This document shows, piece after piece, positions 1 through 64,000 of a stretch of DNA of 64,000 bases. How positions within the stretch are numbered: position 1 is the first letter of the stretch; every line of letters begins with the position of its first letter. The translations under genes and the position numbers were made by a program. The DNA lies in NCBI RefSeq assembly GCF_023055435.1, contig NW_025963879.1:868001-932000 (forward strand), given 5' to 3'. Source of the DNA: Haliotis rufescens. Taxonomy: Eukaryota. A model generated the notes under the pieces. The model was not told the origin of the DNA, made no database searches, and was given only the letters and a program-made list of their open reading frames with translations.

Positions 1-312
1 TTTATAGTAAGATAATCAGAAATATTTAAGAAACACCGGGAACAATTGTTCTCGGTATCTGATAATAGAGTTATGGTTATATGATGGGTAGGAAGCAATA
101 AAAACTGGAATCTTATGGTCTGGGTATTCTTGTATGTAATATAATGAGAAGAATCTAATAACAACAAGGGCCAGGTTCTGATGATGTAGTAATAATTCAG
201 AAGATCGCTTTATGACTGAGATATTACCTCACGACGAGAAATGTTATCTGTAATCGAAAAATGTAATAAGATCAGGACCATTGTTGAAAAGCACATTGTT
301 GTTCATATTTAC

Positions 313-3300
313 CCATCCACGCATCCAGTGACTGTTAACACGGCGTGGTCAGATACCAGCACCCCGGAGCAGTAGTGCTGGCTGTATGTGGTCCTTATTG
401 ACACAACCCAGGGGAACACACATGCCCCACGTGTGCTGTTGAGAGGAAAGGAACCGATGTATCTTCGTTTGCCACAAGTTCCTGGTTGGAAATACATCAC
501 AAAAGTTAATTTAGCTGTTTATGGTAATAGTCTGTTTTGAATGGAACATGAAAATCCCATGAAATCTATGCTTTTTGGTTGCATGATAGTTTGAAAATGT
601 ACGTACTACAACCGGTAGTTTTTCATTGCACAGTGGAGCGATTTAAGCAGAGATTTCTATATATATAAACACATACTTAGGATATTGTCGGAATCGTACA
701 ATAGACTCTGCTTTCAGCAGAAATGTCTTAAGATTAAGTAAAGGGCTTTGACGATTTTTTCTGTGATGAAGGAAAGGGTTTAGTCGCTTTAATTTATGAT
801 TAAAGGAAAGGGTTTTGTGGCTTTTATTTATGAATAAAGGAAAGGGTTTAGTCGCTTTTATTTATGAATAAAGGAAAGGGTTTAGTCACTTTTATTTAAA
901 GTAAAGGGTTTTGTCACTTTTATTTATGATTAAAGGAAAGGGTTTGTCGCTTTTATTTATGATTAAAGGAAAGGGTTTGTCGCTTTTATTTATGATTAAA
1001 GGAAAGGGTTTGTTGCTTTTATTTATGATTAAGGGAAAGGGTTTGTCACTTTTATTTATGATTAAAGGATAGGGTTTGTCGCTTTTACTTATGATTAAAG
1101 GAAAGGGTTTTGTCGCTTTTATTTATGATTAAAGGAAAGGGTTTGTCGCTTTTTTTGTGATTAAAGGAAAGGGTTTGTCACTTTTATTTGTTATTAAAGG
1201 AAAGGGTTTGTCGCTTTTATTTAAAGGAAAGAGTTTGTCACTTTTATTTATGATTAAAGGATAGGGTTTGTCGCTTTAATTTATGATTAAAGGAAAGGGT
1301 TTGTCGCTTTAATTTATGATTAAAGGAAAGGGTTTGTCGCTTTTATTTACGATTAAAGGAAAGGGTTTGTCGCTTTTATTTATGATTAAAGGAAAGGGTT
1401 TGTCGCTTTTTTGTGACTAAAGGAAAGGGTTTGTCACTTTTATTTGTTATTAAAGGAAAGGGTTTGTCGCTTTTATTTAAAGGAAAGAGTTTGTCACTTT
1501 TATTTATGATTAAAGGATAGGGTTTTGTCGCTTTAATTTATGATTAAAGGAAAGGGTTTGTCGCTTTTATTTATGATTAAAGGAAAGGGTTTGTCGCTTT
1601 TATTTGTGATTAAAGGAAAGGGTTTGTCGCTTTTATTTAAAAGGAAATGGTTTTGTCGCTTTTATTTATGATTAAAGGGAAGGGTTCAGTCGATTTTATT
1701 TAAAGGAAAGAGTTTGTCACTTTTATTTATTATTAAAGGAAAGGGTTTGTCGCTTTATTCATGATTAAAGGAAAGGGTTTGTCGCTTTTTATTTATGATT
1801 AAAGAAAAGGGTTTGTCGCTTTTATTTATGATTAAAGTAAAGGGTTTAGTCGTTTTTTATTATGATTAAATGAAAGGGTTTTGTCGCTTTTAGTTATTAT
1901 TAATGGAAGGGTTTTGTCGCTTTTATTTTACCTAAGTTGTTAGGTTTACTGCCAAATTGACAAAGGTTGTTTTGAAGAGAATATAAAGATCCAATGACAT
2001 GAATTTCGTTTAATTACGATTTACAAATGCACTTAAAACTACCAATACTTCATCCTTGCTTTGACTTTAGTGTTTTTATTTCTACGACACCTTGGCATGT
2101 TAAGTTTCCCACCTGTTGAGGTAGACCCATGTAAAGTTGTTTCAAAGCTTGAAAACGTTACAGCAGATGTGTCGACTCTGGGTGTCGTCGTCCATGTTGG
2201 TAATGGTGTCGGTACTGTTGTTTCCCTTGGAAATGTATCTGTGGTAGTTGTAGAGTTGGGAGACATCCTAGTGACAGGCATGCAGCAGGTTGACCTGAAG
2301 TGTGGGCATGTTGTTGGCAAGGAATACTTCGTCTCGTAGTCTGGCATGCACCACTGTCGGCAAATACCACCAATGTACCAGCACGCTGTGAATGGACATC
2401 AACATGAGCATTTACAGAACACAGTTGCCAAAGCTTTATGTTTTATATCAATGAACATTATTTTCACATGTGTACTTGTCGTCTTGGACTTGTATGAGTT
2501 TTGAAAATTTGGAATAGCAACAGAGGCTACTATTATATTGATTGCTTTACTATAACATGACATGATTCAGCTAATACTACAAAAAACTATCAAGAACCCG
2601 ATTTCATTGAATGTAATAAAATTGGCATTAATGCAGTGTAATATGTTACGGTATACCTCACTAAGTTATGCCTTTTACCCATGAAATGTATTTATTATGC
2701 CACATGTACTTACGTAGTGCCACGCAGCAGGTGCCCTGGTACCCCATGCCGTTGTTGCAGTAGTCTAAGCCGAGGTTGACCTCCACACGGTGACACAACC
2801 CCCGACATTCCCCGCCATAACGAAGGTGGCACACTAAACATATAGAACGGTTAATTTACAGGTCAGAGCCCAGTTTATGTAGTAACTGCAAGACATGGAC
2901 ATGTGATGGCATTCCTAACATGTCTTTACAGCAAGGGAATCATTTCTTGGCATAATATGTGTTATAGATTAGCTGAAATATTAAACAAAACGAAAAGAAA
3001 TCACTGATATTCTGCTTACCTAGAGATACACGCCATTGATCTTAATTGCATTTAACTTAAACACAACATGTATGGCTGATATAAATAGTGCCTTAGTTGC
3101 ACATCAGTATCATAAATATATATACATGTAATATTATCATAATATTTTATAACTGATATAACACTGGACAAGTATTCATTTTGCATTTATATTTGTTTTG
3201 TCAGTTAGCAGAGTAAATCATGTCAGTACATCAGCCTCTTTCTTACAATACACGAAAGAATACGTACGTGACCAAAAGAAATATTGTGCGCAAACAGCTT

Positions 3301-3343
3301 GCAGATAAAACAACCAACAAACACACAGTATCCAAAATAACAT
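313..3343 (-). CDS. G1: secreted serine protease homologue with two beta-defensin-like modules (3' part beyond left edge of window)
   Basis: Exons (minus): 3343-3268 signal peptide MLFWILCVCWLFYLQAVCA-QYFFWS; probable 21-nt micro-exon 3040-3020; 2833-2714 CHLRYGGECRGLCHRVEVNLGLDYCNNGMGYQGTCC; 2385-2113 CWYIGGICRQWCMPDYETKYSLPTTCPHFRSTCC plus Thr-rich linker; 481-313 GTCGKRRYIGS...CVFPWVVSI...HYCSGVLVSDHAVLTVTGCVD. TAAHC has become TVTGC (catalytic His lost). All introns GT-AG with compatible phases. Confidence 0.85.
765..1930. repeat. ~30-bp minisatellite in a G1 intron
   Basis: Roughly 38 copies of TTTATGATTAAAGGAAAGGGTTTGTCGCTT with small indels. Confidence 0.95.
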
Positions 3344-4052
3344 CCCAGTTACAGTTGAAGGTGCTGATCCTGTGGCGCCTGTTCAAGAAGATCCCCATTC
3401 TGTACCACGCTCTTGTACAAGCTCCTCGAACCTTCAACTTTTTGCGTTTCACCAGGCTTTGTTAACTATTTCTTCTATCAGTGTGAAAATCACGCCCGAA
3501 TCGGTCAAACTCTTAACTTGTCAAACGACAATGACACCCAGCCTGCACATATGCAAGTTATGTATGGCCTCGTGCTTTCAGACTTCAAGACTAATAAGAT
3601 CACACTCTCCACAGCTTTGAACTCTCGCCCTAACCCTAGACAGATACATGTTATGGGTGTTTGTTCACGAATCCGTCTCGGATCGTAGAAACATGTTCTC
3701 TTCCTATGTAAATAAAACTGCAAGAAAACTACGACGTAATGACCACTCGTATGTTTATGTATTTTAACGTGATGCTGCACAAAAAGCATCTCAATCCTTG
3801 TAAAACATTGTGAGGTGCATATGAAGTGAATCCATCGCAACTTTCAATGTTCTTGATACTATCGAACACGTGTAACTGTGTTAGTATTAAATGAATAACT
3901 TAAGAACTAAAAAGAACTAAAGAAACTGATCACAATGTATCACCATGCAGCAAAACGTATAGCCAATACCATCTGCATTTTGACAACTTTGATAAATTCT
4001 GGTCGTCAGGCCAATCTTTGTTGACAAACTGATTTGTCATATATTTTAGGTT

Positions 4053-4232
4053 NNNNNNNNNNNNNNNNNNNNNNNNNNNNNNNNNNNNNNNNNNNNNNNN
4101 NNNNNNNNNNNNNNNNNNNNNNNNNNNNNNNNNNNNNNNNNNNNNNNNNNNNNNNNNNNNNNNNNNNNNNNNNNNNNNNNNNNNNNNNNNNNNNNNNNNN
4201 NNNNNNNNNNNNNNNNNNNNNNNNNNNNNNNN
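4053..4232. other. Assembly gap (others at 6299-6508, 38792-38965, 45349-45485, 46933-47075)
   Basis: Runs of N. Confidence 1.
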
Positions 4233-5728
4233 AAGGCTGTACTTGTTTATGTAAATAGATCCATTTCTGCATCAATGGTGTTGATATTTGCATGAAATTT
4301 CAGCCAAAAACAGAGTCGATTGTACGATTCCGACTATTTGATGGCCATAATCACAATGAAAACAGCTGCATATGTTTGATCACTCACTATGAATGTTGTC
4401 AATCCTGGAATTGTATGTGGAATTGAAGCCATACTGTACTGGAAATACATTTTTCAACAAATAATAGCAATAATCTTGATTATTTTACGCATCTATTGTA
4501 GACTAACGTTCTTGCATGCTGATAAATGTTCACTAATACTCCTCACTTAATTCGACACATCAGCATGCTTATTTACACTTTTTTGGATTATTACAGTTGC
4601 TGTTGAAAGTGGTTTACTGAATCTTGTCGATCTGCAGGGTGATGGCAGAAAGGAGAGCTCTGAAGTGTCTGAAGACAAGGCTAAAACCCTTTCACAAAAA
4701 CATAACAGAAAACGAATATTTACATTTCGTGTGTTATTATTTTAATATTCAAAAATAGACAAGTATCAGGTAGCCTGTTGTAATTATGTTGTGGTAATTC
4801 CTGCATTAGGTATGTAAAACATGTTTATACACCAAAAGAACTATAGGCCTCAAGACCAAATGTACCAATAAACTGGTTCTGATCGTGGTGACTGATACTT
4901 TTAGATTTCATATTCCTCCTAATAGACAGACAGACAATTTTATAGAATAGAACTGAAGTAACACGATGTCATACTTCTGTCGAAGCTGATTAACAGCTCC
5001 GCTTCTGACATGTCTTGAAAGCACAACCGATGAAGAAAGGGGTAATATTCAGGCTGATGTGTATATGTTACTGTGAGATTGTGAAACTAGGGAATTCGTG
5101 GATTTCTGAATATGATCCTGTGAAATTCCAATCCTGTGAAATTCCTATATTACTTTTGACAACAAGCACAAAGACGTTTTGTGCAGTTCATCCCATACAA
5201 TACCATGATTAAACAAGTAATGAATAACAAAAAGAAATGTTAGTCAAATTCTATATTCTACCTGAATCAACTCTTGTCAACATCCCCATACACAGAATGT
5301 AATAAATGTTTATGTATTGCAACAGCTGAATCTGTTAAAATTCAATTATTTCTTGTCAATGTACCATAAACAGGAAAAGACACAGAATACACGATTTATT
5401 GCAACAATTGAGGATGTGGTGGCATCAACAGTTACAATATAATTTTGACTGGGTTAACTCTTTCCACAAGGTATCTCTATGACAGCAACTCACCAAAACA
5501 TAATCAAATTACTAGTAATTCACTTTAAGTAATTCACGAAATCCCTAGTTTCACAATATATCTACCATATATATCTAGAGAGTACATGTACATCGGCTGA
5601 TATACACTGATTTGAAATAAAGTAATACAGTATAGTTTGGCAACCCTTCCCTCACATGTATAGGCATCACACTGCCTTAAAACAAATATAATCTCACTAT
5701 ACATTGCTTTGCTGTGACCCAAATGCTT

Positions 5729-7933
5729 CTACAGGTTTTGAAGAATCCATGGAATATGTCCCCGAACATCCGTATAAACCACAGGAAGTGTTTGTGAACA
5801 TGCGTTGTCGCTGATGACACCAATGAGCGTCCACACGTTCGGCTGTTGTTCACAGACCAGCATTCCACCGTTGTCTCCCTGAACAAATATCAAAGTACAA
5901 TCAACAATCAAAGTCTGATATAACGAAGAATGTTGTATCGAAGTCTTTTTGAGCTATGGACAGACCACAGCTGTACAGTCCATGACTATACTAGACAAAT
6001 TAGATACATGTACTATTCATCTGCACAAATGTGATTCGTTTGAATGTAGCATTTGCTTTCAAATAAATGCGCGCGTGGTTCTAAAGCACTACAGTGTAGT
6101 GATTAGAGCGTATGCCCGGAGACCGGAATTCCTACCAAAAGACGTTAGACGATTATTCTTGTTATTACCCTGCCTGGTACTCCGCAAAAAGGAGATGGAA
6201 CAAGAACTGGTCGTCTAGGTGCCAGTATGCTGTGTCTGATATAGGTATACAAACTGTGTGTTAGTGCTATAACTTCGACATAATTATGCATTAATCTANN
6301 NNNNNNNNNNNNNNNNNNNNNNNNNNNNNNNNNNNNNNNNNNNNNNNNNNNNNNNNNNNNNNNNNNNNNNNNNNNNNNNNNNNNNNNNNNNNNNNNNNNN
6401 NNNNNNNNNNNNNNNNNNNNNNNNNNNNNNNNNNNNNNNNNNNNNNNNNNNNNNNNNNNNNNNNNNNNNNNNNNNNNNNNNNNNNNNNNNNNNNNNNNNN
6501 NNNNNNNNAGTGCAATAATCTTGAACACGATGATAAACCCCGTTTTACCTCACCTCACTTCAAACATGTGGTCGTCATATACCTAAATTACCACGCTGTA
6601 ACCAAAATGAACTTTGCCATATATAAACATGATACTGATGGTATTAATGAATGCAACAGGAAAGACTAATAAGAAAACAAAAGATAAAAATGTTGTCAAA
6701 TGGAACTACCCAGCAGATGAGGCAACCCATTTTACCTAAGCTATGCATAACATTTACCTGGCAAGCATCTGTGCGGTCTATGAAAGGAGCAGAACACAGC
6801 TTATCCGGAGGTAGTTGGGAATTCACTCCTAATGCTAAGACGATGGAACACACCGCGTTGTTGACCACGTTCACACGGGACTCATGCAACAAGCCATCGG
6901 AAGCTGAAACGAATCTTACGTTTCTTAAGATGGAGCAACTATGGACAAAAACCTTAGTCGATAATGCACCCAAGGAAAGTTTATTTATGTAGAATGTAAT
7001 GCTACATGTGAACCAAAAACGACAGAGGTTAGTTAGTAAAGGGTTGAGGCGATATCATATTTCGTCACCTTCGGGGCACGTACGGTATGATATAACAGGC
7101 AAATTCCTTTCTTCCAGTCTGTTCCCTTAGCTGACGTGTAAGAAATAATTATTACACATATTGATAATGGTACAATACTGAGTATGAGAACTGGTTTTAC
7201 ATAAATTCGAATTTTATTGCAACTTCTGTCAACGGAAGCTGACGATTCTAGCATATATTCTAACATGTACACTTGATTGTCTGGTGTGTTTTCATGCCGC
7301 TGTCACATAGCAGGAGTACTGACTTGCGGTGTCAGGCTGCAAACACATACCTTTGAGGCATACTGAGTGGCGGATGCTACCGATAGGGCAAGACATGCTT
7401 AGTTACATTTTTCGCTCACACCTAATCTCATCACTGAGTTTCAGTGATCCATTCACATAATGTTCACTGCTAGTGTGTATTTTACACTCAGTGGAATCTG
7501 ATTCGTTGGACAATCGAGGCTGGCTATTTTCAAGCATTGAAGCATAATATTTATATGATGAATTAAATTGATATCCATCGATGCCAAACATACCTGCATT
7601 AAAACCCCACCCAGCGATAAAGCATCTGGTGGCGGGGAGGATGTCTTCACCTGCACGAGGCAGGCAGGCTGGCTGGGCGGGGGCAGGAGCAGATGACTCC
7701 AAAGTAAGGATTGCTATATCATTGCCTGTGGAGTATAGGTGACTATTTCACAAATGAAATTTTTAAAACATTTGTGAAATCAAAATAAATTCAAAAGAGT
7801 GATTTCTTACTCGAATATACATTGTACAGTGCTCAATACATCACTTAAATAAAAATTCTTGATGGAAGGGCTGATTTAAATTTGTCTTTGCCACACCATT
7901 GTGTATTGTGGACTCAAACAAGAATACTAATGT

Positions 7934-8004
<71 letters not shown>

Positions 8005-11000
8005 CATACATTCATACATCTTCTAATATTTATCATTAATGGCAGTTTTCCTATTCTTATAAATATAACAGTCGTCTATATTCACGAATTTACATTCAAT
8101 GATCTTTATGTGGAGACACGCGGGTTTCGCCAAAATGGTGTACGTCCGGCATCATTTAGTCTTCCGATCCACTTTTAGCTGATACGCGGTGAAATTCAGT
8201 TCCACATACTAAATCTGCAACATACATTCATCATTCATTCAAGACCAATCAAGTTCATAAGGAACACATATGCTTACACATCTATAAGCATGCATATTAG
8301 AATAGTCAGATACATTCAAATGTACCATGCATATGCATGTTCATTTATGTATCGATCATTCACCAACGCACCATACACTATTCAGAGCAAAGTACCTTGC
8401 AACGTGTCCCCGGGCCGTGGTGGGCCGAAGGCTGGATGGACAATGGTGCCACGAACACGAATGTCTGTTTCTCCAATTTCTCCCTGGTTGTTTATATTGT
8501 TTTCTGTGATGGTCACATACATGGTCGAAGCACTGAGGGGCATACAATGTTAGGATGAAAATACATATGTCGCTTTAACTTGACCAAACAATAATTAAAT
8601 CCGCTTTACAAAATGTGTTAACGTAGTTCCTGTATCATTTTGTCGGAGACGATTTCGCGATTTGCCCAAACATCTGGTATAATAACTATATTATAAACAC
8701 TTCTTATGATTATAACAAGGGTTGTGTCTTTTTTTACTATCAAATATGTATTCTGAACACAAGAAACGTTAACTTCATCCAAGTTTGATGAAAATATTAT
8801 CTTATCATCCTTGGATATCTACCCTGAAAACAATACCTTTCGGCACAGCTGGCCGTGGTTAGGACCCTGTTGTTTCTAATGAGTACTCCAGCACATATGT
8901 GTGTGCCGCTGGATGGCGAACCAGTCTTGATGGATACCATCCAGGGCCACTGAGAAGGAGAGTCCACAGGGCTGCCTCCCAGGATCCGTGGTCTAAAGAT
9001 TCGTCTTCCTCCACAGTCTGGTATAATTGTGATGACATACAAAGAGGATATTAGTCGAGTTTCCGTATGGTAAATATATTAATAATATATCAGGAATTTA
9101 TATGCAGTGTGCGGGCCTCTTCTGACTGCTCTAATTTCATGCAATAATCTCATGTATGTGGCTCAGTGTATACGTATAAACGAATTAGATTTCTACAGAC
9201 ATTTTATTGTTGTTATGCCATATGGTACATGTGATAAATCAGGGAAAGTTAAGGAAAGCTGGTCTCTTAAAGGATGGGTGACCGTGTTTGGCAAGCTTGA
9301 ATCCTGAGCTCTTCTCGAGCTCTGATCATGCCTCACACTGAAGGCAAGTTGTGGTGTTTATTTAGGCAATTGATTTTGATTAAAATATGCCTCAGTTTAC
9401 TGAGCAGTGAATGGGTACCCGGAGAATCAGATGGTAATGCGATAGCTTAGTTCCTATACTCCTCGTAGAGCTGAGAATGAAATTCGAATTAAGAGTGATC
9501 GATCTACCAGGGTAATAATGGTGCGCTTTGAAAATGATATCCAGCATGGAAAAGCGAGATAGAAATGGAATGCTATTACTTGAAACATCAATGTCTAAAG
9601 AGTATAAATCAGAATTATGTTCGTTTCGAAAAAAGAATAGGGACAAACAATAACAAGCTCAAATCAACAATCTATACACATGAACCACCTCTTTGTCATT
9701 CCATCAGGGAAATTCGCAACTCTTTAACATACATTCCTTGGTGGTTCATAAATTGGATACATCTGAACTGGACCCGTGAAGATCCGGGTTAGAATAGGTC
9801 TTCAGCATCCATGCTTGCCGTAAAAGGCGACTAGGCTTGTCGTAAGGGGTGGTCAGGCTCGCTGACTTGGTTGATGCATGTCATCGAACCCAATTGCGTG
9901 GATCGAAGCTCAGGATATCAATCTTGTCTGGTCCAGAGTGCGGCGTTAACAACCAGCCAACCAACATCTGAACAGATGGGGCCTTTAACTGACTCATCAT
10001 CTGATGAAGGGACAAGTAGCACTGAGATGTCATTATGAACAATAAATAGGTTGTTATCCAAACAATGTTTCACTTTTCAATACTTTAAATCAAATAACAT
10101 AGATAAGCATGTCTTACTGGAGAATATGTTTGGTCTGGAGGTAGGGGCGACAGGTTGCATTGTGAATGGCCCAAATGACCTATCGCCCTCGGGCCTTCTC
10201 AGGCAACATGTCTGTTGCGAGTTGAAACATCGCACTTTGTATGTGTACTCCGTCTCTGTTAAACTGAGACATCCACTTTGGCGACATACTCCACCATAAG
10301 CTGAACAAGCTACAAAAAACAAACAGACAATTTAGTATTACCAGGACTCCGGCTTGTTGTCCTTGACATCACATACTGCCGTCATGTTATGTACCTACAT
10401 GTGATCTCATTATCAATCACCGACGATCCCAGTGGGAGTTCTGGGTTAGAATAGACCCCCATCAACACGTGACCCACCAGGAGAAAAGGAACCTTATGGG
10501 TCCTGCGTACAATTGTGCAGTGACGTCATAAAGAAAGAAGTTTGACGTCAACTTAGTTCCGTTAAAATGGTCATGTGTGCGGACTGTTATAAGTCTGAAA
10601 ATGGGACTTTGCAGAAAAATATTTCAAATGTTTAATGCCATGCATCACAGTAATTGATATGAATTGAAGCTTATGAATTGCATTTAATAGCCTAGGATTC
10701 CGTAGTTTTAAAATGTTTTACGAAGTCAAAATGTGATTTTTCACCAATAAGGTCCCTCATCTGATGGTTGGTCACAATTATGCTCATAACGTATTCGCGG
10801 CTGCATGGATCGGATAGTCAGGGCTACAATTCCTTATGGCAAAGTGAATGAATGACTTAAAGACAACCTTGAGTTTTATTTCTGTTATATATGTTACAGT
10901 CAATGTGTAAATTCAGTCAATTTGTTAAATGATTAAAAGTTTCACTGAGGCAATTTACAAAATGCCAAACATTTCAGTCATTTTAAAATCATTTTTCCGT

Positions 11001-12403
11001 CGGATTGAATTAAAGTTATTGAGGAGTTGGAAAGGGCTTAAAAACATCGCAACATGCTAATTATGCTAGGATGAGAAGCCAAAAAAAGTAAACAAAATAT
11101 ACATTGATTTTTAATCCTATTATTTGTAGTCACTTGGTGATAAAATTAGGGTATAAAAATGTCTGAAATTCGTTATCATGATATAATAAATGGAAACAAT
11201 AATTGTAAAATGACTGAAATTTTAAATTGCCTAAGTAAACAAATTCGTCATTTTACTTAACATATACAACGCTATTTAGCTGTGAACATGAAGATGATGT
11301 ATTTAGTATACATTTTCACTTTAGCACACGTAGCTATGGCGCTGACAACCACAATCAACAACACCAAGTATATCCAGGAATGCAACTCGGCACATCAAAT
11401 CTATGTGACTGCAGCGTTTTAGACCATAATTCAATATGTAAATGTTATCCATCCCGACCAAGCATGAGGACCCTATATTTATTGCACCTGAAACCAATGA
11501 TCTCCACGTCCCTGGGCACTGCAGCAACGTTAAAGTATTGTAAATGTAGACAGTCGTAACATGGTGAACTTCTGTAAAATAGTTTGGGGATACATGGCTT
11601 CATCGAATGGATATAAGTATACATACGTAGCTCGGCAGCGCAGCATGTTCCTAAAGCTCCAAATCCACACGGCACTGGCCCTAACATGAACTCCCCAGGA
11701 TCACACGATGCCCTGCACTGACCACAGAACCGCCAGCATCGGTTTCTGGCTGTTAAAAGACTGTGTGTGATTATGTAGATCTTAGTCATACCCGTTCCTC
11801 AAAAGTCATCCAATGCAAAGCATTTCTCAATCAATGCAGCATATGATTAGAAGAATTGAAATACACTGCCGGGCAAAAGAAAGTATACACACACGTTTGT
11901 CGGTGGCTACACATGATACGGACAAGAAATGGATATTCAGTGGTGATGTTTTTGATACGGGTATCATAGTTTTTTACCTTAAGTTTGCAGTGTTTCGGCG
12001 ACTGTTTTCAGTTTAGAAACGTTTTGATAACGTTTGTAGTTTATAAACCGAAAACGTTACAACTTTTCATCAGTTACTTACATATGTGTTGCTTCTGAAT
12101 GCCATGATCCAAAGACATTGGTTCATATATACGTAACTCTGTTTTAGAACTCAAACGTATATTTTACAGTCCATCACCAAGAAAATATACAAAACATTTC
12201 CCTTGTAAATTGTACTAGTGCTATTAGATAAACTACATTGTACATGAATGCAATACAAATGACAGGATACAAACACTCATAACATGAACGACGATTGACA
12301 AACAAATCACCTCTTATTACTCACCGAAACGAGAATAGAATAGAGCCTCAACGTTCGGAGACGTGAAGATAACTTCTAAAATCAGAAGAGCTAAAACAAG
12401 CAT
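5729..12403 (-). CDS. G2: secreted non-catalytic serine protease homologue (~379 aa) with two beta-defensin-like modules
   Basis: 8 exons: 12403-12325 (MLVLALLILEVIFTSPNVEA-LFYSRF), 11749-11627, 10309-10118, 9017-8837 (PR|ILGG, QWPW, TTASC), 8532-8396, 7725-7594 (NDIAIL, CLP, CFIAGWG), 6903-6758 (DACQ), 5878-5729 (GDNGG...stop). Spliced length 1140 nt, open frame. His57->Ser, Ser195->Asn, Asp102 kept. Confidence 0.93.
6095..6275 (+). mobile_element. Degenerate SINE family C copy
   Basis: TACCAAAAGACG...TTACCCTGCCTGG...ACTGGTCG. Confidence 0.6.
7936..7993. repeat. (CA)n microsatellite
   Basis: Direct reading. Confidence 0.95.
9771..9965 (+). mobile_element. SINE-like family A copy (internally deleted)
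   Basis: GACCCGTGAAGATCCGGGTTAGAATAGG...GGTGGTCAGGCTCGCTGACTTGGTTGA...GGCGTTAA, shared with the other family A copies. Confidence 0.8.
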
Positions 12404-12443
12404 GGTGGTCCGCAATCCTTGTCACTTTGACAGCACAAGACTC

Positions 12444-12452
12444 TTTATATAT
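12444..12452 (-). promoter_or_regulatory. Probable TATA box of G2
   Basis: TATATAAA on the minus strand ~40 nt upstream of an ATG in ACCACCATG context. Confidence 0.55.
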
Positions 12453-13089
12453 TGCTTACACTAATGCCACCTTTGTTTGCAGAGTAGAGAAGGCATCTTG
12501 GAATTATCTGTCGTGTAGGTGATGTTGTGATGGTTCAGATCATAAAATGCATGGTCTCCTCTGCGTTTTAGATTATCATTATAGGTACAGTCTGTTATGA
12601 TTGGTTCAGTTGTATTTGTTTCCCGTCTCAAGTAAAATACCTCTGTGTACGGCGGCTAATCACAAGCTTTCTTGGTGCGGATTACTAGCACAAGTGCGGA
12701 CAAAAAGGCGTTGGACTGACCTTTAAACGTGTTGGGCTTTAATGAAAGATGAGAGGGATAAACGAGTTTTAAAAGTATTGAAATGTCAACACCGAAACGA
12801 CTGTCCACGCAAGAACGCATGGTATTCATCTGGTGTATTGTTTGCTGGACATTTTCCTAAGAAAAATTGAAAGTCATTCAACATCCTTGTACACTGGTGT
12901 AGCTTATTGTATTCATCAGCACACACCGGTGGCCCAATCGTATGAGGCTCAGTAATTTTCTGTCCAATGTTGCGTTCCTAAGTCTTGCCATAAACCTTGA
13001 TCGTGGGTTTGAATCTCGTTCTGATTATATTCCTAGATTTGTAATCACCATGGCCGTGCTTGTGGTTTTCACCATAATATAGGATAGCA

Positions 13090-13221
13090 TCGCGCATCAA
13101 ATTGACAAGCTTGATGCTCATAATGTCTATCACTGGACTGTCTGATCCAAACTCGATTATGTACAGACCGTCGTCATATAGGTGGAATATTGCTGAGTGC
13201 GGCGTTAAACAAACAACAAAC
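13090..13221 (+). mobile_element. SINE-like family A, 3' part
   Basis: CACTGGACTGTCTGATCCAAACTCGATTAT...ATATTGCTGAGTGCGGCGTTAAACAAACAAC. Confidence 0.75.
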
Positions 13222-15267
13222 ATTTTGACAAGCAATGTCAACCAAAAGGATTCTGGGGTGACTTAGTTGGCTTAGTTGTAACCAAAATGGGTCTTTCCAT
13301 AAAATGTGAATAAAATGCACATGCTCTAATCCATTTCAGTGTGTCATTTGGTTTCCCTCGAGTTGATTTCTAGGCGCAAACAGTGCAAAGGGGCTGTAAA
13401 AAAATGAAGTAAAGCTTCAAAGGCAGCACTCCTCATGCCACACGTCTTCCAGGTATATTGTAAATATGGAATTTCCTTAAAGATTTTATCCCTTATACTT
13501 CCTATGGACGAGCCTGCATGTTTGAAACTCTCTCTGGACGTGTTGCTTATATAGCCACCATCAGCTTTTTCTTAACAACTTGTGTATTTTGGTATGGGCA
13601 AATGAATGATGTAAACAAGGGATTTCTGTTTTCGTTTTTGTTTTCTTCATGTCCTCCAGGTGGCATTTTGATAAAGACAGCTCTCAGCTTATACGTGTCT
13701 TCCCACCCTTAACAACGTCAAGCTGAAATATCACTGCGACACCGCCAACTAACACCACACGTGTTTGTGTGGTTGGGGACTTAAAAGCCAAGAAAACACA
13801 ATATTCACTTGAAAGGAATTACGGCTTAAAACGCAATCCCGTAATGGGATTTGTGAGACCTTTCAAAGTTTCAACATTCAAAGAATCGTAGTTGTACATG
13901 TAAAGCAAAACAAACAAAACATTTTTGAAGCGATTTAAAAAATAAGTAACTCATTTTATTATATAATTGCAGTGTGAATCACTGAACCCTCCGAAATTAC
14001 ATCTGCCGAGCGACCATAAACTGATAGCGTCACTCTCGACATTGGTAAAATGATATATCACCACTAGGCAAAGTATGAGGCTACCTGTCATGGCTAGGTT
14101 AGCATGACCAAATTGGCACTTCATGACTCGAAGAGATATCTTGACGTTGGTTAAAGAAACTTGATGTATCTGAAATTTTCTGGTCTGTTTAGGCCTCTGT
14201 TGATGACAACGTGTAATTTTGACAAGAGGCTGATCAGCTGTTAAAAAATGGCGGTTCTTATGTCAATACAATCATGTTGTACATTGTAATTTGTTACGTA
14301 TTATATATCATTCCCGTAAATTGAGAATATGTTTGTCTTTTATTTCGTTCAGTAAACTAATTTTGACAGTTATTATTTGTTGTTTACTATTTCCCGTTAG
14401 TTTTTGGAACTACTTTTTATCTCGTATGTGAACCCTGATGGAAGTGGTTTGGTCCCGAACGGGTTGCGGTTCGAGCACGTTGTCGAAAAAGTAAAATCAC
14501 GCAAAACTGGCTTGAACTATATGATACATGTAAATAGAGTATTTAACGATGATTGTTAAAAATGCTAATAAAAGAAGTATTAACCACGGGATATATTCAC
14601 TCGTTAGCCTACATTAAATATCCTCTAAATTGTATTATCAGGATAACATATTGAGGATCATGAAATTCGTATGTTAACGGTGTATCACCTATGTCTTCAT
14701 CTGGATTAGAACTAAAGAACTCATGTACCCAATGCCTATCGTAATTAAAAGTTGTAATAAGTATGATGGAAACAATAGCTGCTGCGTATCCTAAGTTTTC
14801 CGTTGCGCTAATCAAACACATTTTCAGCTGTGTCTGCCAAAGTGGCCCAACGTCTGAACGTTAATACAGGCGTGATAATTTAGACACAGAAACCATAACG
14901 GACCTGATAATAACAAGCCAATGTCCATAAACGTTTCTGCTAAAAGCAGAGTTCATTGTACGATTCCGACTCTACCATTACCACGTGTTTATGAGTCACT
15001 ATTAAATACTATTGACACCTTAAAGCTAATGCCTTTGGAGCTATATCGAGATGCTTCTATTGGAATGGAAACTTGTTAAAAGTAGAAATGCCAATGTACA
15101 TGTGGTGTTCGTTACTTTTACATGTTGGCCTATATTTATAGGAAACGTTTTAGAAACATTGGGATATACTGTCTTTCCAATTGGATTGGGTATATCATTT
15201 TTAATGGGTTTACTGTTAAGGACATTAACTTACTTTCCTAGATGCCCAACAGAAAAGGTTATTGTTT

Positions 15268-15530
15268 CAGTGGTCTAGAGGTTGAATTTCCGCCCGGAGA
15301 GCAGAAGGTCGAGGTTCTCCGATCGCGACATACCAAAATTCGTTGAAAGATGGTTCGAACGTTGTTACCCTGCCTGGCGCTCGGCATTAAGGGGCTAAAA
15401 CAAAGACTGGTCGGCTCGGAGTCAGTATACTGTTTCTGGGTGGGGTATTCATGTTAAACTGCGGCATGGTATCTCAGTGGGCTGGCACTATAAAATCGGT
15501 AATATTATAATTAGTCCGGGCTAGGACAAG
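15268..15530 (+). mobile_element. tRNA-derived SINE family C copy
   Basis: GTGGTCTAGAGGTT...CCTGGCGCTCGGCATTAAGGGG...GGTATCTCAGTG. Confidence 0.8.
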
Positions 15531-15533
15531 CAG

Positions 15534-15534
<1 letters not shown>

Positions 15535-15602
<68 letters not shown>
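15535..15602. repeat. (CA)n(GA)n compound microsatellite between two tail-to-tail SINEs
   Basis: Direct reading. Confidence 0.9.
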
Positions 15603-15603
<1 letters not shown>

Positions 15604-15639
15604 TCCGTTGTACAATTCCAACCATACCAAAAGCACGTT

Positions 15640-15902
15640 CGTTTGTTTGTTGTTTAACGCCGCACTCAGCGATATTCCAGCTATATGACGACGGTCTGTA
15701 CATAATCGAGTCTGGACCAGACAATCCAGTGATTGACATCACGAGCATCGATCCACTCAATTGGGAAACGATGACAAGCATCAACCGAGTCAGCGAGCCT
15801 GACCACCCGACCCCGTTAGTCGTCTCTTACGACAAGCACAGTCACCTTTTACGGCAATCATGGGTTGCTAAAGACCTATTCTACCTCGGATCTTCACTGG
15901 TC
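15640..15902 (-). mobile_element. SINE-like family A copy
   Basis: Near full-length reverse-complement copy with (CAAA)-type tail. Confidence 0.85.
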
Positions 15903-17177
15903 TCAAAAGCATGTCATGTGAATCACCGGTATCTGTTCTCGAAAAGGTGATCGTATCCTGCCCCACAGGTTTACCCCGCCATTAATATAAAAGGTCAATA
16001 AAACGTCAATACAACGTTAACGTCAGAGAACACTCAGTCTCGACTCTCTACCGAAACAAATTCCATTAGGCGCAAAAAGCAAAACAACATTGAAATACAG
16101 GTGTTCGCGAAATGTGTAATCACGACCTAGCATACAGGAATCAACCGCCAGTAATACAATGTGCATACAAAAGTAAGTGTTCCCTGTCGCCGCACAGCAG
16201 TACTCCTACCTTACGACGGTTGCCTGTGAACAACCGTGTCTTGACCAGACAAGCCAGTGATGGACCAGACAATCCAGTGACATAATACGCATTTACTGAT
16301 TTAATTAAAAAAGACAAGTCAAATATTCACGGGAACATATGGTACAAGTGAAAATAAGTAACTGCTTTGGACATATGTTTTTGTCACTGGTTCGTCAGAT
16401 TTGGAAAATACCCTCCACATGTCTACCATAAAACAGTTTGAACAATTTTTTGACAATTCACATGCAACTACTTGATATATTTATACACTGAAAGTCAACA
16501 CACAAAATTGTTTTTCAGCAAGTTTACTTGTCATACATACGTAAAATGTACAACATAGTTATGTAATACAGTAGGGTATTGTAAGTACATTTAGAAATAC
16601 CTTTCTGTTCGTTAGATATTCTCTGTATGATATCCATTCCAAAGAGTACAGTTCTCAATACAGAGTATATGAAGCATACCTTGAACTCCTTGAACCCGAT
16701 ATGATGCTCGGTACAACGGAACCTCATGGTCACCGTTGAAGCAGTATCGACACCTTTAAGGTGTCTCCGCTTAACTCGAAGGAGGAGATGTAGTCCCCAG
16801 GATTTCGAGATATCAATGTTTCACTGGGTGTTCCTTGAATTGTCTCTTAACCAGTTCAGCGTTTCAAATATGCGGTACACTACTCACAATTATAATGCAC
16901 ATAAAACATGATTATATTGTGTCGACATTACAGCATGTTATATCTTGTCGTTCACTACTCTCCCTTATGTAATGTTTCACAAACGCAGACTCGCTTGCTT
17001 GTCCGTTGAACTACTGGACAATTCTAACAATCTTATTTATTTATATGGACATTGCATAATTCATATTAAATTATCTCATTAATATGAAAAGAACGTTCAT
17101 GTAAAATAAAATCATATTAAAGAGGTGGGGATGTTATTATATTTAGGCTTCTAACACCTGAGTCAGCAATGGTCGAT

Positions 17178-20100
17178 TCAGAGGTTTGAGGTGATCCAGT
17201 CGAGGTGCCTGCTGACCTGCGTGTAGATAACAGGGATCTTTGCATTGCAGTTGCTATCACTGATGAGGCCAAATAGGCTCCACGTTCCTGTCCCATCTTC
17301 ACAAACCAGCATCCCACCGTTGTCTCTCTGAAAATCGTTAAAATCATCATCTACACGGTGTTATGTATTATCTGCACATAGCGAAACAGAAACATCCATT
17401 TTTATTAGAATCTGTAAGTGTGTAAGAATCTGTAAGTGTGTAAGTCTCCAGATTGAGCTGCGAGCTGCCTTTTTGAGATGTACTGTATACAATCCTCCTC
17501 CAGTGTTAATAGCGGATAAGTAAAAACGGATCAAATTGCTATTACTAAGATTCGTTAATATGGAAAGTCGTCAATACGGACGATTTCAGGAAGAACAATA
17601 CTGTCCGGATTAATATCGGTTTTTTTATATTCATGTAGAAAATTGATACACTTATCTAATTAGCTTAGTACTATATATCTGTACGGAACAAAAAGGTTAG
17701 CGATCATGGCTATTTCGGGGGATACTTTTGTGAAATTGTGTTCCCAGACTTTACAAATCCCCAAAAATATTCACGACACCCATCTTTTTCAGTATATATT
17801 GCATGTGAGTACGGATTGATATAGTACTTTGTATTAAGTTATTATTAATTGTGTTCAGGTACTTAAAAGAATGATTATTGCATTTAAGACTAGCAACTAT
17901 TTGTGTTTACCTGACAAGCGTTGGTCCGATCTATGACAGGGTGAGAACAGATTTTGTCCGACGGCAGGTTGGTTCTTGATCCAATTATGAATGAACATAA
18001 GGCATTTTGCATAATCCTCACATTAGCCTCGTGTAGAAGACCGTCCCCGCCTGGAAAACATTCGTTTATCAGATAGAGATGAACATAATGTGCACAAGAA
18101 CATGTATCATAATGTGCACAACAACATGCATCATAATGCGCACAACAACGTGCATCACTAACACTAGAAATGGGCATGACACATTGTACCCCCACGTTCG
18201 GAATAGAACCCGGGTCTATGGCGTGACGCTTAAACCACTTAGCTACCCCACCACCCCTCAGCAGTATATAAGCATCCACGTAGTTAGTGCATGGAGTTAA
18301 ATGGGTTCAACGCCGCTTTGACTTGCATTTCAGTCAGGTAAACGTCGGATGAAAGCCTAAAGTGATGCAGGTCAGGGCATGGTGCAGACAAACAAATAAT
18401 TATAATCAGCACGAATCTGGGATTCTAACCTACGATCATTAGATTCTGGCATGCCTAATGGTATTCCGTCATCAGTGCTGTGTGTATACTTCAACAATGA
18501 TATCTTCACTACAACTTTGCTGTTTGTATTACATCAACATTGTTGTCTGTATTACGTCAACAATGATGTCTATCTTACATCAACATTGTTGTCTGCATTA
18601 CGTCAACAACGATGTCTGTATTACGTCAACAATGATATCTGTATTTCGTCAAGAAATGATGTCTGCATTACGTCAACAATGATGTCTGTATTACGTCAAC
18701 AGTGATATCTGTATTTCGTCAACGTTGTCTGTATTTCTCAAATTTGCTGTCTGTATTACATGAACAGAGTCTGTATTACATCAACAATGATGTCTTTATT
18801 ACGTCAATACGTTTAACACCAAAAGTGATATCTGCATTACGTAAACAGTGATGTCTGTATTACGTCAACAGTGATTTCTGCATTACGTCAACAATGATGT
18901 CTGTATTACGTCAACATTGATGTATATATTACATCAACATTGTTGTCTGCATTACGTCAACAATGATGTCTGTATTACGTCAACAGTGATTTCTGTATTT
19001 CGTCAAGAAATGATGTCTATTTTACATCAACATTGTTGTCTGCATTACGTCAACATTGATGTATATATTACATCAACATTGTTGTCTGCATTACGTCAAC
19101 AATGATGTCTGTATTACGTCAACAGTGATTTCTGCATTACGTCAACAATGATGTCTATTTTACATCAATATTGTTGTCTGCATTACGTCAACATTGATGT
19201 ATATATTACATCAACATTGTTGTCTGTATTAGGTCAACAATGATGTCTATATGTCATTAACATCGTTGTCTGCATTACGTCAACAACGATGTCTGTATTA
19301 CGTCAACAGTGATATCTGTATTTCGTCAAGAAATGATGTCTATATTACATCAACATTGTTGTCTATATTACGTCAACAATGATGTCTGTATTACGTCAAC
19401 AATGATGTCTATTTTACATCAACATTGTTGTCTGCATTACGTCAACATTGATGTATATATTACATCAACATTGTTGTCTATATTACGTAAACAATGATGT
19501 CTGTATTACGTCAACAGTGGTATCTGTATTTCGTCATGAAATGATGTCTATATTACATCAACATTGTTGTCTATATTACGTCAACAATGATGTCTGTATT
19601 ACGTCAACAATGATGTCTATTTTACATCAACATTGTTGTCTGCATTACGTCAACATTGATGTATATATTACATCAACATTGTTGTCTGCATTACGTCAAC
19701 AACGATGTCTGTATTACGTCAACAGTGATTTCTGCATTACGTCAACAATGATGTCTGTATTACGTCAACATTGATGTATATATTACATCAACATTGTTGT
19801 CTGCATTACGTCAACAATGATGTCTGTATTACGTCAACAGTGATTTCTGTATTTCGTCATGAAATGATGTCTATATTACATCAACATTGTTGTCTATATT
19901 ACGTCAACAATGATGTCTGTATTACGTCAACAATGATGTCTATTTTACATCAACATTGTTGTCTGCATTACGTCAACATTGATGTATATATTACATCAAC
20001 ATTGTTGTCTGCATTACGTCAACAACGATGTCTGTATTACGTCAACAGTGATTTCTGCATTACGTCAACAATGATGTCTGTATTACGTCAACATTGATGT

Positions 20101-23100
20101 ATATATTACATCAACATTGTTGTCTGCATTACGTCAACAATGATGTCTGTATTACGTCAACAGTGATTTCTGTATTTCGTCAAGAAATGATGTCTATTTT
20201 ACATCAACATTGTTGTCTGCATTACGTCAACATTGATGTATATATTACATCAACATTGTTGTCTGCATTACGTCAACAATGATGTCTGTATTACGTCAAC
20301 AGTGATTTCTGCATTACGTCAACAATGATGTCTATTTTACATCAATATTGTTGTCTGCATTACGTCAACATTGATGTATATATTACATCAACATTGTTGT
20401 CTGTATTAGGTCAACAATGATGTCTATATTACATCAACATTGTTGTCTGCATTACGTCAACAATGATGTCTGTATTACGTCAACAGTGATATCTGTATTT
20501 CGTCAAGAAATGATGTCTGCATTACGTCAACAATGATGTCTGTATTACGTCAACAGTGATATCTGTATTTCGTCAACGTTGTCTGTATTTCTCAAATTTG
20601 CTGTCTGTATTACATGAACAGAGTCTGTATTACATCAACAATGATGTCTTTATTACGTCAATACGTTTAACACCAAAAGTGATATCTGCATTACGTAAAC
20701 AGTGATGTCTGTATTGCGTCAACAATGATATCTGTGTTACAAATAAATGCTATAAGGCCCGTGTAATCATATGGCTTCCCGTGTTTGTTTATTTTGATCT
20801 CTTATCTCTAACCCTATGGATCATAAATATATTGGGCGCACGGGCGGCCCAGTCTTCTTAGGCGCCGTGATTCGCTGTATAAAATTGTGTCCCTTCGGCA
20901 CGCCAGAAACCTATGATTGTAGGTTCGATTATGTTTCTAGGTTTGTCAGCACCATATCCGTGCTCGTGGGTTTCACCGAAGTGGTAAACGTCTGAGACCT
21001 GCATCACTTCGGGCTTTCCTCCCTCGTTAAGCTGACACTCCGTGATATAACTGGAATACTGTTAAAAGCGGCGTTAAACCCAACTCACTCACTCATAAAT
21101 CTATTGATGTACTCACGTGCATTTGGCCCCCAGCCTGCTATGTAACATCTGCTGTTTGAGTCGACGGTCTCCCCATTCCGAGGAAGACAGACAGGTTGTG
21201 CACATGAAGTTCCATCAGACGGAATGGATGATTCCAGTGTCAGAATGGCTATGTCGTCAGCTGTTAATTGTTGATGACATCTTAAATAATGGACATCACT
21301 TGACTACATTCCATGCACATTTATGAATACTTTAACTTCACGATACGCTCATTTGATTACAATCTTACGCCATTAAACCAGTATGGATGTCGTAGAATGC
21401 AGTTTACCATGATATATTTTTGACGTACAATTATAATCCAGCTATTTTATGAACGGCCTGTAAATAGTCGAATCAGAAAAAGAAAACCAGTGGTTGACAT
21501 TATGAACAGCGTCAGGTCGTAAGATGACCCGCAATCAACAGAGTCAGCTTGCCTGACAACCCAGCCGATCTTAGACGCCTCTTACCACGAGGTTACATGG
21601 AACCAATTCTCCCTTCACGGAAATCGGACGGGGTTGGTACATAAACGAATGGTGTCAGTTTGACAATAACGTGTAACTGTATTGGATATCGGGTAAAGTA
21701 CCTACCCCTCAATGGCTCTCCAAGGTCGGTGGGGCTTGGATTTGGTGTGGCTACACCAGTAACAGCCACGGTCTGCTCGCCATTTTCCCAAAGGTTGTTG
21801 ATGTTATTCTCGCCAACAGTTACAACCACCTGGCGGCTGGAACAGAAGCAGACATCTCAATCGACATCGTGATGTCAAAGTTGAATTACGAATAACGAAT
21901 CACATCTGCTTTAAGTTCAACAACGTGATCGTAGAGCTATGACTACCGTAATAACATATATGTGTCTTACGTCGTTTACGTGGTCGAACTCCATCTGTCA
22001 GTAATATTCTCCCATATAAAGAAACATAAACGTGTTTGAGAAGTTTTCTTTTATAATACAATGAACTTAAAACGTAAATGAAAATGTTTGTTTGTCTTCA
22101 GTTCGTGTTAATTTTGTTGACACAACCAGTGTTATACAGAAGACACTGTCAGTGACGACGGGAAGGTAATCGTCTTCATGGTTGATGGAAAGGAAAACCA
22201 GAGTGGGTAATGCAGTCGAAAAATGCAACAACTAACTGACTCTTTTGATGATATGTTGTTACCCTCAATATTGCAAAACACAAACTGATTTGTGAATTAT
22301 TGGTATTCATCAAGTAAAACTGTTTAAAACTGTCAACTGTTTCATTCAAACTACACTTTAAACCCAATCTCATTAAAATCAGATCTTAGTTCTCGCTACC
22401 GCTAAACAGAGATCTGAGGACATCCCATTATGGGTAACGTCATAACGACCTTTCTTTCGACGAATCAGAACGTCGCTTACCAGATCATGAAAGTGACAGT
22501 CGGAATGTAAATTCTAATCATACAACCTCGAAAACTTTAACACGGGGTATTAAGAACGATAGTTACGGGCTTAACGACTGAATCCATACAATCTAGACCA
22601 TCTATTAGCCATTTCAAAATGTTATTTTGTTCAGGTTTCAAATATTTTATCGAAAATTTGTCAAAATATGCTTCGAAGCGTTGTCGCCAATTTGAAATTA
22701 GTGCCGTAAAGCACAAGAAAGCTGCCTTCTGATTGGCTAATGTCGACTTCCTGTCAGCCATTTCATTGGTCGGTCAAAGTAAGCGCAAGGTCGGTCTGAC
22801 GTGACCCGGAATGGGATGTCCTCAGATCTTTGTTCAGCGGTAGCGAGAACTAAGATCTGATTATAATGAGATTGACTTTCAACCCTGCATAGAGTCTACA
22901 GTCACAACTTACCCGAGCACACAGCTTGATGTGGTGAGAACCTTGTTGCGGTTGACAAGCACTCCGGCACAGATGTGAGGGCCAATGTTGCTGGTTGTTC
23001 CAACCTTAATGGAGACCATCCACGGCCACTGGCACTGGGAGCTGACAGGAACACCACCCACGATACGACCAGCTACAGGATGAAATCGAGGTCGTGAAGC

Positions 23101-26100
23101 ACACACTGAAAAGACATCTACATATATAAGTCACAGTAACGAAACACAGTATGAAATAAAATGAAAATAAATATTAATGAATCTATCAAATATTTACGTT
23201 AAAAACATTTCGAATACAGTTTCACAGTTGAAGAATCAAGAGCTTTATCTGGGACCAGCGTTTTACAATTATTGTTGTTAGCGTTGTTAAGCATAAGTAA
23301 GGATAAGATATATATCTTTATTAAAATCAGGATCACCTTTTCGGTGTATGTTCTAGCACCGTTATCAAACAAGTGAACCTACGTACACCGAAGCGTCTCC
23401 CCAAGTTGTAATAAAGAATGTGTTCATCCTAATACCTTATCCTTACTTAGTACTCCAACTCATCTGAAGACGTTGCTGAGCATATCTGAAATAATTACTG
23501 TAACTTGAAAATTATTAGAATATACACAGGAATGTGAAGTTTCGATAATAACAATAAATATATATATACGAATATCGCGGCACAACATAAATGCTGCTGA
23601 TAGCAAAGTCAAATTCACATTGACACCATACGACGGTATAATTGTTTATTGCATTAATTTCTTCACTGAAATACGACACGATAGATAGGAGTTAGATGGG
23701 AAATTATGATAACTTTTTTTACTTTTAGTACCCGTGAAGATCCTGGTTAGAATAGGTCTTCAGCAACCCATGCTTGCCGTAAAAGGTGACTATACTTGTC
23801 GCAAGAGCGGACTAACGGGATCGGGTGGTCAGGTTCACTGACTTGGTTGATGTATGTCATCGTAAACAACAAACAACATCACCTCATCCTTCTTAGGTTT
23901 AAGGAAATTTGATAATTATTAAAAATGACATACGATTTCTTTCTTTTACTCAGTGCTTCATGTTTCGATGAATTGATTATGTTGATATTGTTGACATCTT
24001 GTAAATATGAACAAGGAGAACGAGGGCTTGTCAAAACGTTCTAAGCCTGGCTAACTTTCAACTATGGGCCATACCAAAGCCCACAATTATGGGCGAATAG
24101 TCAATGTAGTACATTGTTTGAGTAGTTCATTGCAAGAGTATTTGGTCTGCTGAGGCCGTTTGTATATTAGTGACAGACAGTTGAACGTGATAGGGGTCCA
24201 AATGGACACAGAAATGGAAACGAACTAGTACCAAGTTTATTTACTTTGGAGAAAAGTATTCCTAAGAAATTCATGACCGCATGTCACAAGTGTATGGGGA
24301 TAAGTGACCTAGCTATTCCAATGTTCCCTCAACTTCCATTAATGAAGATTCAATCAAGGAGATAGAAAAACTTATACTGTCAGATTCACGTATTGCTATT
24401 GCTGAACTTGAGGAAGACACAGGTCTCAGCCATGGATCCATTGAAACTATTATATCATGAACATTTACAGATGAAGATATCTGCTCGTTGGGTGCCAAAT
24501 GTTCTTAATTTGATCTTCAAGAAAAAGGAACTGTCAACAACTGACATTGCCACAGAAAATGTAGAGATAATTGAAGAGGATTTTATCAAATTCAAAAAGA
24601 GATTAGTAGCGGGTGATGAACATGGGGTCTACCACTATGATCCCGAGTCAAAACATCAATCCACGGAACGGCACCATTCCACTTCTCCGGCATCAAAGAC
24701 ATCCAAGTCTTCAAGATCAGTGAAGTAAGTTATCCTTGTTGATTACTTAGAAAGTCAAAAGACAGTTATCGGTGCCTACTATGCTGATTTGCTTCATCGC
24801 CTGAGAGATTCTATCAAAGAAAAACGACAAGGAATGCTGAGTGCTGGAGTTCTACCCCTTCATGACAATGCCTCTTCTCACACCTATCGACTTGCATAGG
24901 CTGCTGTGCGACATTGTTAGTTAGAAGAGCTTCCTCACCCTCCATACTCGCCAGACCTGGCTCCACCTGTTTCCTAAACTGAAAGAACATCTTCGTGGAA
25001 AGCGCTATGACGACAACGATGACCGCTAAACTGCCGTGAATGGGTATTTCAGGGTGGCTTCAGAAAACTTCTGACTGGAATTTAAAAGCTTCACTATCGA
25101 TATGAGAAGTGAATTGAAAAGCAGGGAGATTATGTTGACTTTCACAATTTTTGGTGTTATTTGTTAGGCTCAGAACCTTTTGACTAGCCCTCGTAGAGGA
25201 CGTGTTGTGGATTATTAGTAACTAACAACGTACCCCGTGGCACGAGTGTCGTCGTAGTTGTCATCGTTGTTGTCTGCGTTACGGGTCTGTTCGACCGTCT
25301 CACACAACATGTTCCTCTTTCTCCGAATGGGCATCTAACGTTGAACTGAAGTGGCACCTCAAAGGTGCTGAAACACCCGCGTTGGCGACACACTCCGCCA
25401 TATGATAAGCACGCTACAAGAAGAAACATCTTTGTCATGTTTTTGTAAACCACATACATATACTATAACATACAAAAACGACACTTCACAAAGTTGTTTC
25501 CTGGGGGTTGGATTCGATTTCTACGTGAGTACAGTGTTTTAAGCTCATTCCTGCTTTCCACCGTATTGGTAGTATTGAGTGAGTGTTAAAATCTAACGTC
25601 ACATCGGCAATATTTCAGCCATATTGTGACGTGGTAGTATTAGATTAACGAAACCGTATATATTCCCTCACATGTAGTTAGAGTGAAAAGTTTGGTGGTA
25701 TAAAATGTTGAGACGACTCTGGTCAGAGAAGGCAACAAAAGAAACTATACCTCTCATTTGTTTTTATCATATGTGTGAGTGTCTATTGAAAATATCTGAT
25801 TAAAAGTAAGCGATATTGTATCATAAAAATACACAAGTTTTGATGGGTATCTTAGACATCTTTTGGAAAATCAATAAAGAGGTCTTTTGGTTGCAACCCA
25901 GTCTTCAATGAAATAATTCATTTTTGCACAAACTTACCCAGCCACAGATAACGTTAAACAAACTGTTGCAGTTATGAGTGATGATTAAATAGACATAATC
26001 AAATTTAACAACCGGTCTTTCTATTTTCAATTACATAAATGACTATACTTTCTTTCGGTATACATTCTTTTGTGAGTCTCATTTACCAGAATCACCTAAT

Positions 26101-27035
26101 TACGAATCAGATAAAGGCATAAAACGAATCTTTGATATTACTATTGACATACAATACACGAGTTTTAATATTGTCCTCGTTAATCCAATGTTTATATCAC
26201 CTCAATCATTTCTTATATGTAACTCAAAAAAGTGGAATATGTTCTCATCTAGAAAACCTCGCAAGGACCGATGGTTTAAAAATGAAACTGCACAGAAAAA
26301 AGACCTTACGTAGAGTAGGCGCACAGCAGACCCCGACACCGAAACCACATGGCTGCCGGCCTAAGATGTACTCTTCACTATCACAGATTCTCTTGCACCG
26401 TCCACCATACTGCCATCCGCAGGTTACCGCACCTGTGAGCATTAATACGTTGATGATAAAAAGTCGAACAGAAACAGGGGCGGATCCAGGATTTTACAAA
26501 AGGAGGTCCACACTACCCTGGCCATAATGCAACCAATGTAAAGTGGATCCTATATTCGAAGGTTGGAATCTCATATTCTCCTGATTATGATTCTTGATTT
26601 GTCTGAACCAAATTCGTGCCCGTAGGTTTCCCCAAAGTGTTAATGCAAAAGAGTTATGCTGGCGCCCCGAGATGTTCCCAACTAAAGTATACTGTATTCC
26701 CTAACCTGAACAGGATTCGATCCAACCCATGAAAAGACATCTTGCGTATCCCGTATCACCAAATTAAGCTTGAATAACGCACAATGTATGGTTCAATCTA
26801 TCAAATCATTGCATTTCATTCTGATTCAAAATTTTGTCATCTCCTTATGTCAATAATTGCTTTGACACTTTGAATGTTTGGCCAGAGGCTTCCAAGACGC
26901 TGGAACAATAATCACAAATATCACGTTTTTAAGAAAAATAAACAATTGCAACCTACCGAAACTGGGAATGAAAAATTGGGAGACCGCCTCAGAAATAAGC
27001 ACTAGTCCTAACGTTAACAGCTTAAGTGAAACCAT
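17178..27035 (-). CDS. G3: secreted non-catalytic serine protease homologue (~379 aa) with two beta-defensin-like modules; paralogue of G2
   Basis: 8 exons: 27035-26957 (MVSLKLLTLGLVLISEAVS-QFFIPSF; alternative ATG at 27050), 26432-26310, 25413-25234, 23105-22913 (GR|IVGG, CQWPW, TTSSC), 21836-21706, 21260-21117 (DDIAIL, CYIAGWG), 18050-17911 (NACQ), 17327-17178 (RDNGG...stop). Spliced length 1140 nt, open frame. Confidence 0.93.
18490..20740. repeat. ~21-bp satellite with ~323-bp higher-order repeat in a G3 intron
   Basis: About 100 units of ATTACGTCAACAATGATGTCT(G). Near-identical 108-aa pseudo-ORFs at 19448 and 19771, and a further copy at 20094, show the 323-bp period. Confidence 0.95.
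20833..21095 (+). mobile_element. SINE family B copy with (CACT)n tail
   Basis: GGCGCCGTGATTCGCTG...GGTTCGA...CTGCATCACTTCGGGCTTTCC...GGCGTTAAACCCAACTCACTCACTC. Confidence 0.85.
22365..22874. mobile_element. MITE with ~63-bp TIRs and 10-bp TSD (Mutator-like)
   Basis: CAATCTCATTAAAATCAGATCTTAGTTCTCGCTACCGCT...GAGGACATCCCA is mirrored at 22812-22874. Flanks are ACTTTAAACC (22355-64) and ACTTTCAACC (22875-84). Confidence 0.85.
23729..23880 (+). mobile_element. SINE-like family A, 5' part
   Basis: CCCGTGAAGATCCTGGTTAGAATAGGTCTTCAGC...GGTGGTCAGG. Confidence 0.75.
24021..25193 (+). mobile_element. Degenerate mariner (Tc1/mariner) DNA transposon
   Basis: Left TIR CGAGGGCTTGTCAAAACGTTCTAAGCCT; right TIR AGGCTCAGAACCTTTTGACTAGCCCTCG followed by TA. 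Transposase motifs SARWVP, GDE, YDPESKHQS, LHDNA, HPPYSPDLAP are broken by stops and frameshifts. Confidence 0.92.
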
Positions 27036-27074
27036 GCTGATCTTGAGCATAGGTTAATTGTGTACCTAACCTCC

Positions 27075-27081
27075 TTTATAT
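27075..27081 (-). promoter_or_regulatory. Probable TATA box of G3
   Basis: TATAAA ~40 nt upstream of ATG 27035, the same spacing as in G2. Confidence 0.55.
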
Positions 27082-28019
27082 GGTACCTTTAACTGATGAC
27101 TTTTATGTTCAAATATTTGAACTAAAGGCGTCCTGAAGAACGGTATTGTGAGGGAGGGACTGTTAAAAGCACTGTGCTTTGTTCAAAGGATGTTTCTTTA
27201 ATATACCTACTTAACGTACTGGATTTACAACAACATTCTCGTCATTTTACATTTTGATTTACACATCGTTGTGAATTACAAACTCACACTAACGCCGTGA
27301 TTAGGCGGGCAACCTAAAGAAGATGGTGCTTAAACTGGATTACCCCAGGCCTTTCAAATACAAATTTGTGAAAATAAGGTTCAAATTGCGACATGAAGGT
27401 GTAAAATAACAAATCTCCTGTGAGGTGTGCAGGGTGTGACAAGCATGCAAGCTTCAGTGCGTTGACGTTAAAAGTGTGCATGTACATGCTGCAAATTCAC
27501 TTCAAAGTAAATATCGCAAAGCAAATATCGCAATGCTCTGTTTCAACCCTAAACCTTGATATATGTCTCTTCATGCAGTACGTAGAAGGTTAAGGTAAAC
27601 GTGGCCTTATGTTGTGTATTTCAGGAATTTTACTAGTATAAGATTAATTGTCGTTGAACATGTGGTTCCAACAAGTCATTCATGTCGGCATGGAACAGGG
27701 TACAACCGTACAGCCTACTTTCGTTATCCTTTCTTCGGCTGGCGAAGTTTTACATCCTCATCTGCACCTTTATAAGCATAACCTGTGTCTTCAGCTTCCA
27801 GTTATTTGAATGAGCAAGTATAAAATGGAATTTAAACATTTTTAGCGCCGCTTTGAACGGTGGGTTGGGTTGGGGAGCACGGGTTGCCAAGTCGTCTAAG
27901 GCGCTGCAAGTTCGCTGTGGAGAGTTGCTACCCTTGGGAGTAGCTTTATAAGCATAACCTGTGTTTTCAGCTTGCAGTTATTTAAATGAACAAATATAAA
28001 ATGGAATTAAAAAATTATT

Positions 28020-28270
28020 AGCGCCGCTTTTAACGGTATTGCTGTTATATCACAGCGTGTCAGCTTGGTGTTAGGGGAGAAGCCAGAAGTGATCTAGGTA
28101 TTAGACATTTACCATTTGGTGAAACTCACGAACTCAGGCATGATGCTGAAAAACATACTCAGGGCGAACCGGGATAAGAACCAACGATCATTAGTTTTTG
28201 GTACTCCAAAGGGCAGCAACTCTCCACAGCGAACTTGCGGCGCCTTAGACGACTTGGCAACTCGAGTCCC
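28020..28270 (-). mobile_element. SINE family B copy
   Basis: Reverse-complement similarity to the 20833 and 52693 copies. Confidence 0.7.
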
Positions 28271-28679
28271 CCAACCCCCCAACCCCCCAACCCCACCCTC
28301 GTGCCAGTCTTTCGTGTATGTGTAGATAAAAACTGAAAATCCGGTGATGACAATTGTCAGCTGTCTGTGTGTCAGCGTTCCCAGATTGCGGGGGTCGTTG
28401 TGCGTACTATCCGCCGCTGATTGGTCTCGATTATTCACAGGCTTCTGTGATTTAGCTGAATTTATTTTTTATTGATATGATGATGTTACAACATTCAGTA
28501 AAACATAAACAAATTAGTTGTTTATCAGAGCTTTTATTCGAAAATATTATAAGTCTAATGATGTTCATGTATTTTATAAAAACAGACAAACTATGATATC
28601 GTTTTAAGGGATAACAATGAGTTGTGTTCCCTACTCAATAGTCAATCATTCAGAGCCATTGTATTTTCTATGCGTAATG

Positions 28680-29040
28680 ACCTATGGACCAAAGTCATGG
28701 CATTTGGTGCGCTTATCAATATATGGACAGTGTGATTACATTTGCTTTGCCCAATGAACTGTGAGCCAGTGCCATTACATTTTCTATGCTTAATGAACTA
28801 TGGACCAGTGCTATTACATTTGCAATGCTTAATAAACTATAGACCAGTGCTATTACATTTGCAATGATAAATGAGCTATAGACCGATGCCATTACATTTT
28901 CTACGTTTAAAGAACAATGAACCAGTGTCATTACACTTGCATTGATTAATGAGTTATGGTCCAGTGTCATTTTCCTTTAATTAACAAACAATGGACCAGT
29001 GCCATGATATTTGCAATGCATGGTGATATATGGACTAGTG
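28680..29040. repeat. 42-bp degenerate tandem repeat just downstream of G4
   Basis: About 8 copies of a unit resembling TATGGACCAGTGCTATTACATTTGCAATGCTTAATGAAC. Confidence 0.85.
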
Positions 29041-29190
29041 CTTATTTACAAGCCAGGAATACAATTATGCCATTTTATTTCTACATCTGACGTCATTGCG
29101 TTTCACATGACAGGATGTCAACCTAACCTGTAAAGTGTTGAAAATGGTTTTGTTCATAACGTTAACGATGATTGATGTCACTGCTGCCAA

Positions 29191-30685
29191 TCATGACCTG
29201 ACGCTATTTATCCATGAGACGTAGGGAGGAACGAAGGCGTAGACCCCCGGTGCCCTTCGCCGTCCACACCCTCTTCCGAAAGAAACGATGCCCATCACTT
29301 TCCACTGGGTGCCGGAACTACACATCAAAGGGCCTCCGGAGTCTCCCTAGATAATGAAACAAAAGCAAAATGTAAAATAGGATGTAACAACTATTGGCGC
29401 ATCGTTATCGTACACTGTTTTCAGCATACGAAGACAGTTTCCCCATCCTCCAAATGGAGCATAATGGGTATTTTAGCTGAGAACACACATCACAAAGTGG
29501 AAAGATTGTGTGCCATCTTCACCACACGGTTCCTTCTTTTGCAGTGGTACCACAGACTGTCCAGTCGCATAAGGCACCACAATTTGCAATTATAATATTG
29601 TTGGTTCGAATCCCAGATTCGACATGATTATGTGTCTAGGTTTATCGGTACCAACTGACACATGGGTTCAACCCCACCAACGAAACATGCATCACTTCGG
29701 GCTTCACTCCAGCATCAAGCTGACTGGTCGTGATATAAGAGAAATACTGTTAAAGCGACGTTAAACCAAACTCACTCACTTGCCTTTTGAAATACACTAT
29801 TTGATACATGTATCGGGATTTCATATTCATTATTTCACATTAATAGATATTAAGTACCCGACAAGAGTCAATGCCTCCGGCTCTAACGTCACCAGCACAG
29901 ATGTTGTTTGTGTCAAAGTTCCGGGATCCATATATCCTTCTGCATGTAGCACTGCTCACTATTGGCACTTTGACGCTCCGGAGATTATTCTCGGCCCGTG
30001 AGTTTTTCTCTGAAATTAATAGAGATAATATCAAACATTTTGATATTAGGAAGATCAAAGCGATTCTCATACAACGTTACACTTAAAAACTAACGTTACC
30101 TCGATCGTTATCCGATGGCGATCGAAAGATTTTGGCTGTGATATACAATGTCATGTACATGTAGCTGCGATCGGATCGGTACGGTTCGCGTTCGATTCGC
30201 GGTCGGATCGCGATCGACTCGCATTTGGATGCCGGATGGTTCGCGGTTTGATTGTGATACATAGTTAGTTTTGAGGTACTGTTTAAAGCGTAAAGCGATA
30301 AGCAATAACTAATGTATTGTCATATTTGTACATATATTATTACCATTTGTTAGTCCCCATCCGGCAGCAACACATATTTGCCCAACAAGAGCAGTGTCGA
30401 GTTGGTCAGGGAGACAGACGGGGCGAACACACTGTGACCATTGCAACCTCCTTGTCAACGTGATGACGGCAAGGTCGTTAGCTGAAATACACAGGAATTA
30501 CTTTATGGGTGCCAATTTCAACCAGTTCGTCAAGGCGACGTACATTTCTATGCATTGTTGCATCACTAGCCAGGCTAGGTACCACTGACCTTGCGTTCGT
30601 CTCGAAAATAGTTTTCTGTCTGTCAATGTCAACCAAACACGCTGTTTATACACTGTTCAAATCTGCAGTAATCAAACCCCCTCAG

Positions 30686-30742
<57 letters not shown>

Positions 30743-33700
30743 TTCGTCTATTCCCCACATGAGTATAATGCGTTAAGTTGTTTAAATTTGATCAGGGTTA
30801 CAGAATTCAATTCCTTAGTATGGCGTTCAAAAAGTTTTATTGTAGATCATTTCCAATCGTGACCATCAATGACCAAAATGATGTTAGATGCAATTCTTTT
30901 TGTGATTTGTGTTTGTTTAGGTAAATACTTCCCTGGCATTTGCATATTTTTGTGACGAGTGTCACCGATGAGGGACACCACCACTTTTTGCAAGTGGACC
31001 ACAGACATGTGCTTATGTTTGGTCAGTATTATACAATATATATTAATTTTCTTATGATCATGGAAAGAGTTGTGTCACTTATATTTACAGGAACGACTGC
31101 TTCATTACCGAAGATGCACCGTGGCTCGTCAAACAAAAGACGTGGGTTTGAAACCCATCGTGATAATGCTGGAACACTACTTTTTCAAGCATTATCTAAG
31201 CTCTGTATTTGGCCGGCTGATGAAGCTGAATCTCATTACTTACAGAAACTACTGCTTCGGTACTGAGGATGGACCGTGACTTGAGAGACACGAAATCGTC
31301 TTGCTCTGTTCCGACTCGAAGACCCAACTCCTATAGTCAACCGTCTTGGGTTTACCACAACATTTCGTCTTCTGAAATACACAGAAACATGACATTCGTT
31401 GATGTTTGTACTCGTTGAATGATGTTTTAAATAATATTTTAACATGGAGTAAGGCGTTCTCACACCACCGCGAAACTGACGTGCAGAGGAGTATGAACGA
31501 CATCTTTTAGCGTTGATACGATTTTCACGAGACTGTGTTCCAGATGTGGCGTAAACACTGCGGATTAATTCTTGAGGTAACCGCTGGGGATGAGTAAACA
31601 CAAAACTATAACATTTGTCTATTATCATTGGTGAGGTGAGGTGACATGGGGTTTTACGTCGCGTCCCAGATTATTGCACTTATATAGCGGCGTGAATGTA
31701 CGTGTGTGTGTGGCTGCTTGTACTAGTCCGCCCTGATGCCGATTTATAGTGCTAACTCACTGAGATACCATGCCGCAGTTTAACATGAATACCCTACTCA
31801 GACACAGTATATTGAATCCGAGCCGACCAGTCCTTGTTTTAGCCCCTTAATGCCGAGCGCCAGGCAGGGTAACAACATGTAACATTTTTTGACGTCTTTT
31901 GGTATGACGTGGCCGGTGTTCGAATCCCGGACCTTTCGCTCTCCTGGCGGACGCTCTACCACTAGACCACAGAGGCGGTCATTATCACTTAGACACATCG
32001 TACATTTAGACCCTCATTCCATACAGGTTTGGACTTGAACACACATAAAGTTAATGTAAATTCTAAAACACATTTCAATATTACGTTTATCGCACTTTTA
32101 TCTTCAACTTAGAACAGCACAACTGCGTGTTGCAACAATATGCATATCTGTAGCTTACTTCTTCATAAGACCTTGTCTTATAGCGTTTGCTCGTCACGTC
32201 AACAGGCCTGGGTTCAAATCCCCAAATGAATATATTGTCAGAACTCTTCCGCCGTTATATTGCTGGAATATTGCTGATGCGGCGTAAAACCTCACTCACT
32301 AACCATACACACAACGTACACGACACAGTGAGCAGCAGTGAGGACGTGTCTGTCGTCGATGATGCTGCCACCGCACAGGCTGCTTCTGGTTGCCACTACA
32401 GCCATCCAGGGAAACTGACACTCTGCAGACGCATCCCCTCCCACAATACGGCTAGATGCCACGTACATCTGGGCCGGGCCGGTTATGGAGCTCACACCAC
32501 AGTCTAGAAATGAATGTCCTTGTTAAGGAAGTATGTCATACAAAGATCTGAGTTAAGTATATGAAAAAACACAAATACGTACAAAGTTTTCATGGGGACA
32601 GGCCAAATAAATAAGTAATCAAAAGGTTTTTAGTGCTAACACACACACAAATGCTTCATGTTGTTTTTTTGTGCATACAATGGACATATAAAATAATAAC
32701 TGTACGACAAAAATTGTTTTATATGCATCAACATTAAAGTTTCCCGAAACCTCGCTGAACCAGGAAACCCCGAATTCAGTGCGTTACTGTTTGTAACGAC
32801 AACATAAGTACGAAGAATATTACTCTGAACCACTGATTCGTTAATCCGGAAATGTTTTAATCCTTACCATTTTACTGGGAAGAGGACCGTCCGGATAAAC
32901 GAGGTTTCAGTGTCCTGACTTTATCTTGAAAAATTTATCTACGCCTAGTACAAGTGAACATTTGCTAACGCTGATCCCCTTTTACATACAATTATGAGTA
33001 CCAGATGCATACGTGTTATGGTTTATTTGCAAAAATATTTAATTGTACAGGTATCTTTTATACTATGATAAATGCCATGTTACCTTTCACAGTTAACAAG
33101 GGAACGGTAGTCGTGGTTGTCCTTGGAGGAGGTCGTACTTATGTAATAGATCAAATGACTTATAAAATACAATGTCATTAAAGGAAGAGGAAGTCAATAC
33201 TTCAGCATGATGTCACGTCGTATTTCTTTTTTTTATCAAAACGTAAAGTAAAACACATGTCTTTAACTTCGTCTGGATCATATAAACTTGATAGCTCATT
33301 ATCATGCATCAGAAATCACAATAAACAGGTAGATGTAGCTAGTATACATGGCATAAGCAGTACAAGTTTACGTGATAGTTCTATTGTTTATGTAAATGTG
33401 AACGTGCATGAGGCTGTTTTACCGGAAGGTGGGCGCCCACATTGACAGTATCTGTAGAGTAGCTGGCACACCTGGGATGTGGGGTAACATTGGCGGAAGT
33501 ACGGACAGTGCTCTCCACATCTGCCTATGTCATGAAATACACATATCAGGGATGGAACTTCCCAATATAACGAATATTGCAAAGACGTCAGTGTATTTGT
33601 GTCAACGAATCAATAATATATCTCATACAAGGGGCCCTTAGCGCCACAGCTCATTTATGGAAAGCTCTAAACATTATGAATAATAATAAATCACTATACA

Positions 33701-34752
33701 ATTTGAACGAGCAGATCATTGCAGTGTTGTTAAAGGAAAAATTGATGGGATTGCAAATTTATCGAGCCTAAACCCCCTTTAAACAAAATTTTTATATTTT
33801 TTATGAAAATGTTTAGTATAGCGTGAATTAAGAACACTGACATCTAGAATATTGGGCGCAAAAGGAATTTTTTTTATTATGACATTTTATTATAGTGAAT
33901 CACAATGATGACACCAGGTGTTAGCGAAGAGGGTATGCATGTTCTGCTCTAGCCGAAACACCCGCCACTCACATAATCAAAAAGTTCCAGCAAATAAAGA
34001 GATGTGAAAACTCCATTACAGGTCACAAAATATGAGAAATCATTGCCCATCATGTTGACAAGCGGTGTGACCTTTCTAGTAAATTCCTCTGAATGTCCAC
34101 TATAAGATATCTGGAATGACCTAACCAGGCTAAACACTGTCATATTCAGTTCCAAAGAAGAAATGTTTTGAGCTCTATGTATAATTACTTGAGCCGTTTT
34201 AAGACTAAGCCAAAAATACTATATTTTTCTTATGTGAAGTGAGATTGCTGACACCTGTTTCTTCGGTATTCACCATCCGTATTATTATCAACTGAGTCAC
34301 ACTTTTGATTCATTGTCATATGTTTACCAGTACTTAACCATACGAATAAGTAATACGATTATACTTCTCAAAGAAGTTAAGGACCACCCGATATTTCAAC
34401 ATAACTACATGTACAGTTAATCTATTATACCATGTATACATGTATAGTATTATGAAATAATCGGATGATCCTTTCTTTTGAATAGCATACAATTACTGTG
34501 TCTTCATATTAATTCAAACATCAGTAACATGCATGTCACAAGGTAGTGTGTTACTATTCAAAGGTAAATAATTGTATAAATTTATCTGACACAATTAATC
34601 TTAAGTAAAATAGTCAATCCTGCCTGCACAACATTCGTCAACAACTTACGTGTTTGACCGTGGCTCCTACACACAAATGTCAACAAGCAGAGAGTAAACA
34701 CAAAAACTCGCCACCAGAGACTCCAGACGCGAATTCCCTCACACCAACCCAT
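29191..34752 (-). CDS. G4: secreted trypsin-type serine protease zymogen (~338 aa) with an N-terminal 6-Cys module
   Basis: 8 exons: 34752-34650 (signal peptide), 33524-33423 (CGEHCPYFRQCYPTSQVCQLLYRYCQC), 33137-33084 (RPPPRTTTT linker), 32503-32320 (SR|IVGG, TAAHC), 31371-31244, 30481-30344 (NDLAV), 30009-29858 (GIDSCR, Asp189), 29346-29191 (GDSGGP, SFGRGC, PGVY, stop). Triad and trypsin S1 pocket intact; 1017 nt, open frame. Confidence 0.93.
29560..29780 (+). mobile_element. SINE family B copy in the last intron of G4
   Basis: GGTTCGAATCCC B-box; GCATCACTTCGGGC...GTTAAACCAAACTCACTCACT. Confidence 0.75.
30688..30738. repeat. (TA)n microsatellite
   Basis: Direct reading. Confidence 0.95.
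31640..31980 (-). mobile_element. tRNA-derived SINE family C copy
   Basis: A-box TGGTCTAGTGG and B-box GGATTCGAACACC, then CCTGGCGCTCGGCATTAAGGG...ACTGGTCGGCTCGG. Shared with the 15268 and 6095 copies. Confidence 0.85.
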
Positions 34753-35332
34753 GACTTTACTTCAAATGAAGACAGCTAACTTAGCAAACGGTTTTATTCA
34801 GAAATAAATAAAGCTTGTATTATAAACAACTTTTAAAATAACGATGATAGTATGGACCATTGAACAACGATTATTTGAGACTTTGTGTGACAACATTTTG
34901 TATTCAAAGACGTTGAGATGAACAAGGACAAAAGTGTTACTACAATAGGTACACTACATCAAGGTCAAACAGGTGTGTGCTCGATAAACAACAGGATGTT
35001 TGGCTGTTTTGTGGTCATCAAAGTATGATGTCACTATCGAAATATTTCAATGTTGAAGCGACTTCAGAGGAAAGGATGTTTATCACTGTGACTGGACAGT
35101 AGTGAAATTCAGGTTATAATGAAAATATAGCTGAATTTCACAAACGTGATCATATCACAAAATCCAGCATTAAAGCGTTTAACACAGTAGGGGACATTCC
35201 TTTTTGACGCTTTTATTTCAATATACATTAACATGTATATTTTAGTTGCTCTAGCGTCTGTGTATTAGGTCAAGATGATATAATGCGGATTTAGTGTCCT
35301 TTGACATCTTATTCGCTTCTGAATTTCTTTTT

Positions 35333-35540
35333 TTTGTTATTTAACGCAGTACGCAGTAATATTCCAGCTATTTGACGACCATCTGTAACTGATCGAGTCT
35401 GGACCAGACAGTCCAGTGATTGACATCATGAACATCGATCTCCCAAATTTGGATACGATGACATGCATGAACCCAATCACCGAGTCTGTCCATCTGATCC
35501 CGTTAGTAGCCTCTTACGACAAGCGCGGGTTACTGGGAAC
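35333..35540 (-). mobile_element. SINE-like family A copy
   Basis: GAGTCTGGACCAGACAGTCCAGTGATTGACATCA...TCTTACGACAAGC. Confidence 0.75.
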
Positions 35541-35809
35541 CAATCGCTTTATACGTGCAATATCTAGGATGCGACGTTGAACCCCATTTCACCTCACCTT
35601 ACCATCCTGCCTACTCAGAGTTTTCTTTTTTATTTCATCCGTTCCAGAAAACACTTTTACTTTGAGCATGTCCCGAGCTAAGGTATTTCTCCCTATGTGT
35701 GTACCTACACCACGAAGGACTTATCAGAATTACAAGTCACCTCTACGGAGTCAGAGTTATGACTATAAGTAAAAGCGATAAAAATCATATTCATAATGGT
35801 AATAAATCT

Positions 35810-36210
35810 CTACTAAAAGCAGAGTACATTGTACGAGTCCGACTATCATGATCATGTGTTTATAAATCACTATTAAGTTGTGATGACACCAAGTGTTCGC
35901 GAAAAGGCGAGAGTATCCACCGTTGGTAGCTGTCACAATACCTTTAACACGTCAACGCCAGAGAACAACCAGTCTCGATTATCTGCCGCTACAAATACCA
36001 TAGGGCGCAAAGGGCAAAACAGTGAAAATGATATGAATGGATCGCTGAAAACAAGTGATGACACCAGGTGTTTGCGAAAACGTTAACCATGACCTGCCGG
36101 TAGCACCCGCCACTCACGCAATGTGCATATAAGTATACTAAGTATTTGTTGCCTGATGCCTTACGTCAGTGCTCCTGCCATTCGGCGGTGGCGTGTAAAC
36201 AATTAGGGCA
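35810..36210. repeat. Dispersed repeat shared with ~4300-4345, ~14935-15030 and ~16000-16230
   Basis: AAA(G)CAGAGT..ATTGTACGA.TCCGACT and CAGAGAACA..CAGTCTCGA...GGCGCAAA..GCAAAAC blocks recur. Confidence 0.65.
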
Positions 36211-36261
36211 GATTACAGGTGTTTGTGAAAAGGTGAGTCTATCCTGCCCCACCTGGGAAAC

Positions 36262-36513
36262 CGACCCTTGAAGATCCGGGTTAGAATAGGTAAAAGCTGA
36301 CTATGCTTGTCGTAAGAGGCAACTAACGAGATCGGGTGGTCAGACTCGCTGACTTGGTTGATGCATGTCCTCGTATTCCAATTGCGTGGATCGATACTCA
36401 TGATGTCAATCACTGGATTGTCTGGTCCAGACTCGATTATTTACATTTATTTATATTGCTGTAATATTGCTGAGGGCGGCGTTAAACAACAAACTAACAA
36501 ACAAACAAACAAA
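36262..36513 (+). mobile_element. SINE-like family A copy
   Basis: GAAGATCCGGGTTAGAATAGG...GGCGTTAAACAACAAACTAACAAACAAAC. Confidence 0.85.
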
Positions 36514-37985
36514 CCCCCGAAACCTGTCACAAACACCTGCAAAGGCAAGGCAATAGAGCATGAAAAGGTAAAAAAAATAAAATGGAATGTGTTTATGAAT
36601 GTGTCGTCTGTCTGTGTGTGTGTCTATATAAATTTATGTGTGTGTGTGTGTTGGGTTGTGTGTGTATGTATCTATAAATGTGCGTGTGTAGCTATGTGTA
36701 GCTATGTAGCTTTGGGTATGTGCATCTAAGTATGTATGTATGTGTCTATGTGTGTGTTGAATTGTGTTTCTATTGTGGTGGTTATGTGGACATACATAAT
36801 CATCCTAAATACATTTTATGAGTGCAAAACCTTCTCGGTACTTGGTGTACCTTTTCTAATGACGATAACATACCGTTAAAACCTGTAATGATTATTGTCA
36901 TTAACTGAATAGTCTGTTGAGAATGCCAACGTATTTTATAAAGAAGTTATTACATTTACGGCAAATTTTACTTTTACTCCATGTGACGAGCTGCGAGTTT
37001 TACATTCAATGTATTATTATTGAAAAACCTTTGTCTCTTGTTCAGCATTTTCTTTCATTAGCTTTCATAAATTTAATATGTAAAATAAGTACACCTGCGA
37101 CTAATAAATAGTTGTTTTTTCAAGCTTACCATAGTTTATATACTTCACTATCCATGATCGTGACCTGGAGGGTATTGTTATATGCTTGGCTAGTGTTCCT
37201 ATACAAATACACATACATTAGTCACACGATGTGCATGATGAGCAAACAGTTGGATATGTATGACAATGGTGTGATTCTAATTATCCTGCTTCTTCTGTTA
37301 TTTATGCCAGGTCAGCACAAATAAGTTATCACATCCCTAAATATCAATATTTTTCCTTCTCAAATAGCAAAGCTATTCAATGTAGAACTTAGGTCTGCAA
37401 CCTATAGCTGACACGACTTGAAATTCAAACAAGCTCTACTCCCACCATTCACACCTTTCAGTATATGAATATCAGGTTGCAGGGGGAAATTTTGAGTGAA
37501 TATTACTTAATTCCACATCCTTATGACAGTTACCTCGTTACAGCACTTATTCTCCTCTTAATTTCTGTTAAAATTGAACTGTCAGCACTCAAAGAATACT
37601 TCTACATGGTTTGTTTTTTAAAACATAAATTTAGTTTGAAGACTTTTAAACATTAAAGAATTTCGCATTTCGCATAATACACAACTGCTTATGGGTATCT
37701 TAATGGGCAAATTTATTTCTCACTCCAGTCTTCGTTGAACCAGTTTATTTTCACACAAACTTACCCAGCCACAGATTACTTTTTATACACTGTTGCAGGA
37801 ATGAATGAAGGATAAATAGACATAATCAAATTTAACACCAATTCATTCCATTTTCAAATACATGAAAAACAAACTCGGAAGACATCTTTTGACCCTCACT
37901 TTATAGTTATGTCAGTATCATTGTATGTATTGATTTCTTTTCTTCCAACCATCCAGCATTCTTCATCACATAGCCTACAGACGTT

Positions 37986-38297
37986 CCCATCCCCATCCCC
38001 ATCCCCATCCCTACATTCCCACAATCACACCCACCCCATCCTCATCCCCACACCCACAACCACCTCCCCATTCCCACACCCATACCCACACCCACACCCA
38101 CACCCACATCCCCACAACCACACCCACAACCACATCCCCATCCCCATCCTCACATCCCCACACCCATACCCACACCCACACCCACATCCCCACAACCACA
38201 TCCCCATCCCCATCCTCACATCCCCACACCCACACCCACACCCACACCCACACCCACACCCACACCCATAACCTACACCCACACCTACACCCACATC
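37986..38297. repeat. (CCCACA/CCCCAT)n hexamer low-complexity tract downstream of G5
   Basis: Direct reading; G-rich on the minus strand. Confidence 0.9.
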
Positions 38298-38391
38298 CTT
38301 CTCCTCCTACTTATACAAAAACTACATGGAAGAAAAGCATTCCAAGAAGACGGTATTGCAAGTGTTTATTCTGTTGCTCATCTCGTGTCCG

Positions 38392-41300
38392 TTAGTAGTG
38401 ATAAGGCTTCCTCGCTGACGTTACATAGTCAATCCAAGCGATATATTTGGACACTCTTGTATATTTTCCAGGAAACATGGGCCGAGCACAACCAACACCA
38501 CTAGACACAACTCCAATCAGAGTCCATTTGTTGTTGTAGTCGCAAATCAGAGGACCGCCGGAATCAGTCTGAAAAAAAAAAGTATTTCTTAGTGAATCGG
38601 TTTGACAAAATTGCAATGTGGTAGTAATAGCAGTAGTAGCAGTAGTAGTAGCAATATGACCAGTAGTAGAACAACCACCAGCAGCAGCAGCAGCAGTAGT
38701 ACCAGTGGTAGAGACATTAGCAGTAGTAGTAACAGCAGAAGGAGTAGGCGTAGTAGTCGTAATAGTAGTAGTCGTAATAGTAGACGTCGTANNNNNNNNN
38801 NNNNNNNNNNNNNNNNNNNNNNNNNNNNNNNNNNNNNNNNNNNNNNNNNNNNNNNNNNNNNNNNNNNNNNNNNNNNNNNNNNNNNNNNNNNNNNNNNNNN
38901 NNNNNNNNNNNNNNNNNNNNNNNNNNNNNNNNNNNNNNNNNNNNNNNNNNNNNNNNNNNNNNNNNAAAGCTTATTCTATTTTATTAGTTAATACCCACAC
39001 ATCACCCTTCCGCTGTGCACAAATAAGACAGAATAAACAACACTGTTATCGCAATTATCTTTTATCATTTTCTTATTATTTTTGTCTGCAATGTAGTCTG
39101 ACAATAACCTCTCCTGACAGTGTGATGATATAGATGTCATGCATTTCTGCATCTGACAACATAAACAACGTACATTACAGGAATCTTTTCCTCCTTTGTC
39201 GAAGTAACCGGCGCAGAGTTGTGTGTCCACCATGTTGTACGCCGTCTGGCACGTCTCCCACTCCACCAGCGGTACTTTCACCTTCTGTAGCTGGAACGGC
39301 TGGAACAGCCTCGTCTCTGCAACATCAAGCCACATGTTATAACCGTTACTCTTAGCATTTAGAACACTTCTCGTGGTGGCAACACAAGGCAATAAACACA
39401 CGTATTGGAACATTCACAGCTTGATAGTTTGGAGTGTATAGTTTAAAGTTCCCAACATCAAGCTGACACGCCGCAATATGATCACTTAAACATTGTTCAA
39501 GTAAGTGCCTTTGTTACAAAAATAAGTTAATGCCTTAGGTTTGACAACAAAAAGGGATTGGGGTGCAAAATATTTTTTTAATTTATCCTTTAAGTGAAAA
39601 TGATTGTATGTCTTATGAACGATAAATGAAAACAAGCTGTCTGTAGTCAATTCCTAAGTGGGCAGTATGTTCTAAATGCCATTCAAAGACTTGATGTTTG
39701 TCGGTTGGATTTTTATACAGACCTTTATCCTTGACAAATCTTTCACAAATATTAACAAGGAATGAGTGTTCCGTGAACTTTGAATAACTTTGTACACGCT
39801 CTAAAGTATCTAAGCAATTTATAATTGTAGACGTCTTAAGTTGGATCTGTTAGTATACTGCTTTACATAAAGGGACAATTCTCGCTTGGAATGACACTCA
39901 CCTGATGTAAGTCCCCATCCAGCAACAATGCATTTCTGCATGGGTTTATACTGATGGTCTTGAGGTGGAAGGCAAATCGGACGTATGCATTTGCTAAACT
40001 TGATGGGTTCTTTTAGTCTTAAAAGTACAATATCGTTGACATCTGAAAAAAAACATATTGATTGTTCACATGAAGATTTTATATATTGGTTCAATAAAAA
40101 GGATATGCCTATATTTGTCATTAATACAGATTACGATATTTAACGTTCAAAGTTCAAAGAGACGGCTTCTTATTCTAACATAAAGTTATAGATGGATATT
40201 TGTTTTTATAATGAAGCCATGCTTGATGGTTGATAACTCACTGGTGACATTCAGAGGGCTTTTACAACACTAAGAATTGTGATTGGCTAAGTCTATTTTC
40301 AGAAGATATACTTTTACATATATACTTTATCCTATTCGACCTGGAACGGGAGGTATTCAGTAACAGGGACTAACAGTGAAAGTATTAGAGCAAAGTAGTC
40401 CCCAGCCACCGATATTTTTAAGAGAAAATTACGAAATTGAGCATGGCATGGAGGAAATGTGGCTCCTCACTTTGCAGCAAAATACCATGCGCTGGTCGTT
40501 TCTCTGTCAAGATTCAGTAATGTCCCTGCAGTGTTGACGTAAATGTAAAGCTTTTAGTCAACTCAACAAGTGGAATAAAATATTGATACATGTACATGGG
40601 AGAATATTTCTCACACACCTGACCAATGCTCTGGATGCATGCTGAAGGCTGATACTGTTGCATTTCGTGTTCGGCGTCTGTCTGAGGATCCGAGCCCCAC
40701 AGTTACATCTTTGGCATTCCTTATTCCCCTATGTGAAAATAAAACATGTATATGTTTTCTCTGTACACTATATAATTAATATCTATCATATATAATTCCA
40801 TTCTTGGATACCAACACTTGAATGTGATATGAAGTTGTGCGCGAAGCACATTCACATTTCTTCATAAATCATACCAACAAGTATCAGCGATTTGCTAAAT
40901 GGTTTGTACATTTCTGACACACTGTTACAATGTACATGTTTATAACTAAGATACTTTTACTCGTGGCGTTGAATCACATCACTCACCAAGCGTGTTACAG
41001 TCTGTTTAAATATCAAGCTGTCATATCAGATTATCTCATAGTCTAAATGGTATTTGTTGGTTCAAATATAACTGAAAATAGCATTCTTTAAATATTTGGC
41101 ATAAAAATGTGGACAGTGAGGTAGCCTGGTGGTTAAGGCATTGTTGGATCGATTACTCAAATGGGCACAGTTGTGACGCCCAGTTAAGGTATCCACTGAC
41201 GTCATACTTCTGCCCTGAAAGCATATTTAATCACTCATTCACCCACTCATTCGAGAAAATAAAAGCCAAGGAAGCTATACTAACATGAGGCAGTGAGCTG

Positions 41301-43572
41301 CACTGATGATGTGTCTGTCGTCGATGATGGCGCCTCCACAACGCAAGGAACCCTTGATGAACAGCGCGACGGTCCATGGCAACTCGCACTCGCCAACGTC
41401 CCGTCCGCCAACGATGTAGGTGGATATCCTAGGTATGGGAGGAGATTCAGCAACGCCACATTGGATGTCCGAGGGTATAGCTTGGAAAAGTTCAAACAGT
41501 TACTTCATTACACACTCCATATTTTCGAGACATCCTTAAATATACATATATCCGAAGTGTCGTAGTGAAACATATTTTTGCCATTTACCTCATTTATTAA
41601 TATTTTATAGTCATTGTTACTATTGCAAATGAAGTTAAACAAAAAAGATATGGGGCAAGAAATGATTCATGCGAACATGTCAATGTAGGCTTTGAACATG
41701 AAGCAGCTTTATTTATGAATACAACATGCTATGTGAAGCTACCTTGTATTTGCGTAATATGAAATTTAAAGCCTTAAATACCTTCACACTTGCATATGTC
41801 CCAGTACTGTTTGCAGGCGGGAAAGCTTACGCACTGCTTTAAAACATCACAGAAGCCACATAGGTCTGTAATATGACAGAACATTACAGTGACATGAAAC
41901 CACACAGTGCAAGACTTGAGTCATATCTATAACGTGCCAGTGATCATTCACTTTACATAAGTGTCTCACAAAAGCAATGTTGAGCAGTGAAAGCTTTTCT
42001 AATGTTGCCAAACAATACGACAGAATTCATAACATGATTTGCAATTTTTATAATCCATGCATATGTAATGGAGATATATATCTCAATGAACTGAACATAG
42101 TAACATTCCATGATTTACAATCGCATGCATCATGCATACAGGGGAATTTATACATGTATATATGATAATTTACATTTGGACGCATTGAAAACTATTTGTG
42201 GGGCGGTTCGGGGTACCAGTCATGTTAAATTTTATAACGAAACAAACTTTCAGTCCCTAAAAGAACGACGACACCACTTCAAACTGACTACATTTTACAA
42301 AATGAAAAACAGTATTTCACCTGTATATCTCAACGATCTCATTCCAAGTCCAGTCTCTGATAAAAGCAATTATAACCTTAGAAATAGATCTAACATGCAA
42401 AAAATTAAATGTAGAACCCAGACCTATGCTAAATCATTTCTTCCGGATACGATTAACCTGCGGAACACTCTACCCAATGAAGTTACTCATTCTTGCTCAT
42501 TAAAAGAATTCAAATCCTTAATTAATCGTTCTGATACAATTATTAATAATTTTGACTTAAAATACGGTTATAGATCATGCCAAATTGTCCACTGTCGCCT
42601 TAGGCTCGGCTGCAGTGACCTAAACGCTGATAAGTTTAGACGACATGTCAGACATATCAGATTGCTCTTGTAGGTATCACTTTGAAGACGCAATTCACTT
42701 TTTCTATACCTGTCAAAAATACGATAATATCAGAAACACTATATATTTCTACAAACATGGGTATGATTTAAAAACGATATTACATGGCAGTAGTTTAGTT
42801 AACAGTTCTGCAAACATGACTATCCTTAAATCAGTCCCCGATTTCATTGTCAAAAGCAAAAGATTCGAATAGCCTCATTTTATGCATGTAATGGATAACT
42901 GCATTATCTTATTTCACAGACACCACTTGTAGTGGCTTCATATATTTCATTTGTGCATTTAGTATGTTTATGTTTAGCACTATCTTACATATAATCTTAT
43001 ATATAACCAGCTGTTGTAAAGTTATTACCTGGAGAGGTATTTACATAAGCAAGTTTTGCTTGTTTACCGATCCATATTTCTTTTGAAATAAAAATATGTT
43101 TAAACCATATGATACCTATATATATATATAGTGTACATTTCTTTCTTCATTGTAATCAAATATTAACAACATATGCCATCACCACTAAATTGTTTCTTAC
43201 ATATTAATTCAAACGACATACCGTGCTTGTTTACATACACTGTATATTGATTATCTTTTAAAGTGTATATAGTCGATGCCACACAAAGATTTATATCAAA
43301 TAATACCCTTCATATGGCAATAAATCAGAAATAAACAATACATGATACCTAGCCTTGAGATGATGACAAAATATTGTGATAATACATTGAAACATGAAAC
43401 AAAGCTTTTTTTACAAGGCAGCTATACTTTGCCATTCCAAAAAAATAACCATTGTAGCGCGAGCATATATATTATTAATAATTCAAAAAATGGGCAAACA
43501 CTTACTGGCGCTGTCGGTTGTCAGGAATAAGGCACATAGTACAAGTAGTAAAAGTGTAGATTTCGTCCACAT
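38392..43572 (-). CDS. G5: secreted trypsin-fold serine protease (~305 aa) with an N-terminal 6-Cys module; Tyr activation site, TDSGG
   Basis: 7 exons: 43572-43506 ([22 protein letters not shown]), 41865-41782 ([27 protein letters not shown]), 41480-41285 (STY|IVGG, SAAHC), 40728-40619, 40042-39902 (NDIVLL), 39316-39174 (GKDSCN), 38568-38392 (TDSGGP, SSGVGC, PGKY, stop). 918 nt, open frame. Confidence 0.92.
38621..38791. repeat. (AGT/AGC)n trinucleotide tract abutting an assembly gap
   Basis: Direct reading. Confidence 0.9.
42168..43106 (+). mobile_element. 5'-truncated non-LTR retrotransposon (CR1/L2-type ORF2 C-terminus) in G5 intron 1
   Basis: Frames read ...SLKERR...FYKM...YNLRN...[11 protein letters not shown]...[10 protein letters not shown]...CSC...[10 protein letters not shown] (zinc-knuckle), then a 3' UTR with AATAAA. 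8-bp TSD ATATGATA at 42160-67 and 43107-14. Confidence 0.85.
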
Positions 43573-44381
43573 GTTTGCAATTAAAGTGTTTCCTCTTCTT
43601 ATCTTCCGTAATAGTGTACGAGACAAGAATGGTGCATCAAAGGATGGTGCTTCCACATAACATTACTTAAATACGCGTACAAGAATTACAACTATTTCCT
43701 ATGTTGACCCTCATTTGGATGACACAAGACAACACACCAGCTCCTCCTTATAACTAGTCCCTGAAAACGTACCTGCACCATCTTTTGATAAGGATTATTT
43801 GTTTTACTTTTTCCATTACCCGACGCAAATAAAAGGCTACTCTTCAGCTTAGATTACAAGCGAAGTGGGCACTGGTGTAAAGTCCTATTCTTTAAATGGT
43901 GTTTGAGATGTACTTAGGTCTATGTTCGAGAGACAACTGTGGAATCTCTTCTTTATCAACTGAGACAATAGTTTGTTCATGCACTGATGTCAACCCCTAT
44001 ATAGGGGAAAGTATATGTGCAGGTTAAGTACATCAATGCGTGGTTAGTACGACTACATGGCCAACACCGAATCTACGTCGCCATTGACAAAATGAGTCAA
44101 TTGTAATGTTCATTCATAACATTCCCTATTTACATAAACCGCCTTTCTTCTTCTTTACATCTTATCGTTACACAGTAACTCCTTCTTCTGGTGATGGTAT
44201 TATAAGATATTATTTTCTACGATTTTTGATATGTCTGAATCATAACCATATTGTTATTTCTTGTTCATATCACACCTATCAAGTGCACTTGAAATGCAGT
44301 AGATTCATGCTCACTCAGCTTGTGTTGTACGCAAACAAATAAACTTGGTAAAAAGTCCTCATATTACATGTATACACAGTA

Positions 44382-44687
44382 CAGTTAATGTGTAAAATCA
44401 GTCAATGTGTTAAATCAGTCATTGTGTAACTTTCACATAGGTAATTCACACAACACGAATTCCAAACATGTTGATGCTCAATTATATCACCATGACTGAC
44501 AGTGATAGGATTCACAGAAAACAAAAGTCAATTTGTATCATGTTTTTGGCTTCTAAACCCAGCATAATGAATCTATTGTGATGTTAAAGTTAAAGCTCTT
44601 TTGAACTTCTTAATATTTTTTGTCAATCTTTCACACAAGTTGAGAGATTTATAAGGTCTATTTGAAATTTGTTTTTACACATTGACT
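44382..44687. mobile_element. Probable Tc1/mariner-type MITE; related copy at ~10895-11265
   Basis: Ends CAGTTAATGTGTAAAA ... TTTTACACATTGACTG, preceded by TA. The same left end CAGTCAATGTGTAAA occurs at ~10897. Confidence 0.55.
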
Positions 44688-47342
44688 GCAACATATATTC
44701 GTGTGGCCAATACAAAATTAAACTAAACAAAATAGAGCAACATATTCCTAAACTTAATATACCGATCCGAAGTTTTATTGAGAAGGGTACTGCATGACAG
44801 CAACGTTAACAAGAAAAACAATAACATTGAGGTGTGTTATTTACTTTGCCAATTATGGAAACAGTGTGTATCCACTTTGCTCCCTTTTCATCATCTTCAT
44901 TTGATTGTGAGTGTTTTTATCAATTTAATTTCTGAAATGATTAGGTGTAATTCAATATGGCATTCAAAGGTATGAGACGTACATAAACACATAAAGTTGT
45001 TACTAGTATCTCTATTACGTATTTGGAATCAATATATAATACAATTATGAAAGCATATTTTGAAGGTAAGGAGCTTTTATATCATATGTATCGTTCAGGT
45101 CCATTTTAAAGCAAAATGTAAAATGGGAACATATAAGATTTAGAGAAATGAAGCCATTTTAAAAGTGTATAAATGTGTATTAATTTTTATGATTTATTAC
45201 TCTTTCTTATATTCCTGATTACCATAATCAATCTCATGTAAATCTACCAACATAGCATTGTCCCATATTGTCCCAAAACATATTTTTTTTAATGTCAATT
45301 AACAATGATGTAATGATATGCATAACATTAACTCTCATTTCATTTATCNNNNNNNNNNNNNNNNNNNNNNNNNNNNNNNNNNNNNNNNNNNNNNNNNNNN
45401 NNNNNNNNNNNNNNNNNNNNNNNNNNNNNNNNNNNNNNNNNNNNNNNNNNNNNNNNNNNNNNNNNNNNNNNNNNNNNNNNNNNNNACTTTGTGCAATTAA
45501 TTGTATCAATAGGCCTAAAGTTCATGCATAAATCTAATCAATAATCAATCTCTTATATCTTTTTGTGTCAGCAACAAAGAATAACATGAATGTTTCTCAT
45601 TAAAGATGAAAGGTACATGATAGCATTATGCAGTGTGTGTTCTGGTGATAATTGCTGCAACTTCAGATCTAGAGGGGTTAAACAGGTGCCTATAATCCAT
45701 CAGAGCGGGGTTTGTTGAATACATTTATACATCTCAGCATGAACCATCTATGATGACTATGTACTCTTGATAAGCCCTATTCATTACACTAACTCTGCAC
45801 TCTCAATCCTGTAAGTTGGGCTGAATGGTCTATTAGAAAGAAGAAAAGAAACGAATGCTAATCACTATTGGATAAACATGTTTTTCCTGCACAAAAAATA
45901 CCAATTTAATGCCAGTGAAATGACTTTTATCGTTGTCTTTTAAAGGAACAACTTACCATTTGTATTTGACCATTAGTATTTGATATATATTCGCATGTAG
46001 TTGGCTACAACAATGCAAGAGGATCTATGTACATCTTTGTCAATAGAAAAGTCATCACTATCCAATTTAGATAATTTGAAGCTTGTTTTCAAATTAACAC
46101 AAAGGCCACTCTTGAAACGAGGACAGTTGAACTTGTCAGTGCACTGGGTTCATCGTTACTTAAAAGCATTTGCATAAGACCCTTGTAAATGTTAGAACCC
46201 GTGCAATGCACTGCATACAAGTGTTATCTATTAGATCTACATCCAACTTGTCCGATAGTAAGTTTATCAAAAATGCCAAGTTCCTTGCCTCCTCCAATGT
46301 ATATGACAAGATCTGCAATAAAATCTGAAGGACTAATTATAAGGTATGTTGTTATGGGATGAATTGCAATTGTAAAGCACAAGGGGAGTGTGGGGGTTGG
46401 GGGAATGAAGGATTGAAAATGCCTTATTAATCCATATTGATCTTTATTCTCCAAAGAAAACCAGAATTGTTATCAATGTTTCGAGTCTCATCAGGCCATA
46501 ATTAACGTTTATGAAGTTGTAACGTACAGTTATGTGACGTCATATCATTTAGGAGAATTATGGCGTCACAATACCAAGGTAACAATGAACAAATAACTGA
46601 CCCCCTTTACATTGTACTTAGGCGAGTATTTATGAATGAAATGTTGGTCTTTTTGAAAAAAATGTAGGTACATTATACAAATTAAGCTTATATAGCGGGA
46701 AGCCTAAAACACTGCCGCTTCCACATTTATCGAAATGTTCACTGAGTGGAATAGAGGGGGTGTGGCCTCTTCATTTGTGAACGGTGAAGATTCTTTCTTC
46801 TTTTTAATTTAAGTTCTGTCTTTCCTATATACTTTTCATTGCACGCACTAGAAAAACAATCAAGTAAACAACATTTCTAGTATCACAAGTCATTTTGTTT
46901 TTCAGTAATTCAGTAACCTTTGTAATTTGGACNNNNNNNNNNNNNNNNNNNNNNNNNNNNNNNNNNNNNNNNNNNNNNNNNNNNNNNNNNNNNNNNNNNN
47001 NNNNNNNNNNNNNNNNNNNNNNNNNNNNNNNNNNNNNNNNNNNNNNNNNNNNNNNNNNNNNNNNNNNNNNNNNNNNTAAATTGTTTTTAATATGAAATGT
47101 TTCATCTCATGATCATGATAATCGTCGCCACCAAAGGATATTTAGATTTCAAAATATAGTCTAAGCAAAAAACCAAGACTGAAACATTACTTTATGTTTA
47201 TTTCTAGCTACCGAGTTATACGCACATGTGTGTACATGAACTCTCAAAAAATAAAATTAAACAAAATGGAAATCAAATTGCCATGAAACGGTACATGTTC
47301 ATTTTGTCACGCATTTATTTTAACATTGATAGGTGCAAACAT

Positions 47343-50300
47343 TCAAGAGAGCTGTTCATGTTCTTTAACACTGTTGATCCAGGTGGCATAGTGAGGAATG
47401 TCTATGTACACAGAAACAGCTTCTTCGCAACTCCTGTGTGATGTGCTGACAGCGTACAGAAACCACTTATATTCTCGTTGAAGCATCATTGGGGCTCCTG
47501 AATTTCCCTGAAAATTGTGAGATCATTTATAGTGCAAGTTGTAAGTTGTATTTTAAATTTAAGGATGTCTATCAACTGAATATTCAATTCAATTCAATTC
47601 CGCATTGTAAAGTAAATTAATAGTGTAAGTTGTAAGTTCTGTTTTATAGATAATGATATTATTAAGTAAACTGATAATTTATTCAATAAGTATTACCCAA
47701 ATTATAAATTTAGTACATGTGAACATGACATTTATGAATGAGTAAGATGGGTTTAACGCCGCTCAGAACAGTATTCCAGTTATATCACAGATTAATGTGG
47801 GAAGAAAGTCCGAAGTGATGCAGGTTTCAGACATTTACCAGTTAGGCGAAACCAACAAACTCGGATATATATTGTGCTGACAAAACAAAAAACATAATCA
47901 AGGCGAACCGGGATTCGAATCTACAATTATAAGTTTCCGGCGTACCGAAGGGATTCAACTCTGCACAGCGAATTGCAGCGCCTAAGACTGTGCCTCACGA
48001 TTAATCATGGAATATAATTATATTCCTTACATGACAAACTGACGAAGAAGATATGCTAGACCACAATCCAGCGCAGATCGAATGCTGTAGTGCCGAAACT
48101 TCCGGGTAGATGTTCACACACTCCTCACGGCTTATTACTGGTAGCACAGTTGCCTGCAATCTTGCCCTTTGTTTGTTCCAGAAACCTTAAAACATCAAAG
48201 GAAACTGGCATATTAAAAGTTGTAAGACAACACAAAAGGACATCACATTGACATCTACATTATACCTTTTTTTGTCACCAATGAAACTATATGACAAGTC
48301 ACACTACATACAAATAGTACACAAATTGCCGGGCAAAAGAAGGTAAACACTTGAAAATTGAACTCGACCCAAAACTGAGAAATGCTATGAAAATGTTAAT
48401 AGGCTAGAAAACAGAAACCGAGACACTGTAAACTTCAGGTGCAAAACTCAAACGTGATGCCCGTATCAAATACATCCCAATCGCATAACCATTTGTTGTT
48501 TGTCTCATTTCTAGCCCCCATCAAACATCGGTGTGTGTGCTTTCTTTTGCCCGACAGTTTAGAATTGAAAAATAGACAAAATGGTTTGATATAGGGAAGA
48601 AATAAAACGCCCTTACGCCCAAATCCTACGATTGTGACCAGTTCTCCCTTTTCAGGATTGGTTGCTGTTCCGGGTATACATATTGGCTGAATACAGGGCG
48701 TAAACCAAACCTTCTTCTTCAAGGTGAGAACTGCGACATCGTGTCCTGAAAATAATACAGGCACAACATCAACCCTTTTAGTAATGAGAATTGAATTGAT
48801 TTTCTTTATATCCCATATGTTTTCAGCAGAGATTTGATTGATTATGGAAATGGTTTTGTAAGAACTTACTTGCCAAACCAGTGTTTCTGTATTTAGGATG
48901 AAGCGTAAAGGACTCCAAGTCTATGTAGGTGAGCTGTCCAGCCTTTTGTGAACCCATACCCACATGCACATCGTCAGCGAGAAAATACCTTGTAAAGATA
49001 ATATGGAATGTAGTGTATGTCGTTGTTATTTCTTTGACGTAAATTGGCTGTTGGGTTTCCCATGATGTTTAATTTGTTTATTGTATTAGAACTCTTGAGA
49101 ACTCTTCACGAGTTTAGAAATTGCAAGTACATGTTCCTATATTCGATGAAATATGTCTGTCTCACAATATTAGGACCATCTTGTGAACAGCGTCATTCAA
49201 TCGTGAAGCGTCAAGCAAATGCTACAAAAACAAATGGCGTCATGATGTTAACTTCAGAGGGGTTAAACAGGTGTCTTTCAACCATTAGAGGGGGGGCTTG
49301 TTGAAAACATTTATGCAGCTCAGCAGTCAACATGTATTGGTTATAACACGAAGGTTACTTGACAATCAGATTTTTCGCTTTTTTCTGTTTTCATATGCAG
49401 GCAACTCGATCTGTCCATTCTGACTTTTGTCAGATTTAGTGAATTTGTTAGAGATAGTGATGTGTGTGATAACTTGTTATTTTCGAGTAAGAACATTTTC
49501 CTTATATGAATACAATGCATAAACATGTGGATGAGCCATGTGGTTCGTAAAACTCATCTGCCTTCACCATAACAAATGACCAAATATTAGTATACCATCA
49601 GCCAGCGTGGAACATGTAATGATCTCACCCCGCCAACATTATTGTTCTAAATCATTTTGACAACAAGACAAACGTAGTATCCTTTAAGAAGGTTCATCAT
49701 ATATAAATTCATGAATCGGACAACTTTATTTACAAATCTAGATATGCTTGTGCATGATAATAGACATATGTCTGGGTATTGGGACACAACCAACTCGTAT
49801 CCTAAACATAGCTTAAACAAATGTTAAATGGCGACTATGCTCTAAAGTAAGTGCACATGTTCTGCCCAGAAACTATTATCTGAAGGACGAGAATCAAATT
49901 TGCTAGGACTGCCAATTAACCAACCCCCGTCCACCTTTAAGAATATTATTTCATTTTCTTACCTTTGACTGAAGCAATGGGCAGCAGTGATGATATGCCT
50001 CTCGTCTATTAAGGTTCCAACACACATTTCAGCCTTCCTTTTCTTATCACGAACAATAACTACCCATGGGTGTGGGCACTTTCTGTTCAGCACTGTACCG
50101 CATGAAGATACTGGAATAAATGTATGCTTTAATATATTATGTGATCCAATGCAATGCATGATGTAAATGAAATGGACAAGGACGTACCTATTCTGTTGTT
50201 GTTACATGTGGTCTAAGAAATGCTAAAACAAACAAAAGTATTTTTCATACAAACCAAATACGTGTTCATTCAAAAGCATTTATAAAAAAAGTATAATATT

Positions 50301-51202
50301 TTTTTTTTATAATACATGTTTTGCACTGTTAAATAACAACATGACCTGAAAATCAGATATAAACTAATCGCCTTTATTTTTTTGCAAATATGGATATTAT
50401 CTGTCATATGTAGGGCTGATATGCATGAACTTACGCATCTTATCACAGTTTTTTGCAAATATGGATATTATCTTTCATATGTTGGGCTGATATGCATGAA
50501 CTTACGCATCTTATCACAGTCAAGTAGGTCATAGAGTTGCTGGGAATCCGCATCATGAAGGAGATTGGTCAGAATCTTGCATAACTCTTCACGAAATAAA
50601 AACTAAATAAACAGATCGTTCATTGTTGAGGTAAACATGATTTCTTTAGCAAATTAGCAAATACTTATTTCCTTACAAATCTTTATATATTCATAAATAG
50701 CATTACGTCCATTACTGCTAGTGTCGTTAATTGGTTAAGATTGATAATTCCACTAAACAGTACAGCCAAAGAAAGAAGCAGATGAGTTGTTCAAGCCTTA
50801 CTTAATTAGCAATTCTATAGGACCGACGCAACGTTTTGATTAAAGATCGATAAAAGTACTAGTTTTTAAAGACGATCACATGAACATGAAATGAAACACA
50901 TTTGAAAATGCTTTGCTATCTAGCAAGTAGAACTTATACATTGTTCAACGTACAGCACAAAAATCATATCATTTGAAAGCAGAAAAAATATACTTATGTT
51001 GATTTTGAACAACAAAAGGCAAACGATTTCACGGTGAAAATTATATAAACCTGAGAGCATATTTTATACTGTAGCTCTATTACATGCCATTACATATCAA
51101 AAGAAAATTAATGCATTATAACATCCACCTACCTCCAACTCCTTGTGCAAGAAAACAATGGCATATGCAGAACAATAGGCTGATGACAAGAAGGATACGC
51201 AT
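47343..51202 (-). CDS. G6: atypical secreted trypsin-fold protein (~288 aa); triad retained, IVGG and Asp194 lost
   Basis: Exons: 51202-51133 (MRILLVISLLFCICHCFLAQGVG), probable 50586-50506 (ELCKILTNLLHDADSQQLYDLLDCDKM), 50110-49963 (CGTVLNRKCPHPW...TAAHC), 48988-48870, 48745-48617 (HDVAV), 48185-48031 (SSSVCH), 47507-47343 (GNSGAP, stop). 867 nt, open frame. Confidence 0.88.
47735..47995 (-). mobile_element. SINE family B copy in the last intron of G6
   Basis: GGGTTTAACGCCGC...CCGAAGTGATGCAGG...GGCGAACCGGGATTCGAA...GCGCCTAAGAC. Confidence 0.8.
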
Positions 51203-52199
51203 TATTCAAGACAGTTGGCAACTCAACATTGCTTCGCTGGATGATCCCGTCTGATTCTCACTCCGTGGTTTTTGTATGTTGTACTTGGGTCAACATGCAC
51301 AGGGTAGGTCTTAAAGGCTAATCGTTTGTGTTTTTAATCAAAGTGCAATTAAGATCAAAGAGAAGCATGTATACATACCTATATATATTAAGACGTTTTC
51401 CTCCCTGAGCTATAATTGAGCAGTAGCTCTAAGATTTAAAGGACGTATTTAATCTAAAACCAACTATATCATGAGTCATCTGTTAATGACGTCCCGCCTT
51501 AAACCCACTTATCTAGACATAATAAGATTCAGGAGGACGAAAGCATATTTTTGACGACACACATAAAATGGGAATGTAATTGTCATATTCTTATACAGAT
51601 GATGTTGTCGTACATGTATACCTGTGTTTTTAAGGCAAAAGCAACGTACTTAAGAATCTTCAAAGGTTATTTACAACCGTAACATTTTTTACAAGTGTTT
51701 TCTTTCCATTTCCCACCACAAAACAAATAGTTCAACAACGAGAAGACATCACTTTATCACAATCAAAGTACTCACCATTCACTACATATTCACCAACATT
51801 CTGAATAAATTGATGTGATAAAGGGCACATATTCAACAGATTTACAATTGGCGTTTAAATTATGTGTACATATGGGGTGCATCATAATCAAGCTACAGAC
51901 TGTAATATCAATTTCAAAAAATATTTAGGGGCTTCAGTATACGTGTGCCATAAGTCACATACTGGAGAAAACACATCTCTGATTCCCTAAAGCGTGCATG
52001 GTCCAATTACTTGTCAATATTAGGTTGGAGCTGTCCACAATACTCAGTAAGTAGATTGTAAATTAGGTATAAATCGTGAATTGAAAGAAATTGAAACTGT
52101 ACATGTTTGCCTGTAAGCCCTTCCTGCGTGTTAAATGTACAACTGCAAATAATGTTATAAGAGGTGAATGGGGAAGATACCCTCGATATATGTATGTCT

Positions 52200-53120
52200 G
52201 TAAAAGCGTTATAAAATATCGGTGTGAAAGTTTACATATGCCTGACTAAAGGTTTGTTAGAAAATCATATATTTCGTTACTTAATGCTGCGCACAATGGT
52301 AAAACAAACTGGGCCTCTAAAGTTAGACAGCTTTTATTATGTTCAGGTTTGGGCTATCTGTGGAAATAACAGTCTGTTCCAAACGTACCAAATGTTTTGT
52401 CAGAATTAACTGATAGCACAAAATCATATGATTACTCATTGTATAAAGTTAACTTCAATACCGAATACTATATCTTAGTCCTAACATGTTATAAATTAAG
52501 AACCACAATGGCACGGTAAAGATGCAGTTCCCATCGCCTAAGAATTGAATCAGGAAGATTAACTTCAGAAAAGAGAGAGAATAGAATTTGTGTTATTTGT
52601 AAAGAGAACTGTATAGAAGACGAAAATCATTTTATTTTGATGTATGAAACATATTATACCTATCCTACTAGACACAAGTTTCATGTATTTATGTCGTCTA
52701 AGGCGCCGCGATTCGCTATGCAGAGTTGCGTCCCGTGGACACGCCAGAAACCTATAATTGTGGGTTCGAATCCCGGTTCGCCCCGATTATGTTTCTAGGT
52801 TTGTCAGCACCATACCCGTGCTCGTGGGTTTCACTGAAGTGATTTAAGCCTGAGACCTGCATCACCTCGGGCTTTCCTCCCACATTAAGCTGACACGCCG
52901 CGATATAACTGGAATACTGTTAAAAGCGGTGTTAAACACAACTCACTCACTCACTCACTCACTCACTAATTACGGATACACATTCAAAAAGCTATCGATG
53001 TACATATATATATCAATGTGTATCAGAAACAAACTGGCACACTGAGTCTTCGACTACCTATATTACCATTGTATCATGGGCCTATGGCCTACAATACTGA
53101 ATAGATAAAGTTCATTGATT
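52200..53120 (+). mobile_element. Decayed LINE 3' fragment interrupted by a SINE
   Basis: RCSSHRLRIESGR...RENRICVICKENCIEDENHFIL at ~52520-52640, a typical non-LTR C-terminal zinc finger. SINE inserted at 52693-52968. Boundaries approximate. Confidence 0.75.
52693..52968 (+). mobile_element. SINE family B copy
   Basis: GTCGTCTAAGGCGCCGCG...GGTTCGAATCCCGG B-box...(CACT)n tail. Confidence 0.88.
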
Positions 53121-54307
53121 GGTTATCTCTAAAACTTGCCATTGTCAATGGCATACACCTAAATGTTAAACAGTTGTTTTATCCCTGAGAATATATTGCA
53201 GCAAGATTCAGTGCTTCACCTCCTAACCTTTGCTCCCACCTAACAGATACAAGCAAAATATGTAATCATATTAGTCCTTGCTCGGGTCAGATACCTGCCT
53301 TCCCTTAAATACGCCTGTTGTGTATATCATTACATGGATATGTTTCTTTAGCAGTGATTGCTTATGAATATGGAAATGGGCTTGTCACTTTGATATAAGA
53401 CATGCATGTATCCATGTTCAGGTAGTTGTTCAAGCACACAAGAGGTAGTGTGAGACCCTTGAATTATCCTTGGGTCGATTATTTGTATTTGGCACACAAA
53501 CTGTACATGTATGTCTCGACATTATGCTTCGTTTTGGTGTGTGAATGTTCACATATCATAGAACATCATCCAATTGGATGGTAATCTTCAACCTCATCAA
53601 CAGGTGGGTTTCTTTGAAATCGAATCCTTTCTTCTGTCCAATTCTGTCTTGAAGTGTTAATAATATATTTATGGACGTTTCCAAATACCTCTCACTCTAA
53701 TATACGGTCATGCGATTTCACATATGTATTCATCGTTTCAAATGTGTTGATAAACATGATCAGACAAATTAATCATACAATGAAAGAAATGTTTTGATGA
53801 AACTTTGTCAACGCCTCAAACAAGACCTTGCGGTAATCTAGTTGTTAGAACACTCTCCTTCCTCCTAGCAACATGTTAAACTTTGCAATACATGTAAGAA
53901 TATCCCATCAAAACCCCAAAACAATAATAATCTATAATTATAATTTGTTCTCATTTTCAGTGAGGAATCTTACGCCGCTTTCAGCCATCGTCCAGCAAGA
54001 TTAAGGTATTGGATAAAATATTGCCATTCATAAATTGTACCTAGGAGTCAGACTGGATCTTTTGTCCAGCGGTCTAACATTTATTTAAAGCATGTTCTAC
54101 AGAACACCTTTTAATGCAGTCGATGATTCTGGTGACTGTTTCTTTGTTTACCTTCTTTATGCTACTGTTCATTTTGTAACACACTTTTAACGAATTCTAA
54201 GAAATCTTTTGTGGAAACATTTGACTATTAAACCTCATGATATCAACCAAACTTCAAGTAACGACAGAATATTTGAAGACACTCCCTGTTCACCAATCAC
54301 CCAAGCA

Positions 54308-54314
54308 TATAAAT
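54308..54314 (+). promoter_or_regulatory. Possible TATA box of G7
   Basis: TATAAAT ~135 nt upstream of the proposed ATG at 54446. Confidence 0.35.
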
Positions 54315-54445
54315 ACAACTACATCGAGCAAATTTTTATTAAATGTATCCAACAGAGAATGCATATTGACTGACGGCAAACCTTAACTACCCGCAACAAG
54401 GAATTTTAATTGTGGATTATCGCCAGTGTCGCTGCATTTAGAAAC

Positions 54446-57400
54446 ATGATTTGTTGGAAGGTATTTTCAAGGCTTGTGTTGTCTCTCGTAAGTCCTACCT
54501 AAACATGGCTTATGCAAAACTGCATATGTGCATGGGTTTATTGCTATGGAATTTGCCGTCGTTACCCAACGATTGAATAAAGCTTATAAATTACTAAAAA
54601 TCTGTATACACACTACTGTCATATCATTATTCTTTGTAGTTTGCTTCAAACATTCATTAGTTTCAAGATTTAATTGCCTACTTGTTACTTGAGTACATTC
54701 TTCAAAGCTTTCAGCTTGACAGATCTCTGCTGACGCTCTCCTGTTAATTGCTTTAGGTAAGAACCCGGATTTGAGTGGGTATCAATGAGTCAGTAAACAT
54801 GCGATAGTTTTAGTTTGAGGGTTAGTTTCCTGTGGTGAGATTTTAAGCAGGAAAGGACCTTTGTTCTGTGGTTTGAGTCAGATTTTCTAGCAGGAAAAAG
54901 CCTTTGTTATGAAGGTTCTGTCATATACAATTCAGAAGAGATAAATATGATCTGATAGTGTAAACTACGGGAACAAAATGACAATGATTTGGAATATAAG
55001 AAGAGGTCTGATTTTCCGTGTAACTGTTTTTAGCTTCTTGTGCTGGTGTGGAGGTAAGCCTAAATGTGTTTTGTATTTATAATGAACACAACATGCTTTC
55101 ATTTTGAGAGAAAAAATCTTTATGTTGAGAATGTTGTAAACATGTTGCTGGGTAGAAATATTTAACCAACATGATGTCATTATGTTCTCCCGACAATTGA
55201 GTCTCATTGTTCACTTTTAATTTGACGTTCAAGTAGCCAACATGTACATGCAGATGTCAATGCATTATTTCGTCCTGTCGAGCCCCACGTTAGATCGTGT
55301 GAAGCATAGACCTGAGGACACCAGCAGTAATATTGCCGTGTTATAGCGGGTTTAAACATTATTAATTATTATTTCATCATATGATATTTAATCATTTATA
55401 TTTCAGCTGCGCAAAGAAGAGCACGTTTCTGTGAGTCTTTATTGAATTGTTTCGACTCTTCTCTTCTCTGCCCGGTGCTGTTTGGATACTACAACTGTAC
55501 TGATTTTAACATTGCGCGAAATACAGGTAACGTATTTATGCATTGAAGCTACACTATTGACATCCGTTAGTTTCCCTTAGTATATGGTGGCTGACGAATT
55601 ATAAGAGAGTGTTTTTAAATTGTCAATAGTAAGGATACCCGCATTAATTCCATGGCCCATTTGAGGCTAGGGGTCAGAATTTCCATTCATTTAGTGACTT
55701 ATTTATATCATGATTTACCCCCCAAAAGCATTTTCTTGTATTAATATCTTAATTCCAAACACGATATCATGTCACACATCTAATGTGCTTACGTTTATTA
55801 AATAGTTGACATGAAATTATGTTTTGCAAATTCAGTTCATATAATTATCATTAAACGGTTTACTCAAACCTGTGTTCTCAGTTTGATAATATGTCTAGGA
55901 AATTAAATTTAATCGTATTCACATTTACCTTACTGAAGTTTTACAGTATGCTATTTTTTTATAAATACTTATTATTATGATTACCTTTAACAAAGGTATA
56001 ACTTTACATACATATCTGTTAAAAAAGTATAAGTTGGACATGTAAAATGGGAACTTCACTTTAAAATAGTAGCATTGTACTGAAACAATATATCAGTTTT
56101 GAATTATTGTAGTATTCGTCAGCAAATATATTTAAATTGTTTTAAGTCATTTGACTGGTTTTACTTAGAGCCGGCGTGTGGGGAGAGCCGCGTGACGGGA
56201 AGGGCGTCTCTGTACGCTATGCCGCGCGTCGTCAACGGTGTAGACGCGGAGGAGAGAGAGTTCCCATGGACTGTTAACGTGGAAGATGAGGAATCTTTGA
56301 TCGGCATGTGTGGTGGCTCCATCATCAGAAAAGATGTCATCCTCACGGCTGCCCATTGTGTCAGGTATCTGACACTTGTATTTCTGACCAGTGCACATAT
56401 ATATATGTTCTTTTATTAGTTATTAAACTTGAAAGTATTGACTGTAGTGAGTGAGGTTGATTTAAGTAAATTAAAAGTGTATATTTTATTTTAAAGATAA
56501 TGATATCATTAAGTCAACAGAAAACATGCTTTATAAATATTATCCAAATAATGAATCAAGTACATGTGAACATGACATTTATGAATGAGTGAGTTGGGTT
56601 TAACGTCGCTTTGAACAGTATTCCAGTTATCACGGCGGGTCAGCTTAATGTGGAAAGACAGTCCGAAGTGATGCAGGTCTTTGACGTTAACCATTTTGGT
56701 GAAAACTACCACCATGGGTATCGTGCTGACAGACCTAGAAACATAATCGGGGCGAACCGGGATTCAATCGTAGGTTTCTGTTGTGTCCAAGGGACGTAAC
56801 TCTGAACAGCGAATTGCGGCGCCTTAGACGACTGTGCTACCAGTGTCCCGCATTAACTGCAAGATATGTGTTATCAATATATGACAACTAGTTGACATTT
56901 AGCGTTAGATCCACATGTAGTTTCCATAAATATATATGCAATTAAATGGGTTTGAAAAAGTATATACGCTACTGCTCACCTCTGGATTTCCTACATAACT
57001 GAGGGTGAGAAACACAATTCAGAATACTGGTATAAATGATATTCGTGGGCTCGAATTCCAGATCCATGATTGGCTACTCCATGGTCATGGCGGACTTCTG
57101 TCCTGGTTATAATTCATTGATACGTGTCCCATGTATCATGCCTCTGGCACACCATTTATCTTCGAACTTCTGTGAACATTGAGGCCCATACGGCATGTTA
57201 TCACTAATTGATTGTGATTTACGTAAGTTCATAATATTGTCGGAATTGTACATGCTTTTTGCAGAGATGGCTTATGATTATCCAAAGGGTTTTGTCGCTT
57301 TTATCCATGTAAGTGACTGCAACATGCATAATATCGATACCATACATATTAATTCGTATATATTAGTTCATTTGTATAGTGTACATGTAATGTTAATATA

Positions 57401-59638
57401 TATAACCAAAGCTTATACAAAGGTATCTATTATTAGTATAAAGATAACTTTCTGCCACCACAGATCCCTTGTGAGACGCCCCAAATCCTTGAGAATTGGA
57501 TATGGATCTACAAGACTATCCCGACTCGTCTATGTTCGTGCGAGTCGGATCAGCGTCCATCCTGATTATAATCAGACAAACGGTATGCTATATCATAATG
57601 ATAACTTCTTGAATCCTTAAAAAATAATGCATTGGTTACATTTGTATATTTCTTCTGAAAATTAGCTTAGGGCCAAACAACACACATCTGAGTGTGAATC
57701 TTGAAAATAAACAGCTATATCAAGTAGATATTCCAGTTTTTGTCAATAAAGTCTTTGACAATATGAGCAACGATCCATATCTCGGCGACGATGACACACA
57801 ATCAGATGTAACAGATTAGTCAACTCTACTAACATTAACAAGTATGGGGCACTGTCTTTATGTGTATGTTCACGTGACAGTTAGCAGGATGCCAGCTTCA
57901 TCACGGTCCGGACATGTGGTTCACAACAAGAGCAAAGTTGACACGTGGTTCTGAGTACAGCTCACAGTTTACAAATCAGGTGAAGTTTAGCGATGTTTGT
58001 CGCCGAGGGTAGTTGGATGGGAGCTTGAGTTTTTGAGTTCTTGGGCTTCGGTCCTGCCCAACACTGAAACACATGTAGCGCATGTGGTGGCGACTCAGTG
58101 ACTTTGTTCGAAATATGCCTCTGTTCACCCAGCCGTGAATGGGTACCCGATAGGATGAGAAGGTAACGTGACTGTTAATATTCTAGCACCTCACGGGGAT
58201 TGCAACTCCCCAGGGAGCTGGACCATTGACGATTTCATTTGAGCATGCTTTAGGGTGTGAATTTGACGCATTATGAATATGCACATTATTGTTAAAGGTC
58301 CACACTTCGGGGGATGATAACACACCATCAACCTGATCACATATTGTAATTATCCGACTATCATTAATCGACTCTTCCGACAAGCGCGGGAACCTATTCT
58401 GCCCTTGAAGCTCAGCTTGGTCGTACAGGTAAATACAAAGTAGAGTGGTCATGAAAATGATATAATTTGTTTCTGTTCGTGAAGCGAATTGCTTGGTCCC
58501 ATTATCTTAACCTAGATGATTGGGTCTTTTTCTGCTCCTACTCCGTGGATTGCTGCTAATCTTGTCTACGACTGCTTATATTAGCCCGGTAAGATTACAT
58601 ACCCAGCACTCTATTATTTAACGTAATTGGATCAGGTGGTCAGACCCGGTGACTTGGATGCTGTAGTGTCATCCCACCGAAGGCGTTGGTGGTTGCTCAT
58701 AACATGAATAACCAGTTTGTCCTTCACCAGACTGGATCATGTGCAGGCCGCCGTGTGATATCTCGATTACTGCTGACTGCGTAAAATAACATTCACTCAT
58801 GTCATTGCTGTTCCTTCGATTCTCCAGGTGACAATGACATTGCTGTTGTGGTTCTTAATGAAGCCCTGCCGCTGAATACCAATCTCAGAAGTATATGTCT
58901 ACCTGAAGCCGGCGCATCCTATGATAGCAACAGCAGATGTATTATCGCTGGATGGGGAATTCTAAATGGTAAACATTTCGTCAAAAGAACATGGTAAACG
59001 CTAAGCCTATTAAGAGTGTCAGCGGTGGGAATCATGTCATAACCAGTATTGTTTTAATATTTAGTTTTGTAGCTGCTGTTGTTCCTTTAAATTCGCATTT
59101 CAGTGATAATTGTATTCTCTTCCACTGAAACAGTCAATATTTCACTAACTGCTGTTATATCGCAATATGTTGTATGCGCTGAACTTGGTCCGCTGGTCTA
59201 CATTCCTACGAAATAAACAACATTATAACATTTTATTGCAATAAATAACACTCAGCGTTTGATATGGATGCTGATATACTCCAAAGGATAACTTATTATG
59301 GAATGTGTATGTTTATTTTTTGTTATTAAGCTGAAACTGATCCACTGCAACTGAACACTACGACATATGCAATTAACCACTTGGACATTCGTATGTTCAT
59401 GTCAAATGTTGACCAGTCTACAACATATTTGCAATCCTGTGTCATCAAATGAGTCATCTCTTCCTCATTCTTTAAAGAAAACGGTAATAGGTTCCCGGGT
59501 AGTCTTCAAAAGGCAGCTGTACCCTTGGTGCCCCGCAACTCATGTCAACGAGCCTACTCCAACAACCCCTACATCCTTGTCTCGGAGAGACAGGTGTGTG
59601 CCGGATATTATGGCACTGGGGGAGTTGATGCCTGCACG
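54446..59638 (+). CDS. G7: secreted trypsin-type serine protease, divergent from G6; final GDSGG exon not found in window
   Basis: Exons: 54446-54487 and 54723-54756 (probable split signal peptide, less certain), 55407-55526 (FCESLLNCFDSSLLCPVLFGYYNC), 56169-56364 (PR|VVNG, TAAHC), 57464-57582, 58828-58968 (NDIAV, CIIAGWG), 59478-59638 (GVDACT then GT donor, Asp189). Phases match the paralogues. Confidence 0.85.
56583..56850 (-). mobile_element. SINE family B copy in a G7 intron
   Basis: Reverse-complement copy, similar to 47735-47995. Confidence 0.8.
57985..58290 (+). mobile_element. SINE-like family D; related copy at ~9270-9520
   Basis: Shared ATGCCTC..TT.AC..AGC.GTGAATGGGTACCCG core in both copies. 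Boundaries approximate. Confidence 0.6.
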
Positions 59639-60072
59639 GTGCGTGGAAAAGGACTTTTTTTATAAAGATAAATTAATGTTTTTTGTGTAATACTTCATTG
59701 GATAGCATGTTTTAAGGGCTTTCATTAGATATCCATCATGTGGGCGTTCGAATGATTATCTGGGCGCATTTTTGTACAGACCTTTGAGCTTTGGTCAATT
59801 CCATCTAATAATGAAAGCTGTGATCGCCTGCTCTATGGGGTGATTTGACGAGCACTTACACATAGACAGCACATACACAACCAAGAAATCAAACGTGTAT
59901 GCCGAACACGTCCCATTTTAATTCTGGAAACCCAAAAGTCCAGAAACTCTACGCTCTTTGCCCAGTCTCGGTTAAAGGTATTTACAAAATTAAACATGCC
60001 GTTTTCATGGGAACATACCAAGGAAGAAAAAATGAAAAAAAAATTGTTTAAAAACTCAATATTTAGACTATG

Positions 60073-61380
60073 TCGCCCATGGGCCTGCCCATGGGCGAAG
60101 TTTGGCCCATGGGCCTGCCCATGGGCGAAGTCTGGCCCATGGGTAGGCCCATGGGCAGGCCCATGGGCGAGAATATGTTCCTTTACTTAAAACTCATGTT
60201 TTTGTTTCGCAAATACATTTAATGTATTCATTCAAGTATCATGACACAATATTTAACTCAGTTTAACTTAATTCAACGATTTTATAGCGATATTGAAATA
60301 TTTGGCCCATGGGCGAGAAAAAGGTTTGGCCCATGGGCGAGAATATGTTCCTTTACTTAAAACTCATGATTTTGTTTCGCAAATACATTAAATGTATTTA
60401 TTGAAGTATCATGACACAAAATTTAACTCATTTTAACTTAATTCAACGATTTTATAGCGATATTGAAATATTTCGCCCATGGGCGAGAATATGTTCCTGT
60501 ACTTAAAACTCATGATTTTGTTTCGCAAATACATTAAATGTATTTATTGAAGTATCATGACACAAAATTTAACTCATTTTAACTTAATTCAACGATTTTA
60601 TAGCGATATTGAAATATTTCGCCCATGGGCGAGAAAAAGGTTTGGCCCATGGGTAGGCCCATGGGCAGGCCCATGGGCGAGAATATGTTCCTTTACTTAA
60701 AACTCATGTTTTTGTTTCGCAAATACATTTAATGTATTCATTTAAGTATCATGACACAAAATTTAACTCTTTTTAACTTAATTCAACGATTTTATAGCGA
60801 TATTGAAATATTTCGCCCATGGGCGAGAAAAAGGTTTGGCCCATGGGCGAGTATATGTTCCTGTACTTAAAACTCATGATTTTGTTTCGCAAATACATTA
60901 AATGTATTTATTGAAGTATCATGACACAAAATTTAACTCATTTTAACTTAATTCAACGATTTATAGCGATATTGAAATATTTCGCCCATGGGCGAGAAAA
61001 AGGTTTGGCCCATGGGTAGGCCCATGGGTAGGCCCATGGGCAGGCCCATGGGCGAGAATATGTTCCTGTACTTAAAACTCATGTTTTTGTTTCGCGAATT
61101 CATTAAATGTATTTATTTAAGTATCATGACACAAAATTTAACTCATTTTATGTTAATTCAACGATTTTATAACGATATTGAAATATTTCGCCCATGGGCG
61201 AGAAAAGGGTTTGGCCCATGGGCGAGAATATTTTCCTTTACTTAAAACTTATGTTTTTGTTTCGTAAATACATGCAGGAGTTCTAACTATTTTCATGGCA
61301 CATAATGTAACACAATTTTACTCAATTCAGCTATTTTACAGATTTATTGAAATATTTCGCCCATGGGCGAGAAAAGGTTT
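60073..61380. repeat. Complex tandem repeat: ~145-bp AT-rich cores separated by palindromic GCCCATGGGC clusters
   Basis: About 7 near-identical cores (GAGAATATGTTCC...TTGAAATATTTC) joined by a variable number of GCCCATGGG(C/T) motifs. Confidence 0.92.
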
Positions 61381-63139
61381 TGCCTTCGAAATTCTTGATT
61401 ATTATATCATGCCAGAGCTCTGAAATTCAGTGACAATGCTGTTGAACAGTAGAATCTGATTGACGTATTTTGCAGAACCTGTTTGACACTATGGGTTCCA
61501 GGACCACTAACACTCTGAGCTGAAAAAGTTTGGTCCTAACCGCACCCAACATCTTTAATGAACCCGGCCTTATCTCTCAAAACGTTTTGGCAGTTTATCA
61601 TACGAATTCATGTGCGTGTACAACATTAAATTTTAGTTAGTTTCTATTTCATTTCCCATTTTATGACCCGTTGATACATCACACTGGGCAATTACGTGAC
61701 AGGTACGCGTGCGCGTATTTTAATGGAAAGAAACTATTCGTCTTTTATTGCATAACGCTTGGCTGAATATCTTACATTCTAACGAAATCTCGAAATAATT
61801 ATTTAATTACAAGCAGTGTCGAACTGACCAGTAGGAATTATGTTTCAATGCGATTGAGGAAAACGTGAGTGAATATTGTGACACTAAAGCAACTTTTAAC
61901 TGCATTGTCACTTTTGGTATGAAAATGGTAATAGTTAAGAAAAACGTAACAGCCTTCTTATGATAATTCTCATATTCTCATTAGTACGTTGTGTCTAATT
62001 ACAGTGTCGGCCTTATTTACAGGTGATTCTACAATACTTGTTGTCGGTCAATTACAATCTGCCACACCACGCGTGAATAAACAGTTATGCAGGTGTTGCT
62101 GTGGGCAAATACCTAGCCTGTACATGTATATTTTTGTGGATACATGTATTACATATTTTCGTTGATATGTGGATATATTAAACACCAAGACACAAAAAGT
62201 TTATGAAAGATGAATTTGTGCCTTAATATATATATTCAACGCGAACGAAGCTTGTATTTTCTCCGCGATCCTGATGTGTATCATCGTTTAATTGGTCATT
62301 CATTAAAAGTATGTTGTGAGGCGATATCAAAGGAGCCGCTCAATATACGCAGTGTCGTCCGTTTCGCGTGAACTACCACCCTACCCTGTCAGTAAGAGTT
62401 ATGTAATCGGTACACAAATATATTTGGTGCGATGTCAGTGTGGAAGGAGTTTGAATTACGTCCGCCAGTGGCCACAGAAAGTATAGTACCAATCAACAAG
62501 GCCAATGCCGTACTAATAACCTAGTGACTCGCGTAACAACGGCTGTCAATATGTCTGCTACATCTACCATACCATCATCCCTGTCACAACTGGCGTATTA
62601 ACGGCTTATTCAAAATATTAATTGTAGAAATGTCGTTACCAGACTAACGTACGTCGTATTCAGTCCTCAACTGGATGTTACATTCCTTATATCAGTTAAC
62701 AGCCCTGTTTGTGAAAATATTTACTAGACATAAGATTTAAAGACTAATAAAATCAATTGTAAGACCGCATAGACCATAAAACCGAATAAAATATGTCTTG
62801 GTATCATCTCTTGTGTATTAGATGATGGCAATGACCGGAAATATTATAACGTTAGATTAAGAAGGAGAAACATTAAAGTGTTTTACAATACTTGGAAACA
62901 TGAGCAATAAGATGTAGCAACATAAACATGCATGGAATAGGGAAAAAGGATGAAAACAAATTGAAAAGGATTTTAATATAAAATTATCGAACTAAATAAC
63001 TTGCCTGAACAGAAAGGGTACCCAAACTTGTTTGACAGTTATTCGTGTGTTGTAGACTGTCGAATGGGACACATGTGTGTACGTAGGGTAGGCATATCTA
63101 TTGCAAGTTTTAGTACTCATACACTTTCTCTTTTTGTGT

Positions 63140-63394
63140 TTTGTTTGTTTGTTAGTTGTATAACGCCACACTTAGCAATATTTCAGCTGTATGACGGCGG
63201 TCTGTAAATAATCGAGTCTGGACCAGACAATCCAGTGATTGACATCATGTGCATCGATCCACGCAATTGGGATACGATGACATGCATCAACCAAGTCAGC
63301 GAGCCTGACCACCCGATCCCGGTAGTCGCTTCTTACGACAAGCGCTGTCGCCCTTTTACGCCAAGAATGGTTTGTTGAAGATCTTCACGGGTCT
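63140..63394 (-). mobile_element. SINE-like family A copy
   Basis: Reverse-complement copy ending AAGATCTTCACGGGTC. Confidence 0.85.
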
Positions 63395-64000
63395 ATTGAA
63401 TGCAGGGATTTGTGTAAAGTCATTCAGACAGCATACAATGCCAACTAAAAAATTATACTCAGTGTCTCCGCAAAGTAATATAGTACGGTACTTAGAGTAC
63501 ATGTGAGATTATACTCAGATTAGGGAGATGTTTTATCCGTATAACGTGTTATTATTCTACCTAACAATGTATTTAATGAAATGAATGCAAAACAAACTCA
63601 ACGGCTAAAAGGTTTCATTGAAAAAACTACCCGTAGTCTTGACTAATAAAACAACTGCAACCCGACACAGATTAAACGCACTTACAAACACAATTATAAT
63701 CTTGTTAGTCTGTATCACTCAACGAGGCCGCTTACTTTGCCCACAGTATGAAAGTATTGGGCAGTTCAGTAATTAGGAGCCAAAACCAGGCAGGTACGCT
63801 GGTCACACTTGACTGGTCTGACTGATGATTAGGTCGTCTGACAATTGTGAGTGAACCATAGCAAGAAGTATCTGCGAAACTATTTGCTCCTTTTATGGGA
63901 CCGATTAGTTTTATGACCATGGGCCTCGGCACAAGCGTGGTGTTGGAAGACAAGTTATACATGTACATCCGATATGGTGACTGTTTTTCGCTATTCATAT

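What the first reader, a model, noticed from the sequence alone, without database searches (positions are those of the whole stretch)
313..59638. Cluster resembles a self-contained zymogen cascade: module type tracks catalytic status
Seen: all genes with defensin-like modules (G1-G3) have lost catalytic His, and all genes with the second module (G4-G7) keep it. G4 and G7 have Asp189 and Arg activation sites. The dead G2 and G3 still keep R|ILGG or R|IVGG, Asp194 and the linker Cys (Cys1-Cys122 tether). Known: arthropod prophenoloxidase and Toll cascades use active CLIP proteases plus cleavage-activated non-catalytic SPH cofactors. Inference: an analogous protease-plus-cofactor system (immunity, wound sealing, mucus or shell matrix) in which G4/G7 could cut G2/G3 after Arg.
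Basis: inference. Interest (0 to 1): 0.7.

Follow-up and report, generated by a model that had tools for sequence, protein, structure and literature searches.

The report
Abalone protease and pseudoprotease gene array
This window is the middle of an abalone array of about 30 secreted trypsin-type genes, most of them catalytically dead, whose dead members keep the cut-to-activate switch and so likely serve as switchable helpers of trypsins; the small front-end domain follows gene ancestry rather than dictating activity.

Summary
Seven spliced, secreted S1A genes lie in the window. G1-G3 carry two six-cysteine modules (predicted beta-defensin fold) and lack His57. G4-G7 carry a different module (predicted helical hairpin) and keep it.

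The headline fails in two ways. The set is not self-contained: it is 7 of at least 30 genes over 464 kb, and G7's catalytic Ser lies outside the window. Module does not dictate status: the next gene, G0, joins a defensin-type module to an intact trypsin, and His loss is one event on the tree, leaving one independent contrast.

The cofactor idea gains support. Of 21 His-less genes, 18 keep the activation Arg. Across 29 genes the activation site and Asp194 are kept together (24) or lost together (5), never singly. Spliced G3, G4, G6 and G7 occur in one RNA-type run. Cleavage, pairing and function are untested.

Abalone clip-type proteases are in print (citation seen only), and this scan noted the same cap in another abalone genome. 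Verdict: new variant of the clip-protease/homolog design, moderate interest.

The parts
313..3343 (-). G1, 5' part: signal exon 3343-3268, two defensin-type module exons 2833-2714 and 2385-2113 (second with Thr-rich linker), activation/His exon 481-313; His57Gly, non-canonical Tyr at position 16; four more exons lie left of the window
   Evidence: H. asinina ortholog P0007, 75% identical over 210 aa
5729..12403 (-). G2: signal, two defensin-type modules (11749-11627, 10309-10118), dead S1A domain (His57Ser, Ser195Asn, Asp189, Asp194 kept, Arg15-Ile16 kept); 8 exons
   Evidence: ortholog P0008, 80% identical, keeps the same sites
17178..27050 (-). G3: signal, two defensin-type modules (26432-26310, 25413-25234), dead S1A domain (His57Ser, Ser195Asn, Gly193Arg, Asp194 kept, Arg15-Ile16 kept); 8 exons
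   Evidence: contains P0004 exactly; spliced contig in run X3; first module predicted beta-defensin fold
29191..34752 (-). G4: signal, second-type module (33524-33423, 6 Cys), intact trypsin-type zymogen (Arg15-Ile16, His57/Asp102/Ser195, Asp189, Gly216, Gly226); 7 exons
   Evidence: spliced contigs in X1, X3, X8; module predicted as two short helices
38392..43572 (-). G5: signal, second-type module (41865-41782, 6 Cys), intact triad and Asp189, but Tyr at P1 and Gly193Thr; 7 exons
   Evidence: H. rubra ortholog P0043 (87% identical) keeps both oddities
47343..51202 (-). G6: signal, degenerate second-type module (50586-50506, 2 Cys), triad present but activation segment deleted, Asp194Asn, Ser189; 7 exons
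   Evidence: equals P0088; 6 of 6 introns bridged in X3 and X4
54978..59638 (+). G7, first six exons: signal, second-type module (55407-55526, 4 Cys), trypsin-type zymogen (Arg15-Val16, His57, Asp102, Asp189); the Ser195 exon is at window-equivalent 68266-68421, beyond the right edge
   Evidence: full model contains P0030 exactly; 5 of 5 in-window introns bridged in X3 and X4

Best explanation
The window is a slice of a tandem array of at least 30 secreted S1A protease genes in an abalone, in which one catalytically dead lineage keeps the zymogen switch and so is likely turned on by trypsin-type cleavage to act as protease cofactors or scaffolds, as arthropod clip-domain homologs do. Shown: gene structures, residue states, the array's extent, G0 as an intact protease with a defensin-type cap, and co-presence of spliced G3, G4, G6 and G7 in one run. 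Predicted: a beta-defensin fold for the first cap and a helical hairpin for the second. Inferred: an ancestor like G0 (defensin-type cap, active) gave rise to one His-less lineage that mostly kept the cap, and to one active lineage that swapped its phase 1-1 cap exon for the second module, which explains the module/status trend without a causal link. Inferred: cleavage after Arg15 lets residue 16 pair with Asp194 and reshape the dead domain while Cys1-Cys122 holds the caps on. Inferred, weaker: the cutting enzymes include the array's own Asp189 proteases (G0, G4, G7-G10), and the output is extracellular defence.
For: 30 genes in 464 kb, 9 with His57. 19 of 19 His-less genes in the tree form one side of a branch against 17 outgroup proteases from the same genome, 89/84, unstarred. 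P1 Arg in 18 of 21 His-less genes, 15 of 17 after collapsing near-copies; sixth most conserved column of an exon with 31% mean identity. Activation site and Asp194 both kept in 24 and both lost in 5 of 29 genes, 4 separate changes, 3 of 3 independent pairs concordant. G2 and G3 orthologs at 80% and 77% identity keep Arg15, Ile16 and Asp194. All 7 members with intact switch and triad have Asp189. G0 = P0006 with a second-species ortholog P0012. Insect homologs need cleavage between clip and protease-like domains (PMC6901238 passages; PMC10540698 passages). An abalone clip-domain protease is reported up-regulated by Vibrio (PMC7151749 passage citing Hu 2018); its relation to this array is unknown.
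Against: No cleavage, binding or tissue data. The switch covariation rests on 4 events (sign test p=0.25); one of the five losers has a frameshift (g-69336) and one (G10p) may be decaying. G1 and g-203049 keep Asp194 with a non-canonical residue 16, and the Arg column depends on the alignment. The tree uses 169 columns from three exons and has long branches; shared catalytic residues may pull active genes together. The genome holds many other trypsin genes (147 matching exons among 150 candidates scored), any of which could be the activator. The runs were chosen for holding G4, their tissue is unknown and their RNA label is a guess.
Confidence: 0.6

Rival explanations
1. The dead proteins are cleavage-switched but are not cofactors of their neighbours. 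They would act as binders, opsonins, antimicrobial-cap carriers or matrix proteins, cut by microbial or unlinked host trypsins, while the active genes work separately.
For: The caps are predicted beta-defensin/big-defensin folds. One dead member adds four TSP1 repeats (P0010). Many other trypsin genes exist in the genome. G5 needs a non-trypsin activator.
Against: The array keeps only trypsin-type intact enzymes beside Arg-site pseudoenzymes. G3 occurs with G4 and G7 in one run. The Cys1-Cys122 pair would keep the caps tethered after cleavage.
Confidence: 0.25
2. The retained Arg15/Ile16/Asp194 are ancestral leftovers or folding constraints. The dead proteins act uncleaved, or the array is plain birth-and-death duplication with little regulation.
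For: Recent near-identical duplicates and at least one frameshifted copy exist. Only 4 independent joint losses.
Against: The P1 Arg is conserved across paralogs at 31% mean identity while neighbouring linker residues are not. There is no discordant case among 29 genes.
Confidence: 0.1
3. One reading: a closed seven-gene cascade in which the defensin-type module marks cofactors and the second module marks enzymes.
For: Trend over the array: 12 of 13 defensin-capped genes lack His57, 8 of 8 second-module genes keep it.
Against: G0 is defensin-capped and intact. The array has at least 30 genes. There is one independent contrast. G6 and G10p carry the second module but lack the switch. 9 of 21 dead genes show no module.
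Confidence: 0.05

Closest known systems
Arthropod clip-domain serine proteases and homologs (cSP/cSPH: Anopheles CLIPA/CLIPB, Manduca SPH1/SPH2, Holotrichia PPAF-II, Drosophila cSPH35/cSPH242)
   Same: Signal peptide, one or two small six-Cys caps ending in a Cys-Cys pair, low-complexity linker, S1A domain, a mix of active and dead paralogs, Arg sites in the dead ones. NCBI's automatic names include 'stubble-like' (G0) and 'CLIP domain-containing serine protease B9-like' (G6). Atlas feature search puts CLIP clusters at ranks 2 and 3 for the G0 cap, scores 0.81 and 0.78, leads only.
   Different: No Pfam CLIP match. The cap model is all-beta with defensins as top matches. Insect PPO-cofactor homologs have Gly for the catalytic Ser (PMC10540698 abstract), whereas G2/G3 lose His57 and have Asn195. 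Most active members here carry a different, helical cap. No downstream target is identified.
Beta-defensins and the C-terminal domain of molluscan big defensins
   Same: Six-Cys framework; predicted fold closest to human beta-defensin 4 (Z 5.5, rmsd 1.4, 36 aligned) and to oyster big defensin 1 C-terminal part (Z 3.8); a phase-1 intron just before the Cys-rich region, as described for big defensins (PMC7203481 passages).
   Different: Fused to protease domains, flanked by phase-1 introns on both sides, sometimes doubled; Pfam defensin hits are weak (best E 0.011 in 1 of 8); antimicrobial activity unknown.
Hdh-cSP, clip-domain serine protease of Haliotis discus hannai (Hu et al. 2018, PMID 29108972)
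   Same: Same genus, described as a clip-domain serine protease and as Vibrio-induced (seen only as a citation and one sentence in PMC7151749).
   Different: Paper not held, sequence not seen; whether it belongs to this array is untested.
Peptidase family S1A (trypsin/chymotrypsin; Pfam PF00089)
   Same: All 10 full-length proteins scanned are S1A or a truncated array model: 9 of 10 match PF00089 above cut-off; canonical zymogen motifs.
   Different: 21 of 30 array members lack His57.

Membership tests
Peptidase S1A | Trypsin domain above Pfam cut-off | tested here: met
   P0004 (G3), P0006 (G0), P0030 (G7), P0088 (G6) and orthologs of G1, G2, G5, E from 2e-28 to 2e-58
Active trypsin-type S1A zymogen | His57/Asp102/Ser195, Asp189, Asp194 and a hydrophobic residue 16 after the cleavage site | tested here: met
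   Met for G4, G5, G7, G0, G9 and by exon motifs for G8, G10; not met for G1-G3 and G6
Clip-domain SP/SPH | N-terminal domain matching Pfam CLIP (PF12032) or CLIP_1 (PF18322) | tested here: not met
   0 of 8 defensin-type modules at E<=1, 0 of 7 second modules at E<=5, 0 of 10 full proteins at E<=0.1
Clip-domain SP/SPH | Six-Cys cap ending in Cys-Cys, linker, then S1A domain (framework recalled) | tested here: met
   Six invariant Cys plus one Gly in 8 of 8 modules; architecture of P0004 and P0006. Not met by the second module
Clip-domain SP/SPH | Clip three-dimensional fold | tested here: inconclusive
   The model's matches are defensins; Atlas features give CLIP as a sub-0.9 lead
Clip-domain SP/SPH | Cys pair tethering the cap to the protease domain after cleavage | tested here: met
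   Cys1 and Cys122 present in 13 of 13 full-length proteins; sequence level only
Clip-domain SPH cofactors | Non-catalytic by loss of triad residues | tested here: met
   G1-G3 and 18 further genes lack His57; G2/G3 have Asn195
Clip-domain SPH cofactors | Activated by proteolytic cleavage | not testable with these tools
   Site conservation is consistent; no cleavage data
Clip-domain SPH cofactors | Forms high-mass complexes that assist prophenoloxidase or Toll-ligand activation | not testable with these tools
   Defined in PMC10540698 and PMC6901238; needs biochemistry
Beta-defensin / big defensin domain | Three-stranded beta fold with six Cys | tested here: met
   Predicted model pLDDT 86 from 8 sequences; top match HBD4, Foldseek prob 1.00 but E 0.068, Z 5.5; only the first G3 module was folded
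Beta-defensin / big defensin domain | Released antimicrobial peptide | not testable with these tools
   Here the domain is fused to a protease domain; no activity data

The most novel reading that the evidence does not exclude
Abalones run a clip-type extracellular protease network built from their own parts: about 20 pseudoproteases, most capped by beta-defensin-fold domains, switched on by Arg cleavage by a handful of trypsins from the same array that carry an unclassified helical disulfide cap. The Arg15/Asp194 covariation would mark which pseudoenzymes are switchable and which (G6, g-88306, g-173367) are fixed in one state.
Probability: 0.3. Interest if true: 0.7.

Novelty: new variant of a known kind. 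Interest (0 to 1): 0.42.

Why it matters
From my own knowledge, how molluscs trigger humoral defences upstream of phenoloxidase or Toll-type signalling is poorly defined. If the best explanation holds, this array supplies named enzymes, named pseudoenzymes and exact cleavage sites to test in a farmed animal. It would also link the defensin fold to the clip-type cap role. The pseudoenzymes offer a natural series with and without the Ile16-Asp194 switch.

Tried and rejected
Strict module/status rule: rejected (G0).

Second module: no Pfam family (1 of 7 members hit Carb_bind at E 0.012), no PDB sequence match of note, no Foldseek match, best VIA Z 3.2 to generic helical hairpins. This does not show a new fold. 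Its profile matched 7 of 132 stored proteins, all Haliotis, and not the Cys-rich N-termini of limpet P0113 or argonaut P0116.

Defensin-type module: no clip-domain structure was listed among the fold matches, which does not exclude the clip fold. Its profile against 1.84 billion representatives gave 7 hits, 5 Haliotis and 2 judged spurious (a fish protocadherin-like protein and a repeat protein). The profile is weak, so this is no proof of restriction to the genus. No PDB sequence match. Single-module searches of the own genome found only copies in this array.

Loose six-Cys scan: 25 rows; I kept 16 modules on 13 genes and dropped 9 rows as repeats or lacking an acceptor, including one with an acceptor at 155265 that reads like a dispersed repeat. 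Two kept caps lie 10-14 kb from their gene and are assigned by position only.

RNA: no listed holder is on record as RNA. G3 cover was not seen in X1, X8 or X18, nor G4 in X18 (noisy at 90% likeness), and G6 joints were not seen in X1. These are no evidence of absence.

A collapsed Fisher test of switch covariation (p=2e-4) used a hand-set count and assumes independence; not relied on.

No complex prediction was run (enzyme-substrate pair, partner unknown).

Literature searches found no description of this array in the held library. Two papers asked for by id were not held. No supplements were read.
Full report
What is in the window. Six-frame motif scans and exon-by-exon reading gave seven intron-containing genes with GT-AG boundaries and open frames. 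G1-G6 are on the minus strand, G7 on the plus. Each begins with a signal-peptide exon, then one or two phase 1-1 exons with a small Cys module, then five exons of an S1A domain. The nearest database proteins are from Haliotis. My models of G3, G6 and G7 contain P0004, P0088 and P0030 exactly. Contigs of RNA-type runs bridge 6 of 6 G6 introns and 5 of 5 in-window G7 introns in X3 and X4, and 4 of 5 G7 introns in X1 and X8. Single contigs carry G3 exons and G4 exons in X3, and G4 exons in X1 and X8. The N stretches fall outside all modelled exons.

The residue claims. In chymotrypsin numbering (G1), G1-G3 have Gly, Ser and Ser at 57; G2 and G3 have Asn at 195 and keep Arg15, Ile16, Asp194, Cys1 and Cys122. 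G4 and G7 have the full triad, Asp189, Gly216, Gly226 and Arg15. It missed three things. G5 also has the triad and Asp189 but Tyr at P1 and Thr193, both kept in its H. rubra ortholog. G6 has His57 yet lacks about 19 residues of the activation segment and has Asn194. G7's Ser195 exon lies 8.6 kb downstream, outside the window.

Not self-contained. The window is G000:C101:868001-932000. With 220 kb to the left and 180 kb to the right, exon profiles built from my models found 30 genes with an activation/His exon in 464 kb, with genes near both ends, so 30 is a lower bound. Nine have His57 and 21 do not. Seven have both triad and switch (G0, G4, G5, G7, G8, G9, G10), and all seven have Asp189. None is an intact chymotrypsin-type enzyme, so G5's Tyr site likely needs an outside activator.

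Module and status. The first module has six invariant Cys. An AlphaFold model of one copy (pLDDT 86, three strands) matched human beta-defensin 4 best, then other defensins and oyster big defensin (Foldseek E 0.068; Z 5.5, rmsd 1.4). Pfam gave no CLIP match. Atlas features gave CLIP clusters at 0.81 and 0.78, leads only. The second module keeps two invariant Cys, six in G4, G5 and G10. Its model is two short helices (pLDDT 85) with no informative match. That gave 16 defensin-type modules on 13 genes, 12 His-less and 1 intact, and the second module on 8 genes, all His-bearing; 9 of 21 His-less genes showed neither. Only G0-G3 and g-141583 are tied to their caps by database models or RNA; the rest are assigned by position. 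The exception is G0, the next gene left of G1 (C101:854010-843991). P0006 maps to it in seven exons at 95-100% identity and reads signal, one defensin-type module, Thr-rich linker and intact trypsin-type domain. A second species has the same protein (P0012).

Ancestry explains the trend. A tree of 28 array genes from three exons (g-141583 and g198171 left out for missing exons) put the 9 His-bearing genes on one side of a branch, 91/87. With 17 outgroup proteases from the same genome (19 recovered of 20 loci, 2 dropped as near-copy or truncated), the 19 His-less genes formed one side of a branch, 89/84, unstarred. His state needs 1 change and module type 2. Among the 18 genes given both traits there is 1 independent pair on starred branches, p=1. 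The in-window Fisher p of 0.029 therefore counts one event seven times. Caveats: 169 columns, four long branches, and catalytic columns included. The simplest history, inferred, is a G0-like ancestor, one loss of catalysis, and one exon swap of the cap in the active line.

The switch is kept in dead genes. In an alignment of all 30 activation exons, 18 of 21 His-less genes have Arg in the P1 column, 15 of 17 after collapsing near-copies. That is the sixth most conserved column where mean identity is 31%. Asp194 is present in 17 of the 20 His-less genes whose last exon was found. The three without it are the three without the Arg. Among His-bearing genes, G6 and G10p lack both a usable site and Asp194. 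Over 29 genes, 24 keep both, 5 lose both and none is discordant; this takes 4 changes on the tree, and 3 of 3 independent pairs agree, p=0.25. Against this: few events, a frameshift in g-69336, possible decay of G10p, and non-canonical residue 16 in G1 and g-203049. G2 and G3 orthologs in H. asinina, 80% and 77% identical, keep Arg15, Ile16 and Asp194. From established S1A biochemistry (recalled), cleavage before residue 16 lets the new N-terminus pair with Asp194. Joint retention in proteins that cannot catalyse suggests the conformational switch is still used.

Mechanism and odds. Best reading (0.6): cleavage-switched pseudoproteases acting as cofactors or scaffolds for trypsin-type enzymes, likely including their neighbours, in extracellular defence. 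The specific pairing G4/G7 on G2/G3 is chemically allowed, and G3, G4 and G7 occur in run X3, but tissue is unknown and runs were chosen for G4. I put that pairing near 0.25.

Comparison with what is known. Insect clip-domain homologs are non-catalytic, need cleavage between clip and protease-like domains, and assist prophenoloxidase activation (PMC6901238, passages; PMC10540698, abstract and passages). This array resembles them in architecture but fails the Pfam CLIP test, so I do not file it as a member. Big defensins occur in abalones and have a conserved phase-1 intron before the Cys-rich region (PMC7203481, passages); the word 'clip' does not occur in that paper. An abalone clip-domain protease induced by Vibrio is cited in PMC7151749 (passages) and PMC9854804 (reference only); the paper itself was not held. 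Searches (listings only) showed no account of this array; subscription journals are largely outside the library and no supplements were read.

Verdict. Observation partly confirmed; interpretation partly supported; new variant of a known kind; interest 0.42.

Noticed in passing
L005:4200-6010 and L004 (G000:C101:854010-843991, minus): G0: intact trypsin-type protease with one defensin-type cap, equal to P0006; the counterexample to the module rule and a candidate counterpart of Hdh-cSP.
   Followed up: yes
window 38392-43572: G5 combines Asp189 with a Tyr activation site and Thr at the oxyanion-hole position 193; both are kept in the H. rubra ortholog.
   Followed up: partly
window 47343-51202: G6 is spliced and has a full triad but no activation segment and Asn194; the H. 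rubra ortholog P0108 has the same deletion. It may be a zymogen-locked or cofactor-activated enzyme.
   Followed up: partly
window 33423-33524, 41782-41865, 50506-50586, 55407-55526; L007:6830-6925, L008:6132-6251, L011:7268-7378: Second cap: about 30 residues, predicted helical hairpin, 6, 4 or 2 Cys, no family or fold match found.
   Followed up: partly
L011 (C101:~974500-979400, minus) and L027/L028 (C101:~714900-719600, plus): G10 and G10p are near-identical copies 260 kb apart on opposite strands. G10p has His at P1 and Tyr194 and seems to sit inside an intron of dead gene g-141583.
   Followed up: partly
C101:~764000-812000 (L019-L015, L001): A block of about 19 kb with two dead genes is repeated two and a half times. 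One copy has a one-base frameshift in its activation exon; recent duplication or assembly artefact.
   Followed up: partly
L029/L028 (C101:~726400-731500): Dead member g-141583 has a defensin-type cap followed by four TSP1 repeats (P0010); the database model stops after the activation exon.
   Followed up: partly
L012:6000-7679, minus: An open frame of at least 560 codons with a hydrophobic start and Gln/Gly/Pro/Tyr/Asn-rich sequence lies inside the array; a possible secreted low-complexity protein.
   Followed up: no
window 728-1928, 18521-20741, 28722-29018, 37986-38298, 60075-61386: Tandem repeats: 33-bp, 23/46/323-bp, 39-bp, short CA-rich, and 146-375-bp units.
   Followed up: no
window ~20900-21095, 23730-23900, 31630-31860, 36200-36445, 52570-52990, 56590-56800: Dispersed high-copy repeats in introns and spacers draw very deep contig cover; SINE-like by impression, not classified.
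   Followed up: no

What the first reader, a model, noticed from the sequence alone, without database searches (positions are those of the whole stretch)
313..27035. Double beta-defensin (big-defensin-like) modules fused to catalytically altered serine proteases, three tandem genes
Seen: G1, G2 and G3 each read signal peptide + two 6-Cys modules + linker + trypsin-fold domain. The six modules are CHLRYGGECRGLCHRVEVNLGLDYCNNGMGYQGTCC, CWYIGGICRQWCMPDYETKYSLPTTCPHFRSTCC, CWRFCGQCRASCDPGEFMLGPVPCGFGALGTCC, CSAYGGVCRQSGCLSLTETEYTYKVRCFNSQQTCC, CGWQYGGRCKRICDSEEYILGRQPCGFGVGVCC and CLSYGGVCRQRGCFSTFEVPLQFNVRCPFGERGTCC. Consensus is C-x6/7-C-x3/4-C-x11/13-C-x6-9-CC, with G-x-C at Cys2 and a Glu 4-5 residues after Cys3. 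Known: this is the signature of beta-defensins and of the big-defensin C-terminal domain. Tandem double domains occur in tick carboxypeptidase inhibitor and avian AvBD11, and arthropod clip domains share the C1-C5/C2-C4/C3-C6 topology. Inference: a defensin-pseudoprotease family, acting either as clip-like recognition/cofactor proteins or as carriers of defensin-like peptides. I know of no described family with this architecture, but I cannot search to confirm.
Basis: partly seen in the sequence, partly recalled or inferred. Interest (0 to 1): 0.88.

Follow-up and report, generated by a model that had tools for sequence, protein, structure and literature searches.

The report
Abalone defensin-fold modules on dead proteases
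Three neighbouring red-abalone genes encode secreted, catalytically dead trypsin-like proteins that each carry two small beta-defensin-like disulfide modules, a mollusc counterpart of the insect clip-domain protease homologues that has not been described or annotated.

Summary
The window is Haliotis rufescens contig C101. Three tandem minus-strand genes (G1, G2, G3) each encode a signal peptide, two 6-Cys modules, a Thr/Pro-rich linker, a zymogen-type cleavage site and a trypsin-fold domain. Each module sits in its own phase 1-1 exon.

- **Catalytic residues:** His57 is Gly/Ser/Ser and Ser195 is Gly/Asn/Asn. Asp102 is kept.
- **Splicing:** transcript contigs from three runs confirm it for G3. 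The G2 model reproduces a RefSeq protein exactly.
- **Gaps:** both N gaps lie outside coding sequence.
- **Module identity:** the modules do not score as CLIP (PF12032). All weak signals point to beta- or big defensins, but none reaches a family threshold.
- **Distribution:** a profile search of 1.84 billion proteins finds the module only in these abalone genes and in a fourth upstream paralogue, G0. G0 has one module and an intact catalytic triad, and it has single-module relatives in Pomacea, Babylonia, Nucella and possibly Patella.

Best reading: these are clip-like, non-catalytic, cleavage-activated binding or cofactor proteins built on a defensin-fold module. It is a new variant of a known kind. 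The function is inferred, not shown.

The parts
3268..3343 (-). G1 exon 1: start codon and signal peptide (MLFWILCVCWLFYLQAVCAQ...)
   Evidence: ORF; colinear with the H. asinina orthologue P0002; GT-AG model
2714..2833 (-). G1 exon 2: module 1 (Cys framework 2724-2831), phase 1-1
2113..2385 (-). G1 exon 3: module 2 (2282-2383) plus Thr/Pro-rich linker
313..481 (-). G1 exon 4: linker Cys, KRR|YIGS cleavage site, first protease exon with His57 replaced (LTVTGC). The remaining four G1 exons lie upstream of the window (L003 9666-9833, 8752-8964, 8242-8559, 7240-7596, minus strand)
4053..4232 (.). Assembly gap, intergenic between G1 and G2; not filled
   Evidence: G1 starts at 3343 and the G2 stop is at 5729
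12325..12403 (-). G2 exon 1: signal peptide
   Evidence: 100% match to RefSeq protein P0009; model reproduces P0009 exactly
11627..11749 (-). G2 exon 2: module 1 (11640-11738; has a 7th Cys, CWRFCGQC, conserved in three species), phase 1-1
10118..10309 (-). G2 exon 3: module 2 (10203-10307) plus linker
8837..9017 (-). G2 exon 4: linker Cys, RPR|ILGG cleavage site, His57->Ser (LTTASC)
   Evidence: Pfam Trypsin E 4e-9; alignment to factor XI and hepsin
8396..8532 (-). G2 exon 5
7594..7725 (-). G2 exon 6: Asp102 kept (NDIAILTL), Cys122 (PACLP), GWG
6758..6903 (-). G2 exon 7, ends ...DRTDACQ (Asp189 kept)
6299..6508 (.). Assembly gap inside G2 intron 7; not filled
   Evidence: It lies between exon 7 (ends 6758) and exon 8 (starts 5878). 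The protein is continuous across it
5729..5878 (-). G2 exon 8: Ser195->Asn (GDNGGMLVC), stop codon
26957..27035 (-). G3 exon 1: signal peptide (an in-frame ATG also lies at 27050)
   Evidence: (joint 26430/26955, cut +2)
26310..26432 (-). G3 exon 2: module 1 (26323-26421), phase 1-1
   Evidence: transcript contig joints in X1, X2 and X5
25234..25413 (-). G3 exon 3: module 2 (25304-25411) plus Thr-rich linker, phase 1-1
22913..23105 (-). G3 exon 4: linker Cys, AGR|IVGG cleavage site, His57->Ser (LTTSSC)
21706..21836 (-). G3 exon 5
21117..21260 (-). G3 exon 6: Asp102 kept (DDIAILTL)
   Evidence: The automatic model chose a donor 24 nt further on; the GTGAGT donor at 21116 fits the orthologue
17911..18050 (-). 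G3 exon 7
17178..17327 (-). G3 exon 8: Ser195->Asn (RDNGGMLVC), stop codon

Best explanation
G1, G2 and G3 are an abalone-specific trio of secreted serine-protease homologues (pseudoproteases). They arose by tandem duplication inside a larger S1-protease gene cluster.

**Shown.** Each protein is made of:
- a signal peptide;
- two roughly 35-residue six-cysteine modules whose predicted fold is that of beta-defensins, each encoded by its own phase 1-1 exon;
- a Thr/Pro-rich linker;
- a linker cysteine followed by a basic zymogen-type cleavage site, R|(I/Y)(V/L/I)G(G/S);
- a trypsin fold that keeps Asp102 and Asp194 (and Asp189 in G2 and G3) but has lost His57 and Ser195.

**Inferred.**
- The Thr/Pro-rich linker is probably O-glycosylated.
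- They work like arthropod clip-domain serine-protease homologues. They circulate as pro-forms and are cut at the conserved basic site by a trypsin-like protease. The single-module, catalytically intact neighbour G0 or the other proteases of the cluster are candidates.
- The module pair stays tethered through the linker-Cys to Cys122 disulfide.
- They then act without catalysis, as binding, recognition or cofactor proteins of an extracellular, most likely immune, protease network.
- The defensin-fold modules and the dead substrate cleft serve as the binding surfaces.
For: **Gene structure and expression.**
- Anatomy and catalytic substitutions.
- Transcript contigs from three runs in two studies splice the signal, module 1, module 2 and protease exons of G3.
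- The G2 model equals RefSeq XP_046333453.2.

**Conservation.**
- ORFs are intact and orthologues exist in H. asinina and H. cracherodii.
- Modules are as conserved as the protease domain (G2: 87% against 83%, linker 59%), so they are under constraint.
- Modules at position 1 resemble each other across genes more than they resemble position 2 of the same gene. The two-module state therefore predates the gene duplications.

**Module fold.**
- The AF2 model has pLDDT 82.
- Foldseek top hits are hBD-1, hBD-2, AvBD3 and DLP-1/2, with TM 0.6-0.68.
- With VIA-align, 20 of the 23 chains at Z>=2, out of 48,161, are defensin-fold peptides. They include both halves of AvBD11 and oyster big defensin 1.
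- The Atlas's own ESM model gives AvBD11 (GLL11) and beta-defensins 30, 106A and 121 among its neighbours.

**Module sequence.**
- The only PDB sequence hits of the module profile are oyster big defensins.
- Pfam Defensin_beta_2 scores E 0.0014 on the Pomacea relative.

**Support for a non-AMP, clip-like role.**
- Module net charge is only 0 to +2.
- The linker Cys and the cleavage site are conserved.
- Catalytic (G0) and non-catalytic members sit side by side, as with CLIP SPs and SPHs.
Against: - No functional, tissue or infection data. The run metadata were coded, so even the expressing tissue is unknown.
- All similarity scores to defensins are below significance (E 0.09-2, Z 2-3.5). The AF2 model rests on seven sequences.
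- The disulfide connectivity is not known.
- Arthropod cSPHs usually keep His57 and lose only Ser195; here both are gone.
- Molluscs are not known (my own knowledge) to have a clip-type prophenoloxidase cascade, so the partner of such a cofactor is unidentified.
- G2 and G3 have dibasic motifs right after module 2 (LRRP, VRRSNR; RRWKR in H. asinina). These could instead release the module pair.
- The full-length AF2 model was poor (pLDDT 56), so nothing can be said about docking of the modules on the protease domain.
Confidence: 0.55

Rival explanations
1. The modules are true but very divergent CLIP domains, so G0-G3 are simply mollusc members of the clip-domain SP/SPH family.
For: - Same position, N-terminal to an S1 domain.
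- Same six-Cys pattern ending in CC.
- A linker Cys and a basic activation site.
- One or two modules per protein, as in insect PAP-2/3.
- Catalytic and non-catalytic members coexist.
- By my own knowledge, CLIP and beta-defensin share the C1-C5/C2-C4/C3-C6 topology.
Against: - PF12032 gives no hit on any module exon or on the full proteins, even at E<=10.
- In the whole genome PF12032 finds only junk at about 20 bits.
- hhalign of the module profile against a CLIP-bearing easter protein aligns nothing.
- No CLIP-containing PDB chain appears in the sequence search or in either fold search.
- C1-C6 spans 33-36 residues against a 54-position CLIP model.
Confidence: 0.12
2. The proteins are carriers or precursors. 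A convertase cuts after module 2 and releases a free double beta-defensin-like peptide (AvBD11-like) that is the active antimicrobial or signalling agent, and the dead protease is a pro-region.
For: - Dibasic motifs lie directly after module 2 in G2 and G3 in both species compared.
- The double-defensin AvBD11 is among the structural neighbours.
- Big-defensin linkers carry basic cleavage sites (PMC7203481).
Against: - Modules are nearly neutral (net 0 to +2), unlike cationic defensins.
- G1 has no such motif.
- Pro follows the basic residues in most copies, which by my own knowledge disfavours convertase cleavage.
- The protease domain, about 240 residues, is conserved at 83% with its cleavage site, disulfides, Asp102 and Asp194. 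That is too much constraint for a mere pro-region.
Confidence: 0.15
3. They have a non-immune role. The defensin-fold modules would act as enzyme-inhibitor or ligand domains (like tick carboxypeptidase inhibitor or helianthamide), or as mucus, reproductive or digestive-gland binding proteins. The Thr-rich stalk would make them mucin-like.
For: - Helianthamide, a defensin-fold amylase inhibitor, is among the fold neighbours.
- Module 2 plus the linker resembles beta-defensin 126 in language-model features. By my own knowledge that protein is a sperm-coat glycoprotein with an O-glycosylated tail.
- Neighbouring genes are ordinary-looking active S1 proteases.
- The closest G0 relatives outside molluscs are ovochymases.
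Against: No tissue data either way. The zymogen-type site and the linker disulfide are features of regulated extracellular cascades rather than of digestive enzymes.
Confidence: 0.15
4. G1-G3 are decaying duplicates (unitary pseudogenes in the making) of the active G0-type protease and have no function.
For: - Two of the three catalytic residues are lost.
- The clade sits on a very long branch in the tree, and the G1 branch is extreme.
Against: - ORFs are intact with correct GT-AG introns in H. rufescens, with orthologues in H. asinina and H. cracherodii.
- All framework cysteines are conserved.
- Modules are 70-88% identical between species while the linker drifts.
- G3 is transcribed and correctly spliced.
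Confidence: 0.03

Closest known systems
Arthropod clip-domain serine protease homologues (cSPH/CLIPA; e.g. PPAF-II, Manduca SPH1/2, Anopheles CLIPA8/SPCLIP1) and dual-clip proteases (PAP-2/3)
   Same: - Secreted.
- One or two N-terminal six-Cys disulfide modules ending in CC.
- A linker with a Cys that can tether the pro-region.
- Activation-type cleavage before (I/Y)(V/L/I)G(G/S).
- A trypsin fold without catalytic Ser.
- Catalytic and non-catalytic paralogues side by side.
   Different: - The modules do not match the CLIP model (PF12032) and are shorter (33-36 against about 37-55 residues).
- The predicted fold matches beta-defensins, not clip structures.
- His57 is lost as well as Ser195.
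- The host is a gastropod, where no clip cascade is known.
- A Thr-rich mucin-like linker is present.
Big defensins (C-terminal beta-defensin-like domain; oyster Cg-BigDef1/5, PDB 6qbk, 6qbl, 8bgk) and vertebrate beta-defensins
   Same: - A C-x6-C-x3/4-C-x11-13-C-x5-9-CC framework with G-x-C at Cys2.
- They are the only PDB sequence hits of the module profile.
- Predicted three-stranded sheet with a short N-terminal helix.
- A phase-1 intron immediately 5' of the Cys domain, the gene-structure hallmark shared by beta- and big defensins (PMC7203481).
   Different: - All scores are below family thresholds.
- The modules are almost uncharged.
- There is no hydrophobic N-terminal big-defensin domain.
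- The modules are internal domains of a 380-400 residue protein rather than free peptides.
- No canonical big defensin gene was detected in this genome.
Double beta-defensins: avian AvBD11 (PDB 6qes/6qet) and tick carboxypeptidase inhibitor
   Same: - Two tandem defensin-fold modules joined by a very short spacer.
- Both AvBD11 halves and the GLL11 cluster appear among the structural neighbours.
   Different: Those are free two-domain peptides. Here the pair is fused to a linker and a pseudoprotease. No sequence similarity beyond the framework.
Single-module gastropod S1 proteases (G0 = H. rufescens XP_046333457.1 'stubble-like'; Pomacea P0015, Babylonia P0012, Nucella P0013, possibly Patella P0127)
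   Same: - The same module type at the same N-terminal position.
- A Thr-rich linker, a linker Cys and an R|I(I/V)GG site.
- G0 lies about 10 kb upstream of the window start in the same orientation.
- G0 forms a clade with the Pomacea, Babylonia and Nucella proteins (91/96). Patella P0127 did not join this clade (long, unresolved branch).
   Different: They have one module, not two, and an intact His/Asp/Ser triad. G1-G3 form a separate, fast-evolving clade (100/100) seen only in Haliotis.

Membership tests
CLIP domain (Pfam PF12032) | Sequence matches the CLIP profile at or above the gathering score (20 bits) | tested here: not met
   No CLIP hit at E<=10 on the six module exons. None at E<=1 on P0001-P0004 or at E<=5 on the gastropod relatives. 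The genome-wide PF12032 search hits nothing in this locus, and the marginal hits elsewhere are low-complexity junk. hhalign against the CLIP-bearing P0078 gives probability 0.2%.
CLIP domain (Pfam PF12032) | Six Cys with an adjacent C5C6, N-terminal to an S1 domain, followed by a linker Cys and an activation cleavage site | tested here: met
   CGGRRIFRPR|ILGG, CASRPRFHPVAGR|IVGG, CGKRR|YIGS.
CLIP domain (Pfam PF12032) | Clip-type three-dimensional fold (irregular sheet flanked by helices, as in PPAF-II, Grass and PAP-2) | tested here: not met
   No clip-containing chain appears among the Foldseek matches or among the 23 chains with Z>=2 of 48,161. This is a predicted model only, so the result is weak.
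Beta-defensin (Pfam PF00711 / PF13841) | Sequence matches a beta-defensin profile at or above the gathering score | tested here: not met
   Window modules score 11-13 bits against cut-offs of 18-22. The best in the wider family is 19.4 bits against 22.2 (E 0.0014), for Pomacea P0015.
Beta-defensin (Pfam PF00711 / PF13841) | Beta-defensin fold (short N-terminal helix plus three-stranded antiparallel sheet) | tested here: met
   AF2 model pLDDT 82, H3-6 and strands. hBD-1/2, AvBD3 and DLP matches have TM 0.6-0.68 and rmsd 2.1-2.5 A over 37 columns. The VIA list is dominated by defensins. The ESM model has beta-defensin neighbours. These are predictions, and the individual scores are not significant.
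Beta-defensin (Pfam PF00711 / PF13841) | Phase-1 intron immediately upstream of the Cys-rich exon (shared hallmark of beta- and big-defensin genes, PMC7203481) | tested here: met
   All six module exons start 2-5 codons before Cys1 in phase 1, and also end in phase 1. Phase 1-1 is also the commonest class for shuffled extracellular modules, so this is consistent but not diagnostic.
Beta-defensin (Pfam PF00711 / PF13841) | Strongly cationic mature peptide | tested here: not met
   Net charge is 0, +1, 0, +1, +1 and +2 for the six modules.
Beta-defensin (Pfam PF00711 / PF13841) | Disulfide connectivity C1-C5, C2-C4, C3-C6 | not testable with these tools
   Needs disulfide mapping or a solved structure.
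Big defensin (Pfam PF14862) | Hydrophobic N-terminal domain followed by a beta-defensin-like C-terminal domain | tested here: not met
   There is no hydrophobic domain between the signal peptide and module 1. Only the C-terminal domain of oyster big defensins aligns, at E 0.45-2.2.
S1 (chymotrypsin-fold) non-peptidase homologues (SPH) | Trypsin fold recognised by profile | tested here: met
   PF00089 at E 1e-28 to 1e-36 on the orthologues. 427 PDB S1 chains match at E<=1e-5.
S1 (chymotrypsin-fold) non-peptidase homologues (SPH) | At least one catalytic-triad residue replaced | tested here: met
   His57->G/S/S and Ser195->G/N/N (Lys in H. asinina G3). Asp102 is kept.

The most novel reading that the evidence does not exclude
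Gastropods built their own clip-like extracellular protease and pseudoprotease system by exon-shuffling a beta-/big-defensin-type domain onto S1 proteases. The single-module catalytic form is present from Haliotis to caenogastropods, and abalone duplicated the module and killed the enzyme. Two readings follow. Either this is an independent, convergent invention of the clip architecture in Lophotrochozoa. Or it is the missing link showing that arthropod CLIP domains and beta-/big defensins descend from one trans-defensin module that was already attached to proteases in the protostome ancestor. In a genome that appears to lack canonical big defensins, these modules would be its only detected defensin-fold (trans-defensin) sequences.
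Probability: 0.3. Interest if true: 0.8.

Novelty: new variant of a known kind. Interest (0 to 1): 0.62.

Why it matters
**Why it is interesting.**
- Clip-domain proteases and their dead homologues run the best-understood invertebrate immune cascades, but by my own knowledge they are regarded as arthropod-specific.
- Here a mollusc shows the same logic built on a module that looks like a beta- or big defensin rather than a CLIP domain. The logic is a disulfide module, a tether, an activation site and a live or dead trypsin fold.
- That bears on two open questions: how beta-defensins, big defensins and clip domains are related, and whether lophotrochozoans have regulated extracellular protease networks in immunity.

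**Practical points.**
- The genes are annotated only as 'chymotrypsinogen A-like', 'CTRL-1' or 'elastase 2A-like', with the N-terminus unannotated. Transcriptome studies of abalone disease would overlook them.
- They give clear, cheap experiments: expression profiling, recombinant binding assays and cleavage by G0.

Tried and rejected
1. **CLIP membership.** Tested four ways and not met.
2. **More family members in the genome.** The module profile finds only the seven input modules. A single-exon search finds only the module-2 copies.
3. **Canonical big or beta-defensin genes in this genome.** Nothing convincing.
4. **Full-length AF2 model to see how the modules dock on the protease.** pLDDT 56, unusable.
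6. **Literature.** Eight searches found no description of a defensin-module protease in molluscs. Most subscription papers are outside the library, so this is not proof of absence.
7. **Earlier notes of this scan.** None for this place or these words.
8. **Pseudogene reading.** Rejected because of intact ORFs, conservation and spliced transcripts.
9. **Joined models.** The joined spliced models of G1 and G3 were not sent to any search, fold or family tool. Searches were done exon by exon by reference, or with public orthologue proteins returned by the tools. A joined CDS was built only inside a local script to fix exon boundaries.
10. **P0005 and P0006** from the profile search are repeat-derived junk.

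Full report
**Where the window is.** The window is G000:C101:868001-932000 of a 1.33-Gb genome. All genes of the finding lie on the minus strand.

**Check of the observation.**
- The six quoted cysteine modules are present letter for letter. Coordinates: G1 2724-2831 and 2282-2383; G2 11640-11738 and 10203-10307; G3 26323-26421 and 25304-25411.
- A six-frame regular expression for the framework finds five of them. The sixth, G2 module 1, has an extra internal Cys that the regex excluded. It finds none in 50 shuffles of the window.
- The quoted spacing, the invariant Gly two residues before Cys2 and the Glu after Cys3 hold in the alignment.
- The protease exons hit Pfam Trypsin. The full orthologous proteins hit it at E 1e-28 to 1e-36, with nothing annotated on the first 105-160 residues.

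**Gene models.**
- G2: choosing GT-AG junctions gives eight exons (12403-12325, 11749-11627, 10309-10118, 9017-8837, 8532-8396, 7725-7594, 6903-6758, 5878-5729). Their translation is identical to RefSeq XP_046333453.2 (P0009, 379 aa).
- G3: Logan transcript contigs of three runs from two studies (1195, 1345 and 1582 nt) lie on 26310-26430, 25234-25413, 22913-23105 and 21706-21836. They skip the introns between these with CT..AC ends, which is GT..AG on the minus strand, and continue into the signal exon.
- The remaining G3 exons are 21260-21117, 18050-17911 and 17327-17178.
- G1 has only four exons in the window (3343-3268, 2833-2714, 2385-2113, 481-313). Its last four lie upstream in L003.
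- Every module sits in its own exon with phase-1 introns on both sides.
- I did not send joined models of G1 or G3 to any search tool. Searches were exon by exon, or used public orthologue proteins returned by the tools. The joined CDS existed only inside the boundary-finding script.

**Assembly gaps.** Gap 4053-4232 is intergenic, between the G1 start at 3343 and the G2 stop at 5729. Gap 6299-6508 lies in G2 intron 7. Exon 7 ends ...DRTDACQ at 6758 and exon 8 begins GDNGG at 5878. This is colinear, without missing residues, with factor XI and hepsin (...DACKGDSGG...) and with the RefSeq model. Nothing was filled or looked up.

**Catalytic residues.**
- Alignment of P0009 to factor XI and hepsin gives LTAAHC against LTTASC (His57->Ser), DIALLKL against DIAILTL (Asp102 kept), and GDSGGP against GDNGGM (Ser195->Asn). 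Asp189 and Asp194 are kept.
- G3 reads LTTSSC, DDIAILTL and RDNGG (RDKGG in H. asinina).
- G1 reads LTVTGC, FDLVLL and TDGGS.
- All three keep a cysteine shortly before a basic cleavage site: CGGRRIFRPR|ILGG, CASRPRFHPVAGR|IVGG and CGKRR|YIGS. All three also keep the Cys122 context (P-x-CLP).
- So they look like zymogens whose pro-region would stay disulfide-tethered after cleavage. That step is inference from chymotrypsin and clip-protease chemistry.

**What the modules are: evidence against CLIP.**
- Pfam gives no CLIP hit at E<=10 on any module exon, none at E<=1 on the full orthologues and none at E<=5 on the gastropod relatives.
- PF12032 searched over the whole genome finds only marginal 20-bit hits elsewhere, and these are low-complexity junk.
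- hhalign of the seven-module profile against a CLIP-bearing ant easter protein aligns nothing.

**What the modules are: weak signals towards defensins.** Every weak signal points to the defensin fold.
- Sub-threshold Pfam hits to Defensin_beta, Defensin_beta_2 and Defensin_3 on three of the six modules.
- The only three PDB sequences hit by the module profile, of 177,635, are oyster big defensins 1 and 5 (E 0.45-2.2).
- An AlphaFold2 model of module 2 of G3 has pLDDT 82, a short N-terminal helix and strands.
- Foldseek's list for that model is headed by human beta-defensins 1 and 2, avian AvBD3 and platypus DLPs (TM 0.6-0.68, rmsd 2.1-2.5 A, probability up to 0.87, E about 0.5-1).
- An exhaustive VIA-align pass over 48,161 chains returns 23 chains with Z>=2. 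Twenty are defensin-fold peptides: hBD-2 at Z 3.4, crocodile CpoBD13 at 3.3, both halves of the double defensin AvBD11, oyster big defensin 1 with 38% identity, helianthamide and alpha-defensins. None is a clip structure.
- The ESM Atlas's own model of P0009 residues 28-106 has GLL11 (AvBD11) and beta-defensins 30, 106A and 121 among its neighbours, at TM 0.37-0.45.
- Module 2 plus the linker is nearest in language-model features to beta-defensin 126, at 0.75, which is only a lead.
- The phase-1 intron just 5' of the Cys domain is the gene-structure feature that beta- and big-defensin genes share (PMC7203481).

**How far this goes.** None of these scores is individually significant, and the model rests on seven sequences. 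I call the fold 'beta-defensin-like (predicted)'. I do not file the modules as members of either Pfam family. The modules are almost uncharged (net 0 to +2), unlike antimicrobial defensins.

**Distribution.**
- The module profile searched with HMMER against 1.84 billion representative proteins gives only four real clusters.
- Three are the H. asinina orthologues of G2, G1 and G3 (P0001, P0002, P0003). RefSeq names them 'chymotrypsinogen A-like', 'chymotrypsin-like protease CTRL-1' and 'chymotrypsin-like elastase family member 2A'.
- The fourth is P0004, H. rufescens 'serine proteinase stubble-like'.
- P0004 is a fourth paralogue, G0. It lies about 10 kb upstream of the window start, in L004, in the same orientation. 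It has one module, a Thr-rich linker and an intact TAGHC / DDIAM / GDSGG triad.
- H. cracherodii has G0 and G2 orthologues.
- In the H. rufescens genome the profile finds only these seven modules.
- A search with G0 shows related single-module catalytic proteases in other gastropods: Babylonia P0012, Nucella P0013, Pomacea P0015 and perhaps Patella caerulea P0127.
- The Pomacea module scores Defensin_beta_2 at E 0.0014 (19.4 bits, cut-off 22.2). It aligns to the abalone profile at hhalign E 3.9e-4.
- In a protease-domain tree, G0 groups with Gigantopelta and the caenogastropod proteins (91/96). G1-G3 form their own clade (100/100) on a long branch.
- Modules at position 1 are more alike between genes (44-50%), and so are modules at position 2 (40-53%). 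The two modules of one gene are less alike (28-41%). Module duplication therefore came before the gene triplication.
- Between H. rufescens and H. asinina the modules are 70-88% identical. In G2 the figures are modules 87%, protease 83% and linker 59%. Both ends of the protein are under constraint and the linker is not.

**Most likely mechanism (inferred).** G1-G3 are clip-like serine-protease homologues.
- They are secreted pro-forms, cut at the conserved basic site by a trypsin-like enzyme. G0 and the three other active S1 genes in the window are the obvious candidates.
- After cleavage they act non-catalytically as recognition, scaffold or cofactor proteins.
- The tethered pair of defensin-fold modules and the dead cleft (Asp189 retained in G2 and G3) provide the binding surfaces.

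**Rivals.**
- True divergent CLIP domains: tested and not supported.
- Release of a free double-defensin peptide at the dibasic motifs after module 2: possible for G2 and G3. Low charge, a following Pro and strong conservation of the protease part speak against it.
- A non-immune inhibitor, ligand or mucin-like role: not excluded, because no tissue data are available.
- Decaying pseudogenes: rejected.

**Novelty.**
- The principle (a disulfide module, a tether and a live or dead trypsin fold) is that of arthropod CLIPs.
- By my own knowledge, the kinship of clip and defensin disulfide patterns was noted for horseshoe-crab proclotting enzyme and crayfish ppA decades ago. I could not retrieve those papers here.
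- What appears undescribed is a gastropod family in which the module is of beta-/big-defensin type, and its abalone-specific double-module, doubly inactivated offshoot.
- Database names are generic, the N-terminus is unannotated, and eight literature searches found nothing.
- I rate it a new variant of a known kind.

**Tool notes.** The tissue and organism labels of the runs were coded, so expression context could not be read.

Noticed in passing
L004 (G000:C101:848001-858000), minus strand, exons at about 5940-6011, 4280-4461, 3553-3735, 2256-2387, 1129-1278 and further upstream: A fourth paralogue, G0 (RefSeq XP_046333457.1, 346 aa, 'serine proteinase stubble-like'). It has a signal peptide, ONE defensin-like module, a Thr-rich linker and a catalytically intact S1 protease. 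Single-module relatives exist in Pomacea, Babylonia, Nucella and possibly Patella.
   Followed up: yes
window 29194-32522 (-), 38395-41499 (-), 56084-59662 (+): Three further S1 protease genes with intact TAAHC/SAAHC and GDSGG/TDSGG motifs and similar first protease exons (C-E/Q-F/L-P-W). No defensin-like module was found upstream of them by regex. The window is part of a larger protease gene cluster.
   Followed up: partly
window about 38720-38900: Another run of N (assembly gap) inside or next to the last exon region of the 38.4-41.5 kb protease gene, flanked by Thr-rich low-complexity coding sequence. Not filled.
   Followed up: no
window 728-1928: A 33-bp tandem repeat, 37 copies, in G1 intron 3. 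Related arrays occur on other contigs.
   Followed up: partly
window 18521-20741: A 23/46/323-bp nested tandem repeat, about 2.2 kb, in G3 intron 6. It produces long spurious plus-strand ORFs.
   Followed up: partly
window 22248-22995, 23557-23930, 25427-25800: Intronic stretches of G3 with very high summed contig depth in all four runs and many 90-95% matches. These look like dispersed repeats or transposon fragments expressed or present genome-wide.
   Followed up: no
window 11640-11738 (G2 module 1): A seventh cysteine (CWRFCGQC) is conserved in H. rufescens, H. cracherodii and H. asinina. It gives G2 an odd Cys count (23, including none in the signal peptide), so a free thiol or an intermolecular disulfide is possible.
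   Followed up: partly
whole genome: No canonical big-defensin (PF14862) or beta-defensin gene passed threshold in an exon-wise six-frame search of the H. rufescens genome. The best big-defensin hit is 24 bits with an internal stop, at C35:3439234-3439365.
   Followed up: partly
P0087, P0105 (Patella), P0110 (Biomphalaria): Related gastropod S1 proteases carry a different N-terminal 4-Cys domain plus a Ser/Thr-rich linker in place of the defensin-like module. This suggests N-terminal module swapping in this protease lineage.
   Followed up: no

What the first reader, a model, noticed from the sequence alone, without database searches (positions are those of the whole stretch)
33423..55526. Unrecognised ~27-aa Cys module on G4-G7 whose pairwise Cys losses predict its disulfide map
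Seen: four single phase-1/1 exons align almost without gaps. G4 (33423-33524) CGEHCPYFRQCYPTSQVCQLLYRYCQC; G5 (41782-41865) [25 protein letters not shown]; G6 (50506-50586) ELCKILTNLLH-DADSQQLYDLLDC; G7 (55407-55526) RARFCESLLNCFDSSLLCPVLFGYYNC. The full pattern is C-x2/3-C-x5-C-x5/6-C-x6-C-x-C. G7 lacks exactly C1 and C5; G6 keeps only C2 and C6 at the G5 spacing. Inference: disulfides C1-C5, C2-C6, C3-C4, probably an amphipathic helical hairpin. The spacing does not fit clip, beta-defensin, CS-alpha-beta defensin, ShK, EGF or LDLa as I know them, so it may be a new protease-associated mini-domain.
Basis: partly seen in the sequence, partly recalled or inferred. Interest (0 to 1): 0.78.

Follow-up and report, generated by a model that had tools for sequence, protein, structure and literature searches.

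The report
Abalone protease helical Cys mini-domain
A cluster of red-abalone trypsin-like protease genes each carries one small exon encoding a roughly 27-residue cysteine-stapled module that no domain library recognises; it is real and transcribed, but so far it looks confined to abalones and its role is untested.

Summary
All four peptides sit at the stated places as AG/GT-bounded, phase 1/1 exons. The three assembly gaps lie in a G5 intron and between G5 and G6, and touch no coding exon I could identify.

The window is Haliotis rufescens. The genome holds eight copies, all on one contig, each sitting between the signal exon and the protease part of a trypsin-like gene:
- Four copies have six Cys.
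- Three have four Cys (C2, C3, C4, C6).
- G6 has two Cys.

Annotated proteins of four Haliotis species carry the module. Spliced transcript contigs include the G6 and G7 exons.

Pfam, PDB sequences, Foldseek and a scan of 1.84 billion proteins find no known relative. AlphaFold2 predicts a helical hairpin, with pLDDT 84 for the module alone and about 60 in the full-length protein.

The six-Cys and four-Cys forms are linked by exon position and Cys spacing, not by significant sequence similarity.

Verdict: a new, abalone-restricted variant of the small tethered pro-domains of S1 proteases. Interest is moderate.

The parts
33423..33524 (-). G4 module exon (six Cys, phase 1/1)
   Evidence: Present in the annotated H. 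rufescens protein P0349.
33084..33137 (-). G4 Pro/Thr-rich linker exon (54 nt, phase 1/1) between the module exon and the protease part
   Evidence: Located with one peptide of P0349. AG and GT flanks read directly.
34650..34752 (-). G4 signal-peptide exon, coding part (ATG at 34752, phase-1 donor)
   Evidence: Same residues as in P0349. The signal-peptide call is made by eye from the hydrophobic stretch.
32319..32503 (-). G4 exon with the linker Cys (D-CGVSS...), activation site SSR|IVGG and catalytic His. The 3' end is approximate.
29194..29346 (-). G4 last exon (GDSGGP, catalytic Ser) up to the stop codon
41782..41865 (-). G5 module exon (six Cys, with C-x2-C at the start)
   Evidence: Present in P0349. 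H. rubra and H. cracherodii orthologues carry it.
43506..43572 (-). G5 signal-peptide exon, coding part
41284..41480 (-). G5 exon with linker Cys, activation site STY|IVGG and catalytic His
38395..38568 (-). G5 last exon (TDSGGP)
50506..50586 (-). G6 module exon (only C2 and C6 kept)
   Evidence: Exact exon ends are confirmed by joints 50110>50506 and 50586>51133 in 4 of 4 runs.
51133..51202 (-). G6 signal-peptide exon, coding part (transcript contigs run on to about 51234)
49960..50110 (-). G6 exon with linker Cys and catalytic His but no IVGG activation site
47346..47522 (-). G6 last exon, with GNSGAP in place of GDSGGP
55407..55526 (+). G7 module exon (four Cys: C2, C3, C4, C6)
   Evidence: Present in annotated protein P0006. 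Joined to the signal exon in spliced contigs of 3 of 4 runs.
54978..55053 (+). G7 signal-peptide exon, coding part
56169..56374 (+). G7 exon with linker Cys (E-PACGES), activation site MPR|VVNG and catalytic His. The 3' end is approximate.
38792..38965 (.). Assembly gap inside G5's last intron. It is not part of the module.
45349..45485 (.). Assembly gap between G5 and G6
46933..47076 (.). Assembly gap between G5 and G6, 270 bases beyond G6's last exon

Best explanation
The stretch is a self-contained, disulfide-stapled mini-domain of about 27 residues, so far seen only in abalones.

**Anatomy**
- One symmetric phase 1/1 exon encodes it. It forms the N-terminal pro-segment of a tandem family of secreted chymotrypsin-fold (S1) protease zymogens.
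- The layout is: signal peptide, module, an extra Pro/Thr linker exon in G4, then an exon that begins with a conserved Cys-Gly.
- The activation site follows (R|IVGG-type; Y|IVGG in G5; absent in G6), and then the catalytic domain.

**Shown**
- The exons and their splicing.
- Conservation of the Cys pattern across four Haliotis species.
- An even Cys count, which leaves the module's Cys to pair among themselves.
- A predicted two-helix hairpin.

**Inferred**
- After activation cleavage the module stays attached as a small light chain. The link would be a disulfide between the linker Cys and the Cys of the (P/S)-[IV]-C-L-P motif of the catalytic domain, as in chymotrypsinogen and clip proteases.
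- Tethered in this way, it would act as a docking or regulatory surface for zymogen activation or substrate or partner choice. That is the job clip domains do in arthropod cascades.
- The ancestral form had three disulfides. The G7-G9 lineage lost one (C1 and C5, replaced by Arg/Gln and Tyr), and G6 lost two.
- The most likely map is C1-C5, C2-C6, C3-C4, at about even odds against the alternatives.
For: **Exons and gene layout**
- The module exons are read directly.
- Each lies next to a phase-matching acceptor of the Cys-Gly/His exon and downstream of a hydrophobic ATG exon with a phase-1 donor.
- Annotated proteins confirm these joins: P0002 = G9, P0006 = G7, P0007 = G8 and P0349 = G5+G4.
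- Spliced contigs confirm them for G6 and G7.

**Copy number and distribution**
- The genome has eight copies, all on contig C101 between 714,944 and 979,378, and none elsewhere at E < 0.6.
- Module-bearing proteins come from H. rufescens, H. cracherodii, H. rubra and H. asinina.

**Conservation**
- Orthologue identity in the module is 19/26, 19/26, 23/26 and 21/26. In the protease part it is 205/238, 178/237, 65/80 and 181/239. Every Cys is kept.

**Cys parity**
- P0002 has 4 module Cys, 1 linker Cys and 9 protease Cys.
- P0134 has 6 module Cys, 1 linker Cys and 11 protease Cys.
- The module's Cys can therefore pair internally.

**Catalytic machinery**
- His, Asp and Ser motifs, and an Asp six residues before the Ser, are present in G4, G5 and G7-G10.

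**Structure prediction**
- The module alone gives pLDDT 84.4 with helices at 6-12 and 17-25.
- In full-length P0134 the region is helical at 31-40, 42-46 and 48-57.

**No known relative**
- all come back empty or non-significant.

**Linker Cys and PICLP Cys**
- The pairing of these two Cys in clip proteases is described in passages of PMC1761132.
Against: - No function, tissue or binding partner is known. The runs laid are coded, come from a single study, and are contigs only.
- In the full-length model the module has pLDDT of only 58-62.
- The alignment behind the module-only model has just 8 rows, all paralogues.
- Foldseek and VIA-align give only generic helical hairpins, with best Z 3.2.
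- The six-Cys and four-Cys forms do not find each other by HMM.
- Annotated isoforms X2 of the G5 orthologue in H. rubra and H. cracherodii skip exactly the 28-codon module exon. The protease can therefore be modelled without the module.
- The tether disulfide and the disulfide map are inferences. The tools returned no model coordinates, so no Cys-Cys distance could be measured.
- G5's C-x2-C and G10's 11-residue C4-C5 loop show that the frame is not rigid.
Confidence: 0.6

Rival explanations
1. The module is a miniaturised, diverged clip domain, or a relative of the defensin/clip-like modules carried by neighbouring protease genes. It would then have clip-type disulfides C1-C5, C2-C4 and C3-C6.
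For: - It occupies the same slot: N-terminal to a linker Cys, an activation site and a PICLP-type Cys (passages of PMC1761132).
- It has six Cys, and C2-x5-C3 is exactly five residues, as that paper reports for bee clip domains.
- hhalign's only local match is this G-x-C-x5-C segment.
- The loss of C1 and C5 in G7-G9 fits a C1-C5 bond.
- A paralogue 13 kb upstream of the window carries a C-x6-C-x3-C-x14-C-x6-CC pattern at the equivalent place.
Against: - C5 and C6 are not adjacent, whereas adjacency was the criterion used in PMC1761132.
- C1 to C6 spans 25 residues in G4, against 30-70 in clip domains.
- Pfam CLIP gives no hit even at E <= 10.
- hhalign probability is 2.0% and 1.2%.
- AlphaFold2 shows no strand.
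- G6 keeps C2 and C6, which would belong to different bonds in a clip map.
Confidence: 0.12
2. The module has a cystine-stabilised helix/strand (CS-alpha/beta-like) fold. In it, C-x3-C in a helix bonds to C-x-C in a strand, which would directly give C1-C5 and C2-C6.
For: - G4, G10 and G11 have C-x3-C ... C-x-C. The pairing rule itself is recalled, not from a call.
- That rule predicts the same two bonds that the Cys-loss pattern implies.
Against: - AlphaFold2 predicts two helices and no strand.
- G5 and its H. rubra and H. cracherodii orthologues have C-x2-C.
- Foldseek gives no toxin or defensin match, with 0 matches at E <= 10.
Confidence: 0.08
3. The six-Cys exons (G4, G5, G10, G11) and the four-Cys exons (G7-G9) are not homologous modules. 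They would be two unrelated short Cys-rich pro-segments that happen to sit in the same intron-phase slot, in which case the 'pairwise Cys loss' has no meaning.
For: - In the leave-out HMM tests neither form finds the other: E 6.6-34 one way, and E 0.75 or worse the other way, in 4,817 peptides.
- Pairwise identity is only 24-31% over about 30 residues.
Against: - The genes are clear paralogues in one tandem cluster with the same exon order and phases.
- The exact frame C-x5-C-x6-C-x8-C is shared by G4 and G7-G9 and by none of the other 4,813 peptides.
- The combined profile scores both forms.
Confidence: 0.1
4. The segment is merely an elongated activation peptide with no role of its own, and its Cys are drifting.
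For: - Cys number decays from 6 to 4 to 2 among paralogues.
- Annotated isoforms skip the exon.
- The full-length model gives it low confidence.
Against: - All Cys are conserved between orthologues of species as far apart as H. rufescens and H. asinina.
- The module evolves about as slowly as the enzyme.
- The Cys count stays even in every copy.
- The exon is retained in an expressed, otherwise diverged gene, G6.
Confidence: 0.1

Closest known systems
Clip-domain serine proteases of arthropods (Pfam PF12032 CLIP + PF00089)
   Same: - A small six-Cys module lies N-terminal to a linker Cys, an activation site and an S1 domain with a PICLP-type Cys, so the module should stay tethered after cleavage.
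- C2-x5-C3 spacing is the same.
- The genes occur in tandem families that include non-canonical members such as G6.
   Different: - The last two Cys are C-x-C, not adjacent CC.
- The module is about half the usual length.
- There is no Pfam hit and no profile-profile similarity.
- The predicted fold is all-helical, whereas the clip fold is mixed alpha/beta (recalled, not from a call).
- It is found in molluscs only, and so far only in Haliotis.
Chymotrypsinogen-type tethered propeptide (Cys1-Cys122 bond; recalled)
   Same: - A conserved Cys just upstream of the activation site, and a Cys in the ...CLP motif after the catalytic Asp.
- The gene layout, with the Cys-Gly at the start of the His exon.
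   Different: Here a folded, internally disulfide-bonded module of about 27 residues precedes the tether Cys. Chymotrypsinogen has only a short peptide there.
Disulfide-stapled helical hairpins: plant alpha-hairpinins, scorpion CS-alpha/alpha toxins, Aplysia attractin. Folds and disulfide patterns are recalled. PMC3484142 passages say only that attractin is a 58-residue peptide with three intrachain disulfides.
   Same: A predicted helix-turn-helix of about 30 residues, held by two or three disulfides. Attractin is also a six-Cys peptide from a mollusc.
   Different: - Those are free secreted peptides, not protease pro-domains.
- Their Cys motifs (C-x3-C twice) and nested pairing differ from C-x3-C ... 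C-x-C.
- No sequence or fold-search hit to any of them came up.
Other small Cys-rich pro-domains of gastropod S1 proteases, seen here and in earlier notes of this scan
   Same: They occupy the same slot in related genes:
- Littorina P0163: C-x3-C-x13-C-x5-C-x13-C-x3-C plus a Thr stalk.
- Patella P0042 and P0023: C-x8-C-x11/12-C-x12-CC.
- Babylonia and Littorina clip-like heads.
- Neighbouring abalone clusters with defensin-like or Tyr/Cys heads (unchecked notes).
   Different: - There is no significant similarity. BLASTP of G10 against P0042 gives E 0.027 in a single comparison, and hhalign gives 11.6%.
- The module HMM scores none of them.
- Their spacings and lengths differ.

Membership tests
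S1 (chymotrypsin-fold) serine protease, Pfam PF00089 (the host genes) | Match to the Trypsin profile over the family cut-off | tested here: met
   The own-genome scan gives exon-wise matches on C101 inside and beside the window. Annotated products P0002, P0006, P0007 and P0134 carry PF00089. The full-length model matches enteropeptidase, prostasin and plasmin catalytic domains at E of about 1e-25 over 234-264 columns.
S1 (chymotrypsin-fold) serine protease, Pfam PF00089 (the host genes) | Catalytic His, Asp and Ser motifs, and an IVGG-type activation site | tested here: met
   G4, G5, G7, G8, G9 and G10 have TAAHC/SAAHC, D[IVL]A/V and DSGGP (DSGGA in G10), plus R|IVGG-type sites (Y|IVGG in G5). 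G6 is the exception: it has no IVGG, and GNSGAP replaces GDSGGP.
Clip domain (PF12032) | Six Cys with Cys5 and Cys6 adjacent (criterion quoted in PMC1761132) | tested here: not met
   All four six-Cys copies end in C-x-C. The criterion is read in passages of PMC1761132.
Clip domain (PF12032) | 30-70 residues between Cys1 and Cys6 | tested here: not met
   There are 25 residues between Cys1 and Cys6 in G4, 23 in G5 and 30 in G10 and G11. The range is from PMC1761132 passages.
Clip domain (PF12032) | Sequence match to the family profile | tested here: not met
   PF12032 gives no hit at E <= 10 for 7 module peptides. hhalign against 40 regex-picked arthropod clip regions gives probability 2.0% and 1.2%.
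Clip domain (PF12032) | Linker Cys plus PICLP Cys for tethering to the catalytic domain | tested here: met
   A Cys-Gly opens the His exon in all eight genes examined. RPICLP, RPVCLP, RSICLP or RPACLP follows the catalytic Asp. The bond itself was not tested.
Clip domain (PF12032) | Mixed alpha/beta fold with disulfides C1-C5, C2-C4, C3-C6 (recalled) | tested here: inconclusive
   AlphaFold2 shows helices only, but on a shallow alignment. The disulfides could not be read because no coordinates were returned.
Cystine-stabilised alpha/beta (CS-alpha/beta) peptides | C-x3-C in a helix paired with C-x-C in a strand (recalled) | tested here: inconclusive
   The motif is present in G4, G10 and G11, but G5 has C-x2-C. 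No strand is predicted. Foldseek gives 0 matches.
Alpha-hairpinin / CS-alpha/alpha helical hairpins | Two C-x3-C motifs on antiparallel helices with nested bonds (recalled) | tested here: not met
   The second motif is C-x-C, not C-x3-C. Only the predicted helix-turn-helix shape agrees. VIA-align shows generic hairpins with Z <= 3.2.

The most novel reading that the evidence does not exclude
The module is a lineage-born, single-exon, disulfide-stapled helical hairpin that arose within abalones (or vetigastropods) and took over the clip-domain role of a tethered docking module in a local trypsin-like protease cascade. Its paralogues form a natural deletion series of 3, 2 and 1 disulfides. One lost bond is replaced by an Arg/Gln-Tyr contact. 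The exon itself may be an optional cassette that switches the protease between a module-bearing and a bare form.
Probability: 0.3. Interest if true: 0.55.

Novelty: new variant of a known kind. Interest (0 to 1): 0.4.

Why it matters
- Small disulfide-rich pro-domains decide who activates whom in invertebrate protease cascades. Almost all that is known comes from arthropod clip domains.
- A structurally different helical module in the same slot, in a mollusc of aquaculture and conservation interest, would show that this architecture was invented more than once.
- It would also give a handle on abalone extracellular proteolysis, whether in immunity, digestion or reproduction. Which of these applies is unknown.
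- The 6, 4 and 2-Cys paralogue series is a ready-made test set for how a mini-domain tolerates loss of disulfides, and for the rule that Cys are lost in bonded pairs.
- In practice, public annotation does not mark the module. It also fuses G5 and G4 into one 646-residue 'TMPRSS9-like' model.

Tried and rejected
**Ideas and leads that went nowhere**
1. CS-alpha/beta idea. I first read C-x3-C ... C-x-C as a cystine-stabilised helix/strand motif. It is demoted because AlphaFold2 gives two helices and G5 has C-x2-C.
2. Clip homology. There is no Pfam hit and hhalign gives 1-2%.
3. Patella and Argonauta pro-domains.
   - By eye, G10's YCSSA...C-x-C resembles Patella P0042 and P0023 and Argonauta P0233.
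   - BLASTP gives E 0.027 and 13 and hhalign gives 11.6%.
   - After looking at 17 sequences this is not significant, so I keep it only as a lead.
4. ESM Atlas look-up of the P0134 module gave no usable hit.
5. PDB sequence search gave one chance row at E 0.61.
6. P0001, the top row of the 1.84-billion-protein scan, is a 2,254-residue repeat protein. Its score is a sum of more than 20 stretches of at most 4 bits each, so it is not a relative.
8. Alignment A5, which had module exons as rows beside full-length proteins, was mis-split by MAFFT. I replaced it with A6.
9. Rfam and tRNA scans of the very deep stretch at 52400-53200 gave nothing.
10. Paper searches found no description of this module.
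    - 408 papers hold at least 3 of 4 terms, and 15 were listed.
    - 2 papers.
    - 37 papers, 10 listed.
    - 347 papers, 12 listed.
    - I read only search listings, plus passages of PMC3484142 and PMC1761132. Most subscription-journal papers are not in the library.
11. Supplementary files were not asked for.

**Not done**
- I made no spliced, joined model of G4, G5, G6 or G10. Exons were searched and compared one by one, and the joined step was left out.
- Full-length work used database proteins only.

Full report
**What is at the stated places.**
G4, G5 and G6 lie on the minus strand and G7 on the plus strand.
- Reading the flanks, each exon is preceded by AG and followed by GT on its coding strand. 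Each begins with two bases and ends with one base of a split codon, so all four are symmetric phase 1/1 exons.
- The Cys spacings are as described.

**Assembly gaps (tested first, as asked).**
- One search places the N runs at 38792-38965, 45349-45485 and 46933-47076, with two more far upstream.
- With the H. rubra orthologue P0134 as a ruler, G5's exons at 39174-39332 and 38395-38568 carry adjoining residues 205-257 and 258-315. The first gap therefore sits in an intron.
- G5 starts at 43572 and G6 ends at 47346-47522, so the other two gaps are intergenic.
- No exon that I use touches a gap. The continuity of the DNA across the gaps stays unknown, and I did not fill them.

**The genes.**
- The window is C101:868001-932000 of a 1.33-Gb genome. 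Source names of identical annotated proteins on a contig of the same length (25,740,563) say Haliotis rufescens.
- Downstream of each module exon lie trypsin-family exons.
- In all eight genes examined, the His exon has a phase-matching acceptor directly before a conserved Cys-Gly. An activation site follows:
  - SSR|IVGG in G4
  - STY|IVGG in G5
  - MPR|VVNG in G7
  - GLR|LVGG in G8
  - MPR|IVGG in G9
  - LPR|VVGG in G10
  - none in G6
- Upstream of each module exon there is an ATG exon with a hydrophobic stretch and a phase-1 donor.
The joins are confirmed by database proteins and by transcripts:
  - P0002 is G9, P0006 is G7 and P0007 is G8.
  - P0349, a 646-residue H. rufescens record named 'transmembrane protease serine 9-like', is G5 followed by G4 read through as one product. 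It contains both six-Cys modules.
  - That record also shows a 54-nt Pro/Thr linker exon in G4. I located it at 33084-33137, again phase 1/1.

**How many copies, and where.**
- A profile of the four exons found only those four exons plus one weak place.
- By eye, upstream of neighbouring His exons, I found three more: G8, G9 and G10.
- A seven-row profile then gave eight places at E <= 7.7e-6. Seven were the query rows themselves. The eighth, G11 at C101:714944-715054, is a near-copy of G10.
- The next best match had E 0.64. In all, 20 rows were listed at E <= 10, from 144 candidates scored.
- All eight lie on C101 within 265 kb. G4, G5, G10 and G11 have six Cys; G7, G8 and G9 have C2, C3, C4 and C6; G6 has C2 and C6.
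- A ninth piece, an inverted relic of the G8 module, lies in a G8 intron.

**Other species.**
- The profile of seven copies (G6 left out, G11 included) was scored against 1,835,955,588 representative proteins. Three reached E <= 0.001: P0002, P0003 (H. rubra), and the repeat protein P0001, whose score is a sum of many stretches of at most 4 bits.
- Word-indexed searches with P0002, with an alignment that carried G4, G5, G6 and G10 exon translations as separate rows, and with P0134 added P0004, P0005 and P0122 (H. asinina) and P0134 (H. rubra, the G5 orthologue with six Cys).
- Cluster look-up added H. cracherodii orthologues of G5, G7, G8 and G9. Of these I read only the G5 sequences P0348 and P0350.
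- Among the 347 proteins fetched up to that point, the module HMM scores eight Haliotis proteins at 31-54 bits. Nothing else real scores; the next best has E 1.5.
- I read the pro-regions of 17 proteins by eye: P0134 plus 16 non-Haliotis molluscan relatives. The latter carry other Cys-rich heads or none.
- The word-indexed tool only sees proteins of 0.55-1.75 times the query length. That is why the fused P0349 was missed until.

**Transcription.**
- The run search returned four contig sets of one study, holding 11% of the words of window 47300-57299. That share fits exons only.
- Laid on 49600-55599, they give single contigs covering 49960-50110, 50506-50586 and 51133-51234.
- The joints 50110>50506 and 50586>51133 have ends CT..AC, which is GT..AG on the minus strand. 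Both occur in 4 of 4 runs; in run X3 they sit on two separate contigs.
- Contigs covering 54826-55051 and 55405-55526 are joined by a GT..AG joint in 3 of 4 runs. The fourth run has both pieces unjoined.
No exon-skipping joint was listed.
- The runs are labelled RNA only by a guess. The intron-less contigs are what argues for RNA. Contigs say nothing about level or tissue.
- A synonymous T>C at 55442 is seen in 4 of 4 runs.

**Is it a known domain?**
- Pfam gives nothing for three of the four window peptides. For G7 it gives only PF10645 at 16.3 bits, against a cut-off of 25. It gives nothing for G8, G9 and G10 or for a neighbouring clip-like peptide.
- PDB sequences give one chance row at E 0.61. 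The ESM Atlas gives nothing usable.
- A profile-profile comparison was made with 40 arthropod clip regions. I picked them by a Cys regex from the fetched proteins and dropped 2 of 42 as not clip-like. It gives 2.0% and 1.2% probability, aligned only over G-x-C-x5-C.
- Passages of PMC1761132 give the working definition of clip domains: six Cys, Cys5 and Cys6 adjacent, 30-70 residues from Cys1 to Cys6, five residues from Cys2 to Cys3, and a linker Cys bonded to the PICLP Cys. The abalone module meets the last two points and fails the second and third.

**Fold.**
- AlphaFold2 on the eight-row module alignment, with G4 first (33 residues), gives mean pLDDT 84.4 and helices at 6-12 and 17-25. That is C2 to C3, a four-residue turn, then a helix carrying C4 and ending just before C5.
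- A full-length model of P0134 on 56 rows has a confident protease domain. The region 31-57 is again helical (31-40, 42-46, 48-57), but at pLDDT of only 58-62.
- Foldseek finds no PDB match for the module.
- VIA-align over 48,161 chains gives 61 chains at Z >= 2, best 3.2, all ordinary helical hairpins.
- The full-length model matches enteropeptidase, prostasin, plasmin and factor XIa catalytic domains over 234-264 columns only.

**Disulfides.**
- Cys counts are even once the signal peptide is set aside. They leave the module's four or six Cys to pair among themselves.
- If whole disulfides are lost, G7-G9 say C1-C5. G6 says C2-C6, which leaves C3-C4. Of the 15 possible maps only this one fits both patterns (my enumeration).
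- Two further points favour it:
  - In the seven four-Cys sequences I read, the C1 position is Arg (5) or Gln (2) and the C5 position is Tyr (7 of 7). That looks like a replacement contact.
  - G6 shares two extra protease-domain Cys with G4, G5 and gene A that G7-G10 lack. Its loss of C1 and C5 is therefore probably independent of the loss in G7-G9.
- Against it:
  - Given the G7-G9 pattern, 7 of 15 possible surviving pairs in G6 would have been 'consistent', so the agreement is weak as a test.
  - In an antiparallel hairpin the N-terminal and C-terminal segments run in opposite directions. That favours nested bonds (C1-C6, C2-C5, C3-C4), with re-pairing of C2 to C6 after the loss. This is inference, because no coordinates were returned.

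**Are the two forms one family?**
- HMMs built from one form do not find the other significantly, and pairwise identities are 24-31%.
- What ties them together is that the genes are tandem paralogues with identical exon order and phases. In addition, the frame C-x5-C-x6-C-x8-C is shared by G4, G7, G8 and G9 and by no other of 4,817 peptides in 144 kb.
- I accept homology at about 0.85-0.9.

**Constraint.** Between orthologues the module is 73-88% identical and the protease part 75-86%, and no Cys changes. G6 is the odd one. It is 29-37% identical to the others over 115-119 aligned core positions, has no IVGG, and has GNSGAP in place of GDSGGP. It is nevertheless spliced and transcribed.

**Likely working.**
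- Shown: a secreted-type S1 zymogen family whose only pro-segment is this module.
- Inferred from the chymotrypsinogen and clip precedent: the Cys-Gly Cys bonds to the ...CLP Cys, so the module remains on the active enzyme as a light chain and offers a docking or regulatory surface.
- Most members have Arg at the cleavage site and an Asp six residues before the catalytic Ser. Members could therefore activate one another; this is a hypothesis.
- Annotated isoforms X2 of the G5 orthologue in two species skip exactly the 28 codons of the module exon. The symmetric exon allows this without a frame shift. I could not check whether it happens in vivo.

**Context from earlier notes (unchecked).** The same contig carries further clusters of protease-like genes with other small disulfide heads, including three on this window at 313-27035. 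I did not test those claims. They fit a picture of one large S1 supercluster in which phase-1 head exons have diversified.

**Verdict.** The feature is real, expressed, conserved and unannotated. It is a new variant within a known kind (tethered disulfide-rich pro-domains of S1 proteases), seen so far in four Haliotis species. Its disulfide map and function remain open.

Noticed in passing
window 29194-43572: The public H. rufescens protein P0349 (XP_048255066.1, 646 aa, 'transmembrane protease serine 9-like') reads G5 and G4 through as a single product. G5's C-terminus ...KPYHY is followed by YKV and then G4's start MGWCEG.... This looks like a fusion artefact of annotation.
   Followed up: partly
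window 47346-51234: G6 is spliced and transcribed, yet it lacks the IVGG activation site, has GNSGAP in place of GDSGGP, and is only 29-37% identical to its neighbours. It may be a non-activatable protease-like protein.
   Followed up: partly
window 41284-41480: G5 and its H. rubra and H. cracherodii orthologues have Tyr, not Arg, before IVGG (STY|IVGG). Its activator should therefore be chymotrypsin-like, not trypsin-like.
   Followed up: no
proteins P0350 and P0351 (orthologues of window 41782-41865): Annotated isoforms X2 of the G5 orthologue in H. cracherodii and H. rubra are exactly 28 residues shorter and skip the module exon. The exon may be a cassette exon.
   Followed up: no
L001:9062-9352 (C101:941062-941352), minus strand: An inverted relic copy of the G8 module (…LCHVQKCSEISHLCFLLLHWC…) lies in a G8 intron beside the Asp exon. 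It scores E 1.8e-4 with the four-Cys HMM.
   Followed up: partly
window 52600-52999: Thousands of short transcript contigs pile up here, with summed depth of 1e5 to 3.7e5 and many irregular joints. There is no Rfam or tRNA match. Similar ORF text recurs elsewhere in the window, so it is probably a dispersed repeat.
   Followed up: partly
L007:4171-4494 (C101:852171-852494), minus strand: The paralogue just upstream of the window ('gene A') carries C-x6-C-x3-C-x14-C-x6-CC followed by a run of Thr, in place of the 27-residue module. The pattern is clip- or defensin-like, and Pfam gives no hit.
   Followed up: partly
L005:7268-7378 and L009:4944-5054: G10 and G11 are near-identical module exons with near-identical flanking intron sequence. 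They lie in opposite orientation 264 kb apart, which suggests a recent inverted duplication bracketing the cluster.
   Followed up: no
proteins P0163, P0042, P0023, P0204, P0211, P0217, P0233: Other gastropod and cephalopod trypsin-like proteins have their own unannotated Cys-rich heads. Examples are Littorina's C-x3-C-x13-C-x5-C-x13-C-x3-C plus a Thr stalk, and Patella's C-x8-C-x11/12-C-x12-CC. Pfam marks only the protease domain in them.
   Followed up: partly
window 55442: A T>C difference from the assembly appears in 4 of 4 runs. It is synonymous (Leu) and lies inside the G7 module exon.
   Followed up: no
window 5744-5899 and 21127-21276, minus strand: Further trypsin-like exon fragments with altered motifs (for example DNGG in place of DSGG).
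   Followed up: no
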